Assembly: GCA_034676125.1 (NCBI GenBank)
Contig: JAUCCO010000001.1
Location: forward strand, 9,788 to 73,787
Origin: Bacteroidia bacterium
GTDB lineage: Bacteria > Bacteroidota > Bacteroidia > UKL13-3
Direction: 5' to 3'
Length of the DNA stretch: 64,000 bases
Part shown: in pieces, positions 1-64,000 of the stretch
How the letters are laid out: each line of letters begins with the position of its first letter
How positions within the stretch are numbered: position 1 is the first letter of the stretch
Notes under the pieces: model-generated
The model's input: only the letters and a program-made list of their open reading frames with translations
The model's database searches: none
Told to the model about the DNA's origin: nothing
Program-made: the position numbers and the translations under genes

Positions 1-39
1 TTAGTTTATAATAATTAATTTGGTAAAGTAAAGGTTGTT

Positions 40-1029
40 TTAGTTACACTTATATCCAAAATATTGTCGAAAAAAATTTGGCAAGTGATGTTTCGTGCTA
101 TTAAACTTAAACTCGCTAGTAATTGCATAACCGCTTTGTGGCGAATTTACGGCACATATTTCAAACGTATTATTAATTGGTGTGTATGGTTTGCAAATGG
201 TTGATTGATTAAGTAACGCAGTTCCTTCTGTTTTAAAGTAAGTACTAATGAGCGCACAAATTGCAGTGTCTGTTTGTCCGTATTTAAGTAATAGATTATT
301 GTACAAACTATCAGAAATTAATTCAACACATTTTCCAAACTCGTGTTTCACATCATAAATAACCAACGATTTGTAAATTTTATTTTTTAATGATTCGTAG
401 TCTACTACTTCACCTTTTATGGTATCAATTGCCACAAATAAATCATATGGGTCAATAATATATTGATTGTTTTCAATAGTAATAATTGGGTAAGTGTGAA
501 TTCCTGGAATACTAACTTCGGTAGCTTTTATGTGCAATAAACTATCAAGTAATTTAATGTAAAATGCACTTCTATCGCCACACCAAGTTGGATATGTGTT
601 GTCGTTACCTTGTTGATAACGTTGCGCCAAACTCATGTTTTGCCAATTGGCTATGCTTATTTTATGGTTAGACAAGCCAAATTTGCTTCCCAAAAACTGA
701 CTGCTAAATAAGCTTGAGGCAAAACTAGCAATGGTTAAACATTTGAGGTAAGTTTTAGTCGCCCTATTAAATGATAATTGTGCAATAGAGTCAAAAGTTG
801 CGTTTAGTTTAATAATAGCATCATCATAACTTAATTGTATATTCTGGTTTAAACATTGTTGATTAAAAGTGCAGCTAAATACCTCCTTATTCTGTGTGTT
901 TATTTGTTGATTATTTGGTGCAATAATTGTATTTTGGAGTGCTTTTATTTCGATATTGTGGTTTGTTTTTTTGCAAGAAAAACTGAGTGCTGAAGTTAGT
1001 AAAACATAAATGATTAAAAATATTCTCAT
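40..1029 (-). CDS. Lipoprotein with transglutaminase-like cysteine-protease core
   Basis: N-terminus MRIFLIIYVLLTSALSFSC has a lipobox. WCGDRSAFYIKLLDSLL...HTYPIITI...IIDPYD matches the Cys/His/Asp spacing of transglutaminase-like domains. Confidence 0.5.
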   Translation of the reverse strand: MRIFLIIYVLLTSALSFSCKKTNHNIEIKALQNTIIAPNNQQINTQNKEVFSCTFNQQCLNQNIQLSYDDAIIKLNATFDSIAQLSFNRATKTYLKCLTIASFASSLFSSQFLGSKFGLSNHKISIANWQNMSLAQRYQQGNDNTYPTWCGDRSAFYIKLLDSLLHIKATEVSIPGIHTYPIITIENNQYIIDPYDLFVAIDTIKGEVVDYESLKNKIYKSLVIYDVKHEFGKCVELISDSLYNNLLLKYGQTDTAICALISTYFKTEGTALLNQSTICKPYTPINNTFEICAVNSPQSGYAITSEFKFNSTKHHLPNFFRQYFGYKCN

Positions 1030-1122
1030 AGCTTGTATGCGTTAACTTTTATTTGTATTAAATTAGTTGATGGATAAGCGCAATTCTCGTCTTCTTTTAT
1101 TGGCTTCATCAACAATTTATCA

Positions 1123-2295
1123 CTACTGGTTATTAAATTTTAATTTCTTTTTTAGATACTTTATTGCCGATGTTTTTTCCTTACGTAAATTTACTCCAAC
1201 AATTAAAAACAGAAAGAATATTGTGTAATTAACAACCCAACTTGCCAATTGCTTTACTCCAATAAAAAACAGTTTAAAATTAATACGCTGAAACCAGCTT
1301 TTTATAGGGTGAAACTTAAATCGAGGTATAAATAGAAAAAAGTGCATGGGCACTAAAATGGCCCAGTTGTGATGCTTTACAATTAGCGCAAATAAAATAC
1401 ATAAAGGTGCATAAAACTGGTAAAAGGCATCAGGTAAGTGTCTTGTTTTTTGATTTACAATTAAATGGTTTGAAAGGGACTTTCTGCTTGAATAAGCCCT
1501 ATAAACAATATAAACATACGGAGCAACTAAAACCAGAAGGATTTTGTATTGCATTGATGCAAGTGCAATAAATACTAAGCTAATTATACTCTCCGCAATT
1601 AAAAATAACCAAAGCAAGTTGTTTGTTTTTTTTACTCCAAGTACACGAGGTAAAGTAATTAGTCCTGCTGCTTTATCTTTAAAAATATCATTAATATAGT
1701 GTATAACAATGTTTCGAAGCCCCACGATAAAGAGTAATATCGAATATACTAAAATTAGCGCTGTTAGATGTGAGGCGGTATTTGCAGTGAATAAATAATA
1801 GGTATAGTAAGAAAGCAATAAGGGTATAATATAGGCATATAGTGAGTCTATAATTGGGGCAAGCCAAGTGTTAAGCTTGAGCCTTAATGGCGGCATTGCA
1901 TAGGCACAAAACAGTGTTATTTGACCTATGATAAGAATAATTGATATTTTGTTATATGGAAGGTACAACCACGGAATTAAGCATGATGATAGAATAACAA
2001 AAAGAAGGGATATTTTTTGGGTGTTACTTATGTTGCTTAATCGGTTTATTTTACCTGCAATGTAGTCGTGTTTTATATCAAAATACTCATTTATAAAGTA
2101 ACCAAGAGCTGCAAAACCAAATGAAGTTAACAATGAAAATAGTAAGAGTAATATTGATGATATGCTTAATTGTATTTCAAACAAAATAAGCCAAAGATAA
2201 AGGTTGCCAAAAATGTGTGGTATAAAGCTTAATCTCCAATCGCTAATACGAGAGGCCCTTGCTAACAATAAATATTTCTGTATTTTATTTCTCAC
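1123..2295 (-). CDS. Polytopic membrane protein, UbiA-superfamily prenyl/glycosyl-phosphate transferase-like
   Basis: About 9 hydrophobic helices. NEYFDIKHD motif (NxxxDxxxD) after TM2 resembles the first Asp-rich motif of UbiA-family transferases. Overlaps the upstream methyltransferase by 11 nt. Confidence 0.4.
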   Translation of the reverse strand: MRNKIQKYLLLARASRISDWRLSFIPHIFGNLYLWLILFEIQLSISSILLLLFSLLTSFGFAALGYFINEYFDIKHDYIAGKINRLSNISNTQKISLLFVILSSCLIPWLYLPYNKISIILIIGQITLFCAYAMPPLRLKLNTWLAPIIDSLYAYIIPLLLSYYTYYLFTANTASHLTALILVYSILLFIVGLRNIVIHYINDIFKDKAAGLITLPRVLGVKKTNNLLWLFLIAESIISLVFIALASMQYKILLVLVAPYVYIVYRAYSSRKSLSNHLIVNQKTRHLPDAFYQFYAPLCILFALIVKHHNWAILVPMHFFLFIPRFKFHPIKSWFQRINFKLFFIGVKQLASWVVNYTIFFLFLIVGVNLRKEKTSAIKYLKKKLKFNNQ

Positions 2296-3127
2296 GCTTA
2301 TTCATAAAATAAAGATGCATTTCAGCAGGATTTAATGGTTTAGGCTTAATGGCCATAATTTCATAAAAATCTATTGGAAATATGTAGTTATCCCATGAGT
2401 CAATTTTTGCGATATTAAAAAGGTTTTGGAAATCATTTGAGATAGATAAATGTTCAAATTTATCAAGTTCTATTTCTGGAGTTTTAACAAAACTCAATTC
2501 AAAACCCTTTGACCTTAGTTTTGTGATGACTAAATCAAGCGCTCCAATTTCATATTCATAGGCTTTGTTTATATCATCGCATAATTCGTTAATGCGAAGC
2601 TGCTCCCATTCATCATCGCTAATGCGTTTAAATAAATCTTTTATATATATCCTTCCACCGGGCTTCAAAACCTCCCAGCATTCATCTATTAGCTGGTTTT
2701 TTTGATTGGAGTGCCCGAAAGATTCTAAGAAATAAACCATATCAAAAGTGTTGGCACTAAACTTCTGAGATAACAGGTGATAATCTTGCTGCCAAACCGA
2801 TATTAAGCCAGTGGTATTAGTTTGCTTAATACTATTAAGAGCCATGTTATGTTGAACAGAAGAAATGGTACAGGCCTCTATTTTAATTTCAGGCACATGT
2901 TGTGCAAAGTATATGGCAGGGCCGCAAACACCGCAACCGGCATCAAGAATATGCTCGCCAGGTTTTATACGAGCCGATTTTATAGTATAGTCTAAATAAT
3001 CTGCAACATTTATGGTACGAAATGCCTGAATAATTTCACCATAAACGGCTAAAAACTTTTCGGTATTTAAATCATAAAAGGCTTTTACTTTTTCTGAATT
3101 ATTTATAATGGTGGCCTTGGTTTTCAT
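2285..3127 (-). CDS. Class I SAM-dependent methyltransferase
   Basis: Motif I ILDAGCGVCGPAIYFA, followed by the acidic motif II and post-I spacing typical of the Rossmann methyltransferase fold. Confidence 0.75.
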   Translation of the reverse strand: MKTKATIINNSEKVKAFYDLNTEKFLAVYGEIIQAFRTINVADYLDYTIKSARIKPGEHILDAGCGVCGPAIYFAQHVPEIKIEACTISSVQHNMALNSIKQTNTTGLISVWQQDYHLLSQKFSANTFDMVYFLESFGHSNQKNQLIDECWEVLKPGGRIYIKDLFKRISDDEWEQLRINELCDDINKAYEYEIGALDLVITKLRSKGFELSFVKTPEIELDKFEHLSISNDFQNLFNIAKIDSWDNYIFPIDFYEIMAIKPKPLNPAEMHLYFMNKREK

Positions 3128-3154
3128 GTTGGTTGCTTACCCGTTTTACAAAGA

Positions 3155-4003
3155 TTAATGCGATTTAATACCAAACAAACGTTTAAACCAAGGGTCGTTA
3201 TTAGCTGTGTTGTTTTTCATATAGCTCGGAATGTTTTTGTTAATATCTGCCGTCATTTTTACACGACCTATTTTCTTTAAAACTTCAGCGCCTTTATTAA
3301 TATTACTTCCTAAAAAAAAATCCTCGTTACTTTCGTAAACATCTACATATTCATTATCGCCAACATAATGTATCATTGGCACATCGTTAGGAATTGCCCC
3401 AAAAACAGTTGCTATGCGTTGAGATGTTGTTTGATTTGGAAAGGAGGCATGGAATAACCTTGCATCATAAATTAATGCTTCGCCAGCTTTTAAATTCATT
3501 GTTTGCATATTTTGCCAAATTTCTTCCTGCTTATTGGTAAACGTATCTGGTATTTTTGGCCCCCTATAATTTTTAGACCATAAGTGGCTTTTTGCTGTTA
3601 CCCTCATAGCTCCATTTTCCTCATTTACATCTACTAGTGGTACCCAAATATTGAACGCTCTATACTTGTCCTCATCAATAAAACCCCAATCCTGATGTGG
3701 GTGTAAGCGCTCTTTTTCCTTTTCTGTTTTAACAATAAAAATCCCACCAATTAATTTATGGTTAATAAAGTGCTCCTCAACTATTGGCATATATATCGAT
3801 TTTATTTTTTGCGTTATTTCTTGTCTTAATGGAATATTTTCAGAAAAAACGCTTGCATAAAAACCAGGTATATCGTTATTATGAAATTGAAAATAAAAAG
3901 ACAATAATTCATCAACTTTCGATTTGTCTAAAAATTGAATTACAGCAAATCCATCATAAGCAAGCTTTTCGTCTAATGCTTTGTTTTTTAGTACCTGTGC
4001 CAT
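3155..4003 (-). CDS. PhyH-family Fe(II)/2-oxoglutarate dioxygenase, paralog 1
   Basis: HPHQDWGF (HxD iron ligands) with a distal His in LFHASFPN. Paralogous to the two adjacent ORFs. Confidence 0.6.
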   Translation of the reverse strand: MAQVLKNKALDEKLAYDGFAVIQFLDKSKVDELLSFYFQFHNNDIPGFYASVFSENIPLRQEITQKIKSIYMPIVEEHFINHKLIGGIFIVKTEKEKERLHPHQDWGFIDEDKYRAFNIWVPLVDVNEENGAMRVTAKSHLWSKNYRGPKIPDTFTNKQEEIWQNMQTMNLKAGEALIYDARLFHASFPNQTTSQRIATVFGAIPNDVPMIHYVGDNEYVDVYESNEDFFLGSNINKGAEVLKKIGRVKMTADINKNIPSYMKNNTANNDPWFKRLFGIKSH

Positions 4004-4015
4004 ATTTTCTTATTG

Positions 4016-5083
4016 TTAGTATTTTCCTGTTAATCTATATTTTGATTCTTTATATACATTGTAAGGGGTGTATACCTTAAAGAAATGTGCTATCCTCTCT
4101 CTTGTGCTTGGCTTGTCGGCTTCGGAAGTGTTTGTTTGGTCTATAACTTGTTCTTTGTCCTCATGTTGTTGCTCAACTACAGGTCTTTGAATTGAGTATG
4201 AATTTTGAATACAACCATTTTCAACTAATAAATTAGTCATTTCACCTGTACTAAGCTTTTTGTTTGTAAACTCAAACTGATCTACTACTTCGCAATTTTG
4301 CGGAATGTTTCCTTGCATGTATGTATTAATCAAATCATCATTCATATAGTCCATAAAAAAGTCTTCTCCAACCTTTAATTTTAAAACCTGATTAGTAGTA
4401 CCTGGTTGTAAGAAATAATGATACAAGTTAGCGTCTTTTGGGGTAATTCCTATGCCAACAATTATACGGTCTTTACCTGATAAATTAGGGTTTGCGCCAT
4501 GTGCGCATTTGTTGTTAAACACGAGCCCATCACCTGCTTTTACTGTTGGAAAATTTAAGTATTGAAACAATAAATCCTCATGTCCTTGCGTAGAATTTAT
4601 AAATACAGATGAAGGAGATCCCACAATGCCATCTAAAAATTTGTGGCTGCCGTTTACAAAACCTAATGACCCAGTTTCTGGTGTTTGGTCTTCTAAACTT
4701 ATCCAAATAGTTGCCGAGAAATCGTCTAGATTTTTGTTGTCAACAAAAGTCCAATCTTGATGAGGATAGGTGTATGAAAAACTATCAGATTGCTTAATAA
4801 TAAATCCTCCTAAATGAACTTTATAGTTTTCTAATAAATTGTCTAATTTTGGTTGAATACTTTCTTGAATGTACAACATGGTTTCATCCTTAAACGCCCT
4901 ATCCTTATCATCTAAACTCACGTAAATGCCATAAACGGAATTTTTTACGTCTACTTTGCTTTTTATGTTGTTATAGTAGTTAAGTAGGTTGGCGCAAGTT
5001 TCGCTATCAAGCAGTGGAATGTTTACGTAACCATTCAACTCAAATTGTGATTGCTCTTGTATATTTTTAAAAACTTTATTCAT
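4016..5083 (-). CDS. PhyH-family Fe(II)/2-oxoglutarate dioxygenase, paralog 2
   Basis: YPHQDWTFVD with distal CAHGANPN. Same architecture as its neighbours. Confidence 0.6.
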   Translation of the reverse strand: MNKVFKNIQEQSQFELNGYVNIPLLDSETCANLLNYYNNIKSKVDVKNSVYGIYVSLDDKDRAFKDETMLYIQESIQPKLDNLLENYKVHLGGFIIKQSDSFSYTYPHQDWTFVDNKNLDDFSATIWISLEDQTPETGSLGFVNGSHKFLDGIVGSPSSVFINSTQGHEDLLFQYLNFPTVKAGDGLVFNNKCAHGANPNLSGKDRIIVGIGITPKDANLYHYFLQPGTTNQVLKLKVGEDFFMDYMNDDLINTYMQGNIPQNCEVVDQFEFTNKKLSTGEMTNLLVENGCIQNSYSIQRPVVEQQHEDKEQVIDQTNTSEADKPSTRERIAHFFKVYTPYNVYKESKYRLTGKY

Positions 5084-5150
5084 TTTTACTTTATTAATTC
5101 ATGTAAAAAATATTTGATAACCTGTTAATTCAGCAAACAAATTTATATTA

Positions 5151-6164
5151 TTAGCTATGTTTAAAATAATTTAATAAACGTAAAAACCAGCTATTTTTTT
5201 TATTTTTTTCGTTTGAGGTAGGCGTCTCGTTGTTGGTTGCCTTATCTGAATTATTTGGTTGTTGATCAAATAGCGTCTCATTATATGTTAAACCTTTACT
5301 TTTAAAATAATCAGCTATTTGCTCCCAGCTCATTTTAGGCAAATCATAGTCAATTTCATCAATAACTTGGTAAAGAAAATCATATTTCAAATTATTGCGG
5401 TATTGCATATCAATAGATGGGTGGTTATGATTAACTAAGAAATATTTATCAACTGCATATTTTAAAATAGTTTTGCCCTTGTTTTCGGGGTTTAAGCAAT
5501 AAACGTGCAGTGCTGCATTTTTAGGTGCAATACTTAAGCCAATGGCTAGTCGATTATTGGCTGATGAGTTGGGAAAGGAAGCGTGTGCTGTTTTGTGGTT
5601 AATGAATACCATTTCTCCTGCCTTCATTGGCTCGGGCTTCATTAAGCCCAGTAGTTTGTCGGAATATATATGTACTGGATTGAGTTCAAAAGGGAAGGGG
5701 AATGGCCTTATGTAGTTGAATATTTGGTTAGAATAAGGGACAAAAGTCATACAGCCATTTTTTTCGTCAACATCGGTAAGTGGTATCCAACACATTACCG
5801 AGTCGTTAATTCTCTCATCGGTAAAAGTCCAGTCTTGGTGTGGAGGTAAGAGGTGCGTTCCTTCAGGAACTTTATTCATAAAGGTTGCTGTAAATACATA
5901 CTTGTTATTTAGGTTGCCTATAACTTCATCCTCGATTATTGCGGTTATTTCGTCCTGCATAATTCTCCGCTTTTCTTTCTCATTAGTGTTTAAGCCTACA
6001 TTAAACCCAAATCCATAAGAATCGGGTATATTTAATTTATCATAAAGGGCGATAAGTTTTTTTATGCCTGCAGTAGATATTTGTGCATCTATAAGATAAC
6101 CCAATTGGTTAAATTGTTCATCTTTTGCTTCCTCATTAAAAAAATTAGCACGTGATAATGTCAT
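5151..6164 (-). CDS. PhyH-family Fe(II)/2-oxoglutarate dioxygenase, paralog 3
   Basis: PPHQDWTFTD with distal KTAHASFPN. C-terminal N/T/K-rich tail. Confidence 0.6.
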   Translation of the reverse strand: MTLSRANFFNEEAKDEQFNQLGYLIDAQISTAGIKKLIALYDKLNIPDSYGFGFNVGLNTNEKEKRRIMQDEITAIIEDEVIGNLNNKYVFTATFMNKVPEGTHLLPPHQDWTFTDERINDSVMCWIPLTDVDEKNGCMTFVPYSNQIFNYIRPFPFPFELNPVHIYSDKLLGLMKPEPMKAGEMVFINHKTAHASFPNSSANNRLAIGLSIAPKNAALHVYCLNPENKGKTILKYAVDKYFLVNHNHPSIDMQYRNNLKYDFLYQVIDEIDYDLPKMSWEQIADYFKSKGLTYNETLFDQQPNNSDKATNNETPTSNEKNKKNSWFLRLLNYFKHS

Positions 6165-6170
6165 GATAAA

Positions 6171-7280
6171 TTAAATATTGTTAAGTGTGTTTGGATAAAA
6201 TATTGGGCCACAATGTTTGCATTCATAATGTTTTTCTTTTGCATCCTCATTAAACAAAAAGTGGTACCTGTCAATCCGCATGATTTTACTGTGAAGCTTA
6301 TTCTCTGTAAGATAGAAAGCCAATGAATAGCCGCCTTGTCTAAATAGTTTTTTGTTGAAAATGAATGTTTGTATCGAACAGCTATTATTGACAAACTTTA
6401 CGCCATCCATTTCATTATAGCCAATATATGAAAGAATTGTATTCCCAAGTTCGTCTTTTAAATGAACAACCCATATTTTCTTATAGTTATGCCCATTTGT
6501 AAACGTAGTTTCAATATCAAAATAAATTCTTCGGTCGTCTTCTCTTCGGTTTATTAGTATTTCACCATCCTCAAATGTTATATTGTTTTTGGTGTAATCT
6601 ATGCTTTCGGTAAAGTACTTAATATCTTCGGTAGTTATTATCTGTCCATTTTTTAAGGTTAAAACCCTGCTTGTTGTGTTAATTATTTCATCCTGATTAT
6701 GCGAAACGAGAACAACTGTTTTATTAGCGGCAAATATTTTTGTAACGTTTTGCCTAAAGGCCGTATCTCCCACACTCATTACTTCGTCAAACAAGTAAAT
6801 ATCAAACTCAAGGTGTGCAAGAATGCTAAATGCAAGCCTAAGGTACATACCGTTTGAGTAGTTTTTTACGGGCTCATTTATAAATTTTTCAATACCACTA
6901 AATGCCACTATTTCATCGAATTTGTCTTTTATTTCTTTTCTTGAAAACCCAAGTATTTGCCCATTTAAAAATATGTTTTCAACACCTGTAAGTTCTGGGT
7001 GAAAACCTGCTCCAATATCTAAAATACTGGCAACTCTTCCTTTTATAGTAATTGTGCCTTCTGTTGGTTTAGTTACACCCGATAATATTTTTAACAAGGT
7101 GCTTTTGCCACTTCCGTTTGGACCTATTATGCCAAGGGTTTCGCCTCGCTTAATATCAAATGACACATCTTTTAAAGCCCATAATATTGATGTTGCGTTA
7201 TTGTTTTCATCAACTATAGAATGAGCTAAGTCAAATTTTTTTGATACGTTTTTAACACTTATTACTATATCGTCTTTCAT
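6171..7280 (-). CDS. ABC transporter ATP-binding protein, Wzt/TagH/KpsT type with C-terminal extra domain
   Basis: Walker A GPNGSGKST, Q-loop, Walker B YLFDEV, H-loop VSHN. The roughly 130-aa C-terminal extension resembles Wzt substrate-binding domains. Start overlaps the permease stop (ATGA). Confidence 0.8.
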   Translation of the reverse strand: MKDDIVISVKNVSKKFDLAHSIVDENNNATSILWALKDVSFDIKRGETLGIIGPNGSGKSTLLKILSGVTKPTEGTITIKGRVASILDIGAGFHPELTGVENIFLNGQILGFSRKEIKDKFDEIVAFSGIEKFINEPVKNYSNGMYLRLAFSILAHLEFDIYLFDEVMSVGDTAFRQNVTKIFAANKTVVLVSHNQDEIINTTSRVLTLKNGQIITTEDIKYFTESIDYTKNNITFEDGEILINRREDDRRIYFDIETTFTNGHNYKKIWVVHLKDELGNTILSYIGYNEMDGVKFVNNSCSIQTFIFNKKLFRQGGYSLAFYLTENKLHSKIMRIDRYHFLFNEDAKEKHYECKHCGPIFYPNTLNNI

Positions 7281-8098
7281 GCAAAATCACTAAATTTATT
7301 TTCGTTTTTATTGTAAAAGTACATGCCCGATAAGCATAATAAAATCACCATAGGCAATGTTACTAGCCATGCATAATTTGTTGGTGCTAAATCAAACAAG
7401 ATCCATCTCCACAGCTCAACTACACTTGCCATTGGGTTAAATGTAATAAGTAACTGTATTTTTTGTGGTAAAAAATTTGGTGTAAAAAAAACAGGTGTAA
7501 ACCAAATGCCAAAGTAAACGGTAAATGGTAATAAATGAAACAAATCTCTTTTGCGATAAGCAAATGCTGCTACCCAAAATACCAATGTTAGTGCACATAA
7601 TGCATTAAATAAAAGTACAAAAGGCACAAACATTAATTTCCATGTAATAGGCTGGTTAAAATAAAATAGTAAAGGGATAAGAATTACAAGGCTAATACAA
7701 AGCTCAACCAAAGCCACCAATACTTTTGACAGTGGCAAAATGCTTTTAGGGAAGTATATTTTTTTAATTAGGTGCGATGATTCCTGAACACTACTTGCAC
7801 CTGCGTTTACAATATATGAGAAAAAATTCCATCCTAATAAGCCCGATAATACATATAATGGGAAAGGTAAATCTCCCGTTTTCCAACCTAGCAAATACCC
7901 GAAAAAATAGGAGAATATAACCATCGCAGTTAATGGCTGCACAATGCTCCATCCTAATCCAATAAAGGTTTGCGCATATTTTACTTTAATATCTCTGCGG
8001 GCAAATGTCCATATCAATGCCTTATAGGTCCATATCTTTTTTAGGTACACTAAAAAGCTATCATCTTTGCTCGATATGATTTGTATTGGCTCAGACAT
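7277..8098 (-). CDS. ABC-2 type polysaccharide/teichoic-acid exporter permease (Wzm/KpsM/TagG-like)
   Basis: Six TM helices and the ABC-2 N-terminal pattern ...ARRDIKVKYAQTFIGLGWSIVQP. The ORF track gives 7277..8143. An internal Met start at 8098 avoids a 44-nt overlap with the DegT gene. Confidence 0.75.
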   Translation of the reverse strand: MSEPIQIISSKDDSFLVYLKKIWTYKALIWTFARRDIKVKYAQTFIGLGWSIVQPLTAMVIFSYFFGYLLGWKTGDLPFPLYVLSGLLGWNFFSYIVNAGASSVQESSHLIKKIYFPKSILPLSKVLVALVELCISLVILIPLLFYFNQPITWKLMFVPFVLLFNALCALTLVFWVAAFAYRKRDLFHLLPFTVYFGIWFTPVFFTPNFLPQKIQLLITFNPMASVVELWRWILFDLAPTNYAWLVTLPMVILLCLSGMYFYNKNENKFSDFA

Positions 8099-8099
8099 T

Positions 8100-9224
8100 T
8101 TAAGAATAGAATTGAGTAATTTTAGATGTTGTAAATTCAACATCTTTTACACTAATTTCTGAATGCATTGGTAAGCGCAAAATTCGTTCAGATATGTTAT
8201 TTGTATTGTTGGTGCCAATGTATTTAAACTTTTCTCCCATGGGCGAATTATGCAATGGCATATAGTGAAAATAAGCCTCTATGTTTTCTTGTGCTAAATA
8301 TTTGGCTAAGTTATCTCTTTCGTTTTTTGATTGTGTAATTAAATAAAATGCATGAATGTTTTCTTTAACCAGCGCTTCGTTTATCAATTGTATTTTACCG
8401 CTTTTTTCTAACGGCTTAAGTAACTCATAATAAAGGGAAGATAGTTTCTTTCTGTGTTCAAAAATAGGCTCTTCGTTTAATAAATCATCATATAAAACTG
8501 CTGCATTTAATTCGTTCATTTGATATTTAGAGCCCACATCTACCCATTCATAATGTGGAGCTTTTCCTGCAATAAAATCTTCGCGATTGGTGCCAATGTG
8601 ATAGATGTTTGCTGCCCTATTGGCATATTTTTTATTGTTTACCAATAACAACCCACCTTGCACAGCAGAAATATGTTTAGTAATATCAAAACTTATAACA
8701 CCAAAATCGCCAATGCTACCAAGTGGTTTATTGTTATAATAATTTCCATAAGCCATTGCGGCATCTTCAATTAAAATTAAATTATGATTTTGGCAAATTG
8801 CTTTTAACGCAATAAAATTACAAGCATGGCCAGCATAATGCATGGCAATGATGGCCTTTGTTTTTGTTGTTATTGCCGACTCTATAAGGCTTTCATCAAT
8901 GTTTAAAGTATCTGGATTTATATCAACAAATACTGGTGTTGCACCAACAGAAACAAATGCATTGGCTGTAGAAACATAAGTAAACGAAGGCATAATAATT
9001 TCATCACCAGCCTTTATATCTATAAGTGTTGCTATCATTTCTAAAGCACCCGTTGCCGAGTGGGTTAAAAATAATTTTGAATCAAAAAAACGTTTATTTA
9101 AATGGTTAATGCACAAGGTTGAGAAGTGTTTTTTTCTGAATAATTCATAATCAGAAAACAACAAGGCGATGTTTTTTGTATAATTGTCCGACTTACGAAC
9201 ATCGTTAAATAAAATTCGGCCCAT
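8100..9224 (-). CDS. DegT/DnrJ/EryC1/StrS-family PLP-dependent sugar aminotransferase
   Basis: Fold-type I aminotransferase with SFDITKHIS (PLP lysine) and GGLLL. Typical size of about 370 aa. Confidence 0.8.
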   Translation of the reverse strand: MGRILFNDVRKSDNYTKNIALLFSDYELFRKKHFSTLCINHLNKRFFDSKLFLTHSATGALEMIATLIDIKAGDEIIMPSFTYVSTANAFVSVGATPVFVDINPDTLNIDESLIESAITTKTKAIIAMHYAGHACNFIALKAICQNHNLILIEDAAMAYGNYYNNKPLGSIGDFGVISFDITKHISAVQGGLLLVNNKKYANRAANIYHIGTNREDFIAGKAPHYEWVDVGSKYQMNELNAAVLYDDLLNEEPIFEHRKKLSSLYYELLKPLEKSGKIQLINEALVKENIHAFYLITQSKNERDNLAKYLAQENIEAYFHYMPLHNSPMGEKFKYIGTNNTNNISERILRLPMHSEISVKDVEFTTSKITQFYS

Positions 9225-9310
9225 TGATTAAGTTAACACATATTATTAATCCGGTAAATGTAACCCAAAGCTCCGACTTACACAAGTCGCAGCCCATTAC
9301 ATTTAAGTCA

Positions 9311-10129
9311 ATGTTAGCCGCAAAATCATACACTGTAAACGATTGTTTAGTTACCCTTTGTACTACACAGTTTCAAGAAGATATTGCTATTATTCCTGAT
9401 GAGTTTTTACAACTTTCAAACCTAGAAAGGTCGGTGCTTGATGTTAATAAACAGCTTGTTGGTAAAAAGCTTCCGCTTATTGCCGATATACTAAACAAGC
9501 TAAAAGAAGTGCCCGATACCGACTATTATATTTACACAAATACCGACATTGCTTTGATGCCTTATTTTTATAATGTGGTACATCAACATGTACTTAATGG
9601 CTACGATGCAATTGTGATAAACAGACGAAGGTTGAGTATAAAATATAACGATGAATTAAGCCTTGATTTAATGTATGCAGATTTAGGAAAATCGCATCCA
9701 GGATTTGATTGCTTTGTTTTTAAAAAGGAGCTTTTGGCAAAGTTTGTTTTGGGTGATATTTGTGTTGGTATTCCGTTTGTTGAAGCAACGTTACTACACA
9801 ACATTTTTTCGTTTGCAAATAATCCTTTGTTTTTACCCGATGCTCATCTTACTTTTCATATTGGAATGGATGTTATGCCTGATAGAAACAAAGCGATGTA
9901 TTGGCACAATAGAAACGAGTTTTTCAAAAATATCTACCCAAAACTTAAGCCATTTTTTGATATAAATAAATTTCCTTATGCATCATTGCCAATGCATAAG
10001 CGTGCTTTAAAATGGATGTTAAACCCAAGTTTATTTTCATTAAATTATTTGGAGTTGGAAGGAAAATCAACCAAACAAAAAATTAAGTATTTATTAAACG
10101 AAATAAGGTGGAAAATTTTACAAAAATAA
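9311..10129 (+). CDS. Hypothetical protein, the only plus-strand gene inside the minus-strand cluster
   Basis: The ORF track's start at 9224 is a TTG that overlaps the DegT start codon head-to-head. The first ATG in frame (9311) leaves an 87-nt divergent intergenic region. No recognisable family. YIYTNTDIALMP hints at a nucleotide-sugar transferase-like fold. Confidence 0.4.
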   Translation: MLAAKSYTVNDCLVTLCTTQFQEDIAIIPDEFLQLSNLERSVLDVNKQLVGKKLPLIADILNKLKEVPDTDYYIYTNTDIALMPYFYNVVHQHVLNGYDAIVINRRRLSIKYNDELSLDLMYADLGKSHPGFDCFVFKKELLAKFVLGDICVGIPFVEATLLHNIFSFANNPLFLPDAHLTFHIGMDVMPDRNKAMYWHNRNEFFKNIYPKLKPFFDINKFPYASLPMHKRALKWMLNPSLFSLNYLELEGKSTKQKIKYLLNEIRWKILQK

Positions 10130-10130
10130 G

Positions 10131-10670
10131 TTAATGCTCAGCCAGTTTTTGGGCAAGTTTTTTCAATGAATCAAATTTGTTATTAAATAATTCGGGAGTT
10201 AAATTATATAAATCGAATTGGCTATTTAAGTGCTTATCTAAAACAAAGCCTAAACCCATATTATAGTTTATTGCAGCCTTGTTTGATTGTTTAACTTTTG
10301 CGTATACGGTTTTTAATTTTAATATATTAAATGCAAAAGTTAAAAGCATTAATGAAGCACCAAGTGAAACACCTGTGCCTGTGTATTTTTTTTCGGCAAT
10401 AAATAATCCAGCATGTGCCGATAGATTTTGGTTATCAAACTCGTTTAAATGTATCAAACCAATTTTGTTGTTTTGATGGGTAATAATAAAGTAGTAGTTT
10501 GGTTTTTTACTTAAATCATTAAACCAAACCATTTGTTGCGCGCTACCTATATGACCAGTAAATTCCATATTTTCTGCAATTTCTGGAGCATTTCGCCAGC
10601 CTCTTAATAATTCAATATCTGCTTCGGCCAATTCAGATAATGTTATTCCGTATTCGTTTAGTTTTCGCAA
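10131..10670 (-). CDS. GNAT-family N-acetyltransferase (RimL/PseH-like)
   Basis: WRNAPEI...IGLIHL...GTGVSLGASLMLLTFAFNILKLKTVYAKV matches the GNAT A/B motifs. Adjacent to a sugar aminotransferase. Confidence 0.7.
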   Translation of the reverse strand: MRKLNEYGITLSELAEADIELLRGWRNAPEIAENMEFTGHIGSAQQMVWFNDLSKKPNYYFIITHQNNKIGLIHLNEFDNQNLSAHAGLFIAEKKYTGTGVSLGASLMLLTFAFNILKLKTVYAKVKQSNKAAINYNMGLGFVLDKHLNSQFDLYNLTPELFNNKFDSLKKLAQKLAEH

Positions 10671-11578
10671 AGTTCAGCTATTATCACATGGTCTAATAAT
10701 TGTTTAGACACCCAAATGCGCCTTATATATTCACCAATTATTCCTAGCGAAAATAATATTAATCCGGTTGAAAAAAATATGGCCACAATTAATGATGTAA
10801 ATCCAATTTCTGCATCAAAAGCCAGTTTTTTATAAATGTAATAACAGCCCATTACAAAAAATGCAATCGACATCCATAAGCCTAATCTACTAATAATTTT
10901 AAGTGGTAGGGTAGAGTGTAAAAGCAAAATGCTGATGGCCATTTTAATCAACTTAAATATGGTGTACCCAGATTTACCAATGGCTCTAGCCCTATGTTCA
11001 ACAATACACGACTTTACTTTTTGTGCACCCAACAATAAATAATCATCAATAAAAAATATTTTGTTTTGTTGCTTTTTAAAAACAGTAATTACCGATTTTT
11101 TAATAAGCCTACAAGAGGTTACCATCGAATAATCTCTACCACCCGTTTGCAATATTTTTTGCAAAGTTCGGGTGCCAATATTTCTTATAGAGTTATGCTT
11201 TTTTTGGGTGTAGTTGCCATAAACCAAGTCGCAATTATCATTAATCATACAATTATACATGCTGTCTATCACACTTGGGTCGTGCTGCAAATCATCATCA
11301 ATTGTAGCAATTAAATTATTGGTGCAGTAATAAAACCCAATTGCAGTTGCAGTATGTTGGCCATAGTTTTGCGCTAGGGTAATAAATTTGTATGATATTG
11401 AAGACTGCTTTAATGCCTTTAATAATTCGTTTCCTGTTTTATCAATACTTCCATCATTCACAAAAATAAATGTTGGTTTTAGTTGAGTTGTTAATGTCCA
11501 ACTTGCTAGGCTATCTACCAAATTTACCATATTGGCTTCGGAGTGGTAAACAGGAATTACTACATCTATTCCAATCAT
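10658..11578 (-). CDS. Family-2 glycosyltransferase with two C-terminal TM helices (ArnC/GtrB/DPM1-like polyprenyl-phosphate glycosyltransferase)
   Basis: VVIPVYHSEAN, then DDDLQHDP (DxD), and two C-terminal hydrophobic helices. Confidence 0.75.
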   Translation of the reverse strand: MIGIDVVIPVYHSEANMVNLVDSLASWTLTTQLKPTFIFVNDGSIDKTGNELLKALKQSSISYKFITLAQNYGQHTATAIGFYYCTNNLIATIDDDLQHDPSVIDSMYNCMINDNCDLVYGNYTQKKHNSIRNIGTRTLQKILQTGGRDYSMVTSCRLIKKSVITVFKKQQNKIFFIDDYLLLGAQKVKSCIVEHRARAIGKSGYTIFKLIKMAISILLLHSTLPLKIISRLGLWMSIAFFVMGCYYIYKKLAFDAEIGFTSLIVAIFFSTGLILFSLGIIGEYIRRIWVSKQLLDHVIIAELCEN

Positions 11579-12576
11579 ATTTCTATTAGTTTAATGGGTA
11601 AATTAATAGGAATTTTAATTAAGGCAGATGCAATAGAAAATCCAACACCAAAACCACACAATAAAACCAAATTGTTTCTATCGGTAATTAAGTTTAAGTT
11701 TTCACATAAAGTAATTGGAATACTGGCTGATGCAGTATTGCCATATTTACCGAGTGTTTGTGGAGCATTTTGTAACGGCACATTTAGTTTTTTACAAATG
11801 GCATCGTTTATTAATTTATTGGCTTGATGTAAAATATAGCAACTAGGTTCTTCGGTATTTAAGTTAGCAGCAGCTAGTAAAGTATTAATATTTTGAGGTA
11901 CATGTTTTACAGAATAAGCAAAAACATCAATACCATTTAATCGCATTTTTTTCTCGTTATTTTCGGTGGTTTCTGTATATATGGCTTGTTGTCCAGCGCC
12001 AAATGTTTCTAAGTTAAAATACGAGTAGTTTTCTTCATCATCCTTATCAAAAGTTATAGCTGTAATCGAAACGGCATCAGAAAAAATGGGTTGGGTTGAG
12101 GTATCATTATTAAAAAGCAATTGGCTTGATACATCGCCACAACATAAAATAGCTTTAGGATTTTTTTTATCAATTGTTGATAATATCGAAGCAACCGTTT
12201 GTAAACCATAAACATATCCTGAACAACCTGCATTTATATCATAACAAAGCGTTTGCGTTCCAAAATTTAAATCACCATGAATTTTGCATGCAATAGAAGG
12301 AATGCCCACATCAGGAGTTTGTGTTACACATATTAACACATCAACATCACTTGCTTGCAGTTTTAATAGGTCAAACAATTGTTTTATGCCGCTTTCAAAC
12401 AAACTTTTAACGGGCTTATCCGTAACTCTTCTATATCTAATTCCTGTATGTTCAATAAGCTTTATTCTGTCGGCTTCACTAGGTATAAGCGATAATTGCA
12501 TATTATCTACAACCTGCTTGGGTAGCACATTTACAATTGCAGTTATGTTTACTCCTTTGTGTTTACTTATCGCCAT
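11575..12576 (-). CDS. 3-oxoacyl-ACP synthase III (FabH-like KAS III)
   Basis: Catalytic triad context NAGCSGYVYGL (Cys), HQANKLI (His), GNTASASIP (Asn). The ORF track gives 12591 as start; an internal Met at 12576 (MAISKHKGVNITAI) matches FabH N-termini. Confidence 0.8.
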   Translation of the reverse strand: MAISKHKGVNITAIVNVLPKQVVDNMQLSLIPSEADRIKLIEHTGIRYRRVTDKPVKSLFESGIKQLFDLLKLQASDVDVLICVTQTPDVGIPSIACKIHGDLNFGTQTLCYDINAGCSGYVYGLQTVASILSTIDKKNPKAILCCGDVSSQLLFNNDTSTQPIFSDAVSITAITFDKDDEENYSYFNLETFGAGQQAIYTETTENNEKKMRLNGIDVFAYSVKHVPQNINTLLAAANLNTEEPSCYILHQANKLINDAICKKLNVPLQNAPQTLGKYGNTASASIPITLCENLNLITDRNNLVLLCGFGVGFSIASALIKIPINLPIKLIEI

Positions 12577-12817
12577 TTGTTTTTGCAACAATCAATTGAT
12601 AGATGTCTTCAAACGTGTTTAGTTCTGCCAATTCTGATGAGGTAATAAGCACTTCTGTTTCTTCGTTAATTCTAGATATATAAATTAAAGCGTTAAGCGA
12701 ACTCCAATTTGTAGCAGTTCTAAATGTTGCAGCAAGTAAAATCTCATCTACTGGAATTAATAATTCAGCAGAGGTAAACGCCAAAAACGCATCTTTATTG
12801 GTAAGTTTTATACTCAT
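12563..12817 (-). CDS. Small acidic acyl-carrier-protein-like protein
   Basis: 84-aa acidic helical protein immediately upstream of, and overlapping, the FabH-like gene. The canonical DSL site is degenerate (SSEL). Confidence 0.35.
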   Translation of the reverse strand: MSIKLTNKDAFLAFTSAELLIPVDEILLAATFRTATNWSSLNALIYISRINEETEVLITSSELAELNTFEDIYQLIVAKTNGDK

Positions 12818-13087
12818 TAACTTTTTTACGAATTTATATAAAATATTAAGCCTTCCTTAAATCTAAGTAGTACATCAACATGTACTCTTGACACAAAATG
12901 CGGACAACCTTTCAAAATAGATTTGTATGTTGTTGATTAATATATGGTTATTTATTGCCCACTACTTGTCTTTATTTATTTTATTTATAAAAACATTGTC
13001 GTGCATCAACTTTTTTTAGTTATTAACACCTCACGCTTTGTTAAAAGTATGTTAAAAACTACTTTTACCACCAATAATAAAAAAGTT

Positions 13088-16000
13088 ATGAATAAATTTT
13101 TTACATGTCAAACACTATTTAGTAAAATTCTTTGTGTTCTGTTAATAAGCCTTGTTTTTGGCTTAGAGGCAACTGCACAAGGGCCATTTACTGCGGCAAC
13201 ACACATTACAGGAGAATACATGTATGGTGATTGTAATGGCAAAATTAAGGTTCGGTTTTTATACCAAGATAGGGGGTATAATAGTCTTACCTATATTAAC
13301 TTCTATTACAAAAAAAGTGATGGAACGTATACGCAATTTGCCAAGGCCGAAAATAATTATAATCAGGCTAATGACTGGTCTGATGGTTGGCCGGGAAATG
13401 GAAAGGCATATTCCCTTGGAGGAGTAAATTCAAATACCATTGTAATTAGCGACCGCTACAACGAAGGCGCCTTGAGTTATCAATATTTTGAATGGAGATC
13501 TGTACCCGCAGATGCAATTGTAAACGGACAGGTAAATATATTTTCAGAAGTAAGGTTTGGTCCTTATAGCTTAACTTATACAAGTAATAATTCTGGGTCA
13601 ATACCTATAATTTTTCCTACATTAAGCCCTCCAACGCAATTAACCGCCTCTAATGCGGTTTATTGCGATAAAATCAATCTTGAGTGGCAGAAACCAAATA
13701 GCTTTCCTTGTTCATATAGCTTTGAAATTTATAGAGATAATACTAAAATAACCACAGTAACAGAATCAACCTTAACATACGAAGACAATACTGTAACTGC
13801 TGGTAACCATCAATACAATGTTAAAGCGGTGCACACTACGGGTACGGGGGGTAAAATTATTAGTGGAAGTTCTTTTGTTGCTAATGGTGCAAAAAAAGCA
13901 ACACTTAGTGCACCTTCAGGTATAACCGCTACTGATAACAGGTGCGATGGTAAGGTTGCATTAGGCTGGAACTATTATAACAATAACCCTACCTATTTTC
14001 ATGTATCACGAAGTACAACTATTAACGGCACATATAGTAGCGTTGATGCAACGATAGATGGAGGAGAGCGCTCGTTTTTAACTACAGCACCTACAAGGTC
14101 AACTACCTATTATTATAAAGTTGGTACAATTGGCGATTGTGGAACTACTTTTTCAACAACTGGTTATGCAGGTGCTTCCCCTACAATTCCAACAAAGCCA
14201 ACAGGAGTGCAAGCATCTGTTAATGGTGCTAATAATGCAATTGTTGTAACTTGGACAGATAATTCATCTGACGAAACAGGGTTTAATATCGAAAGGTCGA
14301 TTCTTGGGGCTTCTGGAAGTACTACAATTCCTGTTGATGCTGGCACAACAACGTATACCGATAATGATGTATCTGCATGTGTTAGATATGTATATAAAGT
14401 AAGAGCTCGTAATAATTGTGATCCAGTTGGTAATATCTCATTAACATCAGCAAATGTTACAATTAATCCAATATTATCTACCTCGTTTAACGCCACTACG
14501 AATAAATTAAGATGTTCTAAAGGATACTTTAGCAACATGGTGCAATTAGAGTGGAGCACAAGTAATGTCGATTTATTAACTCAGTATAGGGTTTATAGAA
14601 AAGTTTTTGCTAGCAATTCAGATTCTACATTGATAGGTTCTGCAGGTTCAGGAGAAGGAAGTTATTATGATTATACGGCTATTTCTGGCACTCTTTACCA
14701 ATATACTGTAATTGGTGTTTTAACTTGTGCTGGAACTCCTCTTTACTCTAATGCTACACAAGATATTGGATTTAAAAATGCGTTTGGTACTGTAACTGGA
14801 CAACTATCGTACTTGGGTGGTTTTGCATTAAAAAATGCAAAAGTATTGGTTACTCCAACTGCGGCTACTTTCTTAGGAGCATCTGTTTCTCTTGCTTCTG
14901 GCGGCTCGTTATCTGTGCCAGCAGCAAGTCTTTTAAGTTTTACCAATGGCATTACGCTCGAAACTTGGTTTAAAACGCCAAATGTAGTGGGTAACAAAAC
15001 ACTTATTTCTGTTGGTTCTGGTTTTAGAACAGCAAAAGTTAGTTTGCAAGGAGATAAAATTGCCATCGAAACTTATAATGGATCTGTTACAAAAAACTAT
15101 GTTTCTACCGGAACTTCAGGGTCGTTTTTGGCAAATAACTTTAATCAAGTAACTGGCGTTTTTAGAACCGACTCTTTAATTATTTACCTTAATGGAGTTA
15201 GATTGGGTGGTGTAAGTTTAAGTGGATATACTTATTTACCTTTCAATAATTCATCTATAACAATGGGTAGTGGTTTTATAGGAAATTTAGATGAAGTAAG
15301 GGTTTATAACATTGGAAAAACAGGCGCAAACGTTGCGATTGATTTTGATAGAAAGGTAAATCCAGACGACAACGGTTTATTGGCTTATTATACCTTTGAT
15401 GAAAACACCGTTGGCTATAATGGCTTTTTTGATTATTCGAGAAAAGGACAAGTTTATAATGCCAATCATGGCACATCAATAAACACAACTTTTGATAATA
15501 CTAATATTCCTTCTGTTTCTCAACTTGCATTTGCAAGTTATACAGATTCTACAGGAAGTTATGTTGTTACCAATATAAATTACCCAGGTATTGGAGATCT
15601 TTATACAATCTCTCCGGCATTTAGTACACACAAATTTTCGCCAATCAACCGTCCAGTATATATAGGCGATGGTTCAGCGGTGCATAGTCAACAAAACTTT
15701 ATTGATGAGTCTTCTTTTACAGTAAGCGGTTTTGTGTTTTACGATAATACAACCTGTCCTGCGGAAGGGATAAACCTTAAAATTGACGGTGCTTATGTGA
15801 TGGTAGGTGGTACAAAAGTAGCAACAGACCAAAACGGAGCATTTGACATACAAGTCCCAATAGGAAATCATGTGGTAACTGTAGAAAAAGAAGGCCACGT
15901 ATTTAGCGCAGGCAGATTCCCAACTACTGGTGTTTACGATTTTCAAAAAACAGAGGCTGGTATTCAATTTAAAGATAATACCCTAATTAAGGTTGTTGGT

Positions 16001-19000
16001 AGAGCTGTTGGTGGTGCGATTGAAGCTGCAAAAAAACCAGGACTTGGCTTATCGGTTAATAACATTGGAAAAACCAGATTGTACTTTAAATCTCAATTGC
16101 GTAATGGATGTAGTGTTGCTTCTATAACCACAAACGATACTACTGGTGAGTACACCGTATTTTTACCACCATTGTTATATACCGTAGACACGGCAAAAGT
16201 TATAACAAACCCTGTTCTTAATTTTGGAATTCAATCTGTATTAGATTTATCAAATGCAGTTACCGTATATACGACCGCTGATACGTTGTATTTGCCAGGC
16301 ACAAGTACAATTACCAATATTCGTTCTACAACCTATAATGTGCGTAGAGATTTTATTTATTATACCACACCATCGGTATTATTAGCGCGAACCAAAGCAA
16401 AAACAGCAACAGATAGTACTTTTATAGGCGAAACATCATTAGCACTCGATTCTGTAAACTCAATTAGTTTATTGCCAAATAATCCATTTACCTATCCGAT
16501 ATTTAATCAATTTAAAGAATATACGGCAAAGGTATACGCGTTTGATGTTTATGAAAATAGTGATAAAAATCCTGCAATCCAATATAAAGTGCCTTTAAAT
16601 GGCCGTTTAATTGTTAATAATTCGCTTGCTTCTGACGAAAGTGCGGTTCAGAACGTAAACGTGGTTGGTGGCGAAGCTACTTATACATTTAGAGGAGGTG
16701 CACCTGATATTACAAGAAATAATTCTAACCCAGCATTTAGTTTTACTAAAACTATGCAGGTTACCTTTTTTACAACTGGTAATAATGGAGATAGAACCAT
16801 AAGTTGGTTGCCAAATGCTGGTAGTACACCATATAGAGCATTTATATTTGGTGGACGTACAAGAGGTGCTCAGTTTGCAACAAGTGGGCCGCAAAAAGTA
16901 GATTTAATCTTACGCGACCCTCCCGGTTCTGCAAGTTCTTCAACGTGGGCTAAAAACACAGCTCTTACTTCAACAAAAACGTTTTCTACCTCAAACAAAA
17001 GCGGAGGTGGCTTTGAAGGAAAAATTAACCTAGGCTTTAAATGGCAAACATCAGCGGGTATTGGTGTTGAGTTTGAAACTGAAAGTTACTTTGGCGGAAA
17101 CGAAAGCCTTGGAATGAAAAGCGAAACCACTGCTGGAAAAAATGGAGAAATAGTTGAATCAATAAGTTCTTCAATTTCTATCTCTACAGGTGGTGGTTCA
17201 GATCAAGTAGGCTCTAAAGCTGATATTTTATACGGACACTCAAAAAACTATGTGTTTGGACTATCCGACAATTTAACTTTAATTTCAGCTGCAAGATGTG
17301 CTATTCCTGGTTCGGTTTGTGGAAACACGGATTATAACGGCTATAAAATTGGTTTAAACCAAAGTTTGGCACTTAACCCTAAAGAAATTAATACTGTATT
17401 TGCATATACAGTTAGCGAGGTTGAAGATATTATTATCCCTAACTTAATAAAAGTAAGAAACTCAATTTTGGTTCAAAGCAAAAAAGCCAATGGACAACCA
17501 AAATATACCATTAACTACACAGATGTTGATGATGAAGACTATGAGAAAAAGTTTGGTGCAAATAATGATGATGCAATTTGGGGTACTGTAAGAAATAAAA
17601 ATAACCCATTAACCCAAGAAGAAACAGATAACACTGGTCCTAGTTATACTTTTCATAGAAACAGTATTGCCGATCCAGATTCTGTAAGGCTTCAAAATAA
17701 CCAAATTAGATTATGGAAAGAAGCTTTAGCAACTAACGAACGCGAAAAATACGAGGCATTTACATTAAATATTGGCAATGTATTAAACTCGGGAACAAAC
17801 ACAAGTATTGGTAAAGCAGCCATAACAAGAGAATACACAAGTACAAAGAGCACAAGCACTACACGTTCTGAAGAGGTGTTTTTCTCTGAAGATGTAGGTT
17901 TAGGATTTACCCTAGATGTAGCAGGTAGTGGCTTTGAATTTGGAGGTAGTGTTACCGTAGAAGAAACATCTGCTACCGAGGAGGGAACTGCATCAGAGGT
18001 TGCTACAACTATTGGTTACACCTTACAAGATGGTGATGATGGTGATTTAATATCTGTAGATGTTGTTGATCCTAAAACAGGTAATGGACACATGTTTAAA
18101 TTACGTGGTGGACAAACTTCTTGCCCTTATGAAGGTCCAGAGTGGAGTAATTATTACAGACCTGGTGATACCATAAGTTCATCAACTTACTTTGATGAAC
18201 AATCTGGCGTTAAACTTTCTGATGGTACAGCAAAACGTCATGTGCCAAAAATACTAATTCCTCAACCAGAAAAGTTTAATGTTCCTGCCGATCAGGCAGC
18301 CACGTTTATTTTACAGTTGGGTAACGAAAGTGAATCTGATGACGACCAAGAATATTCTTTACGCGTTGTTGAAGTTTCAAATCCTAATGGTGCCGTTTTA
18401 ACTATTGATGGATTAGATCCAAACAGAAACTTCAGTATTCCTTATGCAACAAACATTAGTAAAACACTTACCATAAAAAGAGGAACAGAGTATTATGATT
18501 ATGATAGTATTTTGTTAATCTTTAAATCTCCGTGTGATGATGATTTATCAGATTCCGTTTATGTTTCTGTTCATTTTATTCCAACGTGTACTCAACCTTT
18601 CGTATATAATCCAGGTGATAAATGGACTTTAAACAATAGTTTTAGAGATACTATGAATGTGGTACTTAATGGATATGACTATAACTTTGGTGGGTTTAAA
18701 GGTCTTACCTTCCAATATAAGCCATCGTCTAGTTCTGAATGGAAAATTCTTCAAACATATAGGAAAACACCTATCGATATTGACGATAGAGAAATCCCTT
18801 CGATAAAGCCATATATTGAATATGCTTGGAATATGCGTCAATTGACAGATGGTCCTTACGACATCAGGGTTGCTAGTAAATGTTCGGCCCCTGGACACGC
18901 AGATGCAGAAGTGTTTTCGCCAATAGCAACAGGTTTGGCAGATAGGGTTAACCCTAGTCCTTTTGGTAACCCATCTCCTGCAGACGGTATTTTATCGCCA

Positions 19001-22000
19001 AATGACGAAATACAAATTCAGTTTAACGAGCCTATTGATAATGCATCATTAAGCTTCCAGAATTTTGATATTAGAGGCGTGTTAAACGGAAGTGCGTTAC
19101 AAAATACAGCAAGCTTACATTTTGATGGTAACAATGATTATGTAGAAATTCCGACTGGATTAAACTTGGCTAAAAAAACATTCTCGTTAGAGTTTTGGGT
19201 TAAAAGAGAAACACTTGGAGAACAAGTGGTGTTTTCACAAGGGGTAGATAATGCGCAATATCTTTCTATTGGTTTTGATGCCAATAATAAATTTAATTTT
19301 AGAATTGGAAACGAAGTGGTTCGTACGAATGAGACAATTACCGACCTGACTGCTTTCCATCATTATACTGTTTCGTACAATAACCAAACTGATGCTTGTG
19401 AGCTGTTTGTTGATGGGGTTGTTCGTAATACGGGTAATACTACTATTTATAGTAAGTATGAAGGTGGAGGAAAAACAATTATCGGCAAGTTATCTAAAGA
19501 TAATACATTTGGTTTTATAGGCAACTTACGCGATTTCCGTTTATGGAATAGAACCAGAAATTCATCGGAAATTGTTGGTTCGATGAACAAAAGCTTAAAA
19601 GGTACCGAAGCCGGTATAATTGCAAATTGGCGTTTTGATGAAGCTACTGGATTAGAAGCGAAAGATTATGTTCGTTCGCGCCATGCAACTATTAAAAATG
19701 CAGTATGGCAAATTTCGCCTAAAGGCAAATCATACCAAATAATTAATGAACCTTTGGTGGTTAATGCAGGCAATTTAGTATTTACCAATGAAACTGACTT
19801 TACAATTGAGTTTTGGTTTAAAGGCGCAAATACAGCAGGCGATGTGGCACTATTCTCTAACGGAAGAGGCGACTCTACTGATGTAAATATTGATATAAAA
19901 TGGAGCATTGAAAAAGATGCTAACGGTAAAATAATTGTTAAACACCGTGGACTTAATTTTGAAGCGGTAAGCAATAATTATTTTGATAACAATTGGCATC
20001 ATTTTGCTTTAGTTATGCAGCGTTCTACAAGTATCACCGCGTTTGTTGATGGAAACCAACAGAACACAACTAACACATCAGACTTTAAACAATTTGGAGG
20101 TGATAAAATTTGGTTTGGTGCTAGGGGGTATCAATCGCTAATTGGTACAGAAACTGTTGACAGGAAATTTACTGGCTACTTTGATGAGGTTAGAATTTGG
20201 AATTCTTCAAGATCACAAGAACAAATTAATAGAGACCGTGTAAATAGATTATCAGGAACTGAAACGGGTTTAGTTTTTTATCTACCATTTGAAACGTATA
20301 CATTAAACTTGGGTGTACCAATTTTAACACCAAGTATAAAGGATATGAAGGATACTTCTAGAACCATTATTCATGATACAATAAATGGAAGCGGATTAAG
20401 TGATGAAACGCCAACCATTAAGTTGCAGCGTCCTGTTCAATCAATTGTTTTTAACTATTCGGTTAACCAAGATAAAATCATTTTAACACCAACCACTTTA
20501 CCTGAGTTAATAGAAAATATTACATTGGATATTACTGTTAAGGATGTGTATGATTTAAATGGTAATAAAATGCAATCACCAAAAACTTGGATTGCATACA
20601 TGGATAAGAATCAAGTAAAATGGCAAGACCAAGACTTTAATTTCACCAAAAAGGCTGGTGCATCACTTACCTTTACAAGTAACATTGTAAACTCTGGAGG
20701 AGCAATAAAACAATTTGATATTCAAAATTTACCTATTTGGTTGTCTGCAAGTCCAGCATCAGGCTCGGTATCGCCAAACTCATTTAAAACAATAACATTT
20801 ACCATAGATCCTAATGTAAATATTGGTAACTACGAAAATCAAATACAATTATTAACCGACTTTGGTTTCCCTGACGGTTTACTAATATCACTAAAAGTGG
20901 TTGCAGAAGCACCATCAACATGGGCGGTTAATGCGGGTTCGTTTCAAAATGCAATGAGCATTGTTGGTCAGGTAAGGGTAAATGATGTTATCTCAACCAA
21001 TCCTGACGATAAGTTAGCAGCATTTGTAAATGGTGAGTGCAGAGGAGTTGCATCATTACAATATTATCCTCAAATAGATCGCTATTATGCATTCTTAAAT
21101 GTATATAGCAATGTATCATCTGGCGAGAATATTGAGTTTAAAATTTGGAATGCAGGTGCAGGTAAAATACACTCAGATGTAACCCCACAAATCCAGTTTG
21201 TAACAAACGGACAAGTAGGAAGTATATCAACCCCGCAAATATTTAATGCTACTGATAAATTAACCAGTTATATTCCACTTAGCAGTGGTTGGAATTGGAT
21301 ATCATTTAATTTGTTAATGAAAGATTCAAACAATATCAATGCATTATTTAGAAACACAAAATCTGGTAATGGAGATATATTTAGAAGCTTAACTTCACTA
21401 GCAGATTACTCGGTAGTAGATGGTTGGGCAGGAGAGTTAGCAGGAGCTAAAGCAGGCGTTAAACCAGAGCAATCGTACCGTTTAAGAAACACCAATAAAG
21501 ACACGTTAGTAGTAACAGGAATAGAAATTGACCCAACAACACGCCCTATTAAATTAGATTCAGGTTGGAATTGGATTGGATTTGTTTCACAAAGAAACTT
21601 AAGTGTAAACGAAGCATTCTCATCATTAAATGCAACCAACAACGATTTAATTAAGAGTCAAAGTCAGTTTGCATTGTATGATAATGTAATAGGTTGGGTA
21701 GGTAGTTTAACTACATTAACACCTAACAAAGGTTACATGTTTAGGTCTGGTTCAAACACCACATTTGCTTATCCAAAATCGGCAATGTTTGGTAAAAAAG
21801 CCACTACCGATAATGCTTATGTAAGCAACTACTTTAAGCTAGATGCAACTAAGTTTGAGAAAAACATGAATGCAATTGTTGATGCTGGTGTTTGTAATGA
21901 AGTATTAGCTACTGGCAGATTTAGTGTAGGTGCTTATGTAAACGATCAATTACGTGGTGCAACAAAACCAACTACATTAAGTAATGGCAGAAACTTATTC

Positions 22001-22465
22001 TTTATTACCTTAATGGCAAATGAAGAACAAGAAGTATTAAACTTTAAGTTACTTGATGAAAAAACTGGCTTAACCTACGACTTAAATGGCAACATGAAGT
22101 TTGAAACCAATAAGCTAATAGGTTCGTTAACGCAGCCTCAAGCCTTATCAATTGGTGGCAACTTTAAGTGTAATGATTTTGTAACGGCTAAGGTTAGCGG
22201 TTTACAAATATTTGCACATCCAAATCCATTTAGCACCAGTGTTGTATTAAATGTACAAGGCTTTACGGCTGCTAAGCTTAAAGTTAAAGTATTAGATGTA
22301 ACAGGTAAGCTGATTGATGCATTTGAATACGATACACAAGGAGAATCAAACAGCAACATAAACTGGAACCCGCTTGACCGTGGAGTAAAAGTTAACCAAG
22401 GCTTTTACTTTGTAGAAGTGGAAGGCAATAGCCAAGTTGTTAGAACAAAAATTATTAAGCAATAA
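13088..22465 (+). CDS. Giant secreted multidomain protein (FN3 domains, four LamG/concanavalin-like lectin modules, CarbopepD-reg-like module) with T9SS type-A C-terminal sorting domain
   Basis: Signal peptide MNKFFTCQTLFSKILCVLLISLVFGLEATAQ (the ORF track starts further upstream at 12944). Repeated LamG signatures LDEVRVYN, LRDFRLWN, FDEVRIWN. C-terminus AHPNPFSTSVVLNV...GFYFVEVEGNSQVVRTKIIKQ is a typical Por_Secre_tail. Confidence 0.85.
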   Translation: MNKFFTCQTLFSKILCVLLISLVFGLEATAQGPFTAATHITGEYMYGDCNGKIKVRFLYQDRGYNSLTYINFYYKKSDGTYTQFAKAENNYNQANDWSDGWPGNGKAYSLGGVNSNTIVISDRYNEGALSYQYFEWRSVPADAIVNGQVNIFSEVRFGPYSLTYTSNNSGSIPIIFPTLSPPTQLTASNAVYCDKINLEWQKPNSFPCSYSFEIYRDNTKITTVTESTLTYEDNTVTAGNHQYNVKAVHTTGTGGKIISGSSFVANGAKKATLSAPSGITATDNRCDGKVALGWNYYNNNPTYFHVSRSTTINGTYSSVDATIDGGERSFLTTAPTRSTTYYYKVGTIGDCGTTFSTTGYAGASPTIPTKPTGVQASVNGANNAIVVTWTDNSSDETGFNIERSILGASGSTTIPVDAGTTTYTDNDVSACVRYVYKVRARNNCDPVGNISLTSANVTINPILSTSFNATTNKLRCSKGYFSNMVQLEWSTSNVDLLTQYRVYRKVFASNSDSTLIGSAGSGEGSYYDYTAISGTLYQYTVIGVLTCAGTPLYSNATQDIGFKNAFGTVTGQLSYLGGFALKNAKVLVTPTAATFLGASVSLASGGSLSVPAASLLSFTNGITLETWFKTPNVVGNKTLISVGSGFRTAKVSLQGDKIAIETYNGSVTKNYVSTGTSGSFLANNFNQVTGVFRTDSLIIYLNGVRLGGVSLSGYTYLPFNNSSITMGSGFIGNLDEVRVYNIGKTGANVAIDFDRKVNPDDNGLLAYYTFDENTVGYNGFFDYSRKGQVYNANHGTSINTTFDNTNIPSVSQLAFASYTDSTGSYVVTNINYPGIGDLYTISPAFSTHKFSPINRPVYIGDGSAVHSQQNFIDESSFTVSGFVFYDNTTCPAEGINLKIDGAYVMVGGTKVATDQNGAFDIQVPIGNHVVTVEKEGHVFSAGRFPTTGVYDFQKTEAGIQFKDNTLIKVVGRAVGGAIEAAKKPGLGLSVNNIGKTRLYFKSQLRNGCSVASITTNDTTGEYTVFLPPLLYTVDTAKVITNPVLNFGIQSVLDLSNAVTVYTTADTLYLPGTSTITNIRSTTYNVRRDFIYYTTPSVLLARTKAKTATDSTFIGETSLALDSVNSISLLPNNPFTYPIFNQFKEYTAKVYAFDVYENSDKNPAIQYKVPLNGRLIVNNSLASDESAVQNVNVVGGEATYTFRGGAPDITRNNSNPAFSFTKTMQVTFFTTGNNGDRTISWLPNAGSTPYRAFIFGGRTRGAQFATSGPQKVDLILRDPPGSASSSTWAKNTALTSTKTFSTSNKSGGGFEGKINLGFKWQTSAGIGVEFETESYFGGNESLGMKSETTAGKNGEIVESISSSISISTGGGSDQVGSKADILYGHSKNYVFGLSDNLTLISAARCAIPGSVCGNTDYNGYKIGLNQSLALNPKEINTVFAYTVSEVEDIIIPNLIKVRNSILVQSKKANGQPKYTINYTDVDDEDYEKKFGANNDDAIWGTVRNKNNPLTQEETDNTGPSYTFHRNSIADPDSVRLQNNQIRLWKEALATNEREKYEAFTLNIGNVLNSGTNTSIGKAAITREYTSTKSTSTTRSEEVFFSEDVGLGFTLDVAGSGFEFGGSVTVEETSATEEGTASEVATTIGYTLQDGDDGDLISVDVVDPKTGNGHMFKLRGGQTSCPYEGPEWSNYYRPGDTISSSTYFDEQSGVKLSDGTAKRHVPKILIPQPEKFNVPADQAATFILQLGNESESDDDQEYSLRVVEVSNPNGAVLTIDGLDPNRNFSIPYATNISKTLTIKRGTEYYDYDSILLIFKSPCDDDLSDSVYVSVHFIPTCTQPFVYNPGDKWTLNNSFRDTMNVVLNGYDYNFGGFKGLTFQYKPSSSSEWKILQTYRKTPIDIDDREIPSIKPYIEYAWNMRQLTDGPYDIRVASKCSAPGHADAEVFSPIATGLADRVNPSPFGNPSPADGILSPNDEIQIQFNEPIDNASLSFQNFDIRGVLNGSALQNTASLHFDGNNDYVEIPTGLNLAKKTFSLEFWVKRETLGEQVVFSQGVDNAQYLSIGFDANNKFNFRIGNEVVRTNETITDLTAFHHYTVSYNNQTDACELFVDGVVRNTGNTTIYSKYEGGGKTIIGKLSKDNTFGFIGNLRDFRLWNRTRNSSEIVGSMNKSLKGTEAGIIANWRFDEATGLEAKDYVRSRHATIKNAVWQISPKGKSYQIINEPLVVNAGNLVFTNETDFTIEFWFKGANTAGDVALFSNGRGDSTDVNIDIKWSIEKDANGKIIVKHRGLNFEAVSNNYFDNNWHHFALVMQRSTSITAFVDGNQQNTTNTSDFKQFGGDKIWFGARGYQSLIGTETVDRKFTGYFDEVRIWNSSRSQEQINRDRVNRLSGTETGLVFYLPFETYTLNLGVPILTPSIKDMKDTSRTIIHDTINGSGLSDETPTIKLQRPVQSIVFNYSVNQDKIILTPTTLPELIENITLDITVKDVYDLNGNKMQSPKTWIAYMDKNQVKWQDQDFNFTKKAGASLTFTSNIVNSGGAIKQFDIQNLPIWLSASPASGSVSPNSFKTITFTIDPNVNIGNYENQIQLLTDFGFPDGLLISLKVVAEAPSTWAVNAGSFQNAMSIVGQVRVNDVISTNPDDKLAAFVNGECRGVASLQYYPQIDRYYAFLNVYSNVSSGENIEFKIWNAGAGKIHSDVTPQIQFVTNGQVGSISTPQIFNATDKLTSYIPLSSGWNWISFNLLMKDSNNINALFRNTKSGNGDIFRSLTSLADYSVVDGWAGELAGAKAGVKPEQSYRLRNTNKDTLVVTGIEIDPTTRPIKLDSGWNWIGFVSQRNLSVNEAFSSLNATNNDLIKSQSQFALYDNVIGWVGSLTTLTPNKGYMFRSGSNTTFAYPKSAMFGKKATTDNAYVSNYFKLDATKFEKNMNAIVDAGVCNEVLATGRFSVGAYVNDQLRGATKPTTLSNGRNLFFITLMANEEQEVLNFKLLDEKTGLTYDLNGNMKFETNKLIGSLTQPQALSIGGNFKCNDFVTAKVSGLQIFAHPNPFSTSVVLNVQGFTAAKLKVKVLDVTGKLIDAFEYDTQGESNSNINWNPLDRGVKVNQGFYFVEVEGNSQVVRTKIIKQ

Positions 22466-22470
22466 ATTAT

Positions 22471-22510
22471 AAAAGGCAAACACAACTATTTATTGTGTTT
22501 GCCTTTTTTA
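22471..22510 (+). terminator. Rho-independent terminator
   Basis: aaaggcaaacac / gtgtttgccttt stem followed by a T-run, just after the stop at 22465. Confidence 0.7.
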
Positions 22511-22540
22511 ACATCAATAAAATAAACACCAAACCTTTAT

Positions 22541-25500
22541 ATGAAAATTAAGCAGTTACTTTATCTAGCACTGTTATTTTTGGTATCCAAAACTACAATA
22601 GCAGCAGCTCCAACATGGAGTGTAAACCCAGCACTTTTTCAATATTCAATGACAGCAGTTGCAGTTGCAAATGTAAACTGTGTTGAACTAACTAGCCCCA
22701 GTGTGCGCATTGGTGCATTTGTAGGAACAGAACTAAGAGGAACAGCACTAACCAGCAATGTAATTAGTGGTAGGTACACTGCTTCAATGATTATATACAG
22801 TAATGTTACCTCAAACGAAACGGTAATATTTAAAATGTATAACCCAACTACCGACTCTATTTATGATGCAAGAGTGAGTGTAGCATTTCAAGATAATGCA
22901 AATTATGGTTCAAGTGGAAATCCATTTGAAATAAAAAATAATAATGCGCCAACGGCAATGCAATTGTCAACCAATAATATAAACGAAGGCGAACCGATAA
23001 ACACCACTGTTGGTACATTTACAAGTACTGATATTGACTCGGCAGAAACATTTACATACAGTTTGGTTAGCGGCAGTGGAAGCACTGATAATACTAATTT
23101 TAATGTTTCAGGTAATGCATTACGCAGCTCGTCAGTATTTAATTTTGGCAATAAAACTTCGCACAACATAAGGGTTAGAACAACCGATGCAAATGGTTGT
23201 TATTTTGAATCAACTTATACCATTAGTGTTAATGATGTAAACACCGCTCCCTCAGATATTTTTATTACAGATTCTACCGTTAACGAAAACAGCGCAGCGC
23301 TTACTGTTGTTGGTGCTTTTAGTGCTTTAGATAACGACTTAAGTGATACTTATAGTTACTCGTTAGTAACAGGTGTTGGCAGTACAGATAACGCTAAGTT
23401 TAATATTAACGGAACCAACTTGCGCACACTTGCTGTGTTTAATTACGAAGTAAAATCATCATACAGTATTCGTATAAAAGTTACAGATGGCGCAAATAAT
23501 ACCTTCGAAAGAGTATTTACTATTTTGGTTGATGATGTAAACGACAACCCAACAAATATTTTGGTAAATGGCAGTAGTGATGGAACAACATTTATGGAAA
23601 ATAAACCACTAGGTTCTGTAATTGGAAATTTAACTACAACAGACGAAGATACTGCTAACACATTTACCTATAGTTTTATAAATACACCAGGTAATAACAA
23701 CAGTGATTTTACAATTATTGGAAGCCAATTGCGCACCAATAGTTTATTTGATTATGAAACCCGTCAAAACTATGTGGTATTTGTACAAACTAATGATGGA
23801 AACGGTGGATTATTTACCAAGCAATTGTTGTTAACCGTAACAGATAGTAATGATGCGCCAACTGCAATTAATTTAACCAACAATAGCATAACCGAAAACT
23901 TGCCAGCAAATACTTTTGTGGCAAAACTTTCGGCAACCGACCCAGATGCTAGCGGAACATATACCTATACTTTTGTAAACGGAACAGGAAGTAGTGGCAA
24001 TACAAACTTTGTTATTAGTAATGATAGTTTATATACCGCTTTATCTTTTGATTATGAAACTACGGCTAGTTATAGCATTAGGTTAAATGTTAATGATGGC
24101 AGTAATGGAACGCTTCAACAGCCATTTACTATTAATGTAATTAATGCCAACGATGCACCAACTGATATTAATATTACATCAAACCAAATTGCAGAAAACC
24201 TACCAACCAATAGTACAGTAGGAACACTTTCTACAGCCGACCAAGATGTTACAAATACATTTATTTATAGCTTAGTGAGTGGAGTAGGTAGTACAGATAA
24301 TGCAAGTTTTAATATTTCTGGAAACACGTTACGTTCATCAGTTTCGTTTGATTACGAAACAAAAAACTCATACTCAGTTAGGGTACGTACAGTCGATAAT
24401 GGAAGTGCAACTTTCGAAAAAGTAATTACCATTAATATAACTGATGTTGTTGATGCGCCAACAAGCATGTCAATATCCAACGATACCATTAACGAAAACT
24501 TACCAACAAATACTTTGGTAGGAACATTAAATGGGGTTAGCCAAGATCCAAGTGCGGTGTTTACTTATTCGTTTGATAACAGCGTTACAGGTAATAACAA
24601 TAGCAGCTTTATAATTTCAGGTAATCAAGTTTTATCGAATGGTGTTTTTGATTATGAAACTAAAAACGTGTATACACTTTATGTAAATGCAAGTACAGGT
24701 CCAACGTCATCATTTACTAAGTTAATTCAAATATATATACGTAACCAAAATGATGCGCCAACAGAGCTAAGCTTAAGTAACAACTCAGTTAAAGAAAACA
24801 AAGCTATTGGTACTTTTATTGGAATATTAACAAGCACAGATGCTGATGCAAATAGTACATTTACCTATGCGTTAGCAAGCGGAATTGGAGCAACACACAA
24901 TACCATGTTTAGTGTTAGAAACGACAGTTTGTTTACTGCCACCAGTTTTGATTACGAGCAACAAAACACGTATTCAATTAGGTTAAAAACCACCGATAAT
25001 GCGAATGCTGAATTTCAAAAAGTATTTACAATTAATATTATTGATAGCAACGATGCACCAACAGCAATTAACCTAAATAGCCAAAGTGTTTCAGAGAATT
25101 TATCAGCAGGTGCAACCGTTGGCACAATTAGCACAATAGATGCAGATGCCAACCAAAGTTTTACTTATACCTTAGTAGCAGGTGTTGGTGCTACCAATAA
25201 CAATATGTTTAATATTCAAGGTTCGTTATTGCGCACCGCTGCTTCGTTTAATTACGAGGTACAAAAAGAATATAAAATCAGAATCCAAACCAATGATGGA
25301 CAAGGCGGAATTTATTCAGATACCTTTACCATTACTGTTTTAAATGCAAATGATGCACCAACCAATATTACATTAAGCAATAATGTATTGGTAGAAAACA
25401 GGCCAGTTAATAGTGTAGTTGGTACATTTACAACAACCGATGAAGACTCTTTAGATGTATTTGTTTATTCGTTTTCGACCGTAACGGGAAATGATAATGG

Positions 25501-28500
25501 TGCATTTTTTATTAACGGAAACCAATTGCGTAGCAACACTAATTTTGATTATGAGAGCAAGCAAGTTTATAATGTTTACATTCAAACAAGCGATGGCGCT
25601 GCAACCTTTACCAAACAATTTGTAATAAATATTGCAGACAGTAATGATGCACCAACAGACATTGCTTTGGCTACAAAAAGTATCAACGAAAATAGGCCAA
25701 TAGGTTCATTTATTGGTCAATTTAGCACAACCGATGCTGATGCTGTAAGCACCTTTACTTATGCATTAACTAGTGGTGTTGGCGCAACAAACAACACATC
25801 GTTTTATATTAGCAACGATAGCTTATATAGTGCAGCTGTATTAGACTTTGAATTACAAGATTCATACAGTATTAGAGTTAAATCAACAGACAATGGAAGC
25901 CTATCTTTTCAAAAAGTATTTACCATTACTGTTAATGATAGCAATGATGCACCAACAGGAATTAACCTTACCAGCTCATCAATATCAGAAAATCAACCAA
26001 TAGGTACAACCATAGCAACCATCAATACGGTTGATCCAGATGCTGGCCAAACTTTTACTTATGCATTAGTAGCAGGTGCTGGTTCAACCAACAATAATTT
26101 GTTTAGCATACAAAACGGCTTATTAAAAACCAATGCGTTATTTAACTATGAAGTAAAACAACATTACACTATCCGCATACAAACCAATGATGGACATGGA
26201 GGCACTTTTGCAGATACATTTAACATTACCATATTAAATGCAAACGATGCGCCTACCAACATTACCATGTCTAACCAAAAAGTAACCGAAAACAAAGCAA
26301 TTGGTTCTTTTGTAGGTTCATTTTCAACAACCGATGAAGACACTTCGGATATGTTTAGTTATAGTTTTGTAAGTGTAGGAACTAACGATAATGCAAGCTT
26401 TTTAATTACTGGAAATGAGTTGCGCACCAATGCATCGTTTAACTATGAAGTAAAGCAATTATATGTAGTTAATATTCAAACAAACGATGGAAACGGTGGT
26501 ACATATAATAAGCAGTTTTTAATAAACATTAATGATAGCAATGATGCACCAACAGATATTATCTTATCAAACAATACCATCATAGAAAATCAACCAGCAT
26601 TAACCTTTGTTGGCAAACTAAGCACAATAGATGTGGATGCAGGAGCAAGTACATTTGCATACACTTTAGTTTCGGGCGTTGGTGCTACACATAATAGTAG
26701 TTTTGTAATAAGCAACGATAGTTTGTATAGCAACACACCATTTAATTTTGAGCAATTAGCTACACTTAGTATACGTGTAAGAACTACAGACAATGGTTTA
26801 TTATCAACCGAAAAAGTATTTACAATTAATGTGAATGATGCAAATGATGCACCAACAGCACTTAGCTTAAGCAATGTAATTGTAAGTGAAAATGTTCCTT
26901 TGCGTACGCGTATTGGTATATTAAGTACAACCGATGCCGACATCACCAATACCCACAATTATAGTTTGGTTACAGGAGTTGGATCAGCAGATAATGCGTC
27001 ATTTATTATTATAGGCAACGAATTAAAAACCAATGTAGCATTAAACTACGAGGTTAAAAACAGTTATCAAGTGCGCATCCAAACCAATGATAATAATGGT
27101 GGTACTTTTGATCAAACATTTACTATTAATGTTAATGATAGCAACGATGCTCCTACTAACATTATATTAAGCAATAATAACTTTGTCGAAAACAGATTAA
27201 TTAATAGTGTTGTTGGTTCGTTTAGCACCATTGACGAAGACAGCACAGACAGCTTTATTTACTCGTTTGCTAATGTAACCGGAAATGATAACAGTGCGTT
27301 TTATATCAACGGAAATCAACTACGCAGCAATAGCAGTTTTGATTACGAAACCAAACAGATTTACACACTCTATGTTCAAACTACTGATGGTTATGCAACA
27401 TTTACCAAGCAATTTGTAATAAACATTACCGATAGTAATGATGCACCAACAAACGTGTCACTAAACAATACTTCGGTTGAAGAGAATCTTGCACCAAATG
27501 CATTTGTAGGTTTAATGTACAGTGCCGATGCTGATGCTAACAACACCTTTACATATACCTTAGTAAGCGGAAATGGTGGAACGAATAACAACAGCTTTAT
27601 AGTAAGAAACGATAGTTTGTTAACTGCCACAATGTTCGATTTTGAACAAAAGGCAAGTTATAGCATTCGTTTACGTACTACAGATAATGGTGGTCTATCA
27701 TACGAAAAACAGTTTGAAATTACCATTTTAAACACCAATGATACGCCAACCGATATTACACTTTCTGCAAATGAAATAACAGAGAACAGATCATCGCGCA
27801 CTGCCATTGGTCGTTTTACAACAACCGACCAAGATGTTGCTAATAATTTTAGCTACACATTTGTAACAGGAGCAGGGGATGCAGACAATGCAAACTTTGT
27901 AGTTGTAGGTAATGAATTACGTTCTAACAAAATATTTAACTACGAAAACAAGAGCGCGTACACCATTCGTATTCAGAGTAACGATGGCAACGGAGGTACT
28001 ATAGAAAAAGCATTTAATGTTGTGGTAATTGATAGTAATGATGCGCCAAGCAACATTGTATTAAGCACCAATATTATTGCCGAAAATCGTCCAGTATCAA
28101 GTAAGGTTTGTGATATAAGCACAATAGACCAAGATACTAATGATGCATTTTTATACAGCTTTGCAAATGTTACAGGAAACAACAACAGCAATTTCTTTAT
28201 TATAGGAAACGAGTTACGTACAAGCGCAACATTCGATTTTGAAACTAAGAATTTCTACATTGTTGTGTTAACCACAACTGATGCTGCAGGAACTAGTTTC
28301 ACTAAACAGTTTATCATAAATATTAAAGATAGTACCGATGCACCAACCGCAATTGATTTAGGCAATAATAGCGTAAGTGAAAACATGCCAGTTAATGAGT
28401 TTGTGGGTTTATTAAGCGCTACCGACCCTGATCAAACAACCGACTTTAACTATGCTTTAGTTAATGGATTAGGTGCAACAGATAATGCAAGCTTTATCAT

Positions 28501-29515
28501 ATTAGGCGATACTTTAGTTACCAATGCTACATTTAATTTTGAAGCTAAAAAACTTTACAACATAAGAGTTAGGGTAACCGATGTAACAAATGCATATTTC
28601 GAAAAAGCATTTACCATTAATATTAATGATGAAAATGATGCACCAACTGGATTGAGCATTAGCAACAACTCATTATTGGAAAACAAAGCCACGTTAACCG
28701 AAGTGGGTAGTTTTACTACAACAGATGTGGATGCAGTTGATGCATTTACTTACAGTTTAATTGCCGGAACGGGAAGCACAGATAATGCCATGTTTATTAT
28801 TGAAGGTGCAACCTTGCGTAGTAATTTCTCTGCTAACTTCGAAAATAAATCAAGCTATTCAGTTCGTGTTTCTACAACAGATAAAGGTGGCCAAACATTT
28901 GAAAAAGTATTTGTAATAGATATTATTGATGTGAGTGAAAAACCAATGATTTTAAATCAAACATTCACCATGTCAGAAAACGACAGTGCAAATACCGTTT
29001 TAGGTACCATCACATCATCAAGCCCAGATGCTGGTGCTAACTTAAAATACAGTTTAACTGGAAAAGGAAGCGAGTTTTTTAATGTAGATGCAATAACTGG
29101 AGCACTAACCAATGTGGTTACTATTGATTATGAGAAAAACCGCAGATTTGATTTTAAGGTAATTGTAACAGATGTACAAGCATTACCACTATACGATACT
29201 GCAAATATTACAATAAAGGTTAGTGATGAAATTGAGGTTAAGCAGAAGTTACCAGCCAATAATTATATGTCGCCAAACAACGATGGGGTAAATGATGCAT
29301 TTGCAATAGATAACCCGCAATTGTACGTGGATTATAGCTTATCGGTTTACAACGAAAGTGGGATGGAGGTATTCCATGTAGCAAATAATTATCAAAACAA
29401 TTGGGAAGCCACATACAACGGAAAAACATTGCCAACTGGCGTTTATTTCTATGTGTTTTACAACAGCAAAACAGGCGATAAATTTACTGGAGCTTTAAAT
29501 ATTGTTAACCAATAA
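22541..29515 (+). CDS. Cadherin-repeat adhesin (~21 tandem cadherin-like domains) with T9SS type-B (gliding-motility-associated) C-terminal domain
   Basis: Signal peptide MKIKQLLYLALLFLVSKTTIAAAP. Iterated ~100-aa units NDAPT..EN..VGT..TDxD...TY.L..G.G...N..F.I....L.....DYE......IR..T.DG. C-terminus YMSPNNDGVNDAFAID...YFYVF. Confidence 0.85.
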   Translation: MKIKQLLYLALLFLVSKTTIAAAPTWSVNPALFQYSMTAVAVANVNCVELTSPSVRIGAFVGTELRGTALTSNVISGRYTASMIIYSNVTSNETVIFKMYNPTTDSIYDARVSVAFQDNANYGSSGNPFEIKNNNAPTAMQLSTNNINEGEPINTTVGTFTSTDIDSAETFTYSLVSGSGSTDNTNFNVSGNALRSSSVFNFGNKTSHNIRVRTTDANGCYFESTYTISVNDVNTAPSDIFITDSTVNENSAALTVVGAFSALDNDLSDTYSYSLVTGVGSTDNAKFNINGTNLRTLAVFNYEVKSSYSIRIKVTDGANNTFERVFTILVDDVNDNPTNILVNGSSDGTTFMENKPLGSVIGNLTTTDEDTANTFTYSFINTPGNNNSDFTIIGSQLRTNSLFDYETRQNYVVFVQTNDGNGGLFTKQLLLTVTDSNDAPTAINLTNNSITENLPANTFVAKLSATDPDASGTYTYTFVNGTGSSGNTNFVISNDSLYTALSFDYETTASYSIRLNVNDGSNGTLQQPFTINVINANDAPTDINITSNQIAENLPTNSTVGTLSTADQDVTNTFIYSLVSGVGSTDNASFNISGNTLRSSVSFDYETKNSYSVRVRTVDNGSATFEKVITINITDVVDAPTSMSISNDTINENLPTNTLVGTLNGVSQDPSAVFTYSFDNSVTGNNNSSFIISGNQVLSNGVFDYETKNVYTLYVNASTGPTSSFTKLIQIYIRNQNDAPTELSLSNNSVKENKAIGTFIGILTSTDADANSTFTYALASGIGATHNTMFSVRNDSLFTATSFDYEQQNTYSIRLKTTDNANAEFQKVFTINIIDSNDAPTAINLNSQSVSENLSAGATVGTISTIDADANQSFTYTLVAGVGATNNNMFNIQGSLLRTAASFNYEVQKEYKIRIQTNDGQGGIYSDTFTITVLNANDAPTNITLSNNVLVENRPVNSVVGTFTTTDEDSLDVFVYSFSTVTGNDNGAFFINGNQLRSNTNFDYESKQVYNVYIQTSDGAATFTKQFVINIADSNDAPTDIALATKSINENRPIGSFIGQFSTTDADAVSTFTYALTSGVGATNNTSFYISNDSLYSAAVLDFELQDSYSIRVKSTDNGSLSFQKVFTITVNDSNDAPTGINLTSSSISENQPIGTTIATINTVDPDAGQTFTYALVAGAGSTNNNLFSIQNGLLKTNALFNYEVKQHYTIRIQTNDGHGGTFADTFNITILNANDAPTNITMSNQKVTENKAIGSFVGSFSTTDEDTSDMFSYSFVSVGTNDNASFLITGNELRTNASFNYEVKQLYVVNIQTNDGNGGTYNKQFLININDSNDAPTDIILSNNTIIENQPALTFVGKLSTIDVDAGASTFAYTLVSGVGATHNSSFVISNDSLYSNTPFNFEQLATLSIRVRTTDNGLLSTEKVFTINVNDANDAPTALSLSNVIVSENVPLRTRIGILSTTDADITNTHNYSLVTGVGSADNASFIIIGNELKTNVALNYEVKNSYQVRIQTNDNNGGTFDQTFTINVNDSNDAPTNIILSNNNFVENRLINSVVGSFSTIDEDSTDSFIYSFANVTGNDNSAFYINGNQLRSNSSFDYETKQIYTLYVQTTDGYATFTKQFVINITDSNDAPTNVSLNNTSVEENLAPNAFVGLMYSADADANNTFTYTLVSGNGGTNNNSFIVRNDSLLTATMFDFEQKASYSIRLRTTDNGGLSYEKQFEITILNTNDTPTDITLSANEITENRSSRTAIGRFTTTDQDVANNFSYTFVTGAGDADNANFVVVGNELRSNKIFNYENKSAYTIRIQSNDGNGGTIEKAFNVVVIDSNDAPSNIVLSTNIIAENRPVSSKVCDISTIDQDTNDAFLYSFANVTGNNNSNFFIIGNELRTSATFDFETKNFYIVVLTTTDAAGTSFTKQFIINIKDSTDAPTAIDLGNNSVSENMPVNEFVGLLSATDPDQTTDFNYALVNGLGATDNASFIILGDTLVTNATFNFEAKKLYNIRVRVTDVTNAYFEKAFTININDENDAPTGLSISNNSLLENKATLTEVGSFTTTDVDAVDAFTYSLIAGTGSTDNAMFIIEGATLRSNFSANFENKSSYSVRVSTTDKGGQTFEKVFVIDIIDVSEKPMILNQTFTMSENDSANTVLGTITSSSPDAGANLKYSLTGKGSEFFNVDAITGALTNVVTIDYEKNRRFDFKVIVTDVQALPLYDTANITIKVSDEIEVKQKLPANNYMSPNNDGVNDAFAIDNPQLYVDYSLSVYNESGMEVFHVANNYQNNWEATYNGKTLPTGVYFYVFYNSKTGDKFTGALNIVNQ
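22937..29216 (+). repeat. Coding tandem repeat array, ~21 units of ~300 nt (cadherin-like domains), with a 3-unit higher-order periodicity in the central part
   Basis: Seen directly in the translated ORF. Units 7-18 fall into three alternating subtypes repeating every about 900 nt. Confidence 0.8.
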
Positions 29516-29533
29516 TTGATAGGAGAAATTATT

Positions 29534-30676
29534 ATGAAATTGAATAATAAAATATATACAAGCTTATTTGTAGCAGCGTTAATGGTTAATGTATCAAACG
29601 CACAAGACCGTACAAATTTATATACCAACTTGCTTAATCCTTTTTTAAGTAATCCAGCAATGGCAGGTAGTTACGATAATATACACGCCATGTTTAATGC
29701 TAAAACATTTGTTGGTGGAGTGGAGTCGTCTCCGCGCTTAATCAATTTTGGTTTACACTCACCATTTGCCAATAAAACAGGTGGGTTGGGTGTAAAAGCG
29801 GTTAGTCAATGGAGCGGTGCTTTTCAATTGGTTAATGTTGAAGGTGCATATAGCAAATTGGTTAAACTAACGGCAGACCAAACTTTAAGTTTAGGTTTGA
29901 GTTTAGGTTTTGTTCAAAATAACTTACGTACCGACTTATTTACTTCGCAAGTAGATATGGCCGACCCAACATTAAACAGCGGCAATCTTAATAAAATGCT
30001 TGTATCAGGTGGTGCAGGTTTGGTTTATCGCTATAAAAAACGTTTTGAGGCATACGCATCATCACCAATGATGCTTACTGGTACCGAAAGCTTAAACGGC
30101 TTTTTTATAGCAGGAGCTAACTATAAATTTACTTTAGATGAAGCTGGTGATTACGATTTAAAACCAATAGTAAATTACTATAATTTTGTAACTGCACCCA
30201 AAATGGTTGATGTGCTGCTTAGTGCCAGTTGGAACGAAACCGTATCATTAACTGGCGGATATAGAACTAACGGAGTTGTGGTTGCTGGCTTAGGATTTAA
30301 CTTTAAAAACGTAATGATTGCTTATAATTATTACCATAATACGGGTGATTTAAATCGTTTAGCTCCTGCATCAAACGAAATAGCCATTGCGTTTAATTTT
30401 AATAAACCAGAAAGAAGAGTAAGCAAGCCAGAGATAGTAAACGAGCAGATAATCCAAGACCAAATTGATAAGGTTAACGATAAAATAAACGGATTAATTA
30501 ACATCGAAAAAAGCAATCCAGGTTTAGTAAATGTTAAAACCGAAATGGTGAAGTTGAACAAAGATTTGGAAAGAATTTTAACAAAATACAAAATCGAAAA
30601 CATCGATCAGTTAAAGAAAATCAAAGAACTTCAAATCAATATCGAACTGCTAATTGCTAAGTACAATGTTAAGTAA
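29534..30676 (+). CDS. PorP/SprF-family T9SS outer-membrane protein with C-terminal coiled-coil extension
   Basis: Signal peptide MKLNNKIYTSLFVAALMVNVSNAQ after an AGGAGA ribosome-binding site. Gly/aromatic-rich beta-barrel-like body. Lies immediately downstream of a type-B CTD gene, the canonical SprB-SprF arrangement. C-terminal 80 aa are K/E/I-rich coiled coil. Confidence 0.65.
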   Translation: MKLNNKIYTSLFVAALMVNVSNAQDRTNLYTNLLNPFLSNPAMAGSYDNIHAMFNAKTFVGGVESSPRLINFGLHSPFANKTGGLGVKAVSQWSGAFQLVNVEGAYSKLVKLTADQTLSLGLSLGFVQNNLRTDLFTSQVDMADPTLNSGNLNKMLVSGGAGLVYRYKKRFEAYASSPMMLTGTESLNGFFIAGANYKFTLDEAGDYDLKPIVNYYNFVTAPKMVDVLLSASWNETVSLTGGYRTNGVVVAGLGFNFKNVMIAYNYYHNTGDLNRLAPASNEIAIAFNFNKPERRVSKPEIVNEQIIQDQIDKVNDKINGLINIEKSNPGLVNVKTEMVKLNKDLERILTKYKIENIDQLKKIKELQINIELLIAKYNVK

Positions 30677-31367
30677 GCTAAAATATATTTTAGGCTTATA
30701 CTTAATCGTGTTTGGACTAAGTGCAGTAAATGCACAATCCAAGCGCGATAGTAGCAATGCCGAAATACAGCAACAAGCGTTAGAAATGCGCCAAAAGCTG
30801 AATAAATACATGGCCGATAAACTGCTAGAAGAACAAGTAATTGCAAACCCAGGTATGCAACTGTTTTTCGATTCGATTAGTACATCAATAAGTAAACAAC
30901 AATTAGAAATTGATGAATTAAAAAAGCAGTTTGCAACTCTCGAAAAAGCCATAAAGGATGGAACGCTAACCGTAGGTAAAAATGCCAGAAAAAGCAGCGC
31001 AAATTTATTAGATACCTTAATTAATGATGTAGCTCGTGGTGCAACCTTTCACCGTATTGGTACTAAACAATTAAATCTTTATTTCCCATTTGACAACTCG
31101 AAAATAACCCCAGAACAGAAAGTAGAATTACGAAAGTTTTTAGGTTCGCGTAAAAGTAAGTTGGTAAAAGTAGTTGGATATACAGATTGGATAGGTACAG
31201 AAAAATATAATGAAGCTTTAGCAGCTGATAGGTGTTTAACAATTACAAGGGTTGTAAATGGGTTTAAAATACATCACCGTGTTTCTACCAACATAAACTG
31301 TAACAACGATACTTACAATCCCGATAAGGCTAAATGGTGTCGCAGGGTTGAGATTATTTTACAGTAA
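30666..31367 (+). CDS. OmpA-family protein (coiled-coil N-region plus OmpA/MotB peptidoglycan-binding C-domain)
   Basis: Signal peptide MLSKLKYILGLYLIVFGLSAVNAQ. C-terminal LYFPFDNSKIT...VKVVGYTDWIGTEKYNEALAADRCLTI is an OmpA_C-like motif set. The ORF track starts at 30654. Confidence 0.7.
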   Translation: MLSKLKYILGLYLIVFGLSAVNAQSKRDSSNAEIQQQALEMRQKLNKYMADKLLEEQVIANPGMQLFFDSISTSISKQQLEIDELKKQFATLEKAIKDGTLTVGKNARKSSANLLDTLINDVARGATFHRIGTKQLNLYFPFDNSKITPEQKVELRKFLGSRKSKLVKVVGYTDWIGTEKYNEALAADRCLTITRVVNGFKIHHRVSTNINCNNDTYNPDKAKWCRRVEIILQ

Positions 31368-31391
31368 AATATTAGTCTGAATAATCATTTT

Positions 31392-31429
31392 AAAACTACG
31401 CTTAGTATAAACCTATAGCGTGGTTTTTT
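31392..31429 (+). terminator. Rho-independent terminator between convergent genes
   Basis: aaaactacgct ... agcgtggtttt stem with one mismatch and a 14-nt loop, followed by TTTTTT. Confidence 0.55.
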
Positions 31430-31432
31430 GTG

Positions 31433-34400
31433 CTAATTTGTATCTCTAATCAAAGTAACCGTTCCGTGTTCATTTCTTTCCATTCCACTTTTCTTTTTTA
31501 GGGTGATAATGTAATAATACACACCAGGAGGTATCTCTTCCCCTGCACCATTTTTACCATCCCAACACCAGTTTCCATCTGTGTTTTCGTATACCACAGT
31601 TCCCCAACGGTTGTATATTATAATATGATACTCATCGCACTTTTGGGTGATGCCAGTAATTTGGTAACAATCATTTATACCATCATTATTTGGTGTAAAC
31701 ACATTGGGAATGATAATTTGTGTGGAGCTATCACCATCAATAAAATAAGTGTTTTGCGCGGTATCTGCACAAAAAGTTCCTGGGCTAATTATTAAACTAA
31801 CCGTATATGTTCCCGTTAATGCATACTGGTGTTTAGGACTATATTCTAAACTACTGTCCTTATCCCCAAAATACCAAATATGTGGTACGCCTACATTGTT
31901 GCTTAGATTATTAAATATTACATCAAGCGAACAGCTATCTCGTTGCATCACAAAGCTTGCTTTGGCCGATAGGTTAACTTCAACAGTTTTTTCGATACTA
32001 TCAAGCACCTTGCACGACATGCTATCAATTACCACAAGCTTTATTTTATAGGTTCCCGCCAATTTTAGCGTGTCGCTAAATCCAATGTTTGATGTGCTAA
32101 GAAGTAAATTATTAAAGTACCAATAAAACTGTTTTCCATTTACACTTGTATTGGCAGCAGCAAAGTATGCAGGTGCACAAATTGCACTATCGGTTATGGT
32201 AAAATTAGCCTCAAGTAAATTACTATTTCCATTGTAGGTTATTGTATTAATTGCGGTATCTGCACAAGGTGTATTTGCATTGGTAATTAAAGTTATTAGA
32301 TAGGTGCTATCAATGCTGTAAACATGCGTTGGATTGGCTATATTACTGGTATTTCCATCACCAAACTGCCATAAATAAGTTGTTGGTGTTTGGCTACTAC
32401 TGCTCGATAAATTTTTGAACAAAACCAAATTTGAACAACTGTCTCGCTTAACTTCAAAAGCAGCCTTTGCACCAGGATACGAAGTAAATGATTTAACTAA
32501 CGTATCGTAAAGGTTACAAGTAAATGGATTATACACCACTAATTCAACATCAAAACTTGTGGCTTGAATAATGGTGTCTATATAATTTTGGTTAATGCTA
32601 TCCTTAATAACCTGATTAATTATCCAATAACTTTTAGCTGCATTAATGCTGTTATTATTTGCAGTAATAATGGTTGGTTCACAAATGGGTTCAGGTGTTA
32701 AATCAAACCTTGCTAACAACACGCGGTTATTAACATCAACCCTAACTTGTTTGGCAAGCACATGTTCGCACGGAAAACCTTTGTTAATGGTAAGCACCAC
32801 ATTGTACCAACCCGTATCAGCATATTTATGTATTGGATTAAATTGAGTTGATGTTGTTCCATCGCCAAAATTCCATAAAAAGTAAGCCGTATCACCCACT
32901 GTCATATTGGTATTGTTGGTAAAGTTTACCTTTAACGAACAACTGTCTAACAAGGCGGTAAACTCAGGAAACTTTTCACTTAATACACTAAAGGTTCTTT
33001 CAAACGAATCAACTAATATGCAAGTAGTGCTATCATGTACCACTAATTTTATCTTATAAATTCCTTGATAAACAATGGTATCAATACCGCTTGCACTTTG
33101 CGAAACCAGCGTGTTATTTACATACCAATAATGCTTTAATCCATTCTCACTCTCATTACGAGCTTCAATAATTATTGGAGCGCATCGTAGCGTATCGTTA
33201 GGAGAAAAATAAGCCCGTAAATTTCTACCATCGCGGCTATAATCTAAAGCGAAAACAGCCGTATCAGCGCAAAAACTGCCTGGGTCGGTTATTAATCTTA
33301 TTTGATATACTGCATTGGTGTTATAAAAATGAACTGGATTTTTTAGCGTACTGGTATCCCCATCACCAAAAAACCAAATAAACGGAACAGGTTGCCCATT
33401 GCCTGATGTGCTTTGGTTATACATAAATACTGCTGGTCCGCAACTATCTTGTACAACTGCAATTTTTGCTTGCGATGAGTTTTGAACGGTGAATGTTTTA
33501 ACCATCGAATCGACCATGTTACAGGCTAGGGGATTAAATACTTTTAGTTTTACGGTGTAACTACCAAGTGTTGTAAACGAGTCGGTGTAATTGATAGCAG
33601 TATCAACCAAAACATCATTTATGTACCAATAATTTTTAGTGGAATTGTATGAGTTGTTTACAAACAGCATCCGCTTATTTCCGCAACCATTTCTGGGTTC
33701 AATTTTAAAATCGGCTGTTAATACGCTGCCTTGCCTAAAATCAAACTTAAAAGTAGCATTGCTGCATCTTGGGCTTTTATTAGTTGGCGAATAGCTATTT
33801 GGTGTAGTTGGGAATGTGCCTGACGGACCCGCATTACAACTTGCACATACAGATTGGTACATAATTCCTCTTTTATCAAACCTACTTGTGCCGCCATCCA
33901 CGTGATCAGCGCCCCAAGGCTCACCAAAAAAAGTAGCATAATTTAAACTATCAGCATTGGCACTCAGTACAAATAAATAAAAATCGCTTCCATCAGTATT
34001 GGATAAATAGGCATTAGGGGTAACCGGTAAATTATTGGTAGTACTATTAAATCCTGCTGGGTTTAATGCCCGATAACGCGATTGGGAATTTACAATTCCA
34101 CCCCAAACAGAACCATAAATTCTGCCGCATACATCCACCATAAAAGCACTTGGCGACAAAGCATTGTATAAGCCACCACCACCAATTTGAGTAGAAAATA
34201 TAATACTAGATAAATTTGGCGAAAACTTGCTGATAAAAATATTTCCTTTACTAACGCTGTATGTTCCCGGTGTTACTAAAACACTGTCGTAGGTTTGGCC
34301 CATTACCACTATGTTTTCGCTTTGGTCTAGTTTTACAAAATGTGCTTGGTCGTAACTGCTGCTGCCCCAATAGCGCATGCCTAAGTTAGTAGTTAATGCA

Positions 34401-36013
34401 CTACTAAGCTTAACCACAAACCCATCGCTAATGCCACCACGATAATTGGCCATTGTGTAACCACTTGTTGGGCTAAGGTTTTGGCTTTGTGTACCACCTG
34501 CAACTACAATATCGCCATTGCTAAACACATCAATAGAATATAATGCATCGTGTTTGTTGCCGCCCAAATAAGTACAGTTTTTAATTGAAGTTAATGCCGC
34601 ATTTAGTCTATATACTACTCCATCTTGCCCATTGCCTTTTATGGGTTGAAATGCACCAACTGACACAGGCAGATTTGTAGAGCTGGTTGACGAAACCAAT
34701 ACCACATCTCCATTAGGTGCAAGCTGTATTTCGCCCCTAAACTCATCAGAGTAATTCATCCTAAGGGTATCGGCAATATTAACGCCATCTATACCATTTC
34801 CGCCTAAAAAAGTACTGCCTACTAAAGCACTTCCATTTGCGGTAAAACGTGTTACCGTTATATCAAACGTATCTGATTTTACACGAACAGCACCATTTGC
34901 ACTAACTGGAAAATTAGCAGATAATGTTACTCCTAAAACCAATAGCTGTTCGTTGGCATCGGCAATTAAACTTATTGGATATTCGTTTTTATCACCGCCC
35001 AAATAAGTGGCATACATTAAAGCAGTGCCATCATTATTGTATTTGCTAATGGCAATATCGCACGGAAAACCATACTGGGGCCAACTGCCTAAACCGCCAC
35101 CCCAAGTAGTTTGAAAAGCACCAGCATTTGTTGGGTATCGCCCATTAGGAAAATCGGTAGCATTACGTGCAATACCAGCGGTGTATAAATTTCCATTGTT
35201 ATCATACGTTGCGGTATGGCCAAAATTATCAACGCTGCTTCCGCTATAGGTACTAAAAATAAGCTCAGGGTCAATAATCAAGGTGTAATTTGGGTTGTAA
35301 TCACCCAACTCAAAACTTACGGTATTTTTGTTTAACACAAAATTGCAAACCACCTCTTGTTTATTGCCATTAATAAGTTGATAGGCATAAGGCTTGGTTT
35401 CGGTAAAAGTATTTACACTGGTTTTTATAACTAGGTTACCGTTTTTTAATTTAAGCTTTTCGGCACCGCTATATTGCATTTTTATTTGTTGGGTTGATGC
35501 CTTTGCCGATACCATAAAATCATACTTTAACCCTCCACTTGTTGATGGATAAACATGAGCAGAAACACCAGGGTACAATTGGGTGTAAATTATTTTATTA
35601 TAAGTTGGTACTTCACCTTTCCAAAGTGTTGCATCATTGCCATTAAAAAAATTGTAATAATGTGTTAGTTTGTCTTCGCCACTAATGGTATTAGCTGTAG
35701 CATTTAAAAAATTAACCCGAATGGCGTGCCTATTAATTATTTTAGATTTAAAAAGGTGTGGGTTTGATGTGTGGTTAAAATATTCGGCAACATCTTGTTC
35801 GTTTTCAAAAAAATATTGAAAGGCGGTAGGCTCCATAAAAACCTGTGCACCTTTTAAATTAATTAAATATTTTGATGGGTTAAGCCATTGTCCTTTGTTT
35901 GCAATAAACCCTGTATTTGCGGGCGGTGCATCACCTTGGTGTGCTTGCACATTGGCTTGTGGCAGCATAAACCAACACAATAAAATACTATACAATAACC
36001 GCTTTTTTAACAC
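31433..36013 (-). CDS. Large secreted beta-propeller plus PKD-repeat protein with T9SS type-B C-terminal domain
   Basis: Signal peptide MLKKRLLYSILLCWFMLPQANVQA. Four repeats of a two-domain ~240-aa unit carrying FGDG(T/D)TS..NP.H.Y (PKD-like). C-terminus NVFTPNNDGINDCYQI...YNRWGTVVYE...TVTLIR is the TIGR04131-like gliding-motility CTD. Confidence 0.85.
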   Translation of the reverse strand: MLKKRLLYSILLCWFMLPQANVQAHQGDAPPANTGFIANKGQWLNPSKYLINLKGAQVFMEPTAFQYFFENEQDVAEYFNHTSNPHLFKSKIINRHAIRVNFLNATANTISGEDKLTHYYNFFNGNDATLWKGEVPTYNKIIYTQLYPGVSAHVYPSTSGGLKYDFMVSAKASTQQIKMQYSGAEKLKLKNGNLVIKTSVNTFTETKPYAYQLINGNKQEVVCNFVLNKNTVSFELGDYNPNYTLIIDPELIFSTYSGSSVDNFGHTATYDNNGNLYTAGIARNATDFPNGRYPTNAGAFQTTWGGGLGSWPQYGFPCDIAISKYNNDGTALMYATYLGGDKNEYPISLIADANEQLLVLGVTLSANFPVSANGAVRVKSDTFDITVTRFTANGSALVGSTFLGGNGIDGVNIADTLRMNYSDEFRGEIQLAPNGDVVLVSSTSSTNLPVSVGAFQPIKGNGQDGVVYRLNAALTSIKNCTYLGGNKHDALYSIDVFSNGDIVVAGGTQSQNLSPTSGYTMANYRGGISDGFVVKLSSALTTNLGMRYWGSSSYDQAHFVKLDQSENIVVMGQTYDSVLVTPGTYSVSKGNIFISKFSPNLSSIIFSTQIGGGGLYNALSPSAFMVDVCGRIYGSVWGGIVNSQSRYRALNPAGFNSTTNNLPVTPNAYLSNTDGSDFYLFVLSANADSLNYATFFGEPWGADHVDGGTSRFDKRGIMYQSVCASCNAGPSGTFPTTPNSYSPTNKSPRCSNATFKFDFRQGSVLTADFKIEPRNGCGNKRMLFVNNSYNSTKNYWYINDVLVDTAINYTDSFTTLGSYTVKLKVFNPLACNMVDSMVKTFTVQNSSQAKIAVVQDSCGPAVFMYNQSTSGNGQPVPFIWFFGDGDTSTLKNPVHFYNTNAVYQIRLITDPGSFCADTAVFALDYSRDGRNLRAYFSPNDTLRCAPIIIEARNESENGLKHYWYVNNTLVSQSASGIDTIVYQGIYKIKLVVHDSTTCILVDSFERTFSVLSEKFPEFTALLDSCSLKVNFTNNTNMTVGDTAYFLWNFGDGTTSTQFNPIHKYADTGWYNVVLTINKGFPCEHVLAKQVRVDVNNRVLLARFDLTPEPICEPTIITANNNSINAAKSYWIINQVIKDSINQNYIDTIIQATSFDVELVVYNPFTCNLYDTLVKSFTSYPGAKAAFEVKRDSCSNLVLFKNLSSSSSQTPTTYLWQFGDGNTSNIANPTHVYSIDSTYLITLITNANTPCADTAINTITYNGNSNLLEANFTITDSAICAPAYFAAANTSVNGKQFYWYFNNLLLSTSNIGFSDTLKLAGTYKIKLVVIDSMSCKVLDSIEKTVEVNLSAKASFVMQRDSCSLDVIFNNLSNNVGVPHIWYFGDKDSSLEYSPKHQYALTGTYTVSLIISPGTFCADTAQNTYFIDGDSSTQIIIPNVFTPNNDGINDCYQITGITQKCDEYHIIIYNRWGTVVYENTDGNWCWDGKNGAGEEIPPGVYYYIITLKKKSGMERNEHGTVTLIRDTN

Positions 36014-36100
36014 GTAACTATAAAACTAATGGTGTGCTAAGTTAGATAAATATTGCTGTAATTGCGTTGCATAAAGAAAGTTTTAACATTTGTGGGGGCA

Positions 36101-36116
36101 ATTGCAACCTTGCAAT
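36101..36116. promoter_or_regulatory. Operator-like inverted repeat ATTGCAA-cc-TTGCAAT in the divergent promoter region upstream of the ECF sigma gene
   Basis: 7-bp perfect inverted arms about 35 nt upstream of the GTG start at 36151. A related gtaattgcgttgcat motif lies about 40 nt further upstream. Confidence 0.35.
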
Positions 36117-36150
36117 GCATATATTCATCTAAAATTTAACCAGTAAAAAC

Positions 36151-36702
36151 GTGAGCAAACAAAACGAGCATGAACTTATACAGGAGTGTTTGAAAGGCAA
36201 TAGGTTAGCACAAAAATCGCTATACGACACCTATTCAAAAACTATGTATGGAGTGTGCTTGAGGTACAGTAGCAATGCCGATGAGGCTAAAGATATATTG
36301 CAAGATGGGTTTGTGAAGGTTTTTACTAAAATGGGGCAGTTTAGTTTTGCTGGTTCGTTTGAAGGTTGGATGAAACGCATTTTTGTAAATACCGCATTAG
36401 AGTTTTATAGGGTAAACAAAGTGCACATGTATCACAGTGATGTTGATGCAGCTTTTAGCCAACCCCACCACGATTTTACAGTAGAACGCATGAGCCAAAA
36501 AGAAATTTTATTGGCCATAAACAACTTAGCTCCTGGTTATCGCACTGTTCTTAATATGTTTATTATTGAAGGTTATAGCCACGCAGAAATTGCCGAATTA
36601 TTGGGAATTAGTGAAGGTACTTCAAAATCGCAGTTAAGCAGGGCAAGGGTGCAGCTTCAAGAAGCACTATTAAAAACGAAAAACAATAGTAATGAAAGAT
36701 AA
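36151..36702 (+). CDS. ECF-subfamily RNA polymerase sigma-70 factor
   Basis: Region 2 (LYDTYSKTMYGVCLRY...DILQDGFVKVF) and region 4 HTH (YRTVLNMFIIEGYSHAEIAELLGISEGTSKSQLSRAR). GTG start with an in-frame stop just upstream. Confidence 0.85.
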   Translation: MSKQNEHELIQECLKGNRLAQKSLYDTYSKTMYGVCLRYSSNADEAKDILQDGFVKVFTKMGQFSFAGSFEGWMKRIFVNTALEFYRVNKVHMYHSDVDAAFSQPHHDFTVERMSQKEILLAINNLAPGYRTVLNMFIIEGYSHAEIAELLGISEGTSKSQLSRARVQLQEALLKTKNNSNER

Positions 36703-37588
36703 AATAAATTTAGATGAACTGTTAAAGCATGAAATGGGCAACCTTTCTGCGCCTCCCCCGGCCAATGCTTGGCAGTTTATCAGCAACCAACTGCCAATTG
36801 TTCCAGCTGCGCCTATTGCGGCTTCGGTTAAAACAATTGCAGGTATTAGCAGTAAAGTTATTATTGCCACCACTATTGGTGTAGTTGCAATATCAGCTGC
36901 TGCATGGGTGATAATTAATAAAGATAATAAACCCACAAAAATCAATAACACGCTGGTTCAGCAACAAAAAGATATTGCAACTGATAATAACATCACATCA
37001 ACACAAATTGAACCGATAAATAAAACGGTTGAGCAAGAAAATCCAGTAAATAAAGAAGTGATTAAAACTGTTAAAAAACCAACAGCAAAATCAATCCAAA
37101 CAAAAAACTTGGGTAAAAAGCCTGCTACTAATTTTAGCAATACCGAGAAAATAGTTGAGGCCAATAATACACCTGAAGTTATTCAGCAAATTGTAGTTGA
37201 TAACCATAAAGAAATAGTAACACCATCGCAACCGCAAAATACAAATCAACCCAAAGCAGAAAATACAGAAATAAACCCATTAAATAATGTAGTTGATGAA
37301 GCGTTTTTAAAACCCAATATTCCAAATGTTTTTACACCAAATGCGGATGGTTATAATGATGAATTTGTAATTACAATTGAAGGAGAAACGCTGTTTGATT
37401 TAAAAATTACCGATGCAAATGGCTATGTAGTATTTGAAAGTAAAGATAAAAATAAACATTGGAATGGAACCAATCAAAAAACGGGTAAAAGCTGCGACCA
37501 GGGCTTATATATACTTGTTTTTAGATATCAAATAGCAGGGATGAAAGAGCCTAAAATTGAGCAAGGTTTTGTATTACTAAAACAATAA
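36692..37588 (+). CDS. Anti-sigma-like single-pass membrane protein whose only periplasmic module is a T9SS type-B C-terminal domain
   Basis: Overlaps the sigma gene by 11 nt. A 55-aa N-terminal cytoplasmic segment is followed by one TM helix (VIIATTIGVVAISAAAWVII), then a ~130-aa N/K/T/Q/P-rich linker. C-terminus IPNVFTPNADGYNDEFVI...YVVFESKDKNKHWNGT...GLYILVF matches the type-B CTD of neighbouring cargo. Confidence 0.6.
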   Translation: MKDKINLDELLKHEMGNLSAPPPANAWQFISNQLPIVPAAPIAASVKTIAGISSKVIIATTIGVVAISAAAWVIINKDNKPTKINNTLVQQQKDIATDNNITSTQIEPINKTVEQENPVNKEVIKTVKKPTAKSIQTKNLGKKPATNFSNTEKIVEANNTPEVIQQIVVDNHKEIVTPSQPQNTNQPKAENTEINPLNNVVDEAFLKPNIPNVFTPNADGYNDEFVITIEGETLFDLKITDANGYVVFESKDKNKHWNGTNQKTGKSCDQGLYILVFRYQIAGMKEPKIEQGFVLLKQ

Positions 37589-37703
37589 TTTGACAATTTA
37601 AATTTTAAAATATATGTTAGCACATTATTATCAATTAAAAATTATGCCCAACTTACCAACAGATGTTGGCCGGCTGCGGCTCAAAAACAAACAATCAAGT
37701 ACA

Positions 37704-40700
37704 ATGAAAAAACAAGTACTAAAGTTTTATTTATTACTTCTAATTTCGCTTTTGGGTGTTAATTATGCCCAAGCACAATCATTGGCACTTACGCTATCGT
37801 CTCCAACGGTATGTTTAGGTGATCAGATTACAATGGATGCTGCGCTTTCGGGTTTGCCCTCTGGTGTTACAGCTAGTAGTTGTGGTTTTGATTTTGACAA
37901 TGATGGCGTTATTGAAAACACTGTTCCAGGTGGTGGACCCAATTATAATACGCAGTATTTATATATGGTACCAGGAGCAAAAACAATTAAGGTTACTGTT
38001 ACTTTAAGTAATGGTGGTAAGGTAGAAAACACCATACCTATTATTGTTTATCGATTACCTTTACCATATGCATCAGTGGTTGGCCCAGACATACAATGTT
38101 TTAGGGGAAACTTGGTTACGTTAACCAATAATTCAACCAAAACAGATAACCGTATATATAAACTTGAAATTATATGGGGTGATGGTAGGGTAGATGTAAC
38201 ACCTTTCCCATTTCTTGGTCAACAGGTATCTCATTCATATAACACAAATGGTAAATTTGATATTACTCTTAGGGTTACAGATAGTTTAGGTTGTAAAAAA
38301 GACACCACCTATTCGGGCATGTTAACCATTAAACAAAACATTTCTCCTACATTTGTAGTTTTGGGTAATCGTGGTTGTGTTTGCAGTCCTTTTACATTAA
38401 AAAATCACCATACTGTGCCATTTAGTAATTTAAACAGTTACACTTGGGATTTTGGCGATGGCACTTCAATGACTCGTGCTAAACCCTGGAATTTGCCTCT
38501 AGATTCTTTAGATTATGATACCATCACTCACCTTTATTGTAAAAATGGTACGTTTTATCCCGCATTAACAATTGAAGACAACACGGGTTGTATCGATAGT
38601 TTTCGCCTTACACCCACTTACCCTGGTAAAAAACCAGAAAATATTGTAATCGACCAAGACGCATCGTCACATTTAGATGGTTTTGATATGGTACAACGTG
38701 ATTCTGTTTGTTTCGGTTATGAAGGATTTAGTACTTTGGTTTTTCGCCAAACTCCTAATCCAATGATTGATCCAGGTAATGGCGAGTTGCTTTGGAATTT
38801 TGATGATCCACCTTCGCAACAAAAAAACTTTAACAACTCTCAGTGGCAGCCTACACATACGTTTGCAAAAGGCTTAGGTTTGTATAATGTCACATTAACT
38901 TTATGGCCATTACAACCAAACCCTACCTGTAAAAAAATTGACACGGTAACCATTGAAGTGATAGGTCCACAAGCGAGGATTGAAGATCCAATAAATCAAA
39001 TTTTACTTAATCCACTAGAGCAAAACCAGTGCCTTCCATTGGCATCAGGTAAATATAACGTGGTTAATTTTGTAAATACCAATTTGTGGTACAAGTCCGA
39101 TCACGTATTTACACGTTGGGATTTTGGCGATGATGTTGCTCCACAATGTACTTCATTCTTGGTTCCAAAAGCGGGTTATCCACCTTTAGGTGGCTGGGCT
39201 ACTGCACAAGATCAATATGCTTATAGCGATGGTTTTTGGAGACAAGGTAATAAAGTATTTGAAGGAAGACGTTTAGATTGCCGTTATTCTGCTGATACAC
39301 TTCCTATCCATCAGTATACAAGCTGGGATGTAATATACAACTGGTACCTTAAAGGCCACGACTTTATGCCTTGGGATTTTAATGCCTATTCGCTTAATCC
39401 TGCAGATACACTAGCAACTGCAAATCCGAAGAAAATCCTAGTAACACCGGAAGATTCTGTGTTTTGGGGCAAACCAGTTTATTTAAATCCGCAAGATGGT
39501 ACTTGGAGTTTAACGCAACAATCTGGTCCAGCACCTTATGGGCTATGGCCTCGAATTGATACCATTAAGTCTGTAGATGAGAATGGGCAGCCCAACCCAC
39601 AAGACTTAAAACCATATAATAGATTTACTTTACAAAATGGTGCACCAGATCCTGTTCAAGGCTTTTGGGGTAATACCAAACGTGGTGGTTATGGCTTTTT
39701 CCCTAAAGGATTTGTTGTAGACCCACTTATTGATTCGATGGAGGCTAAGTATACAGATTTTGCTGGAAACCGAATAATACACAATTATGATGCAATGGCT
39801 GATCGCACAAGAACCTTGTACCGCTACTTATTTGATAAGGCAGTACAAAAGTGTTATAATGTTGAACAGTTTGAGAAAGATTCGTTTAATAATGTTGGTG
39901 CTAAAACATATTTAGTGCTAAACGATACTTTAGACTTAGATACCTTAGATTGTAAAGACGATGATAAAGTACTAATAAAACTAATGCGCCCAGATGCTAG
40001 TGGATTAGGCGTAAAAGGTAAAGAATGTCCTGGAAGTTATTATAACCCCGACCAAGCTGGTATACAGTTCCTGTTAGGCTCTGTTGATGATATGTTAGGC
40101 CAATATCCTGGAGTTAGCCCTGATTGTGGTGCAGCATGGATAAGGGTAAACCTAGATTCGTTTGCAGATAGGAGAGATCAAAGACCTTGTGAATTAGATG
40201 GGTTTGTTAACTATACTGGAGCACCAGGACCTGCTCCCGAGGCTGGTGGTGTATTTTCTACCACTCCGGGTGGTTTAACCTATCCTCCATTCTCGCTTCA
40301 GGCAGATTATAACCAATATTTTATGCCACCTAACAGGTGGAACGCAGCAGGTGGAACAAGTTTCTGGTATCACTATGGCACAAATACAATTCCTCTAGAA
40401 ACCTCTCCTGTTAGTGGGGTAACATTTTTTCCACCGGCTAACCCAACTGGCGATATTACCATTGGTTTAGTTATTGGTACTGGTGACCCGAATAACCCTT
40501 GTATCTCGGATACGGTTTGGTATCATAATTTGCTAAATATTACCGATTTAGATGGTCGTTTTTATGTAGACCCTACTTACCACCCTATAACAAACATACC
40601 TACCAATGGTGCTTGCAAATATTATTGCAAAAGCGATATTGTAAATTTTGTTTACCTAGATAGTACACAAGAGTATATACATAGCAGTACCATTGATTGG

Positions 40701-43175
40701 GGTGATAACTCGGTTACGGTAGATAGTTTTTACTATAGCCCAATACCTGGATTAACTGATGGTTATTTTGTGGATGGTTTCCGCAGAGAACGTTATGTTT
40801 TCTGGTTTGGCAAATGTGGCGAAAAAGTAATTGGCGATCAACTTAGTATGACACCATTCCCTAACGGGTTACCTAATGCAAACGTTACCATTCGCTATAT
40901 TGATAATTATACTGCGCGTATGTATCATCCTGCCAATAATCCTTATGGTTCATTAATTCGTGTAGGCGATGTGGCAACTGGAGATTCGGTTATTTGGTCA
41001 GAGTGTGGTGTAGTCTATACAGTTGCAAATACAGACAGTATTAAAACTTTTTATCGCACCGAGTATATGGATGCGGCTAAAATGTTGTTGCCTGTTAAAC
41101 ACCAATATTGGGCAAGTTCTTATCAATCTGATTGCAAAATTTCGGGATCTGCTCCTAGAGCTATTCGTCATCAGTTAGTAAGTACTAAAGAGTGTAAAAA
41201 ACAAACAGTTGATAGCAAACTTTTGGTTCGTGGAGTTATAAATGAAGTTAAACCTAGGGATGCCAGTTTGAGATTTGACAGTATTTTCTGTAAAAACGAA
41301 CCTGTTCATTTCTATGATTCAATACGCTATTATCGTAAAGATTGTTCGTTATCTCACCCAATTTTTAACCCTAATTTTGATCCTAGAACAAACGCAACTT
41401 ATGGTCCTCCATTTAATGGTTATCATTATGATACCATAGATTATTGGAGAGATGGTTCGATAGATATCAATAATTTTTATCCAAACGGAGATTACATAGA
41501 AAAGGTTAAATATTATTTTGGTGATGGAGACTCTGCTATGTGGACAAGTCCAGTGCATCAATATAAAAACCCTGGACAGTATCTTGTAACCATGTTAACC
41601 CGTGATAAAAACGGATGTTGGGATACTGCGTATTGTTCGGTTTATGTTTCAGACCCGAAAGCTGTTCCAGTAGTTAAGCCAGGTACTTTTAACTGTGGCA
41701 CCCCAATTACTCTCTGGGATCGTTCTACCATGTCGCCACTTGCGGGTTTCCCTAATAACCCATTAGATAGTATACGTTTTGATCCAACAATGGGTGTTGG
41801 CAATCAAATAAATAGAAACTACTGGTGGTTTGGTGAGCGTAAAACTGCGGATACCTTAATATATGCTGATGCACAATTTATTGATACTGCTATTTGGAAT
41901 TATCGTGGTAATGGTGCTTTCAGAATTAAATTGGTGGTTGAAACTGCTCAAGGTTGTAAAGACACTGGATTTGTTAATATTAACATTGCTGGTCCACGTC
42001 CGTTCTTAAAAGTAATAACTGATACTGTTGGATGTACACCATTTACAGTTAAAGTTGTAAATATGGCAGACGTGTTTGGTGGCACTGGTCCTGCAGATAA
42101 GCCTACAAGACGTACTGATATCCTTTGGGGTGATGCAAATCAACAAACATCAAAAAGTTTAATTCAATATGATACACTTACGTTCACCTATAACGATTCA
42201 GGAGTGTTTTATATTTTTGCTAGAAGTGATGATAACGATCCGCAATCTGATAATAATGGTTGTAAAATAGTTTACTATCCAGATACTTTTAATAATAACA
42301 ATGCTCCTATCAGAATAAATGTACGGAGATCTTACCCTGCTGAAATTATTTTAGATAAGCAAGTGGTATGTGTTGATCAGCCGTTCTTAATAACAAATGT
42401 TTCTGATACCATAAGTTATACAGAGTTTAAGTACACCTTGGTCAGTTCAGACGGTACCGAAATAGACACCCTTATTAAAAATAACATAGACCTAAAGTTT
42501 ACCAAAACTATTGGCGATACCGGTGATTATAAGGTGTATTTAGAACCAACTAAGGTGGCTCCTGGTTTGCCATTCTGTAGGTTGTTTGATACTGTAGATA
42601 TAAAAGTGGTAAGGCCATTTGCTAGTTTTGAGATTGATTCTGCTAAAAACTCTTCGTTTTTTAAATTTAGAAATACATCATTATCTTCAAGTGAATACAC
42701 TTGGACTGCAACAAAAAATGGTGTAGTAATAGCAGGACCAGTTGATAAGGTAGAAGCTGATAGAGATTGGTCGTATGATTTTGGTAAAGATACTGGAGAT
42801 GTAACTATTTGTTTAGAAGCATTTACTCCAGACCCTGGTAAGCCAGAATGTATGGACAGTGTTTGTCAAGTAATCTCTTATAACTTTATTGTTGAGCTTG
42901 AAATATACAATGTATTTACGCCTAGCCCTAAAGATGGTAATAATGACGTATTTGATATTAAAATTAAAGGTCAAAAAGAATACGATTTGGTTATTTACAA
43001 CCGTTGGGGAACTAAAGTATTTGAAAGTAAAGACGCAAAACGCGATTGGGATGGAACAAACATGAACGATGGTAGCGCTTGTCCTTCTGGTACCTACTTC
43101 TACGTATTTAAATACGAATTAGTAAACGGTAAAAAGGATACTGTAAATGGCACAGTTACTTTAATTAGAGATTAA
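37704..43175 (+). CDS. Large secreted PKD-domain protein with T9SS type-B C-terminal domain
   Basis: Signal peptide MKKQVLKFYLLLLISLLGVNYAQAQ (the ORF track starts at 37614). Several WDFGDG..../YYFGDGDS PKD signatures. C-terminus YNVFTPSPKDGNNDVFDI...YNRWGTKVFESKDAKRDWDGT...TVTLIRD. Confidence 0.85.
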   Translation: MKKQVLKFYLLLLISLLGVNYAQAQSLALTLSSPTVCLGDQITMDAALSGLPSGVTASSCGFDFDNDGVIENTVPGGGPNYNTQYLYMVPGAKTIKVTVTLSNGGKVENTIPIIVYRLPLPYASVVGPDIQCFRGNLVTLTNNSTKTDNRIYKLEIIWGDGRVDVTPFPFLGQQVSHSYNTNGKFDITLRVTDSLGCKKDTTYSGMLTIKQNISPTFVVLGNRGCVCSPFTLKNHHTVPFSNLNSYTWDFGDGTSMTRAKPWNLPLDSLDYDTITHLYCKNGTFYPALTIEDNTGCIDSFRLTPTYPGKKPENIVIDQDASSHLDGFDMVQRDSVCFGYEGFSTLVFRQTPNPMIDPGNGELLWNFDDPPSQQKNFNNSQWQPTHTFAKGLGLYNVTLTLWPLQPNPTCKKIDTVTIEVIGPQARIEDPINQILLNPLEQNQCLPLASGKYNVVNFVNTNLWYKSDHVFTRWDFGDDVAPQCTSFLVPKAGYPPLGGWATAQDQYAYSDGFWRQGNKVFEGRRLDCRYSADTLPIHQYTSWDVIYNWYLKGHDFMPWDFNAYSLNPADTLATANPKKILVTPEDSVFWGKPVYLNPQDGTWSLTQQSGPAPYGLWPRIDTIKSVDENGQPNPQDLKPYNRFTLQNGAPDPVQGFWGNTKRGGYGFFPKGFVVDPLIDSMEAKYTDFAGNRIIHNYDAMADRTRTLYRYLFDKAVQKCYNVEQFEKDSFNNVGAKTYLVLNDTLDLDTLDCKDDDKVLIKLMRPDASGLGVKGKECPGSYYNPDQAGIQFLLGSVDDMLGQYPGVSPDCGAAWIRVNLDSFADRRDQRPCELDGFVNYTGAPGPAPEAGGVFSTTPGGLTYPPFSLQADYNQYFMPPNRWNAAGGTSFWYHYGTNTIPLETSPVSGVTFFPPANPTGDITIGLVIGTGDPNNPCISDTVWYHNLLNITDLDGRFYVDPTYHPITNIPTNGACKYYCKSDIVNFVYLDSTQEYIHSSTIDWGDNSVTVDSFYYSPIPGLTDGYFVDGFRRERYVFWFGKCGEKVIGDQLSMTPFPNGLPNANVTIRYIDNYTARMYHPANNPYGSLIRVGDVATGDSVIWSECGVVYTVANTDSIKTFYRTEYMDAAKMLLPVKHQYWASSYQSDCKISGSAPRAIRHQLVSTKECKKQTVDSKLLVRGVINEVKPRDASLRFDSIFCKNEPVHFYDSIRYYRKDCSLSHPIFNPNFDPRTNATYGPPFNGYHYDTIDYWRDGSIDINNFYPNGDYIEKVKYYFGDGDSAMWTSPVHQYKNPGQYLVTMLTRDKNGCWDTAYCSVYVSDPKAVPVVKPGTFNCGTPITLWDRSTMSPLAGFPNNPLDSIRFDPTMGVGNQINRNYWWFGERKTADTLIYADAQFIDTAIWNYRGNGAFRIKLVVETAQGCKDTGFVNINIAGPRPFLKVITDTVGCTPFTVKVVNMADVFGGTGPADKPTRRTDILWGDANQQTSKSLIQYDTLTFTYNDSGVFYIFARSDDNDPQSDNNGCKIVYYPDTFNNNNAPIRINVRRSYPAEIILDKQVVCVDQPFLITNVSDTISYTEFKYTLVSSDGTEIDTLIKNNIDLKFTKTIGDTGDYKVYLEPTKVAPGLPFCRLFDTVDIKVVRPFASFEIDSAKNSSFFKFRNTSLSSSEYTWTATKNGVVIAGPVDKVEADRDWSYDFGKDTGDVTICLEAFTPDPGKPECMDSVCQVISYNFIVELEIYNVFTPSPKDGNNDVFDIKIKGQKEYDLVIYNRWGTKVFESKDAKRDWDGTNMNDGSACPSGTYFYVFKYELVNGKKDTVNGTVTLIRD

Positions 43176-43195
43176 TTATTTAATTAATTTGATAC

Positions 43196-43236
43196 AAAGG
43201 GGAATCTGCACGCAGATTCCCCTTTTTTGTTTTTTT
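43196..43236 (+). terminator. Strong rho-independent terminator
   Basis: aaaggggaatctgc-acg-cagattcccc followed by TTTTTTgTTTTTTT. Confidence 0.85.
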
Positions 43237-43289
43237 ACAATAGGTATTTGGTTAATTTCGCACCTCGCTTAAAAACCTAAATTTATTTA

Positions 43290-44288
43290 ATGAAAGTAGC
43301 TGTTGTTGGTGCCACCGGATTAGTGGGAACCGTTATGCTTAAATTATTGGCAGAAAGAAATTTCCCCGTAACCGAACTTATTCCTGTTGCTTCTGCCAAC
43401 TCTGTTGGTAAAGAAATTACTTTTAAAAATAAGATTTATAAGGTACATAGCATGCAACAAGCTATTGATAAAAAACCACACATCGCACTGTTTTCTGCTG
43501 GTGGAAATACATCTTTACAATATGCAGAGGCTTTTGCCGCGGTTGGTACTTTTGTAATTGACAACTCTTCTGCTTGGCGCATGCACCCCGATATAAAACT
43601 TATTGTACCCGAAATTAATGCAGATGTTTTAACCGCTGCTGATAAAATTATAGCTAACCCAAACTGCTCAACTATTCAAATGGTATTGGCATTAAATCCA
43701 CTTCATTTAAAGTACGGCATTAAGCGTATTGTGGTATCAACCTACCAAAGTGTAACAGGCACGGGTGTAAAAGCGGTAAATCAGCTCGAAAACGAACGGA
43801 ATGGGATACAAGGCGAAATGGCCTATGCACATGTTATTGATAAAAATTGCATTCCGCAAATAGATGTGTTTTTAGATAATGGCTACACCAAAGAAGAAGT
43901 TAAAATGGTGAACGAAACTAAAAAAATTATGCGAAGTGAAGATATTCATGTTACTGCCACTTGTGTTCGTGTGCCTGTTATGGGTGGCCATAGCGAAAGC
44001 GTAAATGTTGAGTTTAATAAGGATTTTGATTTGGAAGAAGTTAAACAATTACTTAAAGCCACAAAAGGAATTATTGTTAAGGATGATATAACCAAATCGC
44101 TTTACCCAATGCCACTTACTGATGCATTTGATAAAGATGAAGTTTTTGTTGGCCGCATTCGCAGAGATGAGTCGCAAGCCAAAACCTTAAATTTATGGAT
44201 TGTTGCCGATAATTTACGCAAAGGTGCTGCAACCAATACCATACAAATTGCGGAGTATTTGGTTGACAAAAATCTTGTTAATTCTTAA
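43290..44288 (+). CDS. asd: Aspartate-semialdehyde dehydrogenase
   Basis: MKVAVVGATGLVGTVMLKLL NAD(P) site. Active-site NPNCSTIQMVLAL. Length 332 aa. Confidence 0.9.
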   Translation: MKVAVVGATGLVGTVMLKLLAERNFPVTELIPVASANSVGKEITFKNKIYKVHSMQQAIDKKPHIALFSAGGNTSLQYAEAFAAVGTFVIDNSSAWRMHPDIKLIVPEINADVLTAADKIIANPNCSTIQMVLALNPLHLKYGIKRIVVSTYQSVTGTGVKAVNQLENERNGIQGEMAYAHVIDKNCIPQIDVFLDNGYTKEEVKMVNETKKIMRSEDIHVTATCVRVPVMGGHSESVNVEFNKDFDLEEVKQLLKATKGIIVKDDITKSLYPMPLTDAFDKDEVFVGRIRRDESQAKTLNLWIVADNLRKGAATNTIQIAEYLVDKNLVNS

Positions 44289-44295
44289 TTAGTTA

Positions 44296-44535
44296 ATGAA
44301 CAATCATCCTACCTTTACAAAAGCACAATTGGCCTTGCGCAATGGGCAAGATAAAGACGAAATTTGGATAGCATTTAAAGGTATAATTTATAATGTAACC
44401 AAAAGTAGGCTTTGGCGCAATGGCAAACACTACGAGCATTGGGCTGGCCAAGATTTAACGGATGAATTAAAAGATGCACCGCATAGTAAAACGGTGTTTG
44501 ATAAATTTGATATTGTTGGATATTTAGAAAAGTAA
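44296..44535 (+). CDS. Cytochrome b5-like heme/steroid-binding domain protein
   Basis: IAFKGIIYNVT...HYEHWAGQDLTDEL resembles the b5 core (V.YDVT...HPGG...AG.DAT..F). 79 aa. Confidence 0.45.
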   Translation: MNNHPTFTKAQLALRNGQDKDEIWIAFKGIIYNVTKSRLWRNGKHYEHWAGQDLTDELKDAPHSKTVFDKFDIVGYLEK

Positions 44536-44538
44536 AAC

Positions 44539-45135
44539 ATGAGTACAAAAGCATTTAGTTTTGATAGCTACATTTTAAAGGGTATGACTTACCCGGTGTA
44601 TGTTGATTTATTAAAAGATTTATTAACCGAGGGCAAAACAACTGGAGTTAACCAAGACCCACATTTGTTTGAATACGCTAAATTAAACATACAACGTATG
44701 GAGCGCATTTTTAAAACGGTTGTGGTTTCAGAGGAGTTGGCAAATGCAGTAAAAGCAATAAACCAAAAACAAACGTGGCTTTGTATTACCGAAGGTTGGT
44801 GTGGCGATGCTGCCCAAAGTGTTGCCTTGTTTGAGCGCCTTGCCGAGTTGAATGATAACATTACTTTTAAGTTGGTGTTGCGTGACGAAAACATTGAGCT
44901 AATTGATAGGTATTTAACCAACGGTGGCAGGGCTATTCCGATGGTAATTGCGTTGCAAGATGGTAAAGAAGTGTGGAAATGGGGACCAAGGCCAGCATCA
45001 TTACAAAAAGTGGTTGATACTTTTAAAGAAAATCCAACGGTAACGCTCGAAGATTTAAAAACACAATTGCATACTTGGTACGCTAAAAACAAAACAGTTG
45101 ATCAACAAAACGAGCTTTTAACACTGATAAAATAA
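44539..45135 (+). CDS. Thioredoxin-fold protein (WCGDA motif)
   Basis: ITEGWCGDAAQSV is a CxxC-like redox motif in a thioredoxin-like alpha/beta pattern. 198 aa. Confidence 0.45.
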   Translation: MSTKAFSFDSYILKGMTYPVYVDLLKDLLTEGKTTGVNQDPHLFEYAKLNIQRMERIFKTVVVSEELANAVKAINQKQTWLCITEGWCGDAAQSVALFERLAELNDNITFKLVLRDENIELIDRYLTNGGRAIPMVIALQDGKEVWKWGPRPASLQKVVDTFKENPTVTLEDLKTQLHTWYAKNKTVDQQNELLTLIK

Positions 45136-45226
45136 AAAATGTGCCACTGTTTATCAGTGGTTTATTTTTTTATATATTTGGTTTATATTATAAACTAGTT
45201 TATTGTTGTGTACAGATTTTATAAAC

Positions 45227-46114
45227 ATGAAAACAAAAATATTTACCGTTGCTATGTTAATTGGATTAACAACAACCTTATTTGGCCAGAATGCATTTAA
45301 CAATGGCGGATTTGAAAATTGGGAAGACAAAGGCGATTATCAAGATCCAACATATTGGTCTACTTTAAATAAACTTGTTGGTTTTGGATATGAGCCTTCA
45401 ACAACATTAACTACTGATGCAAAATCGGGTACAAATGCGGTAATGTTGCGCAGTCAGGCAAATGCATTTCAAAATATTCCTGGTGTTTTGGCTACTGGTC
45501 CTGTTATTAACCAAGCAAACGAACCGGATTTTACAGATATAAAAATTGCTTTTGCTGCAAGGCCAAAATCTATTCAGTTTTATTACAAATATGCACCATC
45601 AACTAACGATAGCTGTGTTTTTTATGCAGTACTTACTAAATGGAACACCTCAACTAACAAAACTGATACCATTGCCAAGGCTTTATTTACAAATGGAAGT
45701 GCTGTTAATGCATACACGATGGGCGAAGCCGTGTTTAACTATAACTCAACAGAGCAGCCCGATTCTGCCTTTATGCTAATTACTTCTAGTGTTAGTAATC
45801 TTGACCCAATAGTTGGTAGTACTTTATTTATAGATGATTTGGTATTGGTTTATAATACGGGTTTATCAAATGTTGTAAATAATACGTTAAGCAAAGTATA
45901 TCCAAATCCAACCCAAAATATTATTACCATATCAACCCAAAATAACAAAATTTTCGAAGTGGTTTTAACAGATATTAATGGTAAGGAAATTACAAAACTA
46001 TCAAACCAAATAAACCAAACACACCTTGATTTAAGTGGCTTAAACAATGGTTTATATTTTTTAAGAACCATAAGCAGTGACGGTACTTCAGTTCAAAAAA
46101 TTGTTAAAAACTAA
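45227..46114 (+). CDS. Small secreted protein with T9SS type-A C-terminal sorting domain
   Basis: Signal peptide MKTKIFTVAMLIGLTTTLFGQ. C-terminus VYPNPTQNIITIST...LTDINGKEIT...LNNGLYFLRTISSDGTSVQKIVKN. The ORF track starts at 45203. Confidence 0.75.
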   Translation: MKTKIFTVAMLIGLTTTLFGQNAFNNGGFENWEDKGDYQDPTYWSTLNKLVGFGYEPSTTLTTDAKSGTNAVMLRSQANAFQNIPGVLATGPVINQANEPDFTDIKIAFAARPKSIQFYYKYAPSTNDSCVFYAVLTKWNTSTNKTDTIAKALFTNGSAVNAYTMGEAVFNYNSTEQPDSAFMLITSSVSNLDPIVGSTLFIDDLVLVYNTGLSNVVNNTLSKVYPNPTQNIITISTQNNKIFEVVLTDINGKEITKLSNQINQTHLDLSGLNNGLYFLRTISSDGTSVQKIVKN

Positions 46115-46124
46115 CAGTATTATT

Positions 46125-46697
46125 ATGAACGAAAAAGATGCTTTGTTGGTTATCGAAGACATGATAAACAACACCAAAGAAGAGATTAAAGACAATGGTT
46201 TTTATTTTTATTTATGGGGCTGGTTGGTATTTATTGCAGCCATAGCAAACACAATTATTGTTCAGTTTAACTTGTTTGAGTTTAATGGTTTGCCTTGGGT
46301 AATATTAATGCCATTGGGTGGTGTTATTACTTTTATTTCTAAAAAGCGCGACAAACCTGTTTATGTAAAAACCTATGTATCGCAAAGTTTTAAAATAGGT
46401 ATGATAGCGTTTTGTGTTTCACTTTTTATTGTGTGTTTTGCTATGCCAATGGGCCAACAATGGAAGGCGTTTTATCCAACCATAATGTTAATTTATGCCA
46501 TCTGGCTTTTTGTATCAGGTGGATTATTAAACTTTAAACCATTACAATATGGTGCGGCACTTAATTGGTTATTGGCTTTTATTGGATTTATTTGGCCATC
46601 AACCCAAGTACATTTAATATTAATAGCAATTGGGGTTTTAGGCGGATTTATTATTCCTGGCCATTTATTAAAAAGCAAAGCAGCACAAAGTGTTTAA
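46125..46697 (+). CDS. Integral membrane protein (4-5 TM), unknown function
   Basis: Hydrophobic helices (WLVFIAAIANTIIV, VILMPLGGVITFI, MIAFCVSLFIVCFAM, IMLIYAIWLFVSGGL, LILIAIGVLGGFII). ATG at 46125; the ORF track starts at a GTG at 46077. Overlaps the downstream regulator by 8 nt. Confidence 0.55.
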   Translation: MNEKDALLVIEDMINNTKEEIKDNGFYFYLWGWLVFIAAIANTIIVQFNLFEFNGLPWVILMPLGGVITFISKKRDKPVYVKTYVSQSFKIGMIAFCVSLFIVCFAMPMGQQWKAFYPTIMLIYAIWLFVSGGLLNFKPLQYGAALNWLLAFIGFIWPSTQVHLILIAIGVLGGFIIPGHLLKSKAAQSV

Positions 46698-46974
46698 AAA
46701 TCTCGATCCATTATTACATACCCAGCTTAGGCTTGCAATTATGAGTTTACTTATGAATGTGGCCGAAGCTGAGTTTACTTATATCAAGGAAAAAACGAAG
46801 GCTACTGCGGGTAATTTAAGCGTGCAAATTGATAAACTAAAAGTAGCTGAATATATTTCTGTAGAAAAATCGTTTAAGAATAATTACCCACTAACCATGT
46901 GTAAAATTACACAAAAAGGTAGGGCTGCTTTTGAAACTTATGTAAAAGATTTAAAATCGTATATCAAACTTTGA
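46690..46974 (+). CDS. Small winged-helix DNA-binding transcriptional regulator (HTH_34/PadR-like)
   Basis: LDPLLHTQLRLAIMSLL...GNLSVQIDKLKVAEYISVEK...ITQKGRAAF is a winged-HTH pattern. 94 aa, co-operonic with the membrane protein. Confidence 0.5.
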   Translation: MFKNLDPLLHTQLRLAIMSLLMNVAEAEFTYIKEKTKATAGNLSVQIDKLKVAEYISVEKSFKNNYPLTMCKITQKGRAAFETYVKDLKSYIKL

Positions 46975-47035
46975 TGTGAACATCTATGCATGGTTTGGGG
47001 ATAACCTATAGTGGTTGAATGCTTAATTTTGCGCC

Positions 47036-48148
47036 ATGAAAATGGTGAGATTTTTATTAGTAGCTATACTTTATACCACAACAATTAATGCACAGCATAT
47101 TGCTGGACTATTGCCGCCCGAGCCAAATGGCACACACCCAGAAGAAACAGATGTAGCGGGTGCATCAACCAAAGAGAAACATTTTGCAGAAATGCGCCAA
47201 CTTACTTTTGGTGGCGATAATATAGAAGCCCGTTTTAGTTTTGATGGAAAAAAACTTTCGTTACAAAGCAACAATCCTATTTGGGGTTTAAAATGCCATC
47301 AAACATTTTGGTTAGATATTGAAGAAGCTGCTGATAACCGAATTTATCAACCATTAAATATTAGCAACCTTGAAGGACGCACAACGGGTGCATTTTATAT
47401 GGCCGATAACAAGCGTGTAATCTACTCGTCAACCTTTAAAGTTGGTAAAGAGTGCCCCGTTTTACAACAAACCAATGGTAGTGATGTGTGGCCAATTGAT
47501 ACTAATTACGACATTTTTGTTGGTGACGAAAAAGGAAAAGTAGTAAAGCAAATTACTAAAACTACTGGTTATGATGCAGGTGCTATGATATCACCAAAAG
47601 GAGATAAAATTTTATTTACATCAACCCGAAATGGCGATTTAGATTTATACCTAATGGATATAAACGGTAAAAATGTAAAACAACTAACCAACACATTGGG
47701 GTATGATGGAGGTGCAGCTTTTTCGGCAGATGGAACTAAAATTGTGTTTAGTGCAAGCAGACCGAATAGTACTGATACCAACGAATACAAAGCTTTGTTA
47801 TTAAACGGATTTGTAACGCCAACCAAACTAGAAATTTACACCATGAATGTTGATGGAACCAACCTACAACAAATTACTAAATTGGGTAAATCAAACAGAA
47901 CGCCTGTTTTTAATCCAAGTGGAACTAAAATCATCTTTTCATCAAACCACCACAGCGATAAAGGCAACGATTTTCAGTTGTTTATGATTAATGTAGATGG
48001 TAGTGCATTGGAGCAAATTACTTTTGAAAGTAAGTTTAATGGATTTCCTATGTTTTCGCCCGATGGAAAAACATTGGTGTTTTCATCAAACAGAAATAAT
48101 GGCGAAACCCGCGACACCAATGTGTTTATTGTGGACTGGGTGGAGTAA
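47036..48148 (+). CDS. TolB-like periplasmic beta-propeller protein (PD40/WD40-like repeats)
   Basis: Signal peptide MKMVRFLLVAILYTTTINAQ. Repeated ...SPKGDKILFTSTRNGDLDLY.../...SADGTKIVFSASRPN.../...NPSGTKIIFSSNHHSD.../...SPDGKTLVFSSNRNNG... PD40 units. Confidence 0.75.
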   Translation: MKMVRFLLVAILYTTTINAQHIAGLLPPEPNGTHPEETDVAGASTKEKHFAEMRQLTFGGDNIEARFSFDGKKLSLQSNNPIWGLKCHQTFWLDIEEAADNRIYQPLNISNLEGRTTGAFYMADNKRVIYSSTFKVGKECPVLQQTNGSDVWPIDTNYDIFVGDEKGKVVKQITKTTGYDAGAMISPKGDKILFTSTRNGDLDLYLMDINGKNVKQLTNTLGYDGGAAFSADGTKIVFSASRPNSTDTNEYKALLLNGFVTPTKLEIYTMNVDGTNLQQITKLGKSNRTPVFNPSGTKIIFSSNHHSDKGNDFQLFMINVDGSALEQITFESKFNGFPMFSPDGKTLVFSSNRNNGETRDTNVFIVDWVE

Positions 48149-48205
48149 CGTGTAACAAAAGTTTAGGCAGTTGGGCTTATTTTAACTAAATTCGCCACAC
48201 TAAAA

Positions 48206-49912
48206 ATGACTAAACGCTGGTTACCAAAACTTAATCCCGAAAAAGAAATCGTTGAAAACCTTTCTTCGGCTATCAACGTAAACAAAATTCTTTCCAGGGT
48301 TTTGGTCCAACGAGGTATTGTAACCTACGAAGCTGCAAAAAAATTCTTCAGGCCGCAATATGCCGACTTGCACGATCCATTTATTATGTTGGGTATGGAT
48401 TTGGCCATTAGCCGTATTGAAAAGGCTATTGAAAACAACGAAAAAATATTGGTGTATGGCGATTATGATGTGGATGGAACTACATCGGTAACTATTGTGT
48501 ATGCATTTTTATTGGCCCGCTACCCCAACATGGATTTTTATATTCCGGATAGATATGTAGAAGGATATGGAATTTCTGTAAAAGGGATTGATTGGGCTGC
48601 CGAAAACAATTTTTCGTTAATTATTGCCTTAGATTGTGGTATAAAATCGGTTGAGCGTGTGGCTTATGCCAAACAAAAAAACATAGATTTTATAATTTGT
48701 GATCACCATTTGCCTGGTGAAGTTATACCTGATGCGGTTGCTATTTTAAACCCAAAACAATCAAATTGTCCTTATCCTTTTAAAGAGTTATCGGGTTGTG
48801 GAATTGGTTTTAAGTTGGTACAAGCTTACGCCATAAAACATAATATTCCGTTTGCCGAGGTTGAACAATATATAGATTTAGTGGCCATAAGTATTTCGGC
48901 CGATTTGGTTCCTATTTTAGATGAAAACCGTATTTTGGTTCATCATGGATTAAAAAAATTAAAAACAAATCCCAACAAAGGTTTAAGTGCATTGCTTGAT
49001 ACTTATGCTGATAAACCAGAATATAGTGTAACAGATGTGGTATTTTTTATTGGCCCAAGGATTAATGCGGCTGGCCGTATTGCAGATGCAAAAGACTCTG
49101 TAAAACTAATGACCTCGCATGATTTTGAAACAGCTAAAGAAATTGCTGAGTTAGTTAACCAACACAACACCGAACGTAGGTTGTTTGATAGTGATATTAC
49201 CTCGCAAGCTTTTGAAATGATAAAGCATGATGAATTGTTTGGCGATAGAAAATCTACCGTATTATTTAACAATGCTTGGCACAAAGGTGTTATTGGAATT
49301 GTAGCATCTCGGTTAATAGAAAAATTTTATAGACCAACCATTATTTTAACCGAAAGCAATGGCTTAGCTACTGGTAGCGCCCGCTCTGTAGAAGGTTTTG
49401 ATTTGTATGGAGCTATTGAAGAATGTAGCGAATTACTTGAACAATATGGTGGCCACACACATGCTGCGGGCTTAACTTTAAAGTTAGAAAACGTAATTCC
49501 GTTTAGCGAAAAATTTGAACGTATAGTTTCTGCAAACATTGTAGAACGTAGCCTTACTCCCGAAATTGAGTATGATGCTGAAATACCATTGCGTGCCATT
49601 ACACCTAAGTTTTTTAATGTATTAAAACAGTTTTCGCCATTTGGGCCGGGCAACCAAAGCCCAATATTTATGAGCAAAAATGTGTGGGAGGTAGGCGATG
49701 TAATGATAGTAGGTAACAACCATTTAAAAATGAGTATTACACAAGAAAGCAGTGGACGAATTTTTAAAGCAATTGCTTTTGGATTGGGCGAACATTACGA
49801 TAAAGTAGCACAAGGCATTTCGTTTGATATTTGTTACACCGTAGAAGAAAATCATTTTAACGGGCACGTTAACCTTCAGCTAAACATCAAAGATATTTTA
49901 TTTAAAAGCTAA
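48206..49912 (+). CDS. recJ: Single-stranded-DNA-specific exonuclease RecJ
   Basis: DHH motifs (VYGDYDVDGTTS, ICDHHLPG), a DHHA1 region (GGHTHAAG) and a C-terminal OB-like domain. 568 aa. Confidence 0.9.
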   Translation: MTKRWLPKLNPEKEIVENLSSAINVNKILSRVLVQRGIVTYEAAKKFFRPQYADLHDPFIMLGMDLAISRIEKAIENNEKILVYGDYDVDGTTSVTIVYAFLLARYPNMDFYIPDRYVEGYGISVKGIDWAAENNFSLIIALDCGIKSVERVAYAKQKNIDFIICDHHLPGEVIPDAVAILNPKQSNCPYPFKELSGCGIGFKLVQAYAIKHNIPFAEVEQYIDLVAISISADLVPILDENRILVHHGLKKLKTNPNKGLSALLDTYADKPEYSVTDVVFFIGPRINAAGRIADAKDSVKLMTSHDFETAKEIAELVNQHNTERRLFDSDITSQAFEMIKHDELFGDRKSTVLFNNAWHKGVIGIVASRLIEKFYRPTIILTESNGLATGSARSVEGFDLYGAIEECSELLEQYGGHTHAAGLTLKLENVIPFSEKFERIVSANIVERSLTPEIEYDAEIPLRAITPKFFNVLKQFSPFGPGNQSPIFMSKNVWEVGDVMIVGNNHLKMSITQESSGRIFKAIAFGLGEHYDKVAQGISFDICYTVEENHFNGHVNLQLNIKDILFKS

Positions 49913-50026
49913 GCTTTTTTGGTGTTGATTGGTAGTTTTTTACGGTGAGGATTCATGCAATAATCAAACTTCAAAAAGACAAAACAGAAAAGGCCAAAAG
50001 CGTATAAAATCGTTTCAACGAAGTAA

Positions 50027-51748
50027 TTATTTTGTAGTTGATAAAACGAAGTAATTGATTTTGTCGTAGTTATTATCAAGTAAAAAAACAATACAATCTT
50101 CTTTAGGAATTTCTAGCAAATTATCTTGTTCATTAAATTTCCTTTTACTGCAATTGATTAAAGGAATTGCATCATCTCCTAGACTTTTAAATTCGCTGTA
50201 ATTAAATACCAAAATGTAATGGTAGTTTATGTTTTCAAGGTTGCTTGTAATATTTATAGCTGTAACAGGGTTTAATATTTTTGCTGAAGTATTAGGTATC
50301 ACAATGTCAAAATCATATTTGTTGTTGCTGATTTTAGGCTCTACCACATACGGAAACCCTTCTTTGTAATATGATTGCAGGCTGATATATTCTGGGCTAT
50401 TCATCCAATTAAAAAAATGATTGTAATACAGCGATTGCCTTATACTAATTGCATTTTTCCCAGACAATTTTTGCAAGTGATGGGCAAGATATTTGTTAAT
50501 AGTTGTATCTTTTCTTGCATGATCATAACCGCAGTAAACAAAAACCTTTGCATTACTATCAATATTAAATGTTTGGTTATAGATGTTTTTAGCTTGGTTA
50601 AACTCTCGTAATTTCCATCCAGTATTTGATGTATCATCATAAGAAATTATTTTAAAACCAAGTTTTATTGCATCAACAACAAGGTTGGTATAATTGCGAG
50701 ACTGCATGTAATAACCCGAATGGTAACTTGGTTTTTTCATCTCATCAATTGTTTGTTGATTTATTATACCCTCAACGGCAAAATAATTGTACCCCTTGTT
50801 TTTAAGTAATGGCAAAAGCAACCTTGCAATGTCACGATTAATATTGAGGTGATGCGCTTCATTCAGAATCAAAATTTTTGAGTCGGATATTCGCTTGTCG
50901 TCTACAAAAGCAGTTAAACTATATTTTTTAAAATTTAAATAAAGGCTATCTGTTTGCGTACTTAATTCGATTGGTTTTCGGTATTTATCATAACGTATTT
51001 CGTTGTAATATTTTGCACTGTCATTTTCACCAATAAAGCTGAAGTAATATGACATAAGGGTATTGTTAATGTCCTCATTATATTGGTTGTTTTGATGTTT
51101 TAAAGCATCAATTTTTGAGTAATAATTATACCGATGAAACAAGCCAGTATCAATGGTTTTATTATTACTGTTTTCAATACTACTTTTACTCGTGTTAAAA
51201 GTTACAACTTGTGATACCGCTTCGTTATACAATTCAGATGTGCTATTCAATCCTTTTTTACAAAAAAATGTAAAGCGATGTAATCTTTGATCTGCTATCA
51301 AGCTAATGGTAATATACTCGTATGCCAAATCATTAAAATAGAAATTACCAGACGTGGTGCTGATTTTTTTATGATCAATCTCTTTATAAGTTTTAAATAG
51401 GTATGAAATGGAATTGTAGCTTAATTCAATATCCTTATTTATTACAAACGATTCTGCAATTATTTGGTAGGCGTCAACTGTTTTTTGTGCGTAATAAAAA
51501 TCAAAATACCTGTGTTTGTATTCTGGTGTGATAGGAATAAGTTCGTCTGTTAATGATTTATATAAACCTTTTGATGGACTACTTTTACAATTGATTAAAT
51601 AATAGTTGCCATTAAGTGCAATGTTATAGCCTTGGGTTGTGTTTTTAACAGTACAAATATAATTACAGTTAAGCGCTACATCAGAGTGCCTGAGGGAGCT
51701 ACAAGAAACACTAATTGTTAAAAGAAAAATTGCTATTAGCCGACCCAT
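50027..51748 (-). CDS. N/Y/K-rich lipoprotein, central region ChaN/Tiki-like (possible heme-binding/uptake-associated)
   Basis: Lipobox MGRLIAIFLLTISVSCSS. ILILNEAHHLNINRDIARLLLPLL...YNYFAVEGI resembles the GExH...E motif of ChaN-family proteins. Otherwise low complexity. Confidence 0.35.
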   Translation of the reverse strand: MGRLIAIFLLTISVSCSSLRHSDVALNCNYICTVKNTTQGYNIALNGNYYLINCKSSPSKGLYKSLTDELIPITPEYKHRYFDFYYAQKTVDAYQIIAESFVINKDIELSYNSISYLFKTYKEIDHKKISTTSGNFYFNDLAYEYITISLIADQRLHRFTFFCKKGLNSTSELYNEAVSQVVTFNTSKSSIENSNNKTIDTGLFHRYNYYSKIDALKHQNNQYNEDINNTLMSYYFSFIGENDSAKYYNEIRYDKYRKPIELSTQTDSLYLNFKKYSLTAFVDDKRISDSKILILNEAHHLNINRDIARLLLPLLKNKGYNYFAVEGIINQQTIDEMKKPSYHSGYYMQSRNYTNLVVDAIKLGFKIISYDDTSNTGWKLREFNQAKNIYNQTFNIDSNAKVFVYCGYDHARKDTTINKYLAHHLQKLSGKNAISIRQSLYYNHFFNWMNSPEYISLQSYYKEGFPYVVEPKISNNKYDFDIVIPNTSAKILNPVTAINITSNLENINYHYILVFNYSEFKSLGDDAIPLINCSKRKFNEQDNLLEIPKEDCIVFLLDNNYDKINYFVLSTTK

Positions 51749-51963
51749 GCTGTACTTTAAGAATTATAAATATACTTACTAGTTTAACAAACAATTCGCA
51801 ATTGAATTAAATTATTTTAGTTGATGTTTTCTGTGTTCCATTTTTTTTAATTGCTTAAACAAAAATATACTTATAACACATTCAACGTAACTTTCACTTT
51901 ACTAATTTTTCTTCTTTAGTTATGTTTTTTCGCCCAAAAGTTAATACCTAAAAACAGGAAAAA

Positions 51964-53127
51964 TTAATGTGCATGTGCTCCTTCTTCTTCTGTGGCATTA
52001 ATCATTGCCGAAAGCAATTTATAAGCACCTTTTGTTACTACCTGTTTGGTTAAAATAGGCTGGGTTGATGTAAACGCGGTCATGCCTCCGTCTTCGCCAG
52101 TTTTTGTTACCACTACCCGCTTAAAAGTATAGTTGTTGTCGGTTTTGTTTTCAAGCACAAATACCGAAATTGTACCATCATTGTCTACAAATGCATCATT
52201 AGGAAGCACATTGGCCATGCTGTTTTTTATCTCAATAAAAGCGGTTAAAAACATGCCCGGTAAAAGGTTTTTATCTTCTTCGTTTAAATGGCAATGTACG
52301 CGCACTGTTCTATCAGCATTAATTTCGCGGCCAATTAAATGCACTTTTGCATGTCGCTCTTTAGTTTCGTTGGCAAGCATAAAGGTAATGTTTTGGTTAA
52401 CTGCAATCTTGTTAATGTCTTTTTCAAACACACTTATTTCGGCATGTAAATGTTCTGTATCTACAATCTCAAACAAAACCGTATTGGCGGTTACAAATGC
52501 ACCAATATTGGTGTTTACTTTTGTTACATAACCATTAATGGGAGAAGTAAGCGAAATTAACTTCTTAATCTCACCTTTTTCTAATATATTTATGTTTACA
52601 TGAATTAGCTCTAGCTTAGCCCTAATGCCGCTTACACGTGCTTTTATCACTTCATACTCCGACTTTGCTTTTTGATAAACTTGTTGGCTATTGATGGCTG
52701 TTTTTGCAAGGGTTTCTTGGCGTTCAAAATCGGCTTTTAAATATGCCAGCTGACTAATATTTTCTAAATAATCTTGTTGTAATTGAATGTAATCCGGGTG
52801 TTCCATTTGTGCAATTACTTCGCCTTTATTTACATGCATACCTTGCAATAATTTTGTGCTTTTTAAAAAGCCACCATAAGGAGCCGATATGCTTATTAAA
52901 TTTTGAGGCGGCACATCTAAAAGTCCGCTTGCTTTAATGGTTTGTTTAATATTTTGGGTTGATGGCATTGCTAAAACCAATTCCGAATTTTTAAATTGTG
53001 TATGTGTCAATACTATTTCATCATTGTGGTGAACAGTGGCCTCAGTTGTGCTAGTTGTGTTACTATTGCTGCATGATGTGCTTAACAATAATGCACTAAC
53101 AAGTATTATTATAAAATTATTTCTCAT
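51964..53127 (-). CDS. czcB: RND efflux periplasmic adaptor subunit (CzcB/CusB-type, HlyD family), lipoprotein
   Basis: Lipobox MRNNFIIILVSALLLSTSC (the ORF track starts upstream at 53199 and would overlap czcA by 68 nt). Coiled-coil and beta-barrel HlyD_D23 pattern. His-rich C-terminus EEGAHAH. Confidence 0.8.
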   Translation of the reverse strand: MRNNFIIILVSALLLSTSCSNSNTTSTTEATVHHNDEIVLTHTQFKNSELVLAMPSTQNIKQTIKASGLLDVPPQNLISISAPYGGFLKSTKLLQGMHVNKGEVIAQMEHPDYIQLQQDYLENISQLAYLKADFERQETLAKTAINSQQVYQKAKSEYEVIKARVSGIRAKLELIHVNINILEKGEIKKLISLTSPINGYVTKVNTNIGAFVTANTVLFEIVDTEHLHAEISVFEKDINKIAVNQNITFMLANETKERHAKVHLIGREINADRTVRVHCHLNEEDKNLLPGMFLTAFIEIKNSMANVLPNDAFVDNDGTISVFVLENKTDNNYTFKRVVVTKTGEDGGMTAFTSTQPILTKQVVTKGAYKLLSAMINATEEEGAHAH

Positions 53128-53131
53128 GATA

Positions 53132-56100
53132 TTATTTGTTGTGGTTGATGGTAAATTGTTGTTGGGTTTTATTAATTTTTTGTGCTGATGTTTTTGCACC
53201 TACATTATTTCCAAAAACAAAAAACAAGGTAATTATTGCCAAAGATTTTCTCCAATTTTTGAAGGCTCTTTTTTCAAACAACAGGTATAAAACTGGTAAT
53301 ACAAATAAGGTTAAAAATGTTGCCGAAATTAATCCACCAATAACTACAGTAGCTAAAGGTTTTTGTACTTCGGCACCACTACCATTTGATAAAGCCATTG
53401 GTAAAAAGCCCAACGAAGCAACCAAAGCAGTAATTAATACAGGTCTTAGTCTATTGGGTGCACCTCGCAAAATTACACTTAATGGGTTTTTTGTGGTGGC
53501 TAATTTTATGCTATTAAACTCGCTAATTAGTACAATGCCGTTTAATACTGCCACACCAAATAAAGCAATAAAACCAATGCCTGCCGAAATGCTAAAAGGC
53601 ATATCGCGCAACCATAAAGCCATTATACCTCCAATGGTACTTAATGGTATGGTTACAAAAATAAGTAAGGCTTGTTTTATGGAGTGAAAAGCAAAAAACA
53701 ACAACATAAAAATAAGCAATAAAGCAATAGGTACAGCCACAGCCAATCTGTTTCGGGCATCTTCTAAGTTTTTAAATGCACCGCCATAAGTAGGATAGTA
53801 GCCTGGTTCAAATTTTACTTCATTGGCAATGCTTTCTTCAATACTTTTAACAACGGTTTGTATATCACTATTGCGCACATTAAAGCCTACTACAATTCTG
53901 CGTTTTGCATCATCGCGTTGTATTTGGTTTGGTCCAGTTTTTAATTGTATATCGGCCACTTGGCTAATAGGAATTTGGTGTCCATCGGGTGCCATAACAA
54001 ATAAATTTCTCACATCTTCAATGTTTGTTCGGTTGCTTGCATCAAGCCTAACTACCAAATCAAAACGTTTTTCATTTTCAAATACCAGGCCTGCATGTTC
54101 GCCTGCAAAACCTGCCCTAATAGCAGTATTTACATCATTAATATTTAAACCAAATTGTGCTAATTTATCTCTATTATAATTTACTACCACTTGTTGCAAA
54201 CCGCCAACTTGTTCTACATACACATCAACCGCACCTGTTGTTTTTTGCGCAATTGCTCCTATTTGTTTTGCGTATTGTGCCAATTTGTTTAAGTCTTCGC
54301 CATACACTTTTACCACCACATCTTGCCTTGCACCAGTCATTAATTCGTTAAAACGCATTTGTATGGGCTGCTGAAAACCGTAACTTACACCAACAATATT
54401 TTCTTCTAACTTTTGTTGCATTTTTTCAGCAAGTTGTTCACGCGTTTTAGCAGAGGTCCATTCTTTTTTATCCTTTAAAATAATCATTAAATCACAAGCT
54501 TCAACAGGCATTGGGTCGGTTGGTATTTCTGAGGAACCAATTTTACCGACCACCTCTTTTACTTCCGGAAAGTTATCCAATAAAACCTGGGCTGATTTTG
54601 ATGCAGCATCAATGGTTTCGGTTAAACTATTGCCAGTCATAATACGAGTTTCTACTGCAAAATCACCTTCATCTAACTGCGGAATAAACTCACCACCTAA
54701 GCTTAACAATACTAATGTTGAGGCTACTAATATTACCACTACACTGCTTAAAACTATGGCTTGTTTTTTTATCACCCATACAAAAGATTTGTGGTAAACA
54801 ACTTGAATTTTCGCAATTAACTTATCAGAAAAAGTAGGTTGATGATTTGTTTTTTTGCTTAAGAATATAGCACTCATCATTGGCACATAAGTAAGTGATA
54901 AAATAGAAGCACCAATAATGGCAAAACTTACTGTTTGAGCCATGGGTCTAAACATTTTTCCTTCAATACCTACAAGCGCTAAAATGGGTATGTAAACTAT
55001 TAATATAATTACCTGTCCAAATACGGCACTTTTCATAATTTTTGATGCAGAAAACACCACATCATTATCCATATTAAGTTGGCTAAGTTTATTGTTGTTG
55101 TTGCGTTTGCCTAAATGGTGTAAAGTAGATTCAACAATAATTACTGCTCCATCTACAATCAAACCAAAATCTATTGCACCCAAGCTCATTAAATTACCCG
55201 ATACGCCAAATAAATTCATCATGGATACGGCAAATAACATGGCTAAGGGAATTACAGAAGCAACCACTAATCCAGCCCGTAAATTTCCCAACATCAATAC
55301 CAAAACAAATATTACTATTAGTGCCCCTTCAATAAGGTTTTTGCTAACTGTTCCAATTGCATTATTTACCAGTTTTGTTCTGTCTAAAAATGGTTCAATA
55401 ACTACTCCCTCGGGTAACGTTTTTTGAATTTGATCAATACGTTCTTTTACATTTTTAATTACCTGCGAGGAGTTTTCTCCCTTCAACATCATTACAACCG
55501 CGCCCACCACTTCGCCATCATTATTTCGGGTCATTGCGCCATACCTAATAGCAGCACCAACTTGCACTTGGCCAACGTTTTTAATAAGTATAGGAATTCC
55601 ATTTGCAGCAGTTTTAACCACAATGTTTTCAATATCTTCTTTACAGGTTATTAATCCTTCGGTGCGTATAAAATAGGTATAAGGTTTTTTATCAATATAA
55701 GCGCCACCTGTGTTTGCATTGTTTGCATTTAGTGCATCAAAAACCTCGTTAATGCTAATGTTTAAACTGCGCAGTTTATCGGTTTTTAGTGCTACCTCAT
55801 ATTGTTTAAGCTTACCACCAAAACTACTTACATCGGCCACACCTTTTGTGCCTAATAATTGCCTACGTACAATCCAATCTTGTAGGGTACGCAACTCGGT
55901 GGCATCATATTGTTTTTCGTAACCTGGTTTGGTATGAATTACATATTGGAATATTTCACCCAATCCACTAGTAAGTGGTGCCAACTCAGGATTACCCATG
56001 CCTGGTGGAATTTGCTCTTTGGCTTTACCCAAACGCTCATTTACTTGTTGGCGCGCCCAATAAACATCCACATCATCATCAAACACAATGGTAACAACTG

Positions 56101-56371
56101 ATAAACCAAATCGAGAAAACGAACGAATCTCAATAATATCTGGTATGGTAGCCATAATTTGCTCCACCGGAAATGTAACAAATCGCTCAATATCTTCGGC
56201 ACCGCTACTTGGTGAAACAGTTAAAACTTGAACCTGATTATTGGTAATATCAGGAACCGCATCTATGGGTAATTTGCTTAACGAATAACCACCCCAAATG
56301 ATTAATGCTAGCGTAAAAAAACTTACAACAAGTTTATTCCGAACACTAAATCGGATAATATTTTCTAACAT
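53132..56371 (-). CDS. czcA: Heavy-metal efflux RND transporter, CzcA/CusA family
   Basis: 1,079 aa with 12 TM and two large periplasmic loops. N-terminus MLENIIRFSVRNKLVVSFFTLALIIWGGYS is typical of the HME-RND family. Confidence 0.9.
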   Translation of the reverse strand: MLENIIRFSVRNKLVVSFFTLALIIWGGYSLSKLPIDAVPDITNNQVQVLTVSPSSGAEDIERFVTFPVEQIMATIPDIIEIRSFSRFGLSVVTIVFDDDVDVYWARQQVNERLGKAKEQIPPGMGNPELAPLTSGLGEIFQYVIHTKPGYEKQYDATELRTLQDWIVRRQLLGTKGVADVSSFGGKLKQYEVALKTDKLRSLNISINEVFDALNANNANTGGAYIDKKPYTYFIRTEGLITCKEDIENIVVKTAANGIPILIKNVGQVQVGAAIRYGAMTRNNDGEVVGAVVMMLKGENSSQVIKNVKERIDQIQKTLPEGVVIEPFLDRTKLVNNAIGTVSKNLIEGALIVIFVLVLMLGNLRAGLVVASVIPLAMLFAVSMMNLFGVSGNLMSLGAIDFGLIVDGAVIIVESTLHHLGKRNNNNKLSQLNMDNDVVFSASKIMKSAVFGQVIILIVYIPILALVGIEGKMFRPMAQTVSFAIIGASILSLTYVPMMSAIFLSKKTNHQPTFSDKLIAKIQVVYHKSFVWVIKKQAIVLSSVVVILVASTLVLLSLGGEFIPQLDEGDFAVETRIMTGNSLTETIDAASKSAQVLLDNFPEVKEVVGKIGSSEIPTDPMPVEACDLMIILKDKKEWTSAKTREQLAEKMQQKLEENIVGVSYGFQQPIQMRFNELMTGARQDVVVKVYGEDLNKLAQYAKQIGAIAQKTTGAVDVYVEQVGGLQQVVVNYNRDKLAQFGLNINDVNTAIRAGFAGEHAGLVFENEKRFDLVVRLDASNRTNIEDVRNLFVMAPDGHQIPISQVADIQLKTGPNQIQRDDAKRRIVVGFNVRNSDIQTVVKSIEESIANEVKFEPGYYPTYGGAFKNLEDARNRLAVAVPIALLLIFMLLFFAFHSIKQALLIFVTIPLSTIGGIMALWLRDMPFSISAGIGFIALFGVAVLNGIVLISEFNSIKLATTKNPLSVILRGAPNRLRPVLITALVASLGFLPMALSNGSGAEVQKPLATVVIGGLISATFLTLFVLPVLYLLFEKRAFKNWRKSLAIITLFFVFGNNVGAKTSAQKINKTQQQFTINHNK

Positions 56372-56440
56372 AGTTTAACTATGATTAAATTTAATAAATT
56401 GAAAATGCGCAAGCTATTGCGCTAAGAAAAGTATTTTTAA

Positions 56441-56839
56441 TTAAGCAAGCTTGGGCGGCTGCCAAATACTAACGGCACTATTGCTGAGTAAGTTTTGATG
56501 AGCACACACATTTAGCTCGGCTTTAATAAAAGGTGTTGGGTTTTGTAATGCTATAGTTGAATTTACCAATACAACCGGAATTACTTGTGCATGATTGCAA
56601 TGTTGGTTTTTTTGAGTGCCGGGAAGATTTTTATGTTCCTGTTCATCATTTTGCATGTGGTCGGTATCGCCATAATGCAACACCAAAAAATCTATAACGC
56701 CAATTGATTGATGCTCGGTAATGTGGTGGTAATAATGCGCAGCTAAAGCAGGTACTCGCAGGGCTTGATGCAACACTGCATCTGGCACTGTGATACCAAT
56801 GGTTAAAAAAATAATTAATAGGTGTTTTGCTGCTTTCAA
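56441..56839 (-). CDS. Small secreted histidine-rich protein (putative periplasmic metal-binding protein), first gene of the czc operon
   Basis: Signal peptide MKAAKHLLIIFLTIGITVP. Many His, in pairs or triplets (AHYYHH, HQ..H, HMQNDEQEH, NQHCNH). Located 70 nt upstream of czcA on the same strand. Confidence 0.5.
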   Translation of the reverse strand: MKAAKHLLIIFLTIGITVPDAVLHQALRVPALAAHYYHHITEHQSIGVIDFLVLHYGDTDHMQNDEQEHKNLPGTQKNQHCNHAQVIPVVLVNSTIALQNPTPFIKAELNVCAHQNLLSNSAVSIWQPPKLA

Positions 56840-56947
56840 TACTTAGCAAAGTAAGGTTTATATTTTAATATTTACAATGAGGTATGTTATAAGTTCGAGT
56901 TTATAATCGTTTGGGTTGATTTTTATATTAAAAACTCACCTATGTAG

Positions 56948-56987
56948 ATGTTTATCGATAAAAATATACGCAAGACAAGTGCGACCC
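56948..56987. repeat. 40-nt direct repeat, copy 1 (contains the 12-bp perfect palindrome TTTATCGATAAA), followed by GC hairpins
   Basis: atgtttatcgataaaaatatacgcaagacaagtgcgaccc, 38/40 identical to copy 2. Hairpins gacccggcttgggtc (56983-56997) and gaacccgctgggttc (57034-57048) follow it. Confidence 0.7.
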
Positions 56988-57101
56988 GGCTTGGGTCTAA
57001 TACATGTATAATTTGATTGTTTTATAGACATTTGAACCCGCTGGGTTCATGGAATAAATTCGTAAATGTATTAATCGAATGTGTAATCCAAGAGGGATTA
57101 A

Positions 57102-57141
57102 ATGTTTATTGATATAAATATACGCAAGACAAGTGCGACCC
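57102..57141. repeat. 40-nt direct repeat, copy 2, followed by a GC hairpin
   Basis: atgtttattgatataaatatacgcaagacaagtgcgaccc, then hairpin gcgacccc-agc-ggggtcgc (57135-57153) and a partial third copy atgtttgatgaa. Confidence 0.7.
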
Positions 57142-57240
57142 CAGCGGGGTCGCATGTTTGATGAACACCTTAAAGACCATGCTCATTTTTTACCTCTGCA
57201 ACAAGGTACATTGTTTTATATCACCTAAATTAAATAACAA

Positions 57241-57278
57241 CAAAAACGCCCTGCATGAAGTTTTCATGCAGGGCGTTT
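57241..57278 (-). terminator. Rho-independent terminator of carB (palindromic)
   Basis: Perfect 13-bp stem cgccctgcatgaa / ttcatgcagggcg with a 3-nt loop. On the minus strand it is followed by TTTTTG. Confidence 0.8.
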
Positions 57279-57299
57279 GGCAATTATATTTTACCTGTA

Positions 57300-60119
57300 T
57301 TACTTACTTAAATACATGCTTTTTGCTTTAACCCAATTTCTAAAAATAGGGTCTTGTAAGTCTTTTATAAATCTTATTGCTTCGCCAGTTGATTTCATTT
57401 CGGGGCCAAGTTCTTTGTTTACGCCTTCAAACTTGTTAAACGAAAACACAGGCTCTTTTATGGCATATCCAGTTAGTTTACGCTCAAAGGTAAAGTCCTT
57501 TAATTTATTTGCGCCCAACATTATTTTGGTGGCAATATTTACATACGGAATTTGATATGCTTTTGCAATAAACGGCACCGTGCGCGAGGCACGAGGATTA
57601 GCTTCTATCACATACACTTTTTCTTCTTTTATGGCAAATTGTATGTTTAACAAGCCTATAATTTTCATGCTTTTTGCTAACTGAATGGCATATGTTTCCA
57701 TTTGGTTTTTTACAGCTTCGCTCAAACTAAATGGTGGCAATACAGCATTCGAATCACCCGAGTGAATACCAGCAGGTTCAATATGTTCCATCATACCAAT
57801 AATATGTACATCATCTCCATCACAAATTACGTCCACTTCTGCTTCCTCTGCTCTATCTAAAAAGTGATCTATCAATACACGATTTCCGGGTAAATCACCC
57901 AATAAACCTATAACAGCACTCTCCAGGTCTTCATCATTAATTACAATCTTCATGCCTTGTCCGCCTAGCACATAACTTGGTCTAACCAATACTGGGTAAC
58001 CTACTTTATTTGCTACTGCAATGGCTTCGTCAGCATCTTCGGCCACACCATACATAGGATATGGAATGCCCAATTCTTTTAATAAATCAGAGAATGAACC
58101 ACGGTCTTCTGATAAGTCCATGCTTTCGTAATCTGTTCCTATAATTTTAATGCCATGTTCTTTAAGCTTTTTGGCAAGTTTTAAAGCTGTTTGTCCGCCA
58201 AGTTGCACAATCACACCTTCTGGTTTTTCGTGCTCAATAACATCTAACAAATGTTCCCAAAATACGGGTTCAAAATAAAGCTTATCGGCCATATCAAAAT
58301 CAGTAGAAACCGTTTCAGGATTACAGTTTAACATGATGGCTTCGTAACCACACTCTTTTGCAGCCAATAAACCATGCACACAACTGTAATCAAACTCAAT
58401 ACCTTGTCCAATGCGGTTTGGTCCCGAGCCTAATACAATTATTTTCTTTTTATCGCTTACCTTACTTTCATTTTCACCATCATAAGTTGAGTAAAAATAA
58501 TTGGTTGGCGAAGGAAATTCTGCTGCACAAGTATCAACTGTTTTGTAAGTACGTATTATGCCCATTTCTTTACGCAATTGGCGTACTTCATCTTCGGTTG
58601 TATCACCTCCAATTAACCAAGCAATTTGTACATCACTATAACCCTTTTGTTTTAACTCAAGCATTAAATCATGTGGCATATTTTTTAGGTTAAACCTACG
58701 CGTATCACTTTCGGTACGCACCATATCATTTATTTGGGTTAAAAACCAACGGTCAATTTTTGTAATCTTTTCTACCGATGAAATTGGCACACCTAAACTC
58801 AACGCATCTTTTACCGCAAATAACCTATCCCAACTTGGGTTTTTAAGTTTATCTACAATTTCTTCTAAGTTTCTGCTTTGGTATCCATCAGCACCTAGTC
58901 CATTACGTTTAATCTCTAAACTCTGACAAGCTTTTTGTAAGGCTTCAATAAACGTACGACCAATTCCCATAACCTCACCAACTGATTTCATTTGAAGGCC
59001 TAAAGTGGTATCAGCACCTTTAAATTTATCAAAATTAAAACGAGGTATTTTTACAATTACGTAATCTAAAGCGGGTTCAAAATAAGCCGAAGTAGTTTTA
59101 GTTACTGGATTTTTTAACTCATCTAAAGTATAACCAATGGCTAGTTTTGATGCAATTTTAGCAATAGGATAACCCGTTGCTTTTGATGCCAATGCTGATG
59201 AGCGGGAAACACGCGGGTTAATTTCAATTGCGATGATGTCTTCGTTTTCTGGATTAACCGAAAATTGCACATTACATCCACCATTAAAATTACCAATACT
59301 GCGCATCATTAAAATGGCCATATCGCGCATTTTTTGGTAGCAGCTATCACTTAGTGTCATTGCTGGTGCTACAGTAATAGAATCGCCCGTATGAATACCC
59401 ATTGGGTCAAAGTTTTCTATCACACATATTACAGCTACGTTATCATTTCTATCACGTAATAATTCTAACTCATATTCTTTCCAACCAAATACTGCTTTTT
59501 CAACCAAAACTTCGTGTGTTGGCGATGCAGATAAACCACGTTGTAAAGCAGCATCCAATTCTTCTTTTTTCCAAACAAAACCGCCACCTGTTCCACCTAA
59601 AGTGTATGATGGACGAATAACTAAAGGAAAACCAATTTCTTGGGCAATTTCTTTACCTTCTAAAAACGAGTTTGCCGTGCGACTTGGAGCTACACCTATG
59701 CCAATTTCAATCATTTTTTGACGAAATTTTTCTCTGTTTTCGGTTGTTTCAATTGCAGCGGTATCAACCCCAATAAGCCTTACACCATATTTTTCCCAAA
59801 TGCCTAATTCTTCGCACTCAATTGCTAAATTTAATGCTGTTTGTCCGCCCATGGTAGGCAAAACTGCATCAATTTGGCGCTCTTGTAAAATCTTCTCAAT
59901 ACTTTCAGCTTCAAGCGGCCACAAATAAACGTGATCTGCTGTAACTGGGTCGGTCATAATTGTAGCAGGATTTGAGTTTATTAACGAAACTTCAATACCT
60001 TCTTCTTTTAACGAACGAGCCGCTTGACTACCCGAGTAATCAAATTCACATGCTTGTCCAATAATAATTGGCCCACTTCCTATAATTAGTACCGATTTAA
60101 TGCTTTTATCTTTTGGCAT
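57300..60119 (-). CDS. carB: Carbamoyl-phosphate synthase large subunit (short, ~940-aa Bacteroidota form)
   Basis: MPKDKSIKSVLIIGSGPIIIGQACEFDYSGSQA and duplicated ATP-grasp halves (second half KKIIVLGSGPNRIGQGIEFDY). Confidence 0.92.
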   Translation of the reverse strand: MPKDKSIKSVLIIGSGPIIIGQACEFDYSGSQAARSLKEEGIEVSLINSNPATIMTDPVTADHVYLWPLEAESIEKILQERQIDAVLPTMGGQTALNLAIECEELGIWEKYGVRLIGVDTAAIETTENREKFRQKMIEIGIGVAPSRTANSFLEGKEIAQEIGFPLVIRPSYTLGGTGGGFVWKKEELDAALQRGLSASPTHEVLVEKAVFGWKEYELELLRDRNDNVAVICVIENFDPMGIHTGDSITVAPAMTLSDSCYQKMRDMAILMMRSIGNFNGGCNVQFSVNPENEDIIAIEINPRVSRSSALASKATGYPIAKIASKLAIGYTLDELKNPVTKTTSAYFEPALDYVIVKIPRFNFDKFKGADTTLGLQMKSVGEVMGIGRTFIEALQKACQSLEIKRNGLGADGYQSRNLEEIVDKLKNPSWDRLFAVKDALSLGVPISSVEKITKIDRWFLTQINDMVRTESDTRRFNLKNMPHDLMLELKQKGYSDVQIAWLIGGDTTEDEVRQLRKEMGIIRTYKTVDTCAAEFPSPTNYFYSTYDGENESKVSDKKKIIVLGSGPNRIGQGIEFDYSCVHGLLAAKECGYEAIMLNCNPETVSTDFDMADKLYFEPVFWEHLLDVIEHEKPEGVIVQLGGQTALKLAKKLKEHGIKIIGTDYESMDLSEDRGSFSDLLKELGIPYPMYGVAEDADEAIAVANKVGYPVLVRPSYVLGGQGMKIVINDEDLESAVIGLLGDLPGNRVLIDHFLDRAEEAEVDVICDGDDVHIIGMMEHIEPAGIHSGDSNAVLPPFSLSEAVKNQMETYAIQLAKSMKIIGLLNIQFAIKEEKVYVIEANPRASRTVPFIAKAYQIPYVNIATKIMLGANKLKDFTFERKLTGYAIKEPVFSFNKFEGVNKELGPEMKSTGEAIRFIKDLQDPIFRNWVKAKSMYLSK

Positions 60120-60372
60120 GATGCTGAGTTTGTTAGTTTAGCTTTATGGTAATTTTAACCTTGTAATGGTATACCTAAAAATTGGGCAAAAATAAGAGAA
60201 AGTGTGAGTTTACAAAATTTATAACTGTAAATAAAAATAACCTAATACTGTAACATGGCCGTATACAGTGGCTTTAGAAATGATTTTGTTGCATAAAAAA
60301 ATTATGTTATCAATCATTTTTTCCTTCTTTAGAAATAATCTAAATTCGCCAACCAATTAAATATACCAAAGG

Positions 60373-60594
60373 GTGAAACTCTCAGAACTAAACTTCAATC
60401 AAATAGCAACCGTAGAAAAGGTAAATAGCGAAGAGCTAAGTTTAAAGCTGTTTGAAATGGGTTTGTTACCTGGCGAGGAAGTAGAGTTGGTGCATGTGGC
60501 GCCATTTGGTGATCCAATTGCAATTCGTGTTGGCGAATATAAAATGTGTTTACGCATAAGTGATGCAAGTTGTATAGATGTTAATTTGAAATAG
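60373..60594 (+). CDS. feoA: Ferrous iron transport protein A
   Basis: 73-aa SH3-like FeoA pattern (LSELNFNQIATVEKV...LFEMGLLPGEEVELVHVAPFGDPIAIRVGEYKMCLR). GTG start. Confidence 0.75.
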   Translation: MKLSELNFNQIATVEKVNSEELSLKLFEMGLLPGEEVELVHVAPFGDPIAIRVGEYKMCLRISDASCIDVNLK

Positions 60595-60596
60595 TA

Positions 60597-62708
60597 GTGA
60601 AGCAGGAAATAACGGTTGCATTAGCAGGAAACCCCAATAGTGGTAAAACAAGTTTGTTTAATGGACTAACGGGCCTAAACCACAAGGTTAGCAATTTTGC
60701 AGGAACCACCGTTGAGAAAAAAATTGGCTACAGCAAGCTTAATGCTGATACACGTGCACAAATAATTGATTTGCCCGGAACCTATAGCCTATACCCAAAA
60801 TCGGCTGATGAATTGGTTACGTATGACATTTTACGCAACAAGGCCGAAACCAACTTTCCGGATTTGGTTTTATTTATTGCCGATGCCAGTAACCTAAAGC
60901 GCAATTTACTTTTACTTACCCAAGTTGCAGATTTGGGTGTACCAGTAATTTTAGCTTTAAATATGGTTGATTTGGCCGAGCGCAAGGGTATTTTTTATGA
61001 ACTTGATATTTTAGCAGAACAATTGGGAATACCAGTTGTGGCCATTAATGCAAGAAACAAAGAAGGGGTTTCAAAAATTAAAAGTTTATTGCTTGATGAA
61101 AGCCAACATAAAAAAGTAACCTATTTTGACATTAACCAAGTTGATAAAAACTTATTAGATGAAATAGGTGAAATTACGGATAAAAAAAATCCTTATGCAG
61201 CTTTACAATATGCTATTAATGCAAGTGTTTTTTTAAATAATAAGGCTAAGCAAATTAATGCAGCTTTTCAAAAACACAATTTCAATGCGCAGCAATTCCA
61301 ACAAGAAGAAATTTTACAACGTTATCGCGTAATTGATGAGGCGGTAAGGTTAAGTCGCAGGCAAAAAGCAAACCACATTACAAAAAATATTACCCAAAAA
61401 GCAGATAAGATTTTAACGCACCGCATTTGGGGTTTGCTTATATTTTTAGGATTGTTGTTTTTAATGTTTCAAGCTATTTTTTCATGGAGTGCTTATCCAA
61501 TGGATTGGGTTGAAATGGGATTTGCTTGGGTAAGTAATGCCATTGAAACAACGCTGCCCGATGGTGTTTTGAATGATTTATTAGTACATGGTGTTGTGGC
61601 AGGATTAAGTGGTGTGATTATATTTTTACCACAAATTATTATTCTTTTTGCATTTATCGCCATACTCGAAGATGTGGGTTACATGGCGCGTGTTGGCTTT
61701 ATTATGGATAGGATAATGCGTCCGTTTGGAATGAATGGTAAAAGCATTGTGCCTTTAATTAGTGGAATGGCCTGTGCTGTTCCCAGCATCATGTCGAGCA
61801 GAAGTATTGAGAGTAAAAAAGAAAGATTAATTACCATTTTGGTAACACCTTTAATGAGTTGTTCTGCTCGTTTGCCAGTGTATACTTTATTAATTGGTAT
61901 GCTAATTCCCGAAACCGCAAAATGGGGTCCGTTTAATGTGCATGGGGTAGTTTTAATGGCCATGTATTTATTGGGTTTTATTGCTGCATTAACCAGTGCT
62001 GCTTTGTTTAAACTTTTTGTGCATGTAAAAAGTTCTAACTATTTTATTATGGAATTGCCCAGTTATAAATTACCTGTTTGGCATAATTTATTAATTACCC
62101 TATACGAAAAAGCAAAGGCATTTGTGGTTGGTGCGGGTAAAATTATTGTGGCGGTTTCTGTAATTTTATGGGCCTTGGCATCATACGGACCAAGAGATAA
62201 TATGAATGCCATTGATATCAAATATAATACCCTAGCATTAAATCCGGATGCAACACAAACTGCCGAAGAATTAGATGCAAAAAGAAGTGCAGAAAGATTG
62301 CAAGCAAGTTATGCAGGTGTGTTTGGTAAATGGATTGAACCCGCAATTAGGCCGCTTGGTTTTGATTGGAAAATAGGTATTGCGTTGCTAACATCGCTTG
62401 CTGCACGTGAGGTTTTTGTAGGAACCATGAGCACAATTTACAGTGTTGGTGGCGGTGCTAAAGGTGGCGATTTAAGTACCATACAGCAAAAAATGTTTAC
62501 GGAAAAAAATGCACAAGGCAAACCAATTTATTCTATAGCCACCATATTATCGTTGATGGTTTTTTATGCATTTGCTATGCAATGTATGAGCACACTATCT
62601 GTAGTAAAAACCGAAACCAATACATGGAAATGGCCAATAATAATGTTTGTGTATATGACAGCTTTGGCATACGTAAGCAGTTTAATTGTGTTTAATATAT
62701 TTAGTTAA
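60597..62708 (+). CDS. feoB: Ferrous iron transport protein B
   Basis: N-terminal G-domain VALAGNPNSGKTSLFN..DLPGTYSL..ALNMVD, followed by a polytopic permease domain. 703 aa. Confidence 0.9.
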   Translation: MKQEITVALAGNPNSGKTSLFNGLTGLNHKVSNFAGTTVEKKIGYSKLNADTRAQIIDLPGTYSLYPKSADELVTYDILRNKAETNFPDLVLFIADASNLKRNLLLLTQVADLGVPVILALNMVDLAERKGIFYELDILAEQLGIPVVAINARNKEGVSKIKSLLLDESQHKKVTYFDINQVDKNLLDEIGEITDKKNPYAALQYAINASVFLNNKAKQINAAFQKHNFNAQQFQQEEILQRYRVIDEAVRLSRRQKANHITKNITQKADKILTHRIWGLLIFLGLLFLMFQAIFSWSAYPMDWVEMGFAWVSNAIETTLPDGVLNDLLVHGVVAGLSGVIIFLPQIIILFAFIAILEDVGYMARVGFIMDRIMRPFGMNGKSIVPLISGMACAVPSIMSSRSIESKKERLITILVTPLMSCSARLPVYTLLIGMLIPETAKWGPFNVHGVVLMAMYLLGFIAALTSAALFKLFVHVKSSNYFIMELPSYKLPVWHNLLITLYEKAKAFVVGAGKIIVAVSVILWALASYGPRDNMNAIDIKYNTLALNPDATQTAEELDAKRSAERLQASYAGVFGKWIEPAIRPLGFDWKIGIALLTSLAAREVFVGTMSTIYSVGGGAKGGDLSTIQQKMFTEKNAQGKPIYSIATILSLMVFYAFAMQCMSTLSVVKTETNTWKWPIIMFVYMTALAYVSSLIVFNIFS

Positions 62709-62710
62709 TT

Positions 62711-62998
62711 ATGCTGATATTTTTAATAATAGTTGGCCTAATTGGTGCCACATTAATGAACAAACGTGCATGGAATTATTATAATTTTAATCATGCTGAT
62801 AAACAATTATCTTATAGCGATTACTTATCGGATGCAAGTAGTATTGCTACCAAAATAAAATCGGGTTTGCCGATATTTGTTTTTAAACCTGCATCAACCC
62901 CAGAGCTATTAAAATTGCGCAACACCATTAACATACAAACCATTGGTGTGTATTTAATTTTAATTTTAGCTTTTTGTATCAGGTATTTTTTAATGTAA
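62711..62998 (+). CDS. Small two-TM membrane protein of unknown function downstream of feoB
   Basis: MLIFLIIVGLIGATLM... and a C-terminal helix IGVYLILILAFCIRYFLM. Separated from feoB by 2 nt. Confidence 0.4.
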   Translation: MLIFLIIVGLIGATLMNKRAWNYYNFNHADKQLSYSDYLSDASSIATKIKSGLPIFVFKPASTPELLKLRNTINIQTIGVYLILILAFCIRYFLM

Positions 62999-63000
62999 GG

Positions 63001-63603
63001 TTAAAACTTTTTGCGCTTTTGCAAACGTTTGTTTAATTGATAATTTAACCATGCCGAACCACTTCCAATTAATGCGCCAGCCAATACATCACTAGGGTAA
63101 TGTACGCCAAAATGCATGCGCGAATAAGCAGCAGATGATGCCCACAAATATGCAGGAACGGCAACATACCATTTGGGATAAACAATGGTAATTGATGTAG
63201 CCAAAGCAAATGCCGTTGATGTATGTCCTGATGGAAACGAATACTTATCCTCTGGGGTAATATTATCCAAATCTGGGTAGGTTACATAAGGGCGAGGCCT
63301 TTGTATGCTGTATTTAAGTAAACCCGTAATTGCAGATGAAATTAATAATGTACCACCAATTATTATGGTGCGCTGTTTGTTCGCACTGTCTTTTTTAATT
63401 AAGTATAAGGTTGCAAATGTTGCAGGAACAGCCAAAGCAAGCGGAAATACACTATTTGTTAATACGCTAAATGTTGGGTCGAGAGCGGTGTTGCGGTTTA
63501 AATTTAATTTACGCAGTAGGCCAATATCAGCGTTTTGCGCAATTGCTGTATTAAGCAAAAGCACAGTTAACAGTAAAATTGATAGTAGTTGTTTTAATCG
63601 CAT
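63001..63603 (-). CDS. PAP2-family phosphatase (membrane, signal peptide)
   Basis: PAP2 motifs KYSIQRPRP, PSGHTS and SRMHFGVHYPSDV. Confidence 0.8.
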   Translation of the reverse strand: MRLKQLLSILLLTVLLLNTAIAQNADIGLLRKLNLNRNTALDPTFSVLTNSVFPLALAVPATFATLYLIKKDSANKQRTIIIGGTLLISSAITGLLKYSIQRPRPYVTYPDLDNITPEDKYSFPSGHTSTAFALATSITIVYPKWYVAVPAYLWASSAAYSRMHFGVHYPSDVLAGALIGSGSAWLNYQLNKRLQKRKKF

Positions 63604-63697
63604 ATTTTAATAGTAAACATTAGGCAAAATATACGTTTTAGTTGGTGTATGATACCTGAATAACAAGTATACTTATTGCTTTTATTTTTAATCAATC

Positions 63698-63991
63698 CTA
63701 AAACAACTTGCTGTTTCTAATTTGTTTAATTGGGTTAAGTGCATTTAGGTTTAATGTAAATGTAATACGTTGGCCAATGCTATTATTTAAATCCCAACTT
63801 GCCTTAGTAATTGGGTCGGTAAATACCGGTAAATTAACTTGAAATGCCCCTTTAAACATCCAAAGGCTAATACCAGTAACATAATGTAAATTGGCCTGAT
63901 AAACTATTTCGGTAACGCCTGTATTTCCATTTATTACTGGAAGCTTAGTGTTGATTGCAGCCACATCAACAAAAACCCTTAAAGGCAACAC
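63698..63991 (-). CDS. Hypothetical beta-rich (outer-membrane-like) protein, possibly N-terminally truncated by the window edge
   Basis: ORF reaches within 9 nt of the window end. Alternating hydrophobic pattern. No recognisable family. Confidence 0.25.
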   Translation of the reverse strand: MLPLRVFVDVAAINTKLPVINGNTGVTEIVYQANLHYVTGISLWMFKGAFQVNLPVFTDPITKASWDLNNSIGQRITFTLNLNALNPIKQIRNSKLF

Positions 63992-64000
63992 GCCAAATAT

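What the first reader, a model, noticed from the sequence alone, without database searches (positions are those of the whole stretch)
40..12817. Accessory ABC-exported glycoconjugate or glycolipid cluster combining lipid (ACP/FabH), aminosugar (DegT/GNAT/GT2) and tailoring (3x PhyH dioxygenase, methyltransferase, UbiA-like) enzymes
One minus-strand, tightly packed gene string encodes the following. ACP-like then FabH-like makes an acyl starter or acyl donor. An ArnC-like membrane GT2 would produce a polyprenyl-phosphate sugar. A GNAT with a DegT aminotransferase would make an N-acetylated aminosugar. A Wzm/Wzt-type ABC-2 exporter carries a C-terminal extension domain, which in Wzt proteins binds a terminal cap. 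There are also three PhyH-type hydroxylases, a SAM methyltransferase (a possible chain-capping methylase, as in ABC-dependent O-antigen systems), a UbiA-superfamily membrane transferase and a transglutaminase-like lipoprotein. No polymerase or flippase of the Wzx/Wzy type is present. The product is probably an exported acylated and hydroxylated aminoglycan or glycolipid. It cannot be assigned to a known pathway.
Basis: partly seen in the sequence, partly recalled or inferred. Interest (0 to 1): 0.55.

Follow-up and report, generated by a model that had tools for sequence, protein, structure and literature searches.

The report
Hypervariable ABC-exported surface-glycan locus
This is the visible part of a cell-surface sugar-polymer gene cluster from an uncultured Bacteroidota bacterium: one half is conserved, and the other half, made of oxygenases, a methyltransferase and a prenyltransferase-like enzyme, is swapped between close relatives much as O-antigen serotype genes are.

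Summary
There are three corrections.

1. Positions 9224-10129 hold a plus-strand gene inside the string. It encodes a very conserved, unannotated GT-A glycosyltransferase.
2. The cluster runs off the left end of the window. An AsnB-type amidotransferase starts 3 bp beyond position 1.
3. The region has two parts, not one uniform operon.
   - Conserved part: ACP, FabH, a polyprenyl-phosphate GT2, GNAT, the GT-A and a WecE aminotransferase.
   - Replaceable cassette: wzm, wzt with its C-terminal domain, three PhyH genes, the methyltransferase, UbiA and a lipoprotein.

Three related genomes carry three different cassettes at the same chromosomal site. The Wzt C-terminal domain follows the cassette type, not the genome's relatedness.

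My best reading is a Wzm/Wzt-dependent, O-antigen- or capsule-like glycan. It would contain an N-acylated 4-amino-4,6-dideoxyhexose and carry strain-specific oxidative, methyl and possibly prenyl tailoring.

The UbiA belongs to a small clade known only from metagenome-assembled genomes. It shows no detectable affinity to the polyprenyl-phosphoribose synthases, which are the only UbiA-family enzymes I found characterised in wzm/wzt loci. In one relative it is fused to an OlsC/LpxO-type lipid hydroxylase.

The product is unknown. I rate it a new variant of a known kind, of moderate interest.

The parts
12563..12817 (-). Dedicated acyl carrier protein (84 aa)
   Evidence: PF00550 scores 19.3 bits, just under the cut-off of 20.8. 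The motif W38-S39-S40-L41-N42-A43-L44 is invariant in four orthologues. The gene always lies directly upstream of FabH and overlaps it.
11575..12591 (-). KAS III (FabH-like) condensing enzyme
   Evidence: PF08541 83 bits and PF08545 36 bits. NF006829 scores 198 bits, below its cut-off of 249. Cys123, His255 and Asn285 are invariant.
10658..11578 (-). GT2 of the polyprenyl-phosphate glycosyltransferase type (ArnC/GtrB/PgfS-like)
   Evidence: PF00535 73 bits. Best NCBIfam hits are ArnC at 107 bits and PgfS at 91 bits, both below their cut-offs. A hydrophobic segment spans aa 252-285. The protein is 98% identical in the sister genome L038.
10131..10670 (-). GNAT N-acyltransferase, PseH-like
   Evidence: PF13302 51 bits. 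TIGR03585 (PseH, the N-acetyltransferase of a UDP-4-amino-4,6-dideoxy sugar) scores 72.8 bits against a cut-off of 93.
9224..10129 (+).
   Evidence: No Pfam, NCBIfam or PDB sequence hit. More than 1,155 homologues; the best 120 listed are 59-100% identical, and every one that carries a name is called hypothetical. AF2 model pLDDT 82. Foldseek top hits are RmlT, TarP, WrtF, SpsA, ArnC and GtrB, E 2e-8 to 1e-6. N106-x-D108 is invariant. Its start codon shares base 9224 with the divergent WecE start.
8100..9224 (-). WecE-type PLP aminotransferase (dTDP-4-amino-4,6-dideoxyhexose synthesis)
   Evidence: PF01041 263 bits. NF008687 equivalog scores 402.7 bits, above its cut-off of 375.
7277..8143 (-). 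Wzm ABC-2 permease; first gene of the variable cassette
   Evidence: PF01061 51.5 bits. Best NCBIfam hit is the galactan Wzm. It is only 61% identical to the sister genome L038, where the upstream genes are 83-98% identical.
6606..7280 (-). Wzt nucleotide-binding domain (aa 1 to about 225)
   Evidence: phmmer against the PDB gives Aquifex aeolicus Wzt (6AMX, 8DKU) at E 1e-51, then TagH/TarH and mycobacterial RfbE. Top NCBIfam hits are TagH and the galactan Wzt.
6171..6605 (-). Wzt C-terminal variable domain (about 144 aa)
   Evidence: It cannot be aligned with the sister genome L038. It aligns with L009 and L010, which carry the same tailoring genes. DNA homology to L038 ends at window position 6737. 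The fold was not determined.
5151..6164 (-). PhyH-family Fe(II)/2-oxoglutarate dioxygenase (c)
   Evidence: PF05721 76 bits, HQD motif. Nearest solved structures are SnoK and SnoN at E about 3e-5. The L009 orthologue is 55% identical.
4016..5083 (-). PhyH-family dioxygenase (b)
   Evidence: PF05721 56.5 bits, HQD motif. The L009 orthologue is 57% identical.
3155..4003 (-). PhyH-family dioxygenase (a); member of the conserved PhyH-MT-UbiA triad
   Evidence: PF05721 81 bits. Nearest solved structures are MysH at 6e-8 and SnoN at 2.5e-7. The order PhyH-MT-UbiA is found in 15 of 31 unique loci.
2285..3127 (-). Class I SAM methyltransferase (CMAS/UbiE-like), overlapping the UbiA start
   Evidence: Methyltransf_25, Methyltransf_11 and CMAS score 42-47 bits. 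Nearest solved structures are 3BUS, MitM and 5GM1. It lies immediately upstream of UbiA in 22 of 31 loci.
1123..2295 (-). UbiA-superfamily membrane transferase of a small clade known only from MAGs
   Evidence: PF01040 48.5 bits. Motifs N69-E70-xx-D73-xxx-D77 and D203-xxx-D207 are invariant. Only 77 homologue clusters among 5.8 billion. A profile search against the PDB finds only chlorophyll synthase (1e-3), AfUbiA and ApUbiA, and no phosphoribosyltransferase entry.
40..1029 (-). Lipoprotein with a conserved Cys-His-Asp triad (possible transglutaminase/papain-like fold)
   Evidence: The lipobox Cys19 is conserved. C150 and D193 are invariant and H178 is at least 90% conserved in 27 sequences. 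Only 70 representatives among 1.84 billion. AF2 model pLDDT 90. The best Foldseek matches are weak (E at least 0.013) and most of the leading ones are Cys-protease, NAT or transglutaminase-fold proteins.
1..39 (.). Intergenic spacer; the cluster continues beyond the window edge
   Evidence: L001 is 100% identical to window 1-3017 and carries a 591-aa AsnB-like amidotransferase that starts 3 bp past position 1. In the colinear locus L009 the order continues AsnB, SDR epimerase/dehydratase, F4 (a DxD protein), F18, GDSL-like, F25 ... carbamoyltransferase.

Best explanation
Window 1-12,817 is the right-hand part of a roughly 20-25 kb locus for a cell-surface glycan exported by a Wzm/Wzt ABC transporter. 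The glycan would be O-antigen- or capsule-like, and the host is an uncultured Bacteroidota bacterium that has a type IX secretion system (T9SS).

**Shown:**
- The locus has a conserved half and a replaceable half.
- The conserved half is ACP, FabH, GT2, GNAT, the GT-A and WecE.
- The replaceable half is wzm, wzt (including its C-terminal domain), three PhyH genes, the methyltransferase, UbiA and the lipoprotein. It differs between close relatives at the same chromosomal site.

**Inferred mechanism:**
1. WecE turns dTDP-4-keto-6-deoxyglucose into a dTDP-4-amino-4,6-dideoxyhexose (Fuc4N type).
2. The PseH-like GNAT N-acylates it. The acyl group is either acetyl or a short 3-oxoacyl unit built by the dedicated FabH on the dedicated ACP, following the predicted wfpC-G route of Flavobacterium psychrophilum.
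3. The sugar enters the product by one or both of two routes. The soluble GT-A may add it in the cytoplasm. Alternatively the ArnC/GtrB-type GT2 may load it onto polyprenyl phosphate for use by a periplasmic GT-C, an enzyme seen in related loci.
4. The PhyH-MT-UbiA triad and the two further PhyH enzymes add strain-specific hydroxyl, methyl and possibly prenyl groups at the cytoplasmic face of the membrane. The target is most likely a lipid-like (acyl or prenyl) substituent.
5. Wzm/Wzt export the lipid-linked product.
6. The lipoprotein acts on the product outside the cytoplasm.
For: **Domain assignments:**

**Wzt:** the nucleotide-binding domain matches solved polysaccharide and teichoic-acid exporters (A. 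aeolicus Wzt at E 1e-51).

**Cassette structure:**
- Window against the sister genome L038 gives 83-98% amino-acid identity from ACP to WecE, 61% for Wzm and 58% for the Wzt nucleotide-binding domain. Beyond that there is no homology; DNA homology ends at position 6737.
- A third relative, L042, has the same adhesin flank and the same conserved half, followed by wzm, six PhyH genes, MT and UbiA.
- The Wzt C-terminal domain is shared only with L009 and L010, which are distant genomes with the same tailoring genes.
- L009 and L010 are colinear with the window over 11-14 genes.

**ACP module:** ACP-FabH-GT2-GNAT are contiguous in the window, L038, L039, L042 and L032.

**Missed gene:** the plus-strand gene has a GT-A fold.

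**UbiA and oxygenase link:**
- PhyH-MT-UbiA is conserved in 15 of 31 loci, and MT-UbiA in 22 of 31.
- In L041 the UbiA-like domain is fused to an OlsC/LpxO-type acyl 2-hydroxylase domain.

**Glycan context in relatives:** WbuX amidotransferase, carbamoyltransferase, an SDR sugar epimerase/dehydratase, GT-C proteins with TPR repeats, and a family-F4 protein that is sometimes fused to a Caps_synth / Gly_transf_sug DXD domain.

**Composition:** the locus is 32.5% G+C against 35.6% for the rest of the window.

**Precedents:** PMC6519341, PMC3441752, PMC11127046 and bioRxiv 10.1101/2022.03.02.482478.
Against: - No product has been observed, and every relative is a metagenome-assembled genome or a metagenomic contig.
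- No polymerising multi-domain glycosyltransferase, initiating phosphoglycosyltransferase, WaaL ligase or outer-membrane export component is visible. The polymer nature and its attachment are therefore assumed.
- The Wzt C-terminal domain has no detectable sequence similarity to known Wzt carbohydrate-binding modules, and its fold was not determined.
- The window holds no ketoreductase for the acyl chain, no flippase and no GT-C.
- The nearest solved relatives of the PhyH enzymes and the methyltransferase are small-molecule natural-product enzymes.
- PhyH arrays also occur in loci with no FabH/ACP within 10 kb, so their substrate need not be the N-acyl chain.
- In L039 the aminotransferase is reduced to a remnant while the ACP module persists.
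Confidence: 0.65

Rival explanations
1. The UbiA enzyme is a polyprenyl-phosphate phosphoribosyltransferase. With a flippase and a GT-C it would form a three-component system that adds a pentofuranose side chain to the exported glycan in the periplasm. The adjacent PhyH would act as a SnoN-like radical epimerase on the lipid-linked pentose, and the methyltransferase would O-methylate it.
For: - The UbiA-family enzymes I found characterised in wzm/wzt O-antigen loci work this way (PMC11127046).
- Xanthomonas wzm/wzt cassettes also carry UbiA, oxidoreductase and GtrA genes.
- GT-C-type proteins of about 850-940 aa with TPR repeats occur in related loci L006, L032, L033 and L019.
- SnoN, a sugar C4 epimerase, is among the nearest solved relatives of PhyH a and c.
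Against: - A 19-sequence profile of this UbiA clade finds chlorophyll synthase, AfUbiA and ApUbiA in the PDB but no phosphoribosyltransferase entry, even at E up to 10. PMC11127046 cites a solved DPPRS structure, 8J8J; I did not confirm that it is in the library searched.
- No NCBIfam phosphoribosyltransferase model is hit by any UbiA of these loci.
- The window holds no HAD or PAP2 phosphatase domain, no MATE/SMR/GtrA flippase, no DprE1/E2 genes and no GT-C.
- The fusion partner in L041 is a lipid acyl hydroxylase, not a sugar-modifying enzyme.
Confidence: 0.15
2. The cassette makes a small secreted or membrane natural product rather than a polymer, for example a prenylated, hydroxylated, methylated N-acyl aminosugar glycolipid or a meroterpenoid. 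The ABC-2 pair would act as a DrrAB-like efflux pump for it.
For: - The nearest solved relatives of the PhyH enzymes (MysH, SnoK, SnoN) and of the methyltransferase (3BUS, MitM, 5GM1) are secondary-metabolite enzymes.
- Relatives add P450s, WelO5-like oxygenases, B12-dependent and twitch-domain radical SAM enzymes, carbamoyltransferase with SxtJ, and a second UbiA.
- No polymerase-type glycosyltransferase is visible.
Against: - The ATPase scores far higher against Wzt/TagH-type polymer exporters (159-161 bits; A. aeolicus Wzt at 1e-51) than against DrrA (104 bits).
- It carries the C-terminal extension typical of Wzt.
- A polyprenyl-phosphate GT2, a WecE equivalog, WbuX, an SDR sugar epimerase, GT-A proteins, DxD-motif proteins and GT-C proteins all point to lipid-linked glycan assembly.
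- Allelic replacement at a fixed chromosomal site is the behaviour of surface-antigen loci.
Confidence: 0.12
3. The aminosugar module is an Arn/Gtr-like envelope-modification pathway. WecE, GNAT and the ArnC-like GT2 would make polyprenyl-P-(N-acyl)Fuc4N. A periplasmic GT-C would then transfer it to lipid A, to the LPS core or to proteins, rather than into a new polymer.
For: - The GT2's best family hits are ArnC and PgfS, the latter being part of a protein-glycosylation machinery.
- The aminotransferase is in the same family as ArnB.
- ArnT-family (PMT_2) proteins lie in related loci.
- The ACP-FabH-GT2-GNAT block is an optional add-on, absent from L041 and L043, as expected for a decoration.
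Against: - The GT2 is far below the ArnC cut-off (107 bits against 529).
- No flippase or GT-C is in the window.
- The constant partners of the aminotransferase are the soluble GT-A and wzm/wzt, not the GT2. This argues that the sugar also enters a cytoplasmically built, ABC-exported chain.
Confidence: 0.1
4. The ACP/FabH pair and the tailoring genes are unrelated neighbours of a polysaccharide operon, brought together by chance.
For: The plus-strand gene interrupts the string. The ACP module is missing from some loci.
Against: - ACP-FabH-GT2-GNAT keep their order and their overlapping stop/start junctions in five loci, down to 37-47% identity.
- In the distant locus L032 they sit next to MT-UbiA-AsnB, in a different arrangement.
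- The tailoring genes co-vary with the Wzt C-terminal domain.
Confidence: 0.03

Closest known systems
ABC transporter-dependent O-polysaccharide loci with a Wzt C-terminal recognition domain (E. coli O9a / Citrobacter youngae type, as described in PMC11127046)
   Same: Both have a Wzm permease, and a Wzt ATPase with a C-terminal extension that is specific to the glycan type. Neither has Wzx or Wzy. Both carry a methyltransferase in the locus, have low G+C, and are exchanged as a cassette between relatives.
   Different: This locus has no WbdD-like terminator: the methyltransferase is a single 280-aa domain with no kinase domain or coiled-coil ruler. No multi-module polymerising glycosyltransferase is visible. 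The C-terminal domain has no detectable sequence similarity to known Wzt modules. The host is a Bacteroidota bacterium, and ligation or anchoring is unknown.
Flavobacterium psychrophilum O-polysaccharide genes wfpC-wfpG (PMC6519341)
   Same: Both have a locus-specific ACP plus 3-ketoacyl-ACP synthase genes next to an N-acyltransferase and an aminotransferase. In F. psychrophilum these are predicted to N-acylate a 4-amino-4,6-dideoxy sugar with a short hydroxylated acyl chain. Both organisms are Bacteroidota.
   Different: That locus is Wzy-dependent. It has two KAS genes and a ketoreductase, uses a PglD-type (not GNAT) acyltransferase, and acts on a UDP-linked bacillosamine-type sugar. Here there is one KAS III, no ketoreductase, a WecE/dTDP-type aminotransferase and an extra polyprenyl-phosphate GT2.
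Vibrio cholerae O1 wbe (rfb) region (PMC3441752)
   Same: It makes an ABC transporter-exported chain of a 4-amino-4,6-dideoxyhexose whose amine carries a hydroxylated short acyl group (tetronate). A dedicated gene block makes the acyl group, and a locus-encoded methylase adds a terminal methyl group. N-acylation appears to be needed for export.
   Different: The sugar is GDP-perosamine, not a dTDP sugar. There is no FabH, PhyH, UbiA, polyprenyl-phosphate GT2 or lipoprotein. That the tetronate genes include an ACP is my recollection and was not checked here.
Three-component pentofuranose side-chain systems (UbiA-type PPPRS + MATE flippase + GT136 GT-C; PMC11127046) and Xanthomonas wzm/wzt LPS cassettes with UbiA (bioRxiv 10.1101/2022.03.02.482478)
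   Same: A UbiA-superfamily membrane enzyme lies inside a hypervariable wzm/wzt locus. GT-C proteins are present in some related loci. Genes annotated as methyltransferase and phytanoyl-CoA dioxygenase occur in the Xanthomonas cassettes.
   Different: This UbiA clade shows no detectable affinity to DPPRS/PPPRS. It has no phosphatase domain and no flippase or DprE partners. It is coupled to a methyltransferase and 2OG dioxygenases, and in one relative it is fused to a lipid acyl hydroxylase.

Membership tests
ABC transporter-dependent (Wzm/Wzt) glycan export pathway | ABC-2 family integral membrane permease (Wzm) | tested here: met
   PF01061 scores 51.5 bits, above its cut-off of 26.9. The best NCBIfam hit is the galactan Wzm at 49.7 bits, below its equivalog cut-off.
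ABC transporter-dependent (Wzm/Wzt) glycan export pathway | Wzt/TagH-type nucleotide-binding protein | tested here: met
   A. aeolicus Wzt at E 1e-51, followed by TagH, TarH and mycobacterial RfbE. Top NCBIfam hits are TagH and the galactan Wzt at about 160 bits, all below their equivalog cut-offs.
ABC transporter-dependent (Wzm/Wzt) glycan export pathway | Wzt C-terminal carbohydrate-binding module that recognises the chain terminus | tested here: inconclusive
   An extension of about 144 aa is present. It co-varies with the tailoring genes and not with phylogeny. It has no sequence match to solved Wzt modules and no homologues by word search. Fold and binding were not tested.
ABC transporter-dependent (Wzm/Wzt) glycan export pathway | Chain terminator with a coiled-coil molecular ruler (WbdD-like kinase/methyltransferase) | tested here: not met
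   The only methyltransferase is 280 aa. Its single class I domain covers aa 43-175, and Pfam reports no kinase domain. A coiled-coil predictor was not run. A terminator could lie outside the window.
ABC transporter-dependent (Wzm/Wzt) glycan export pathway | Cytoplasmic polymerising glycosyltransferases, Und-P initiation and ligation to an acceptor | not testable with these tools
   The window holds one soluble GT-A and one polyprenyl-phosphate GT2. The colinear locus L009 adds F4, a DxD-motif protein. No initiating transferase or ligase was seen within the fetched flanks.
Three-component pentofuranose glycosylation system (PMC11127046) | UbiA-family enzyme whose closest characterised homologue is DPPRS/PPPRS | tested here: not met
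   Single-sequence and profile searches of the PDB return only chlorophyll synthase, AfUbiA and ApUbiA. NCBIfam hits are generic prenyltransferases, ChlG, DGGGP synthase and MenA. I did not confirm that a DPPRS entry or model is present in either library.
Three-component pentofuranose glycosylation system (PMC11127046) | Phosphoribose phosphatase (a fused HAD domain or a separate enzyme) | tested here: not met
   None of the 14 window proteins has a HAD or PAP2 domain. The PAP2 gene at 63001-63603 is 50 kb away.
Three-component pentofuranose glycosylation system (PMC11127046) | MATE/SMR flippase and a GT-C transferase | tested here: not met
   Both are absent from the window. PMT_2 or TPR-bearing proteins of 850-936 aa are present in relatives L006, L032, L033 and L019, so this could still be met outside the window.
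ACP-dependent N-acylation of 4-amino-4,6-dideoxy sugars (F. psychrophilum wfp type) | Locus-specific ACP plus ketoacyl-ACP synthase | tested here: met
   The ACP serine motif is invariant, as is the FabH Cys-His-Asn triad. The two genes are contiguous in five loci.
ACP-dependent N-acylation of 4-amino-4,6-dideoxy sugars (F. psychrophilum wfp type) | Aminotransferase that makes the 4-amino sugar, and an N-acyltransferase | tested here: met
   The WecE equivalog scores above its cut-off. The PseH-like GNAT scores 72.8 bits, below its cut-off. The acyl donor, ACP or CoA, was not tested.
ACP-dependent N-acylation of 4-amino-4,6-dideoxy sugars (F. psychrophilum wfp type) | 3-ketoacyl-ACP reductase for the hydroxyacyl chain | tested here: not met
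   There is no SDR/KR protein among the window ORFs. A housekeeping FabG, or hydroxylation by the PhyH enzymes, would have to substitute.
Transglutaminase-like / papain-like Cys-His-Asp enzymes (for the lipoprotein 40-1029) | Conserved Cys-His-Asp triad on a transglutaminase-type core fold | tested here: inconclusive
   The triad is conserved. Pfam Transglut_core gives no hit. In the Foldseek search most of the leading matches are to this superfamily, but they are weak: E 0.013-0.9 and TM-score 0.2-0.25.

The most novel reading that the evidence does not exclude
The conserved PhyH-methyltransferase-UbiA triad, plus the extra PhyH copies (up to eight genes in relatives), installs and then methylates and poly-hydroxylates an isoprenoid or other lipid-like, non-carbohydrate substituent on a lipid-linked surface glycan or on its N-acyl aminosugar. 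The cassette-specific Wzt C-terminal domain reads this substituent as the export signal. That would be a prenyl-decorated bacterial surface polysaccharide made by a previously unrecognised UbiA clade. Rapid cassette exchange would generate antigenic diversity through oxygenation patterns rather than through sugar composition.
Probability: 0.12. Interest if true: 0.8.

Novelty: new variant of a known kind. Interest (0 to 1): 0.42.

Why it matters
Wzm/Wzt-dependent glycans are hardly studied in Bacteroidota. The diversity of surface glycans in abundant, uncultured Bacteroidota is likely to shape phage susceptibility and grazing.

In this locus family the variable part is dominated by Fe/2OG dioxygenases, methyltransferases, radical SAM enzymes and a UbiA clade of unknown reaction. 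That differs from the usual picture of serotype diversity arising from glycosyltransferase swaps. If the tailoring targets a lipid-like substituent, it would add a new chemical dimension to bacterial surface antigens. It would also assign a first function to a UbiA branch and to a GT-A family with more than a thousand members, all of them unannotated.

If the tailoring turns out to be ordinary sugar hydroxylation and methylation, this is simply one more O-antigen-like locus.

Tried and rejected
- **Lasso-peptide or RiPP cluster.** I considered this because of the AsnB-like gene, the transglutaminase-like protein and the radical SAM/SPASM genes in relatives. I rejected it for three reasons. The AsnB passes the asparagine-synthase model and is nearest to the EPS amidotransferase model. 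The radical SAM proteins belong to the N-terminal-twitch family NF033640. The surrounding genes are sugar-nucleotide enzymes and glycosyltransferases.
- **Quinone-type pathway** (UbiA, methyltransferase, three hydroxylases). Rejected because these genes sit inside a wzm/wzt cassette that is replaced between sister genomes, and no aromatic-precursor genes are present.
- **Halogenase reading of the PhyH enzymes.** The chlorinating-enzyme hits are weak and all three proteins keep the HxD motif, so I rejected it.
- **Link to the neighbouring T9SS adhesins.** The adjacency is kept in L038 and L042 but not in L039, L041 or L043. It reflects chromosomal position in one lineage, not a conserved functional link.
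- **Wzt C-terminal domain.** A word-index search returned nothing.
- **Sequence searches of the lipoprotein, the GT-A and family F4** against the PDB and Pfam found nothing significant.
- **Literature.** A search combining UbiA, PhyH, ABC-2 and Bacteroidetes returned no paper.
- **Source genome.** The window's own genome is not among the GTDB representatives, and its 93-kb NCBI contig could not be fetched. The left part of the locus is therefore inferred from L001 and the colinear locus L009.

Full report

The region 40-12,817 holds 13 tightly packed or overlapping minus-strand ORFs and one plus-strand ORF.
- UbiA: 48.5 bits.
- A class I methyltransferase.
- Three PhyH dioxygenases (81, 56.5 and 76 bits), each with an HQD iron motif.
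- A Wzt/TagH-type ABC ATPase with about 144 extra C-terminal residues.
- An ABC-2 permease.
- A DegT aminotransferase that passes the NCBIfam equivalog cut-off for the dTDP-4-amino-4,6-dideoxygalactose transaminase WecE (402.7 bits against 375).
- A PseH-like GNAT.
- A GT2 whose best hits are ArnC and PgfS and which has a C-terminal membrane segment.
- A FabH with an invariant Cys-His-Asn triad.

The ACP is just below the Pfam cut-off. It carries an invariant WSSLNAL serine motif and is always coupled to FabH.

There are two factual corrections.

First, 9224-10129 is a real plus-strand gene embedded in the string. It has more than 1,155 homologues; the 120 best are 59-100% identical, and every one that carries a name is called hypothetical. 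A confident AlphaFold model (pLDDT 82) matches GT-A glycosyltransferases such as RmlT, TarP, WrtF, SpsA, ArnC and GtrB.

Second, the cluster is cut by the window edge. Contig L001 is 100% identical to window 1-3017, and it continues with a 591-aa AsnB-type amidotransferase that starts 3 bp beyond position 1.

**2. Boundaries and host**

On the right the locus ends at a 126-bp divergent spacer. Beyond it lies a 3,173-aa type IX secretion (T9SS) adhesin gene. The rest of the window holds further T9SS cargo genes, PorP/SprF, an ECF sigma factor and housekeeping genes. The host is therefore a Bacteroidota bacterium. The locus is 32.5% G+C against 35.6% elsewhere in the window.

**3. Comparative evidence: a conserved half and a replaceable cassette**

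A sister genome (L038) has the same adhesin flank and 80% DNA identity from window position 6737 to 20121. Left of 6737, a point inside wzt, nothing aligns.

| Gene | Amino-acid identity, window vs L038 |
|---|---|
| ACP | 90% |
| FabH | 91% |
| GT2 | 98% |
| GNAT | 89% |
| GT-A | 91% |
| WecE | 83% |
| Wzm | 61% |
| Wzt nucleotide-binding domain | 58% |
| Wzt C-terminal domain and all genes further left | no orthologue (only distant PhyH-family paralogues, 27-38%) |

In place of the window's tailoring genes, L038 has a TylF-type methyltransferase, two PhyH genes, a radical SAM gene and a P450.

A third relative (L042) shares the same flank and the same conserved half. It then carries wzm, six PhyH genes, the methyltransferase and UbiA.

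Two phylogenetically distant contigs (L009, L010) show the opposite pattern. Their UbiA is only 52% identical to the window's, yet they are colinear with the window gene for gene: GT2, GNAT, GT-A, WecE, Wzm, Wzt, the PhyH genes (three in L009), MT and UbiA, with the lipoprotein and AsnB following in L009. Their Wzt aligns with the window's over its full length, including the C-terminal domain. A phmmer search with that domain alone finds only L009 and L010 among 15 Wzt homologues.

So wzm, both parts of wzt and the tailoring genes move together as a cassette, and the Wzt C-terminal domain tracks the cassette type. This is how O-antigen or capsule serotype loci behave, and how a product-recognising Wzt module would behave, as described for the E. 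coli O9a type in PMC11127046.

**4. The wider family**

The UbiA belongs to a small clade: 77 clusters among 5.8 billion proteins, and 31 loci in the GTDB representative genomes. All are metagenome-assembled genomes (MAGs) of Chitinophagales, Flavobacteriales, Saprospiraceae and related groups.

Among 31 unique loci:
- the methyltransferase lies immediately upstream of UbiA in 22;
- the order PhyH-MT-UbiA occurs in 15;
- an AsnB-like gene follows within three genes in 17;
- an unannotated DxD-motif protein (family F4), sometimes fused to a Caps_synth / Gly_transf_sug domain, follows within five genes in 20.

Other recurrent partners:
- one to eight PhyH genes per locus;
- N-terminal-twitch radical SAM proteins (NF033640);
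- carbamoyltransferase, with SxtJ in L009 and a DUF5989 gene in L006;
- the WbuX sugar amidotransferase;
- SDR sugar epimerase/dehydratase;
- GDSL-like proteins;
- GT-C-like proteins of about 850-940 aa with TPR repeats;
- WelO5-like oxygenases and a second UbiA.

The GT-A gene is far more widespread than the UbiA. Its constant neighbours are the aminotransferase and wzm/wzt. The ACP-FabH-GT2-GNAT block is an optional but recurrent add-on: present in the window, L038, L039, L042 and L032, absent from L041 and L043.

**5. What the parts most likely do**

- *Shown:* the domain identities, the conservation of catalytic residues, the synteny and the cassette exchange.
- *Inferred from family knowledge:* WecE makes a dTDP-4-amino-4,6-dideoxyhexose. 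The GNAT's nearest family is PseH, which acetylates the 4-amine of a UDP-4-amino-4,6-dideoxy sugar, so it most likely N-acylates the WecE product.
- *Acyl donor:* a dedicated FabH and ACP beside such an acyltransferase has a direct Bacteroidota precedent. In the Flavobacterium psychrophilum O-polysaccharide locus, an ACP, two KAS enzymes, a ketoreductase and an acyltransferase are predicted to attach 3,5-dihydroxyhexanoyl to a 4-amino sugar (PMC6519341). Vibrio cholerae O1 exports, through an ABC transporter, a polymer of a 4-amino-4,6-dideoxyhexose that is N-acylated with tetronate and capped with a methyl group (PMC3441752). Here there is no ketoreductase, so the acyl group may be acetoacetyl, a housekeeping reductase may act, or the GNAT may simply use acetyl-CoA.
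- *Route of the sugar:* the ArnC/GtrB-type GT2 implies a polyprenyl-phosphate-linked form of the sugar for periplasmic transfer. The soluble GT-A offers a cytoplasmic route. Which route is used, or whether both are, is not known.

**6. The tailoring cassette**

The nearest solved relatives of the PhyH enzymes are MysH, and SnoK and SnoN. From my own knowledge, the last two act on the aminosugar of nogalamycin. The methyltransferase's nearest solved relatives are 3BUS, MitM and 5GM1. From memory, not checked here, 3BUS is the sugar O-methyltransferase RebM and 5GM1 is the prenyl C-methyltransferase TleD. On these matches alone, sugar and lipid targets are both possible.

The most informative clue is a fusion in locus L041. 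A 568-aa protein has an N-terminal 350 residues that align with the window's UbiA over its whole length: 24% identity, an NDxxDxxxD motif, and a hit to the same NCBIfam prenyltransferase model. Its C-terminal domain is an OlsC/LpxO-type lipid acyl 2-hydroxylase, at E 1.5e-32.

This fusion ties the UbiA-like enzyme to a 2OG dioxygenase acting at the membrane, and it favours a lipid-like substrate. The substrate could be the N-acyl chain, or a prenyl group transferred by the UbiA.

The periplasmic lipoprotein belongs to a rare family, with 70 representatives among 1.84 billion. It has a conserved Cys-His-Asp triad. Its confident model finds only weak fold matches, most of the leading ones to papain, transglutaminase and arylamine-N-acetyltransferase type enzymes.

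**7. Rival readings**

- *Three-component pentofuranose system.* The only role I found characterised for a UbiA enzyme in wzm/wzt loci is polyprenyl-phosphoribose synthesis for periplasmic pentofuranose side chains (PMC11127046). I tested this reading and it is not supported. Profile searches with the clade find chlorophyll synthase and archaeal UbiA in the PDB but no phosphoribosyltransferase entry. No UbiA of these loci hits a phosphoribosyltransferase model. The window has no phosphatase, flippase, DprE genes or GT-C. GT-C proteins in relatives keep the idea alive at low probability.
- *Small-molecule natural product.* This fits the enzyme flavour. It does not fit the Wzt-type ATPase, the polyprenyl-phosphate GT2, the sugar-nucleotide genes or the allelic behaviour of the locus.
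- *Chance neighbours.* Synteny excludes this.

**8. Comparison with known systems, and novelty**

The architecture is that of an ABC transporter-dependent surface-glycan locus, which is a known kind. It is not a member of any characterised serotype cluster. All close relatives are uncultured, and a literature search for this gene combination found nothing.

The unusual features are:
- tandem PhyH arrays as the main variable element;
- a UbiA clade unrelated to the phosphoribose synthases, coupled to a methyltransferase and dioxygenases;
- a very conserved, unannotated GT-A whose start codon overlaps the divergent wecE start.

I class it as a new variant of a known kind. Interest is moderate, at 0.42. 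The chemistry may be new, but the product is unknown and the general logic is familiar.

**9. Limits**

- No product has been observed.
- The polymer nature is assumed.
- The left third of the locus is inferred from L001 and L009.
- The fold of the Wzt C-terminal domain was not modelled.
- Gene calls in the fetched loci come from my own ORF finder plus BLAST clustering.

Noticed in passing
window 9222-9226: The ATG of the minus-strand wecE and the TTG of the plus-strand GT-A gene share base 9224, so the two divergent genes have no intergenic promoter space. The GT-A gene also ends 1 bp from the convergent GNAT stop. Any read-through from the ACP-GNAT genes into wecE would run antisense across the whole GT-A gene. 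The arrangement is kept in L009, L010, L038, L039 and L042.
   Followed up: partly
L041:5056-6762 (minus strand): A 568-aa fusion protein. Its N-terminal domain is homologous over its full length to the window's UbiA. Its C-terminal domain is an OlsC/LpxO-type lipid acyl 2-hydroxylase (NF052565, E 1.5e-32).
   Followed up: partly
L011, L012, L004, L042, L043 (regions upstream of MT-UbiA): Tandem arrays of five to eight PhyH dioxygenase genes, including double-domain proteins of about 645 aa, sit in the variable cassette. This is an unusual paralogue expansion for a glycan locus.
   Followed up: partly
L012:11123-12810; also L011 and L033: Directly after wzt these loci carry a second, shorter UbiA-family gene (275 aa; PF01040, 68.7 bits). 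One or two WelO5-like 2OG oxygenase or halogenase genes follow (PF22814, 159 bits). I did not check whether they have the halogenase HxG motif or the hydroxylase HxD motif.
   Followed up: no
L039:9636-10001: In this locus the wecE aminotransferase is reduced to a remnant of 100-121 aa, while ACP-FabH-GT2-GNAT and the GT-A remain intact. Either another aminotransferase serves the pathway or the module is decaying.
   Followed up: no
L009:18741-21108; L006:17465-17617: In L009 the carbamoyltransferase is accompanied by a small SxtJ-family membrane protein. L006 carries a 50-aa DUF5989 gene. From memory, these small proteins accompany the saxitoxin carbamoyltransferase SxtI. That would suggest a shared O-carbamoylation module.
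   Followed up: no
window 12944-31367, 31433-36013, 36692-43175, 45203-46114: A dense field of T9SS cargo genes. It includes giant adhesins of 3,173 aa (Laminin_G_3), 2,324 aa (16 cadherin repeats), 1,526 aa and 1,853 aa (PKD repeats), with CHU_C or Por_Secre_tail sorting domains. A PorP/SprF-OmpA pair lies at 29516-31367 and an ECF sigma factor at 36151-36702. The first adhesin is the conserved right flank of the glycan locus in L038 and L042.
   Followed up: partly
window 50027-51748 and 46077-46697: Two ORFs, of 573 aa and 206 aa, have no Pfam hit at E 1e-4 or better.
   Followed up: no
L002, L003, L020, L022, L024, L030, L031, L033 (downstream of UbiA-F4): A conserved trio of N-terminal-twitch radical SAM genes (about 520, 485 and 505 aa; NF033640), often with two or three further copies, follows the UbiA-F4 pair in the Chitinophagales-type loci. 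These copies appear in loci where the ABC transporter is not seen nearby. B12-binding radical SAM genes occur in L019, L024, L029 and L036.
   Followed up: no

What the first reader, a model, noticed from the sequence alone, without database searches (positions are those of the whole stretch)
36014..37588. ECF sigma factor coupled to an anti-sigma-like protein whose only extracytoplasmic module is a T9SS type-B C-terminal domain
The 183-aa ECF sigma (36151-36702) overlaps by 11 nt a 298-aa bitopic protein. That protein has a short cytoplasmic N-terminus (anti-sigma position and topology), one TM helix, a ~130-aa low-complexity periplasmic spacer, and then a gliding-motility-type (type-B) T9SS CTD. 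This is the same kind of domain that ends the flanking 1,526-aa (divergent) and 1,8xx-aa (downstream) PKD cargo proteins and the cadherin adhesin. The protein has no passenger or cargo domain. The CTD is therefore unlikely to be a secretion tag. It more likely acts as a sensor or docking module that contacts the T9SS or a PorP/SprF-like partner, such as the one encoded at 29534-30676. This would be a trans-envelope signalling circuit analogous to FecA-FecR-FecI, coupling secretion status to expression of the adjacent type-B cargo genes. I am not aware of this architecture having been characterised.
Basis: partly seen in the sequence, partly recalled or inferred. Interest (0 to 1): 0.85.

Follow-up and report, generated by a model that had tools for sequence, protein, structure and literature searches.

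The report
ECF sigma with secretion-tagged anti-sigma partner
A bacterial gene switch (an ECF sigma factor) is paired with a membrane protein whose only outside part is a long flexible tether ending in a type IX secretion tag; the pair sits between giant secreted adhesin genes, recurs in hundreds of Bacteroidota lineages, and probably ties adhesin expression to the secretion machine.

Summary
An ECF sigma gene (36151-36702) overlaps by 11 nt a 298-aa ORF (36692-37588). That ORF has four parts:
- a conserved 34-aa N-terminal module;
- one hydrophobic helix (residues 56-77);
- an unconserved, disordered ~130-aa linker;
- a C-terminal CHU_C / type-B-like T9SS domain. It scores 55 bits on Pfam (cutoff 27). 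On TIGR04131 it scores 32-35 bits, just under the cutoff of 35.

It is not a one-off. An exhaustive profile search gave 452 cluster representatives at E<=1e-30, and 149 of the best 150 have this architecture.

An ECF sigma gene lay directly upstream in all 25 non-redundant loci examined, with sigma identity from 46% to 96%. Most of these loci also carry giant PKD proteins with type-B CTDs next to the pair.

A motif, GCAACC-N17-(A/G)TCT, lies 30-57 nt upstream of the sigma gene in 24 of the 25 loci. In the window a second copy faces the divergent cargo gene.

Best reading: this is an autoregulated sigma/anti-sigma pair that controls the flanking type-B cargo, with the tethered CTD reporting T9SS or shuttle status. 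Sigma binding and CTD sensing are inferred, not shown.

The nearby PorP/SprF gene is not part of the module. I found no description of this architecture in the literature. I call it a new variant of a known kind.

The parts
31433..36013 (-). Divergent cargo gene. 1526 aa: signal peptide, DUF7948, PKD repeats, type-B CTD.
   Evidence: Pfam: DUF7948 227 bits, PKD_4 155 bits, CHU_C 83 bits. TIGR04131 65 bits. Orthologue in the same divergent position in 21 of the fetched loci, L001-L006, L012-L021, L023-L026 and L028, some of them duplicates.
36044..36070 (-). ECF-type promoter-like motif facing the divergent cargo gene: GCAACG-N17-ATCT (followed by AA). The matched ATCT ends 30 nt (ATCTAA 28 nt) upstream of that gene's GTG start codon.
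   Evidence: One of only two matches to GCAAC[CG]-N14-20-TCT[AG]A on both strands of the 64-kb window. Same spacing as the sigma promoter. Kept in 11 loci, with a variable spacer. Caveat: it was not among the top 10 hits of a weight matrix trained on the sigma-proximal sites.
36104..36130 (+). ECF-type promoter-like motif GCAACC-N17-ATCT, 47 nt upstream of the sigma GTG. Presumed autoregulated promoter of the operon.
   Evidence: Top weight-matrix hit in the window at 22.8 bits; the best score in 100 random 64-kb sequences averaged 13.6 and peaked at 23.0. The same motif lies at -30 to -57 in 24 of 25 non-redundant loci, including sigmas only 46-48% identical.
36151..36702 (+). ECF (group 4) sigma-70 factor, 183 aa.
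   Evidence: Sigma70_r2 and Sigma70_r4_2; TIGR02937 87 bits against a cutoff of 42.9. PDB relatives SigW, SigH, SigE, RpoE. Orthologues 67-96% identical in module loci and 46-48% in distant pairs.
36692..36793 (+). Partner protein residues 1-34: conserved cytoplasmic module (consensus NIDELLKxEhxxhxPxPPxxxWxxIxxxL), predicted as two short helices. Presumed sigma-binding part.
   Evidence: Mean pairwise identity 60%, against 21% for the linker. D8, L10, L11, E14, P23 and W27 are invariant in alignment A1. Present in 136 further profile hits. Helices at 7-15 and 26-32. No Pfam or PDB match.
36857..36922 (+). Partner residues 56-77: single transmembrane helix (signal anchor).
   Evidence: The only strongly hydrophobic 19-residue window, mean hydropathy 2.4. 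Across 147 family members the helix starts at a median of residue 57, range 39-76.
36923..37306 (+). Partner residues 78-205: low-complexity periplasmic tether, rich in E, T, S, N, K, P and Q. Sequence is not conserved; length is.
   Evidence: pLDDT below 50. 21% mean identity. From helix end to CTD: median 140 aa, interquartile range 135-150, never shorter than 127 in 147 members.
37307..37588 (+). Partner residues 206-298 plus the stop codon: type-B-like T9SS C-terminal domain (CHU_C) at the very C-terminus.
   Evidence: PF13585 55.4 bits against 27. TIGR04131 32.2/34.7 bits against 35. Aligns with the three cargo CTDs of the window through all conserved blocks. 71% mean identity within the family. 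Four-strand beta domain with pLDDT 80-89.
37704..43175 (+). Downstream cargo gene. 1823 aa from the signal-peptide Met; the ORF opens at 37614. PKD repeats plus a type-B CTD. Probably co-transcribed with the sigma/partner pair.
   Evidence: PKD_4 116 bits, CHU_C 75 bits. TIGR04131 47 bits. No terminator-like site between 37588 and 37704. A homologue follows the pair in 20 non-redundant loci (24 fetched loci including duplicates), three of them distant (L008, L030, L031) with unrelated flanks.

Best explanation
This is an autoregulated ECF sigma / membrane-anchored anti-sigma pair dedicated to giant type-B T9SS adhesins.

Proposed arrangement. The partner's conserved 34-residue N-terminus sits in the cytoplasm and holds the sigma factor. 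One helix crosses the inner membrane. A disordered tether of at least 127 residues is long enough to cross the periplasm. It presents a type-B-like T9SS C-terminal domain to the secretion machinery, meaning the SprA translocon and/or a PorP/SprF-family shuttle.

Proposed mechanism. When the machinery engages the tethered CTD, by pulling, threading or exposing the tether to proteolysis, the anti-sigma is inactivated and the sigma is released. The sigma then transcribes from GCAACC-N17-(A/G)TCT promoters. These drive its own operon (sigma, partner, downstream PKD cargo) and the divergent PKD cargo gene. The very large adhesins would therefore be made only when the T9SS can export them. This is a secretion-competence checkpoint. 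Its logic resembles FlgM/sigma-28. Its use of a CTD as a signal resembles PorA-PorY.

Shown here: the architecture; its conservation; the obligate sigma linkage; the frequent cargo linkage; the promoter motif and where it sits.

Inferred: sigma binding, N-in/C-out topology, CTD recognition by the T9SS, and the sign of the response.
For: 1. Position and coupling. An ECF sigma gene lies directly upstream, overlapping or within 15 nt (2 nt in L010, 14 nt in L003), in all 25 non-redundant loci. This holds down to 46% sigma identity and in unrelated neighbourhoods.
2. Modular conservation. N-terminus 60% identity, linker 21%, CTD 71%. Linker length is held at a median of 140 aa and never falls below 127.
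3. Family size. 452 representatives at E<=1e-30, and 149 of the best 150 have the same architecture.
4. The CTD is a genuine member of the CHU_C family. It sits at the extreme C-terminus and shares all conserved blocks with the neighbouring cargo CTDs. It is closest to the CTD of the co-transcribed cargo: 40% identity, against 32% to the divergent cargo's CTD. The model shows four strands plus a less ordered part, as described for type-B CTDs in PMC12618676.
5. Regulon. The motif [GC]CAAC[CG]-N17-[AG]TCT has 40 hits in 394 kb. Of these, 24 are upstream of the sigma gene, 11 are divergent towards the cargo gene, 1 is in front of the downstream cargo in L030, and 4 are elsewhere. There is no terminator before the downstream cargo gene.
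6. Cargo linkage. Sigma, partner and a PKD/CHU_C cargo gene occur together with unrelated flanking genes in L008, L030 and L031.
7. Precedents. [quoted passage not shown] Type-B CTDs bind PorP/SprF shuttles, and those shuttles are limiting (PMC12618676, PMC9143113).
Against: - Nothing shows directly that the N-terminus binds the sigma. It matches no known anti-sigma domain. With about 35 conserved residues it is too short for a classical four-helix class I domain.
- TIGR04131 scores just under its cutoff, and its alignment stops at model position 58 of 85.
- The fold search gave only generic beta-sandwich hits (best E 0.016). A T9SS type-A CTD (8glk_D) ranked third.
- Three loci (L007, L027, L029) carry the pair with no adjacent cargo gene.
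- The minus-strand promoter was not in the weight matrix's top 10. It is absent or degenerate in the more distant module loci L001, L003, L024 and L025.
- CTDs from the same locus show no excess similarity, so there is no sign that the partner CTD and the cargo CTD co-evolve.
- The direction of the response (engagement switches on, or switches off) is a guess.
Confidence: 0.5

Rival explanations
1. Same sigma/anti-sigma pair and the same CTD-to-T9SS contact, but with the opposite logic. The tethered CTD mimics cargo and competes with real cargo for a limiting type-B shuttle or translocon. A docked CTD keeps the anti-sigma intact, so the sigma is off. Alternatively, periplasmic cargo that builds up displaces it. 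Either way the result is negative feedback on cargo load, not a go-signal.
For: Type-B shuttles are scarce and limit secretion of overproduced substrates (PMC12618676). The partner CTD is most similar to the CTD of the co-transcribed cargo, 40% against 32%. The module's cargo genes have no porP/sprF-like gene beside them, so they would be 'orphan' substrates sharing a shuttle encoded elsewhere.
Against: Sequence gives no information on sign. Positive autoregulation from the sigma's own promoter suits a switch-like ON response at least as well. There is no same-locus co-evolution between the partner CTD and the cargo CTD.
Confidence: 0.17
2. It is a sigma/anti-sigma pair, but the C-terminal beta-sandwich has been co-opted as an ordinary periplasmic sensor domain. 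It would bind some other ligand, such as an envelope component, a cargo PKD domain or an environmental molecule. It would have nothing to do with recognition by the T9SS.
For: TIGR04131 is below its cutoff and aligns only to positions 2-58. The partner CTDs form their own conserved clade: 49.5% identity among themselves, against 32-40% to cargo CTDs. They lack the NRWG block of the cargo CTDs. Three loci have no neighbouring cargo gene. The fold is a generic Ig-like sandwich.
Against: Pfam CHU_C matches along its full length, at twice the gathering score. The domain always ends the protein, 86-88 residues from its first motif to the stop codon, as secretion CTDs must. The last strand keeps the pattern G-x-[VI]-x-L-x-[KR]. 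The pair repeatedly neighbours type-B cargo genes. A sensor on a tether of at least 127 disordered residues is better explained by a target at or near the outer membrane.
Confidence: 0.15
3. The 298-aa protein is not an anti-sigma factor. It is a membrane-anchored T9SS accessory or assembly factor for the neighbouring giant adhesins. For example, it could be a placeholder or cap for a PorP-like shuttle, comparable to PG1035, or a tether linking the inner membrane to the shuttle. On this reading it is merely co-transcribed with the sigma that induces the system.
For: The N-terminus matches no anti-sigma family. PG1035 is a small type-B CTD protein that forms a structural PorP-PorE complex (PMC9143113). 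The protein is co-transcribed with cargo.
Against: The sigma is an invariant neighbour even where no cargo gene is adjacent (L007, L027, L029). The genes overlap or lie within 15 nt of each other, suggesting translational coupling. The cytoplasmic N-terminal module is strongly conserved and tracks sigma divergence. This is the standard signature used to call anti-sigma factors in ECF classification (PMC7826278, PMC7712824 discussion).
Confidence: 0.13

Closest known systems
Membrane-anchored ECF sigma / anti-sigma pairs (RpoE-RseA, SigW-RsiW; short class II anti-sigmas such as CnrY)
   Same: A sigma with regions 2 and 4 only. The partner gene lies immediately downstream and overlaps it. The partner has a short cytoplasmic N-terminus, one transmembrane helix and an extracytoplasmic C-terminus. 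The pair has an autoregulated ECF-type promoter with an AAC-containing -35 element.
   Different: The N-terminal module matches no described anti-sigma domain and has only about 35 conserved residues (two helices). The extracytoplasmic part is a disordered tether plus a secretion-system sorting domain, not a folded sensor or protease-target domain.
PorA - PorXY - SigP signalling in Porphyromonas gingivalis (PMC7712824, PMC12152298)
   Same: A T9SS CTD is used as a regulatory signal in the periplasm and ultimately controls an ECF sigma. PorA tethered to the inner membrane still signals.
   Different: PorA has a cleavable signal peptide, a FimH-like passenger domain and a type-A CTD. It acts as a ligand of a histidine kinase and regulates T9SS component genes. 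Here the CTD is type-B-like and fused directly to the presumed anti-sigma. No kinase is involved, and the targets are cargo genes.
Type-B CTD substrates and their PorP/SprF shuttles (SprB-SprF, Fjoh_3952-Fjoh_3951, PG1035-PorP-PorE; PMC12618676, PMC9143113)
   Same: A C-terminal CHU_C / TIGR04131-type domain with the same conserved blocks. PG1035 shows that a small type-B CTD protein can act as a component and not as cargo.
   Different: There is no cleavable signal peptide, no passenger domain and no adjacent porP/sprF-like gene. The TIGR04131 score is marginally below its cutoff. The protein is anchored in the inner membrane.
FecA-FecR-FecI cell-surface signalling
   Same: Conceptually, both relay a signal across the envelope, from an outer-membrane machine through a bitopic inner-membrane protein to an ECF sigma that induces the neighbouring genes.
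   Different: There is no FecR domain, no TonB-dependent transducer and no sequence relationship. The periplasm would be bridged by the regulator's own tether and sorting domain.
FlgM / sigma-28 (flagellar type III export checkpoint)
   Same: The logic is shared: an anti-sigma carrying the recognition signal of a secretion system, so that late or cargo genes are expressed only once the apparatus works.
   Different: FlgM is soluble and is exported whole from the cytoplasm. Here the presumed anti-sigma is membrane-anchored, and only its periplasmic end could be engaged. No homology.

Membership tests
ECF (group 4) sigma-70 factors | Regions sigma-2 and sigma-4 only; matches the ECF models above threshold. 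| tested here: met
   Sigma70_r2 42.9 bits against 24. Sigma70_r4_2 63.6 bits against 25.7. TIGR02937 87.1 bits against 42.9. No region 1.1 or region 3 hit. No specific equivalog or subfamily cutoff was reached: TIGR02985 87.5 against 126.4; NF058625 83.6 against 130.
Anti-sigma factor of an ECF sigma | Gene immediately downstream of the sigma gene, co-oriented and co-transcribed, with the linkage conserved. | tested here: met
   11-nt overlap in the window. A sigma gene lies directly upstream in all 25 non-redundant loci.
Anti-sigma factor of an ECF sigma | Recognisable anti-sigma domain (class I ASD / zf-HC2, RskA, or another described family). | tested here: not met
   No Pfam or NCBIfam hit in residues 1-205, even at E<=10 on the isolated N-terminus. 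The profile search against PDB gave 0 hits at E<=10.
Anti-sigma factor of an ECF sigma | Bitopic topology: short cytoplasmic N-terminus followed by one transmembrane helix. | tested here: inconclusive
   There is a single hydrophobic segment at 56-77, conserved in position across the family. Orientation (N-in) is inferred, not computed. AlphaFold2 did not model the segment with confidence.
Anti-sigma factor of an ECF sigma | Physically binds and inhibits its cognate sigma. | not testable with these tools
This needs multimer prediction or an experiment.
T9SS type-B C-terminal domain (PF13585 CHU_C / TIGR04131) | HMM match above the curated threshold. | tested here: inconclusive
   PF13585 scores 55.4 bits against 27, which passes. 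TIGR04131 scores 32.2 bits (whole protein) and 34.7 bits (last 120 aa) against 35, which narrowly fails, and it aligns only positions 2-58 of 85. The cargo CTDs in the window score 47-65 bits.
T9SS type-B C-terminal domain (PF13585 CHU_C / TIGR04131) | The domain lies at the extreme C-terminus and keeps the conserved sequence blocks. | tested here: met
   The match ends at residue 295 of 298. 13 columns are invariant across the partner and three cargo CTDs, spanning PNxFTPNxDGxND through W, G and GxY. The distance from the first motif to the protein end is 86-88 aa in the family.
Canonical T9SS cargo (substrate) | Cleavable N-terminal Sec signal peptide plus a passenger domain upstream of the CTD. 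| tested here: not met
   The hydrophobic segment starts at residue 56, after a conserved hydrophilic module. No domain is present, and the model is disordered between the helix and the CTD. A minority of relatives do carry one PKD domain there.
Canonical T9SS cargo (substrate) | [quoted passage not shown] | tested here: not met
   The window's PorP/SprF and OmpA-like genes have no homologue in any of the 31 related loci. 'Orphan' type-B substrates without an adjacent shuttle gene are known (PMC12618676).
Canonical T9SS cargo (substrate) | T9SS-dependent export, or binding to a PorP/SprF-family shuttle. | not testable with these tools
   Needs secretion assays, pull-downs or multimer modelling.
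FecR-type cell-surface signalling | A FecR domain in the regulator and an adjacent TonB-dependent transducer. | tested here: not met
   No FecR hit. The neighbours are PKD/CHU_C proteins, not TonB-dependent receptors.
PorA-type CTD signalling | Type-A CTD cargo protein acting on the PorY histidine kinase. | tested here: not met
   TIGR04183 (type A) scores 19.7 bits against 23. No histidine kinase in the module. The resemblance is in concept only (PMC12152298).

The most novel reading that the evidence does not exclude
The T9SS physically engages the tethered type-B CTD. It either threads it through SprA onto a PorP/SprF shuttle or pulls on it with the proton-motive-force-driven motor. This mechanically or proteolytically destroys the anti-sigma. 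If so, hundreds of Bacteroidota lineages would carry a FlgM-like, secretion-driven transcriptional checkpoint for type-B adhesins. The anti-sigma would itself be a pseudo-substrate of the secretion system, and its disordered linker of at least 127 residues would act as a periplasm-spanning ruler.
Probability: 0.3. Interest if true: 0.88.

Novelty: new variant of a known kind. Interest (0 to 1): 0.72.

Why it matters
How T9SS cargo expression is matched to secretion capacity is largely unknown outside the PorXY-SigP-PorA pathway of P. gingivalis. It is also unknown how type-B CTDs are recognised in the periplasm.

If this reading holds, the family is a widespread single-protein link between a T9SS sorting signal and an ECF sigma factor. 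It would give three things:
- a natural transcriptional read-out of type-B secretion status;
- a minimal, passenger-free type-B CTD for studying recognition by shuttles and the translocon;
- a new class of anti-sigma input domain, with a defined promoter motif and a small, predictable regulon of giant PKD adhesins.

The family is currently annotated only as 'gliding motility-associated C-terminal domain-containing protein' or 'hypothetical protein'.

Tried and rejected
Binding is therefore untested.
- A word-indexed search with the N-terminal profile alone found a single 50-aa fragment. I could not learn whether this N-terminal module also occurs with other C-terminal domains.
- The N-terminal profile against PDB and the isolated N-termini against Pfam at E<=10 gave nothing.
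- A Foldseek search of the model against PDB gave no hit at E<=0.001. The best hits were generic beta-sandwiches, with a type-A CTD (NucA, 8glk_D) ranked third at E 0.017. This is compatible with a CTD but not diagnostic. No type-B CTD structure exists to compare with (PMC12618676).
- A weight matrix trained on sigma-proximal promoters from other loci ranked the window's plus-strand site first. It did not place the minus-strand site in the top 10. That site rests on the core -35/-10 pattern, its identical spacing, its uniqueness in the window and its conservation in 11 loci.
- I tested whether the partner CTD co-evolves with the cargo CTD of the same genome. It does not: 40.1% identity within a locus against 40.2% between loci.
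It is not conserved with the module. I reassigned it to the upstream cadherin adhesin.
- The supplementary tables of the ECF classification paper, which might have placed this sigma in a numbered ECF group, are not held.
- Taxonomic names for family members were mostly unavailable. The records are MAGs labelled Bacteroidia or Bacteroidota, and one branch is labelled Crocinitomicaceae or Brumimicrobium.
Full report

Yes. The window has a GTG-initiated ORF at 36151-36702 (183 aa) and an ATG-initiated ORF at 36692-37588 (298 aa) on the plus strand. They share the 11 nt ATGAAAGATAA.

The first protein is an ECF sigma factor. It matches Sigma70_r2 and Sigma70_r4_2, and TIGR02937 at 87.1 bits against a cutoff of 42.9. 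It reaches no specific equivalog. The nearest solved structures are SigW, SigH, SigE and RpoE.

The second protein has one strongly hydrophobic segment, residues 56-77. Nothing in Pfam or NCBIfam matches residues 1-205. Its C-terminus matches Pfam CHU_C at 55.4 bits (cutoff 27) over residues 209-295. The NCBIfam type-B model TIGR04131 falls just short at 32.2 bits, or 34.7 bits for the isolated last 120 aa, against a cutoff of 35. That alignment stops at model position 58 of 85.

AlphaFold2 with 21 family sequences gives two short N-terminal helices (7-15 and 26-32). Residues 34-218 have pLDDT below 50. Residues 232-296 form a four-strand beta domain with pLDDT 80-89. [quoted passage not shown]

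- The divergent 1526-aa protein is DUF7948 + PKD + CHU_C (TIGR04131 65 bits).
- The downstream protein is PKD + CHU_C (TIGR04131 47 bits).
- The 2324-aa protein has 14 cadherin repeats + CHU_C (TIGR04131 50 bits).

**2. It is a family, and a large one**

A word-indexed search found 69 full-length orthologue clusters of 291-314 aa at 32-73% identity.

Their alignment is sharply modular. The N-terminal 34 residues average 60% pairwise identity, with D8, L10, L11, E14, P23 and W27 invariant. The linker averages 21%. The CTD averages 71%.

Weaker hits in the same search (P0070, P0071, P0073, P0075) have the same N-terminal motif and a CHU_C end, but are otherwise diverged. Some carry a PKD domain in between.

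An exhaustive HMMER profile search of 1.84 billion representatives, clustered at 50% identity, returned 452 proteins at E<=1e-30. Of the best 150, 149 are 285-465 aa and match the profile end to end. The 136 newly returned ones (P0091-P0227 other than P0094) that I inspected all start with the motif (consensus NIDELLKxxFxxFxPxAPxxxWxxIxxxL) and have a hydrophobic helix beginning at residue 39-76.

In the 147 members where the first CTD motif could be located by pattern, the distance from helix end to CTD has a median of 140 aa. The interquartile range is 135-150 and the minimum is 127. The linker's sequence is unconstrained and rich in E, T, S, N, K, P and Q. One caveat: hits were selected with a profile of about 300 positions, which favours similar lengths.

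Source names are only 'gliding motility-associated C-terminal domain-containing protein', 'PKD domain-containing protein' or 'hypothetical protein'. Named records are Bacteroidota MAGs, including Crocinitomicaceae and Brumimicrobium.

**3. Genomic context**

An ECF sigma gene lies directly upstream of the partner gene in every locus I could read. It usually overlaps by 4-16 nt and is otherwise 2-14 nt away.
- The sigma is 67-96% identical in the window's clade.
- It is 46-48% identical next to the distant partners in L007, L008 and L010.
- The same holds in L027-L031.

Three context classes appear:
- (i) A four-gene module: divergent DUF7948-PKD-CHU_C gene, then sigma, partner, and a PKD-CHU_C gene of 1800-2100 aa. 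Seen in the window, L001, L003, L005, L012-L026 and L028.
- (ii) Sigma, partner and a downstream PKD-CHU_C gene of about 1500 aa, with entirely different flanking genes (L030, L031, L008). That cargo is a 27%-identical homologue of the window's.
- (iii) The pair alone (L007, L027, L029).

The PorP/SprF gene (29516-30676; PorP_SprF 135.7 bits) and the overlapping OmpA-family gene (30654-31367) have no homologue in any of the 31 fetched loci. They follow the cadherin type-B adhesin directly. That is the published arrangement of type-B substrate, shuttle and PorE-like protein (PMC12618676, PMC9143113). They are therefore best assigned to that adhesin, not to the sigma module.

**4. A promoter motif that ties the genes together**

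Upstream regions of the sigma genes share a block TGCAACC...(A/G)TCT at a fixed distance.

In the whole 64-kb window, on both strands, GCAAC[CG]-N14-20-TCT[AG]A occurs exactly twice. Both copies lie in the 137-bp gap between the divergent cargo gene and the sigma gene. They are back to back and have identical spacing:
- Plus strand, 36104-36132, 47 nt before the sigma GTG.
- Minus strand, 36070-36042, 28 nt before the cargo gene's GTG.

A weight matrix trained on other loci scores the plus-strand site at 22.8 bits. The best score in 100 random 64-kb sequences averaged 13.6 (sd 2.7) and peaked at 23.0. The minus-strand site is not in its top 10. That site has G where the matrix expects C after GCAAC, and a different spacer.

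Across 25 non-redundant loci (394 kb), [GC]CAAC[CG]-N17-[AG]TCT has 40 matches:
- 24 are 30-57 nt upstream of the sigma gene. Only L025 is missed, and it has a TCATT variant.
- 11 are in the divergent orientation within the sigma/cargo gap. These come from related genomes, but their spacers differ.
- 1 lies 9 nt after the partner's stop codon, in front of the downstream cargo gene of L030.
- 4 are elsewhere.

The -35-like element contains AAC and the -10-like element is (C/G)(A/G)TCT. This is the usual look of ECF promoters (established knowledge; compare the 'CGT box' noted in PMC9723704).

No terminator-like structure lies between 37588 and 37704. I read this as positive autoregulation of a sigma-partner-cargo operon, plus direct control of the divergent cargo gene. 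That is inference from sequence, not measured transcription.

**5. What the CTD looks like compared with real cargo CTDs**

Aligned with the three type-B cargo CTDs of the window, the partner CTD keeps 13 invariant columns. These are spread over all conserved blocks: PNxFTPNxDGxND, L-x-I, VFE, W-x-G, G-x-Y, and the final G-x-V-x-L strand. It lacks the NRWG block of the cargo CTDs.

Across seven loci the three CTD classes are separate orthologous groups:
- partner to partner: 49.5% identity;
- downstream cargo to downstream cargo: 55%;
- divergent cargo to divergent cargo: 61%.

The partner CTD is nearer to the downstream cargo's CTD (40%) than to the divergent one's (32%). There is no extra similarity within a genome (40.1% against 40.2%).

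The Foldseek search against PDB gave only weak, generic beta-sandwich hits. A type-A CTD from a T9SS substrate complex (8glk_D) ranked third at E 0.017.

**6. Mechanism**

Shown:
- An ECF sigma is obligately paired with a single-helix protein.
- That protein's two conserved ends are a short N-terminal module and a CHU_C domain at the extreme C-terminus.
- The two ends are joined by a length-constrained disordered linker.
- The pair is frequently, and in independent contexts, next to giant type-B CTD adhesin genes.
- A sigma-proximal motif recurs in front of cargo genes.

Inferred:
- The N-terminus binds and holds the sigma (standard reasoning for ECF partners; PMC7826278, PMC7712824).
- The C-terminus is periplasmic.
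- The CTD is recognised by T9SS components, as type-B CTDs are by PorP/SprF shuttles (PMC9143113, PMC12618676).

My preferred model is a secretion-competence checkpoint. Engagement of the tethered CTD by the translocon or shuttle inactivates the anti-sigma and switches on the sigma's own operon and the cargo genes.

A chain of at least 127 residues has a contour length of more than about 45 nm. I computed this from 0.36 nm per residue (own knowledge). That is enough to reach the outer membrane, which would explain why length is conserved and sequence is not.

The sign could equally be reversed, giving competition for limiting shuttles and negative feedback. The CTD could also be a co-opted sensor unrelated to the T9SS. 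Or the protein could be an accessory factor and not an anti-sigma at all. I give these rivals 0.17, 0.15 and 0.13, and the preferred model 0.5.

**7. Comparison with what is known**

By function, this is an ECF sigma / membrane anti-sigma pair. By membership, the partner fails the test for any described anti-sigma domain. It also fails the tests for a canonical T9SS substrate: it has no cleavable signal peptide, no passenger domain and no adjacent shuttle gene.

It passes Pfam CHU_C and narrowly misses TIGR04131. It is not FecR-like.

The nearest conceptual precedent is PorA. [quoted passage not shown] That work introduced the idea that a CTD can be both a secretion signal and a regulator.

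The present architecture differs in four ways. It is a direct fusion of a CTD to a presumed anti-sigma. The CTD is of type-B class. No two-component system is involved. The targets are cargo genes, not T9SS component genes.

Full-text searches combining anti-sigma or ECF with T9SS, type-B CTD, TIGR04131 or the NCBI product name found no description of it. The search library excludes most subscription-journal papers.

**8. Verdict**

Its regulatory link to the neighbouring cargo genes has independent sequence support. The central mechanistic claim, that the CTD acts as a T9SS-coupled sensor, remains an inference. One specific suggestion, the nearby PorP/SprF gene as partner, is not supported.

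I rate it a new variant of a known kind, with interest 0.72.

Noticed in passing
window 12944-31367: Two giant adhesin genes in tandem. One encodes a 3173-aa Laminin_G_3 protein with a type-A CTD (Por_Secre_tail; TIGR04183 44.8 bits). The other encodes a 2324-aa protein with 14 cadherin repeats and a type-B CTD. A PorP/SprF gene (29516-30676) follows immediately, then an overlapping OmpA-family (PorE-like) gene (30654-31367). This is the canonical type-B substrate / shuttle / PorE-like cassette. It is absent from all related loci, so it is independent of the sigma module.
   Followed up: partly
window 37589-37703 (and L001, L003, L005, L028 at the same place): An in-frame ATG lies 26 nt after the partner's stop codon and 90 nt upstream of the signal-peptide Met of the downstream cargo gene. 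It opens with a conserved 'MLA(N/H/T)YY' although the next ~25 codons are not conserved. Gene callers use it as the start. It could be a real N-terminal extension or a conserved DNA/RNA element (ATGTTAGCA; 'TTAGCAC' also follows the -10 element of the minus-strand promoter). Unexplained.
   Followed up: partly
family members P0070, P0073, P0191, P0241, P0299 and others (loci L010, L030): A minority of family members (about 350-465 aa) carry one PKD domain between the membrane helix and the CTD. These are 'anti-sigma-like' proteins with a small passenger domain. They may be intermediates between true cargo and the passenger-free form.
   Followed up: partly
loci L007, L027, L029: In one branch (sources name Crocinitomicaceae and Brumimicrobium for relatives) the sigma/partner pair has no adjacent cargo gene. 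It sits between an AhpC/Redoxin-family gene and a DUF6962 gene, in conserved synteny. The sigma promoter motif is still present, but the regulon there is unknown.
   Followed up: no
window 45203-46114: A small protein (303 aa) with a PCMD domain and a type-A CTD lies downstream of asd and a Thioredoxin_9 gene. A similar Por_Secre_tail protein occupies the same place in L001 and L005. This is part of the clade's general synteny, not of the module.
   Followed up: no
protein P0241 (cluster of P0142): One NCBI record assigns a family member to the cyanobacterium 'Oscillatoria amoena NRMC-F 0135'. An identical sequence is also labelled Bacteroidota MAG. This probably reflects a contaminating Bacteroidota contig in that assembly.
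   Followed up: no
window 18873 (- strand): The only other window match to the relaxed promoter pattern (GCAACC-N17-ATCT) lies inside the coding region of the 3173-aa gene, on the opposite strand. It is most likely a chance match.
   Followed up: no
window 36133-36150 and orthologous loci: The short leader between the presumed -10 element and the sigma GTG contains a conserved AACCGGTAAAAACGTG block. It is kept even where the surrounding sequence diverges. This could reflect the transcription start or translation-initiation context of a GTG start codon.
   Followed up: no
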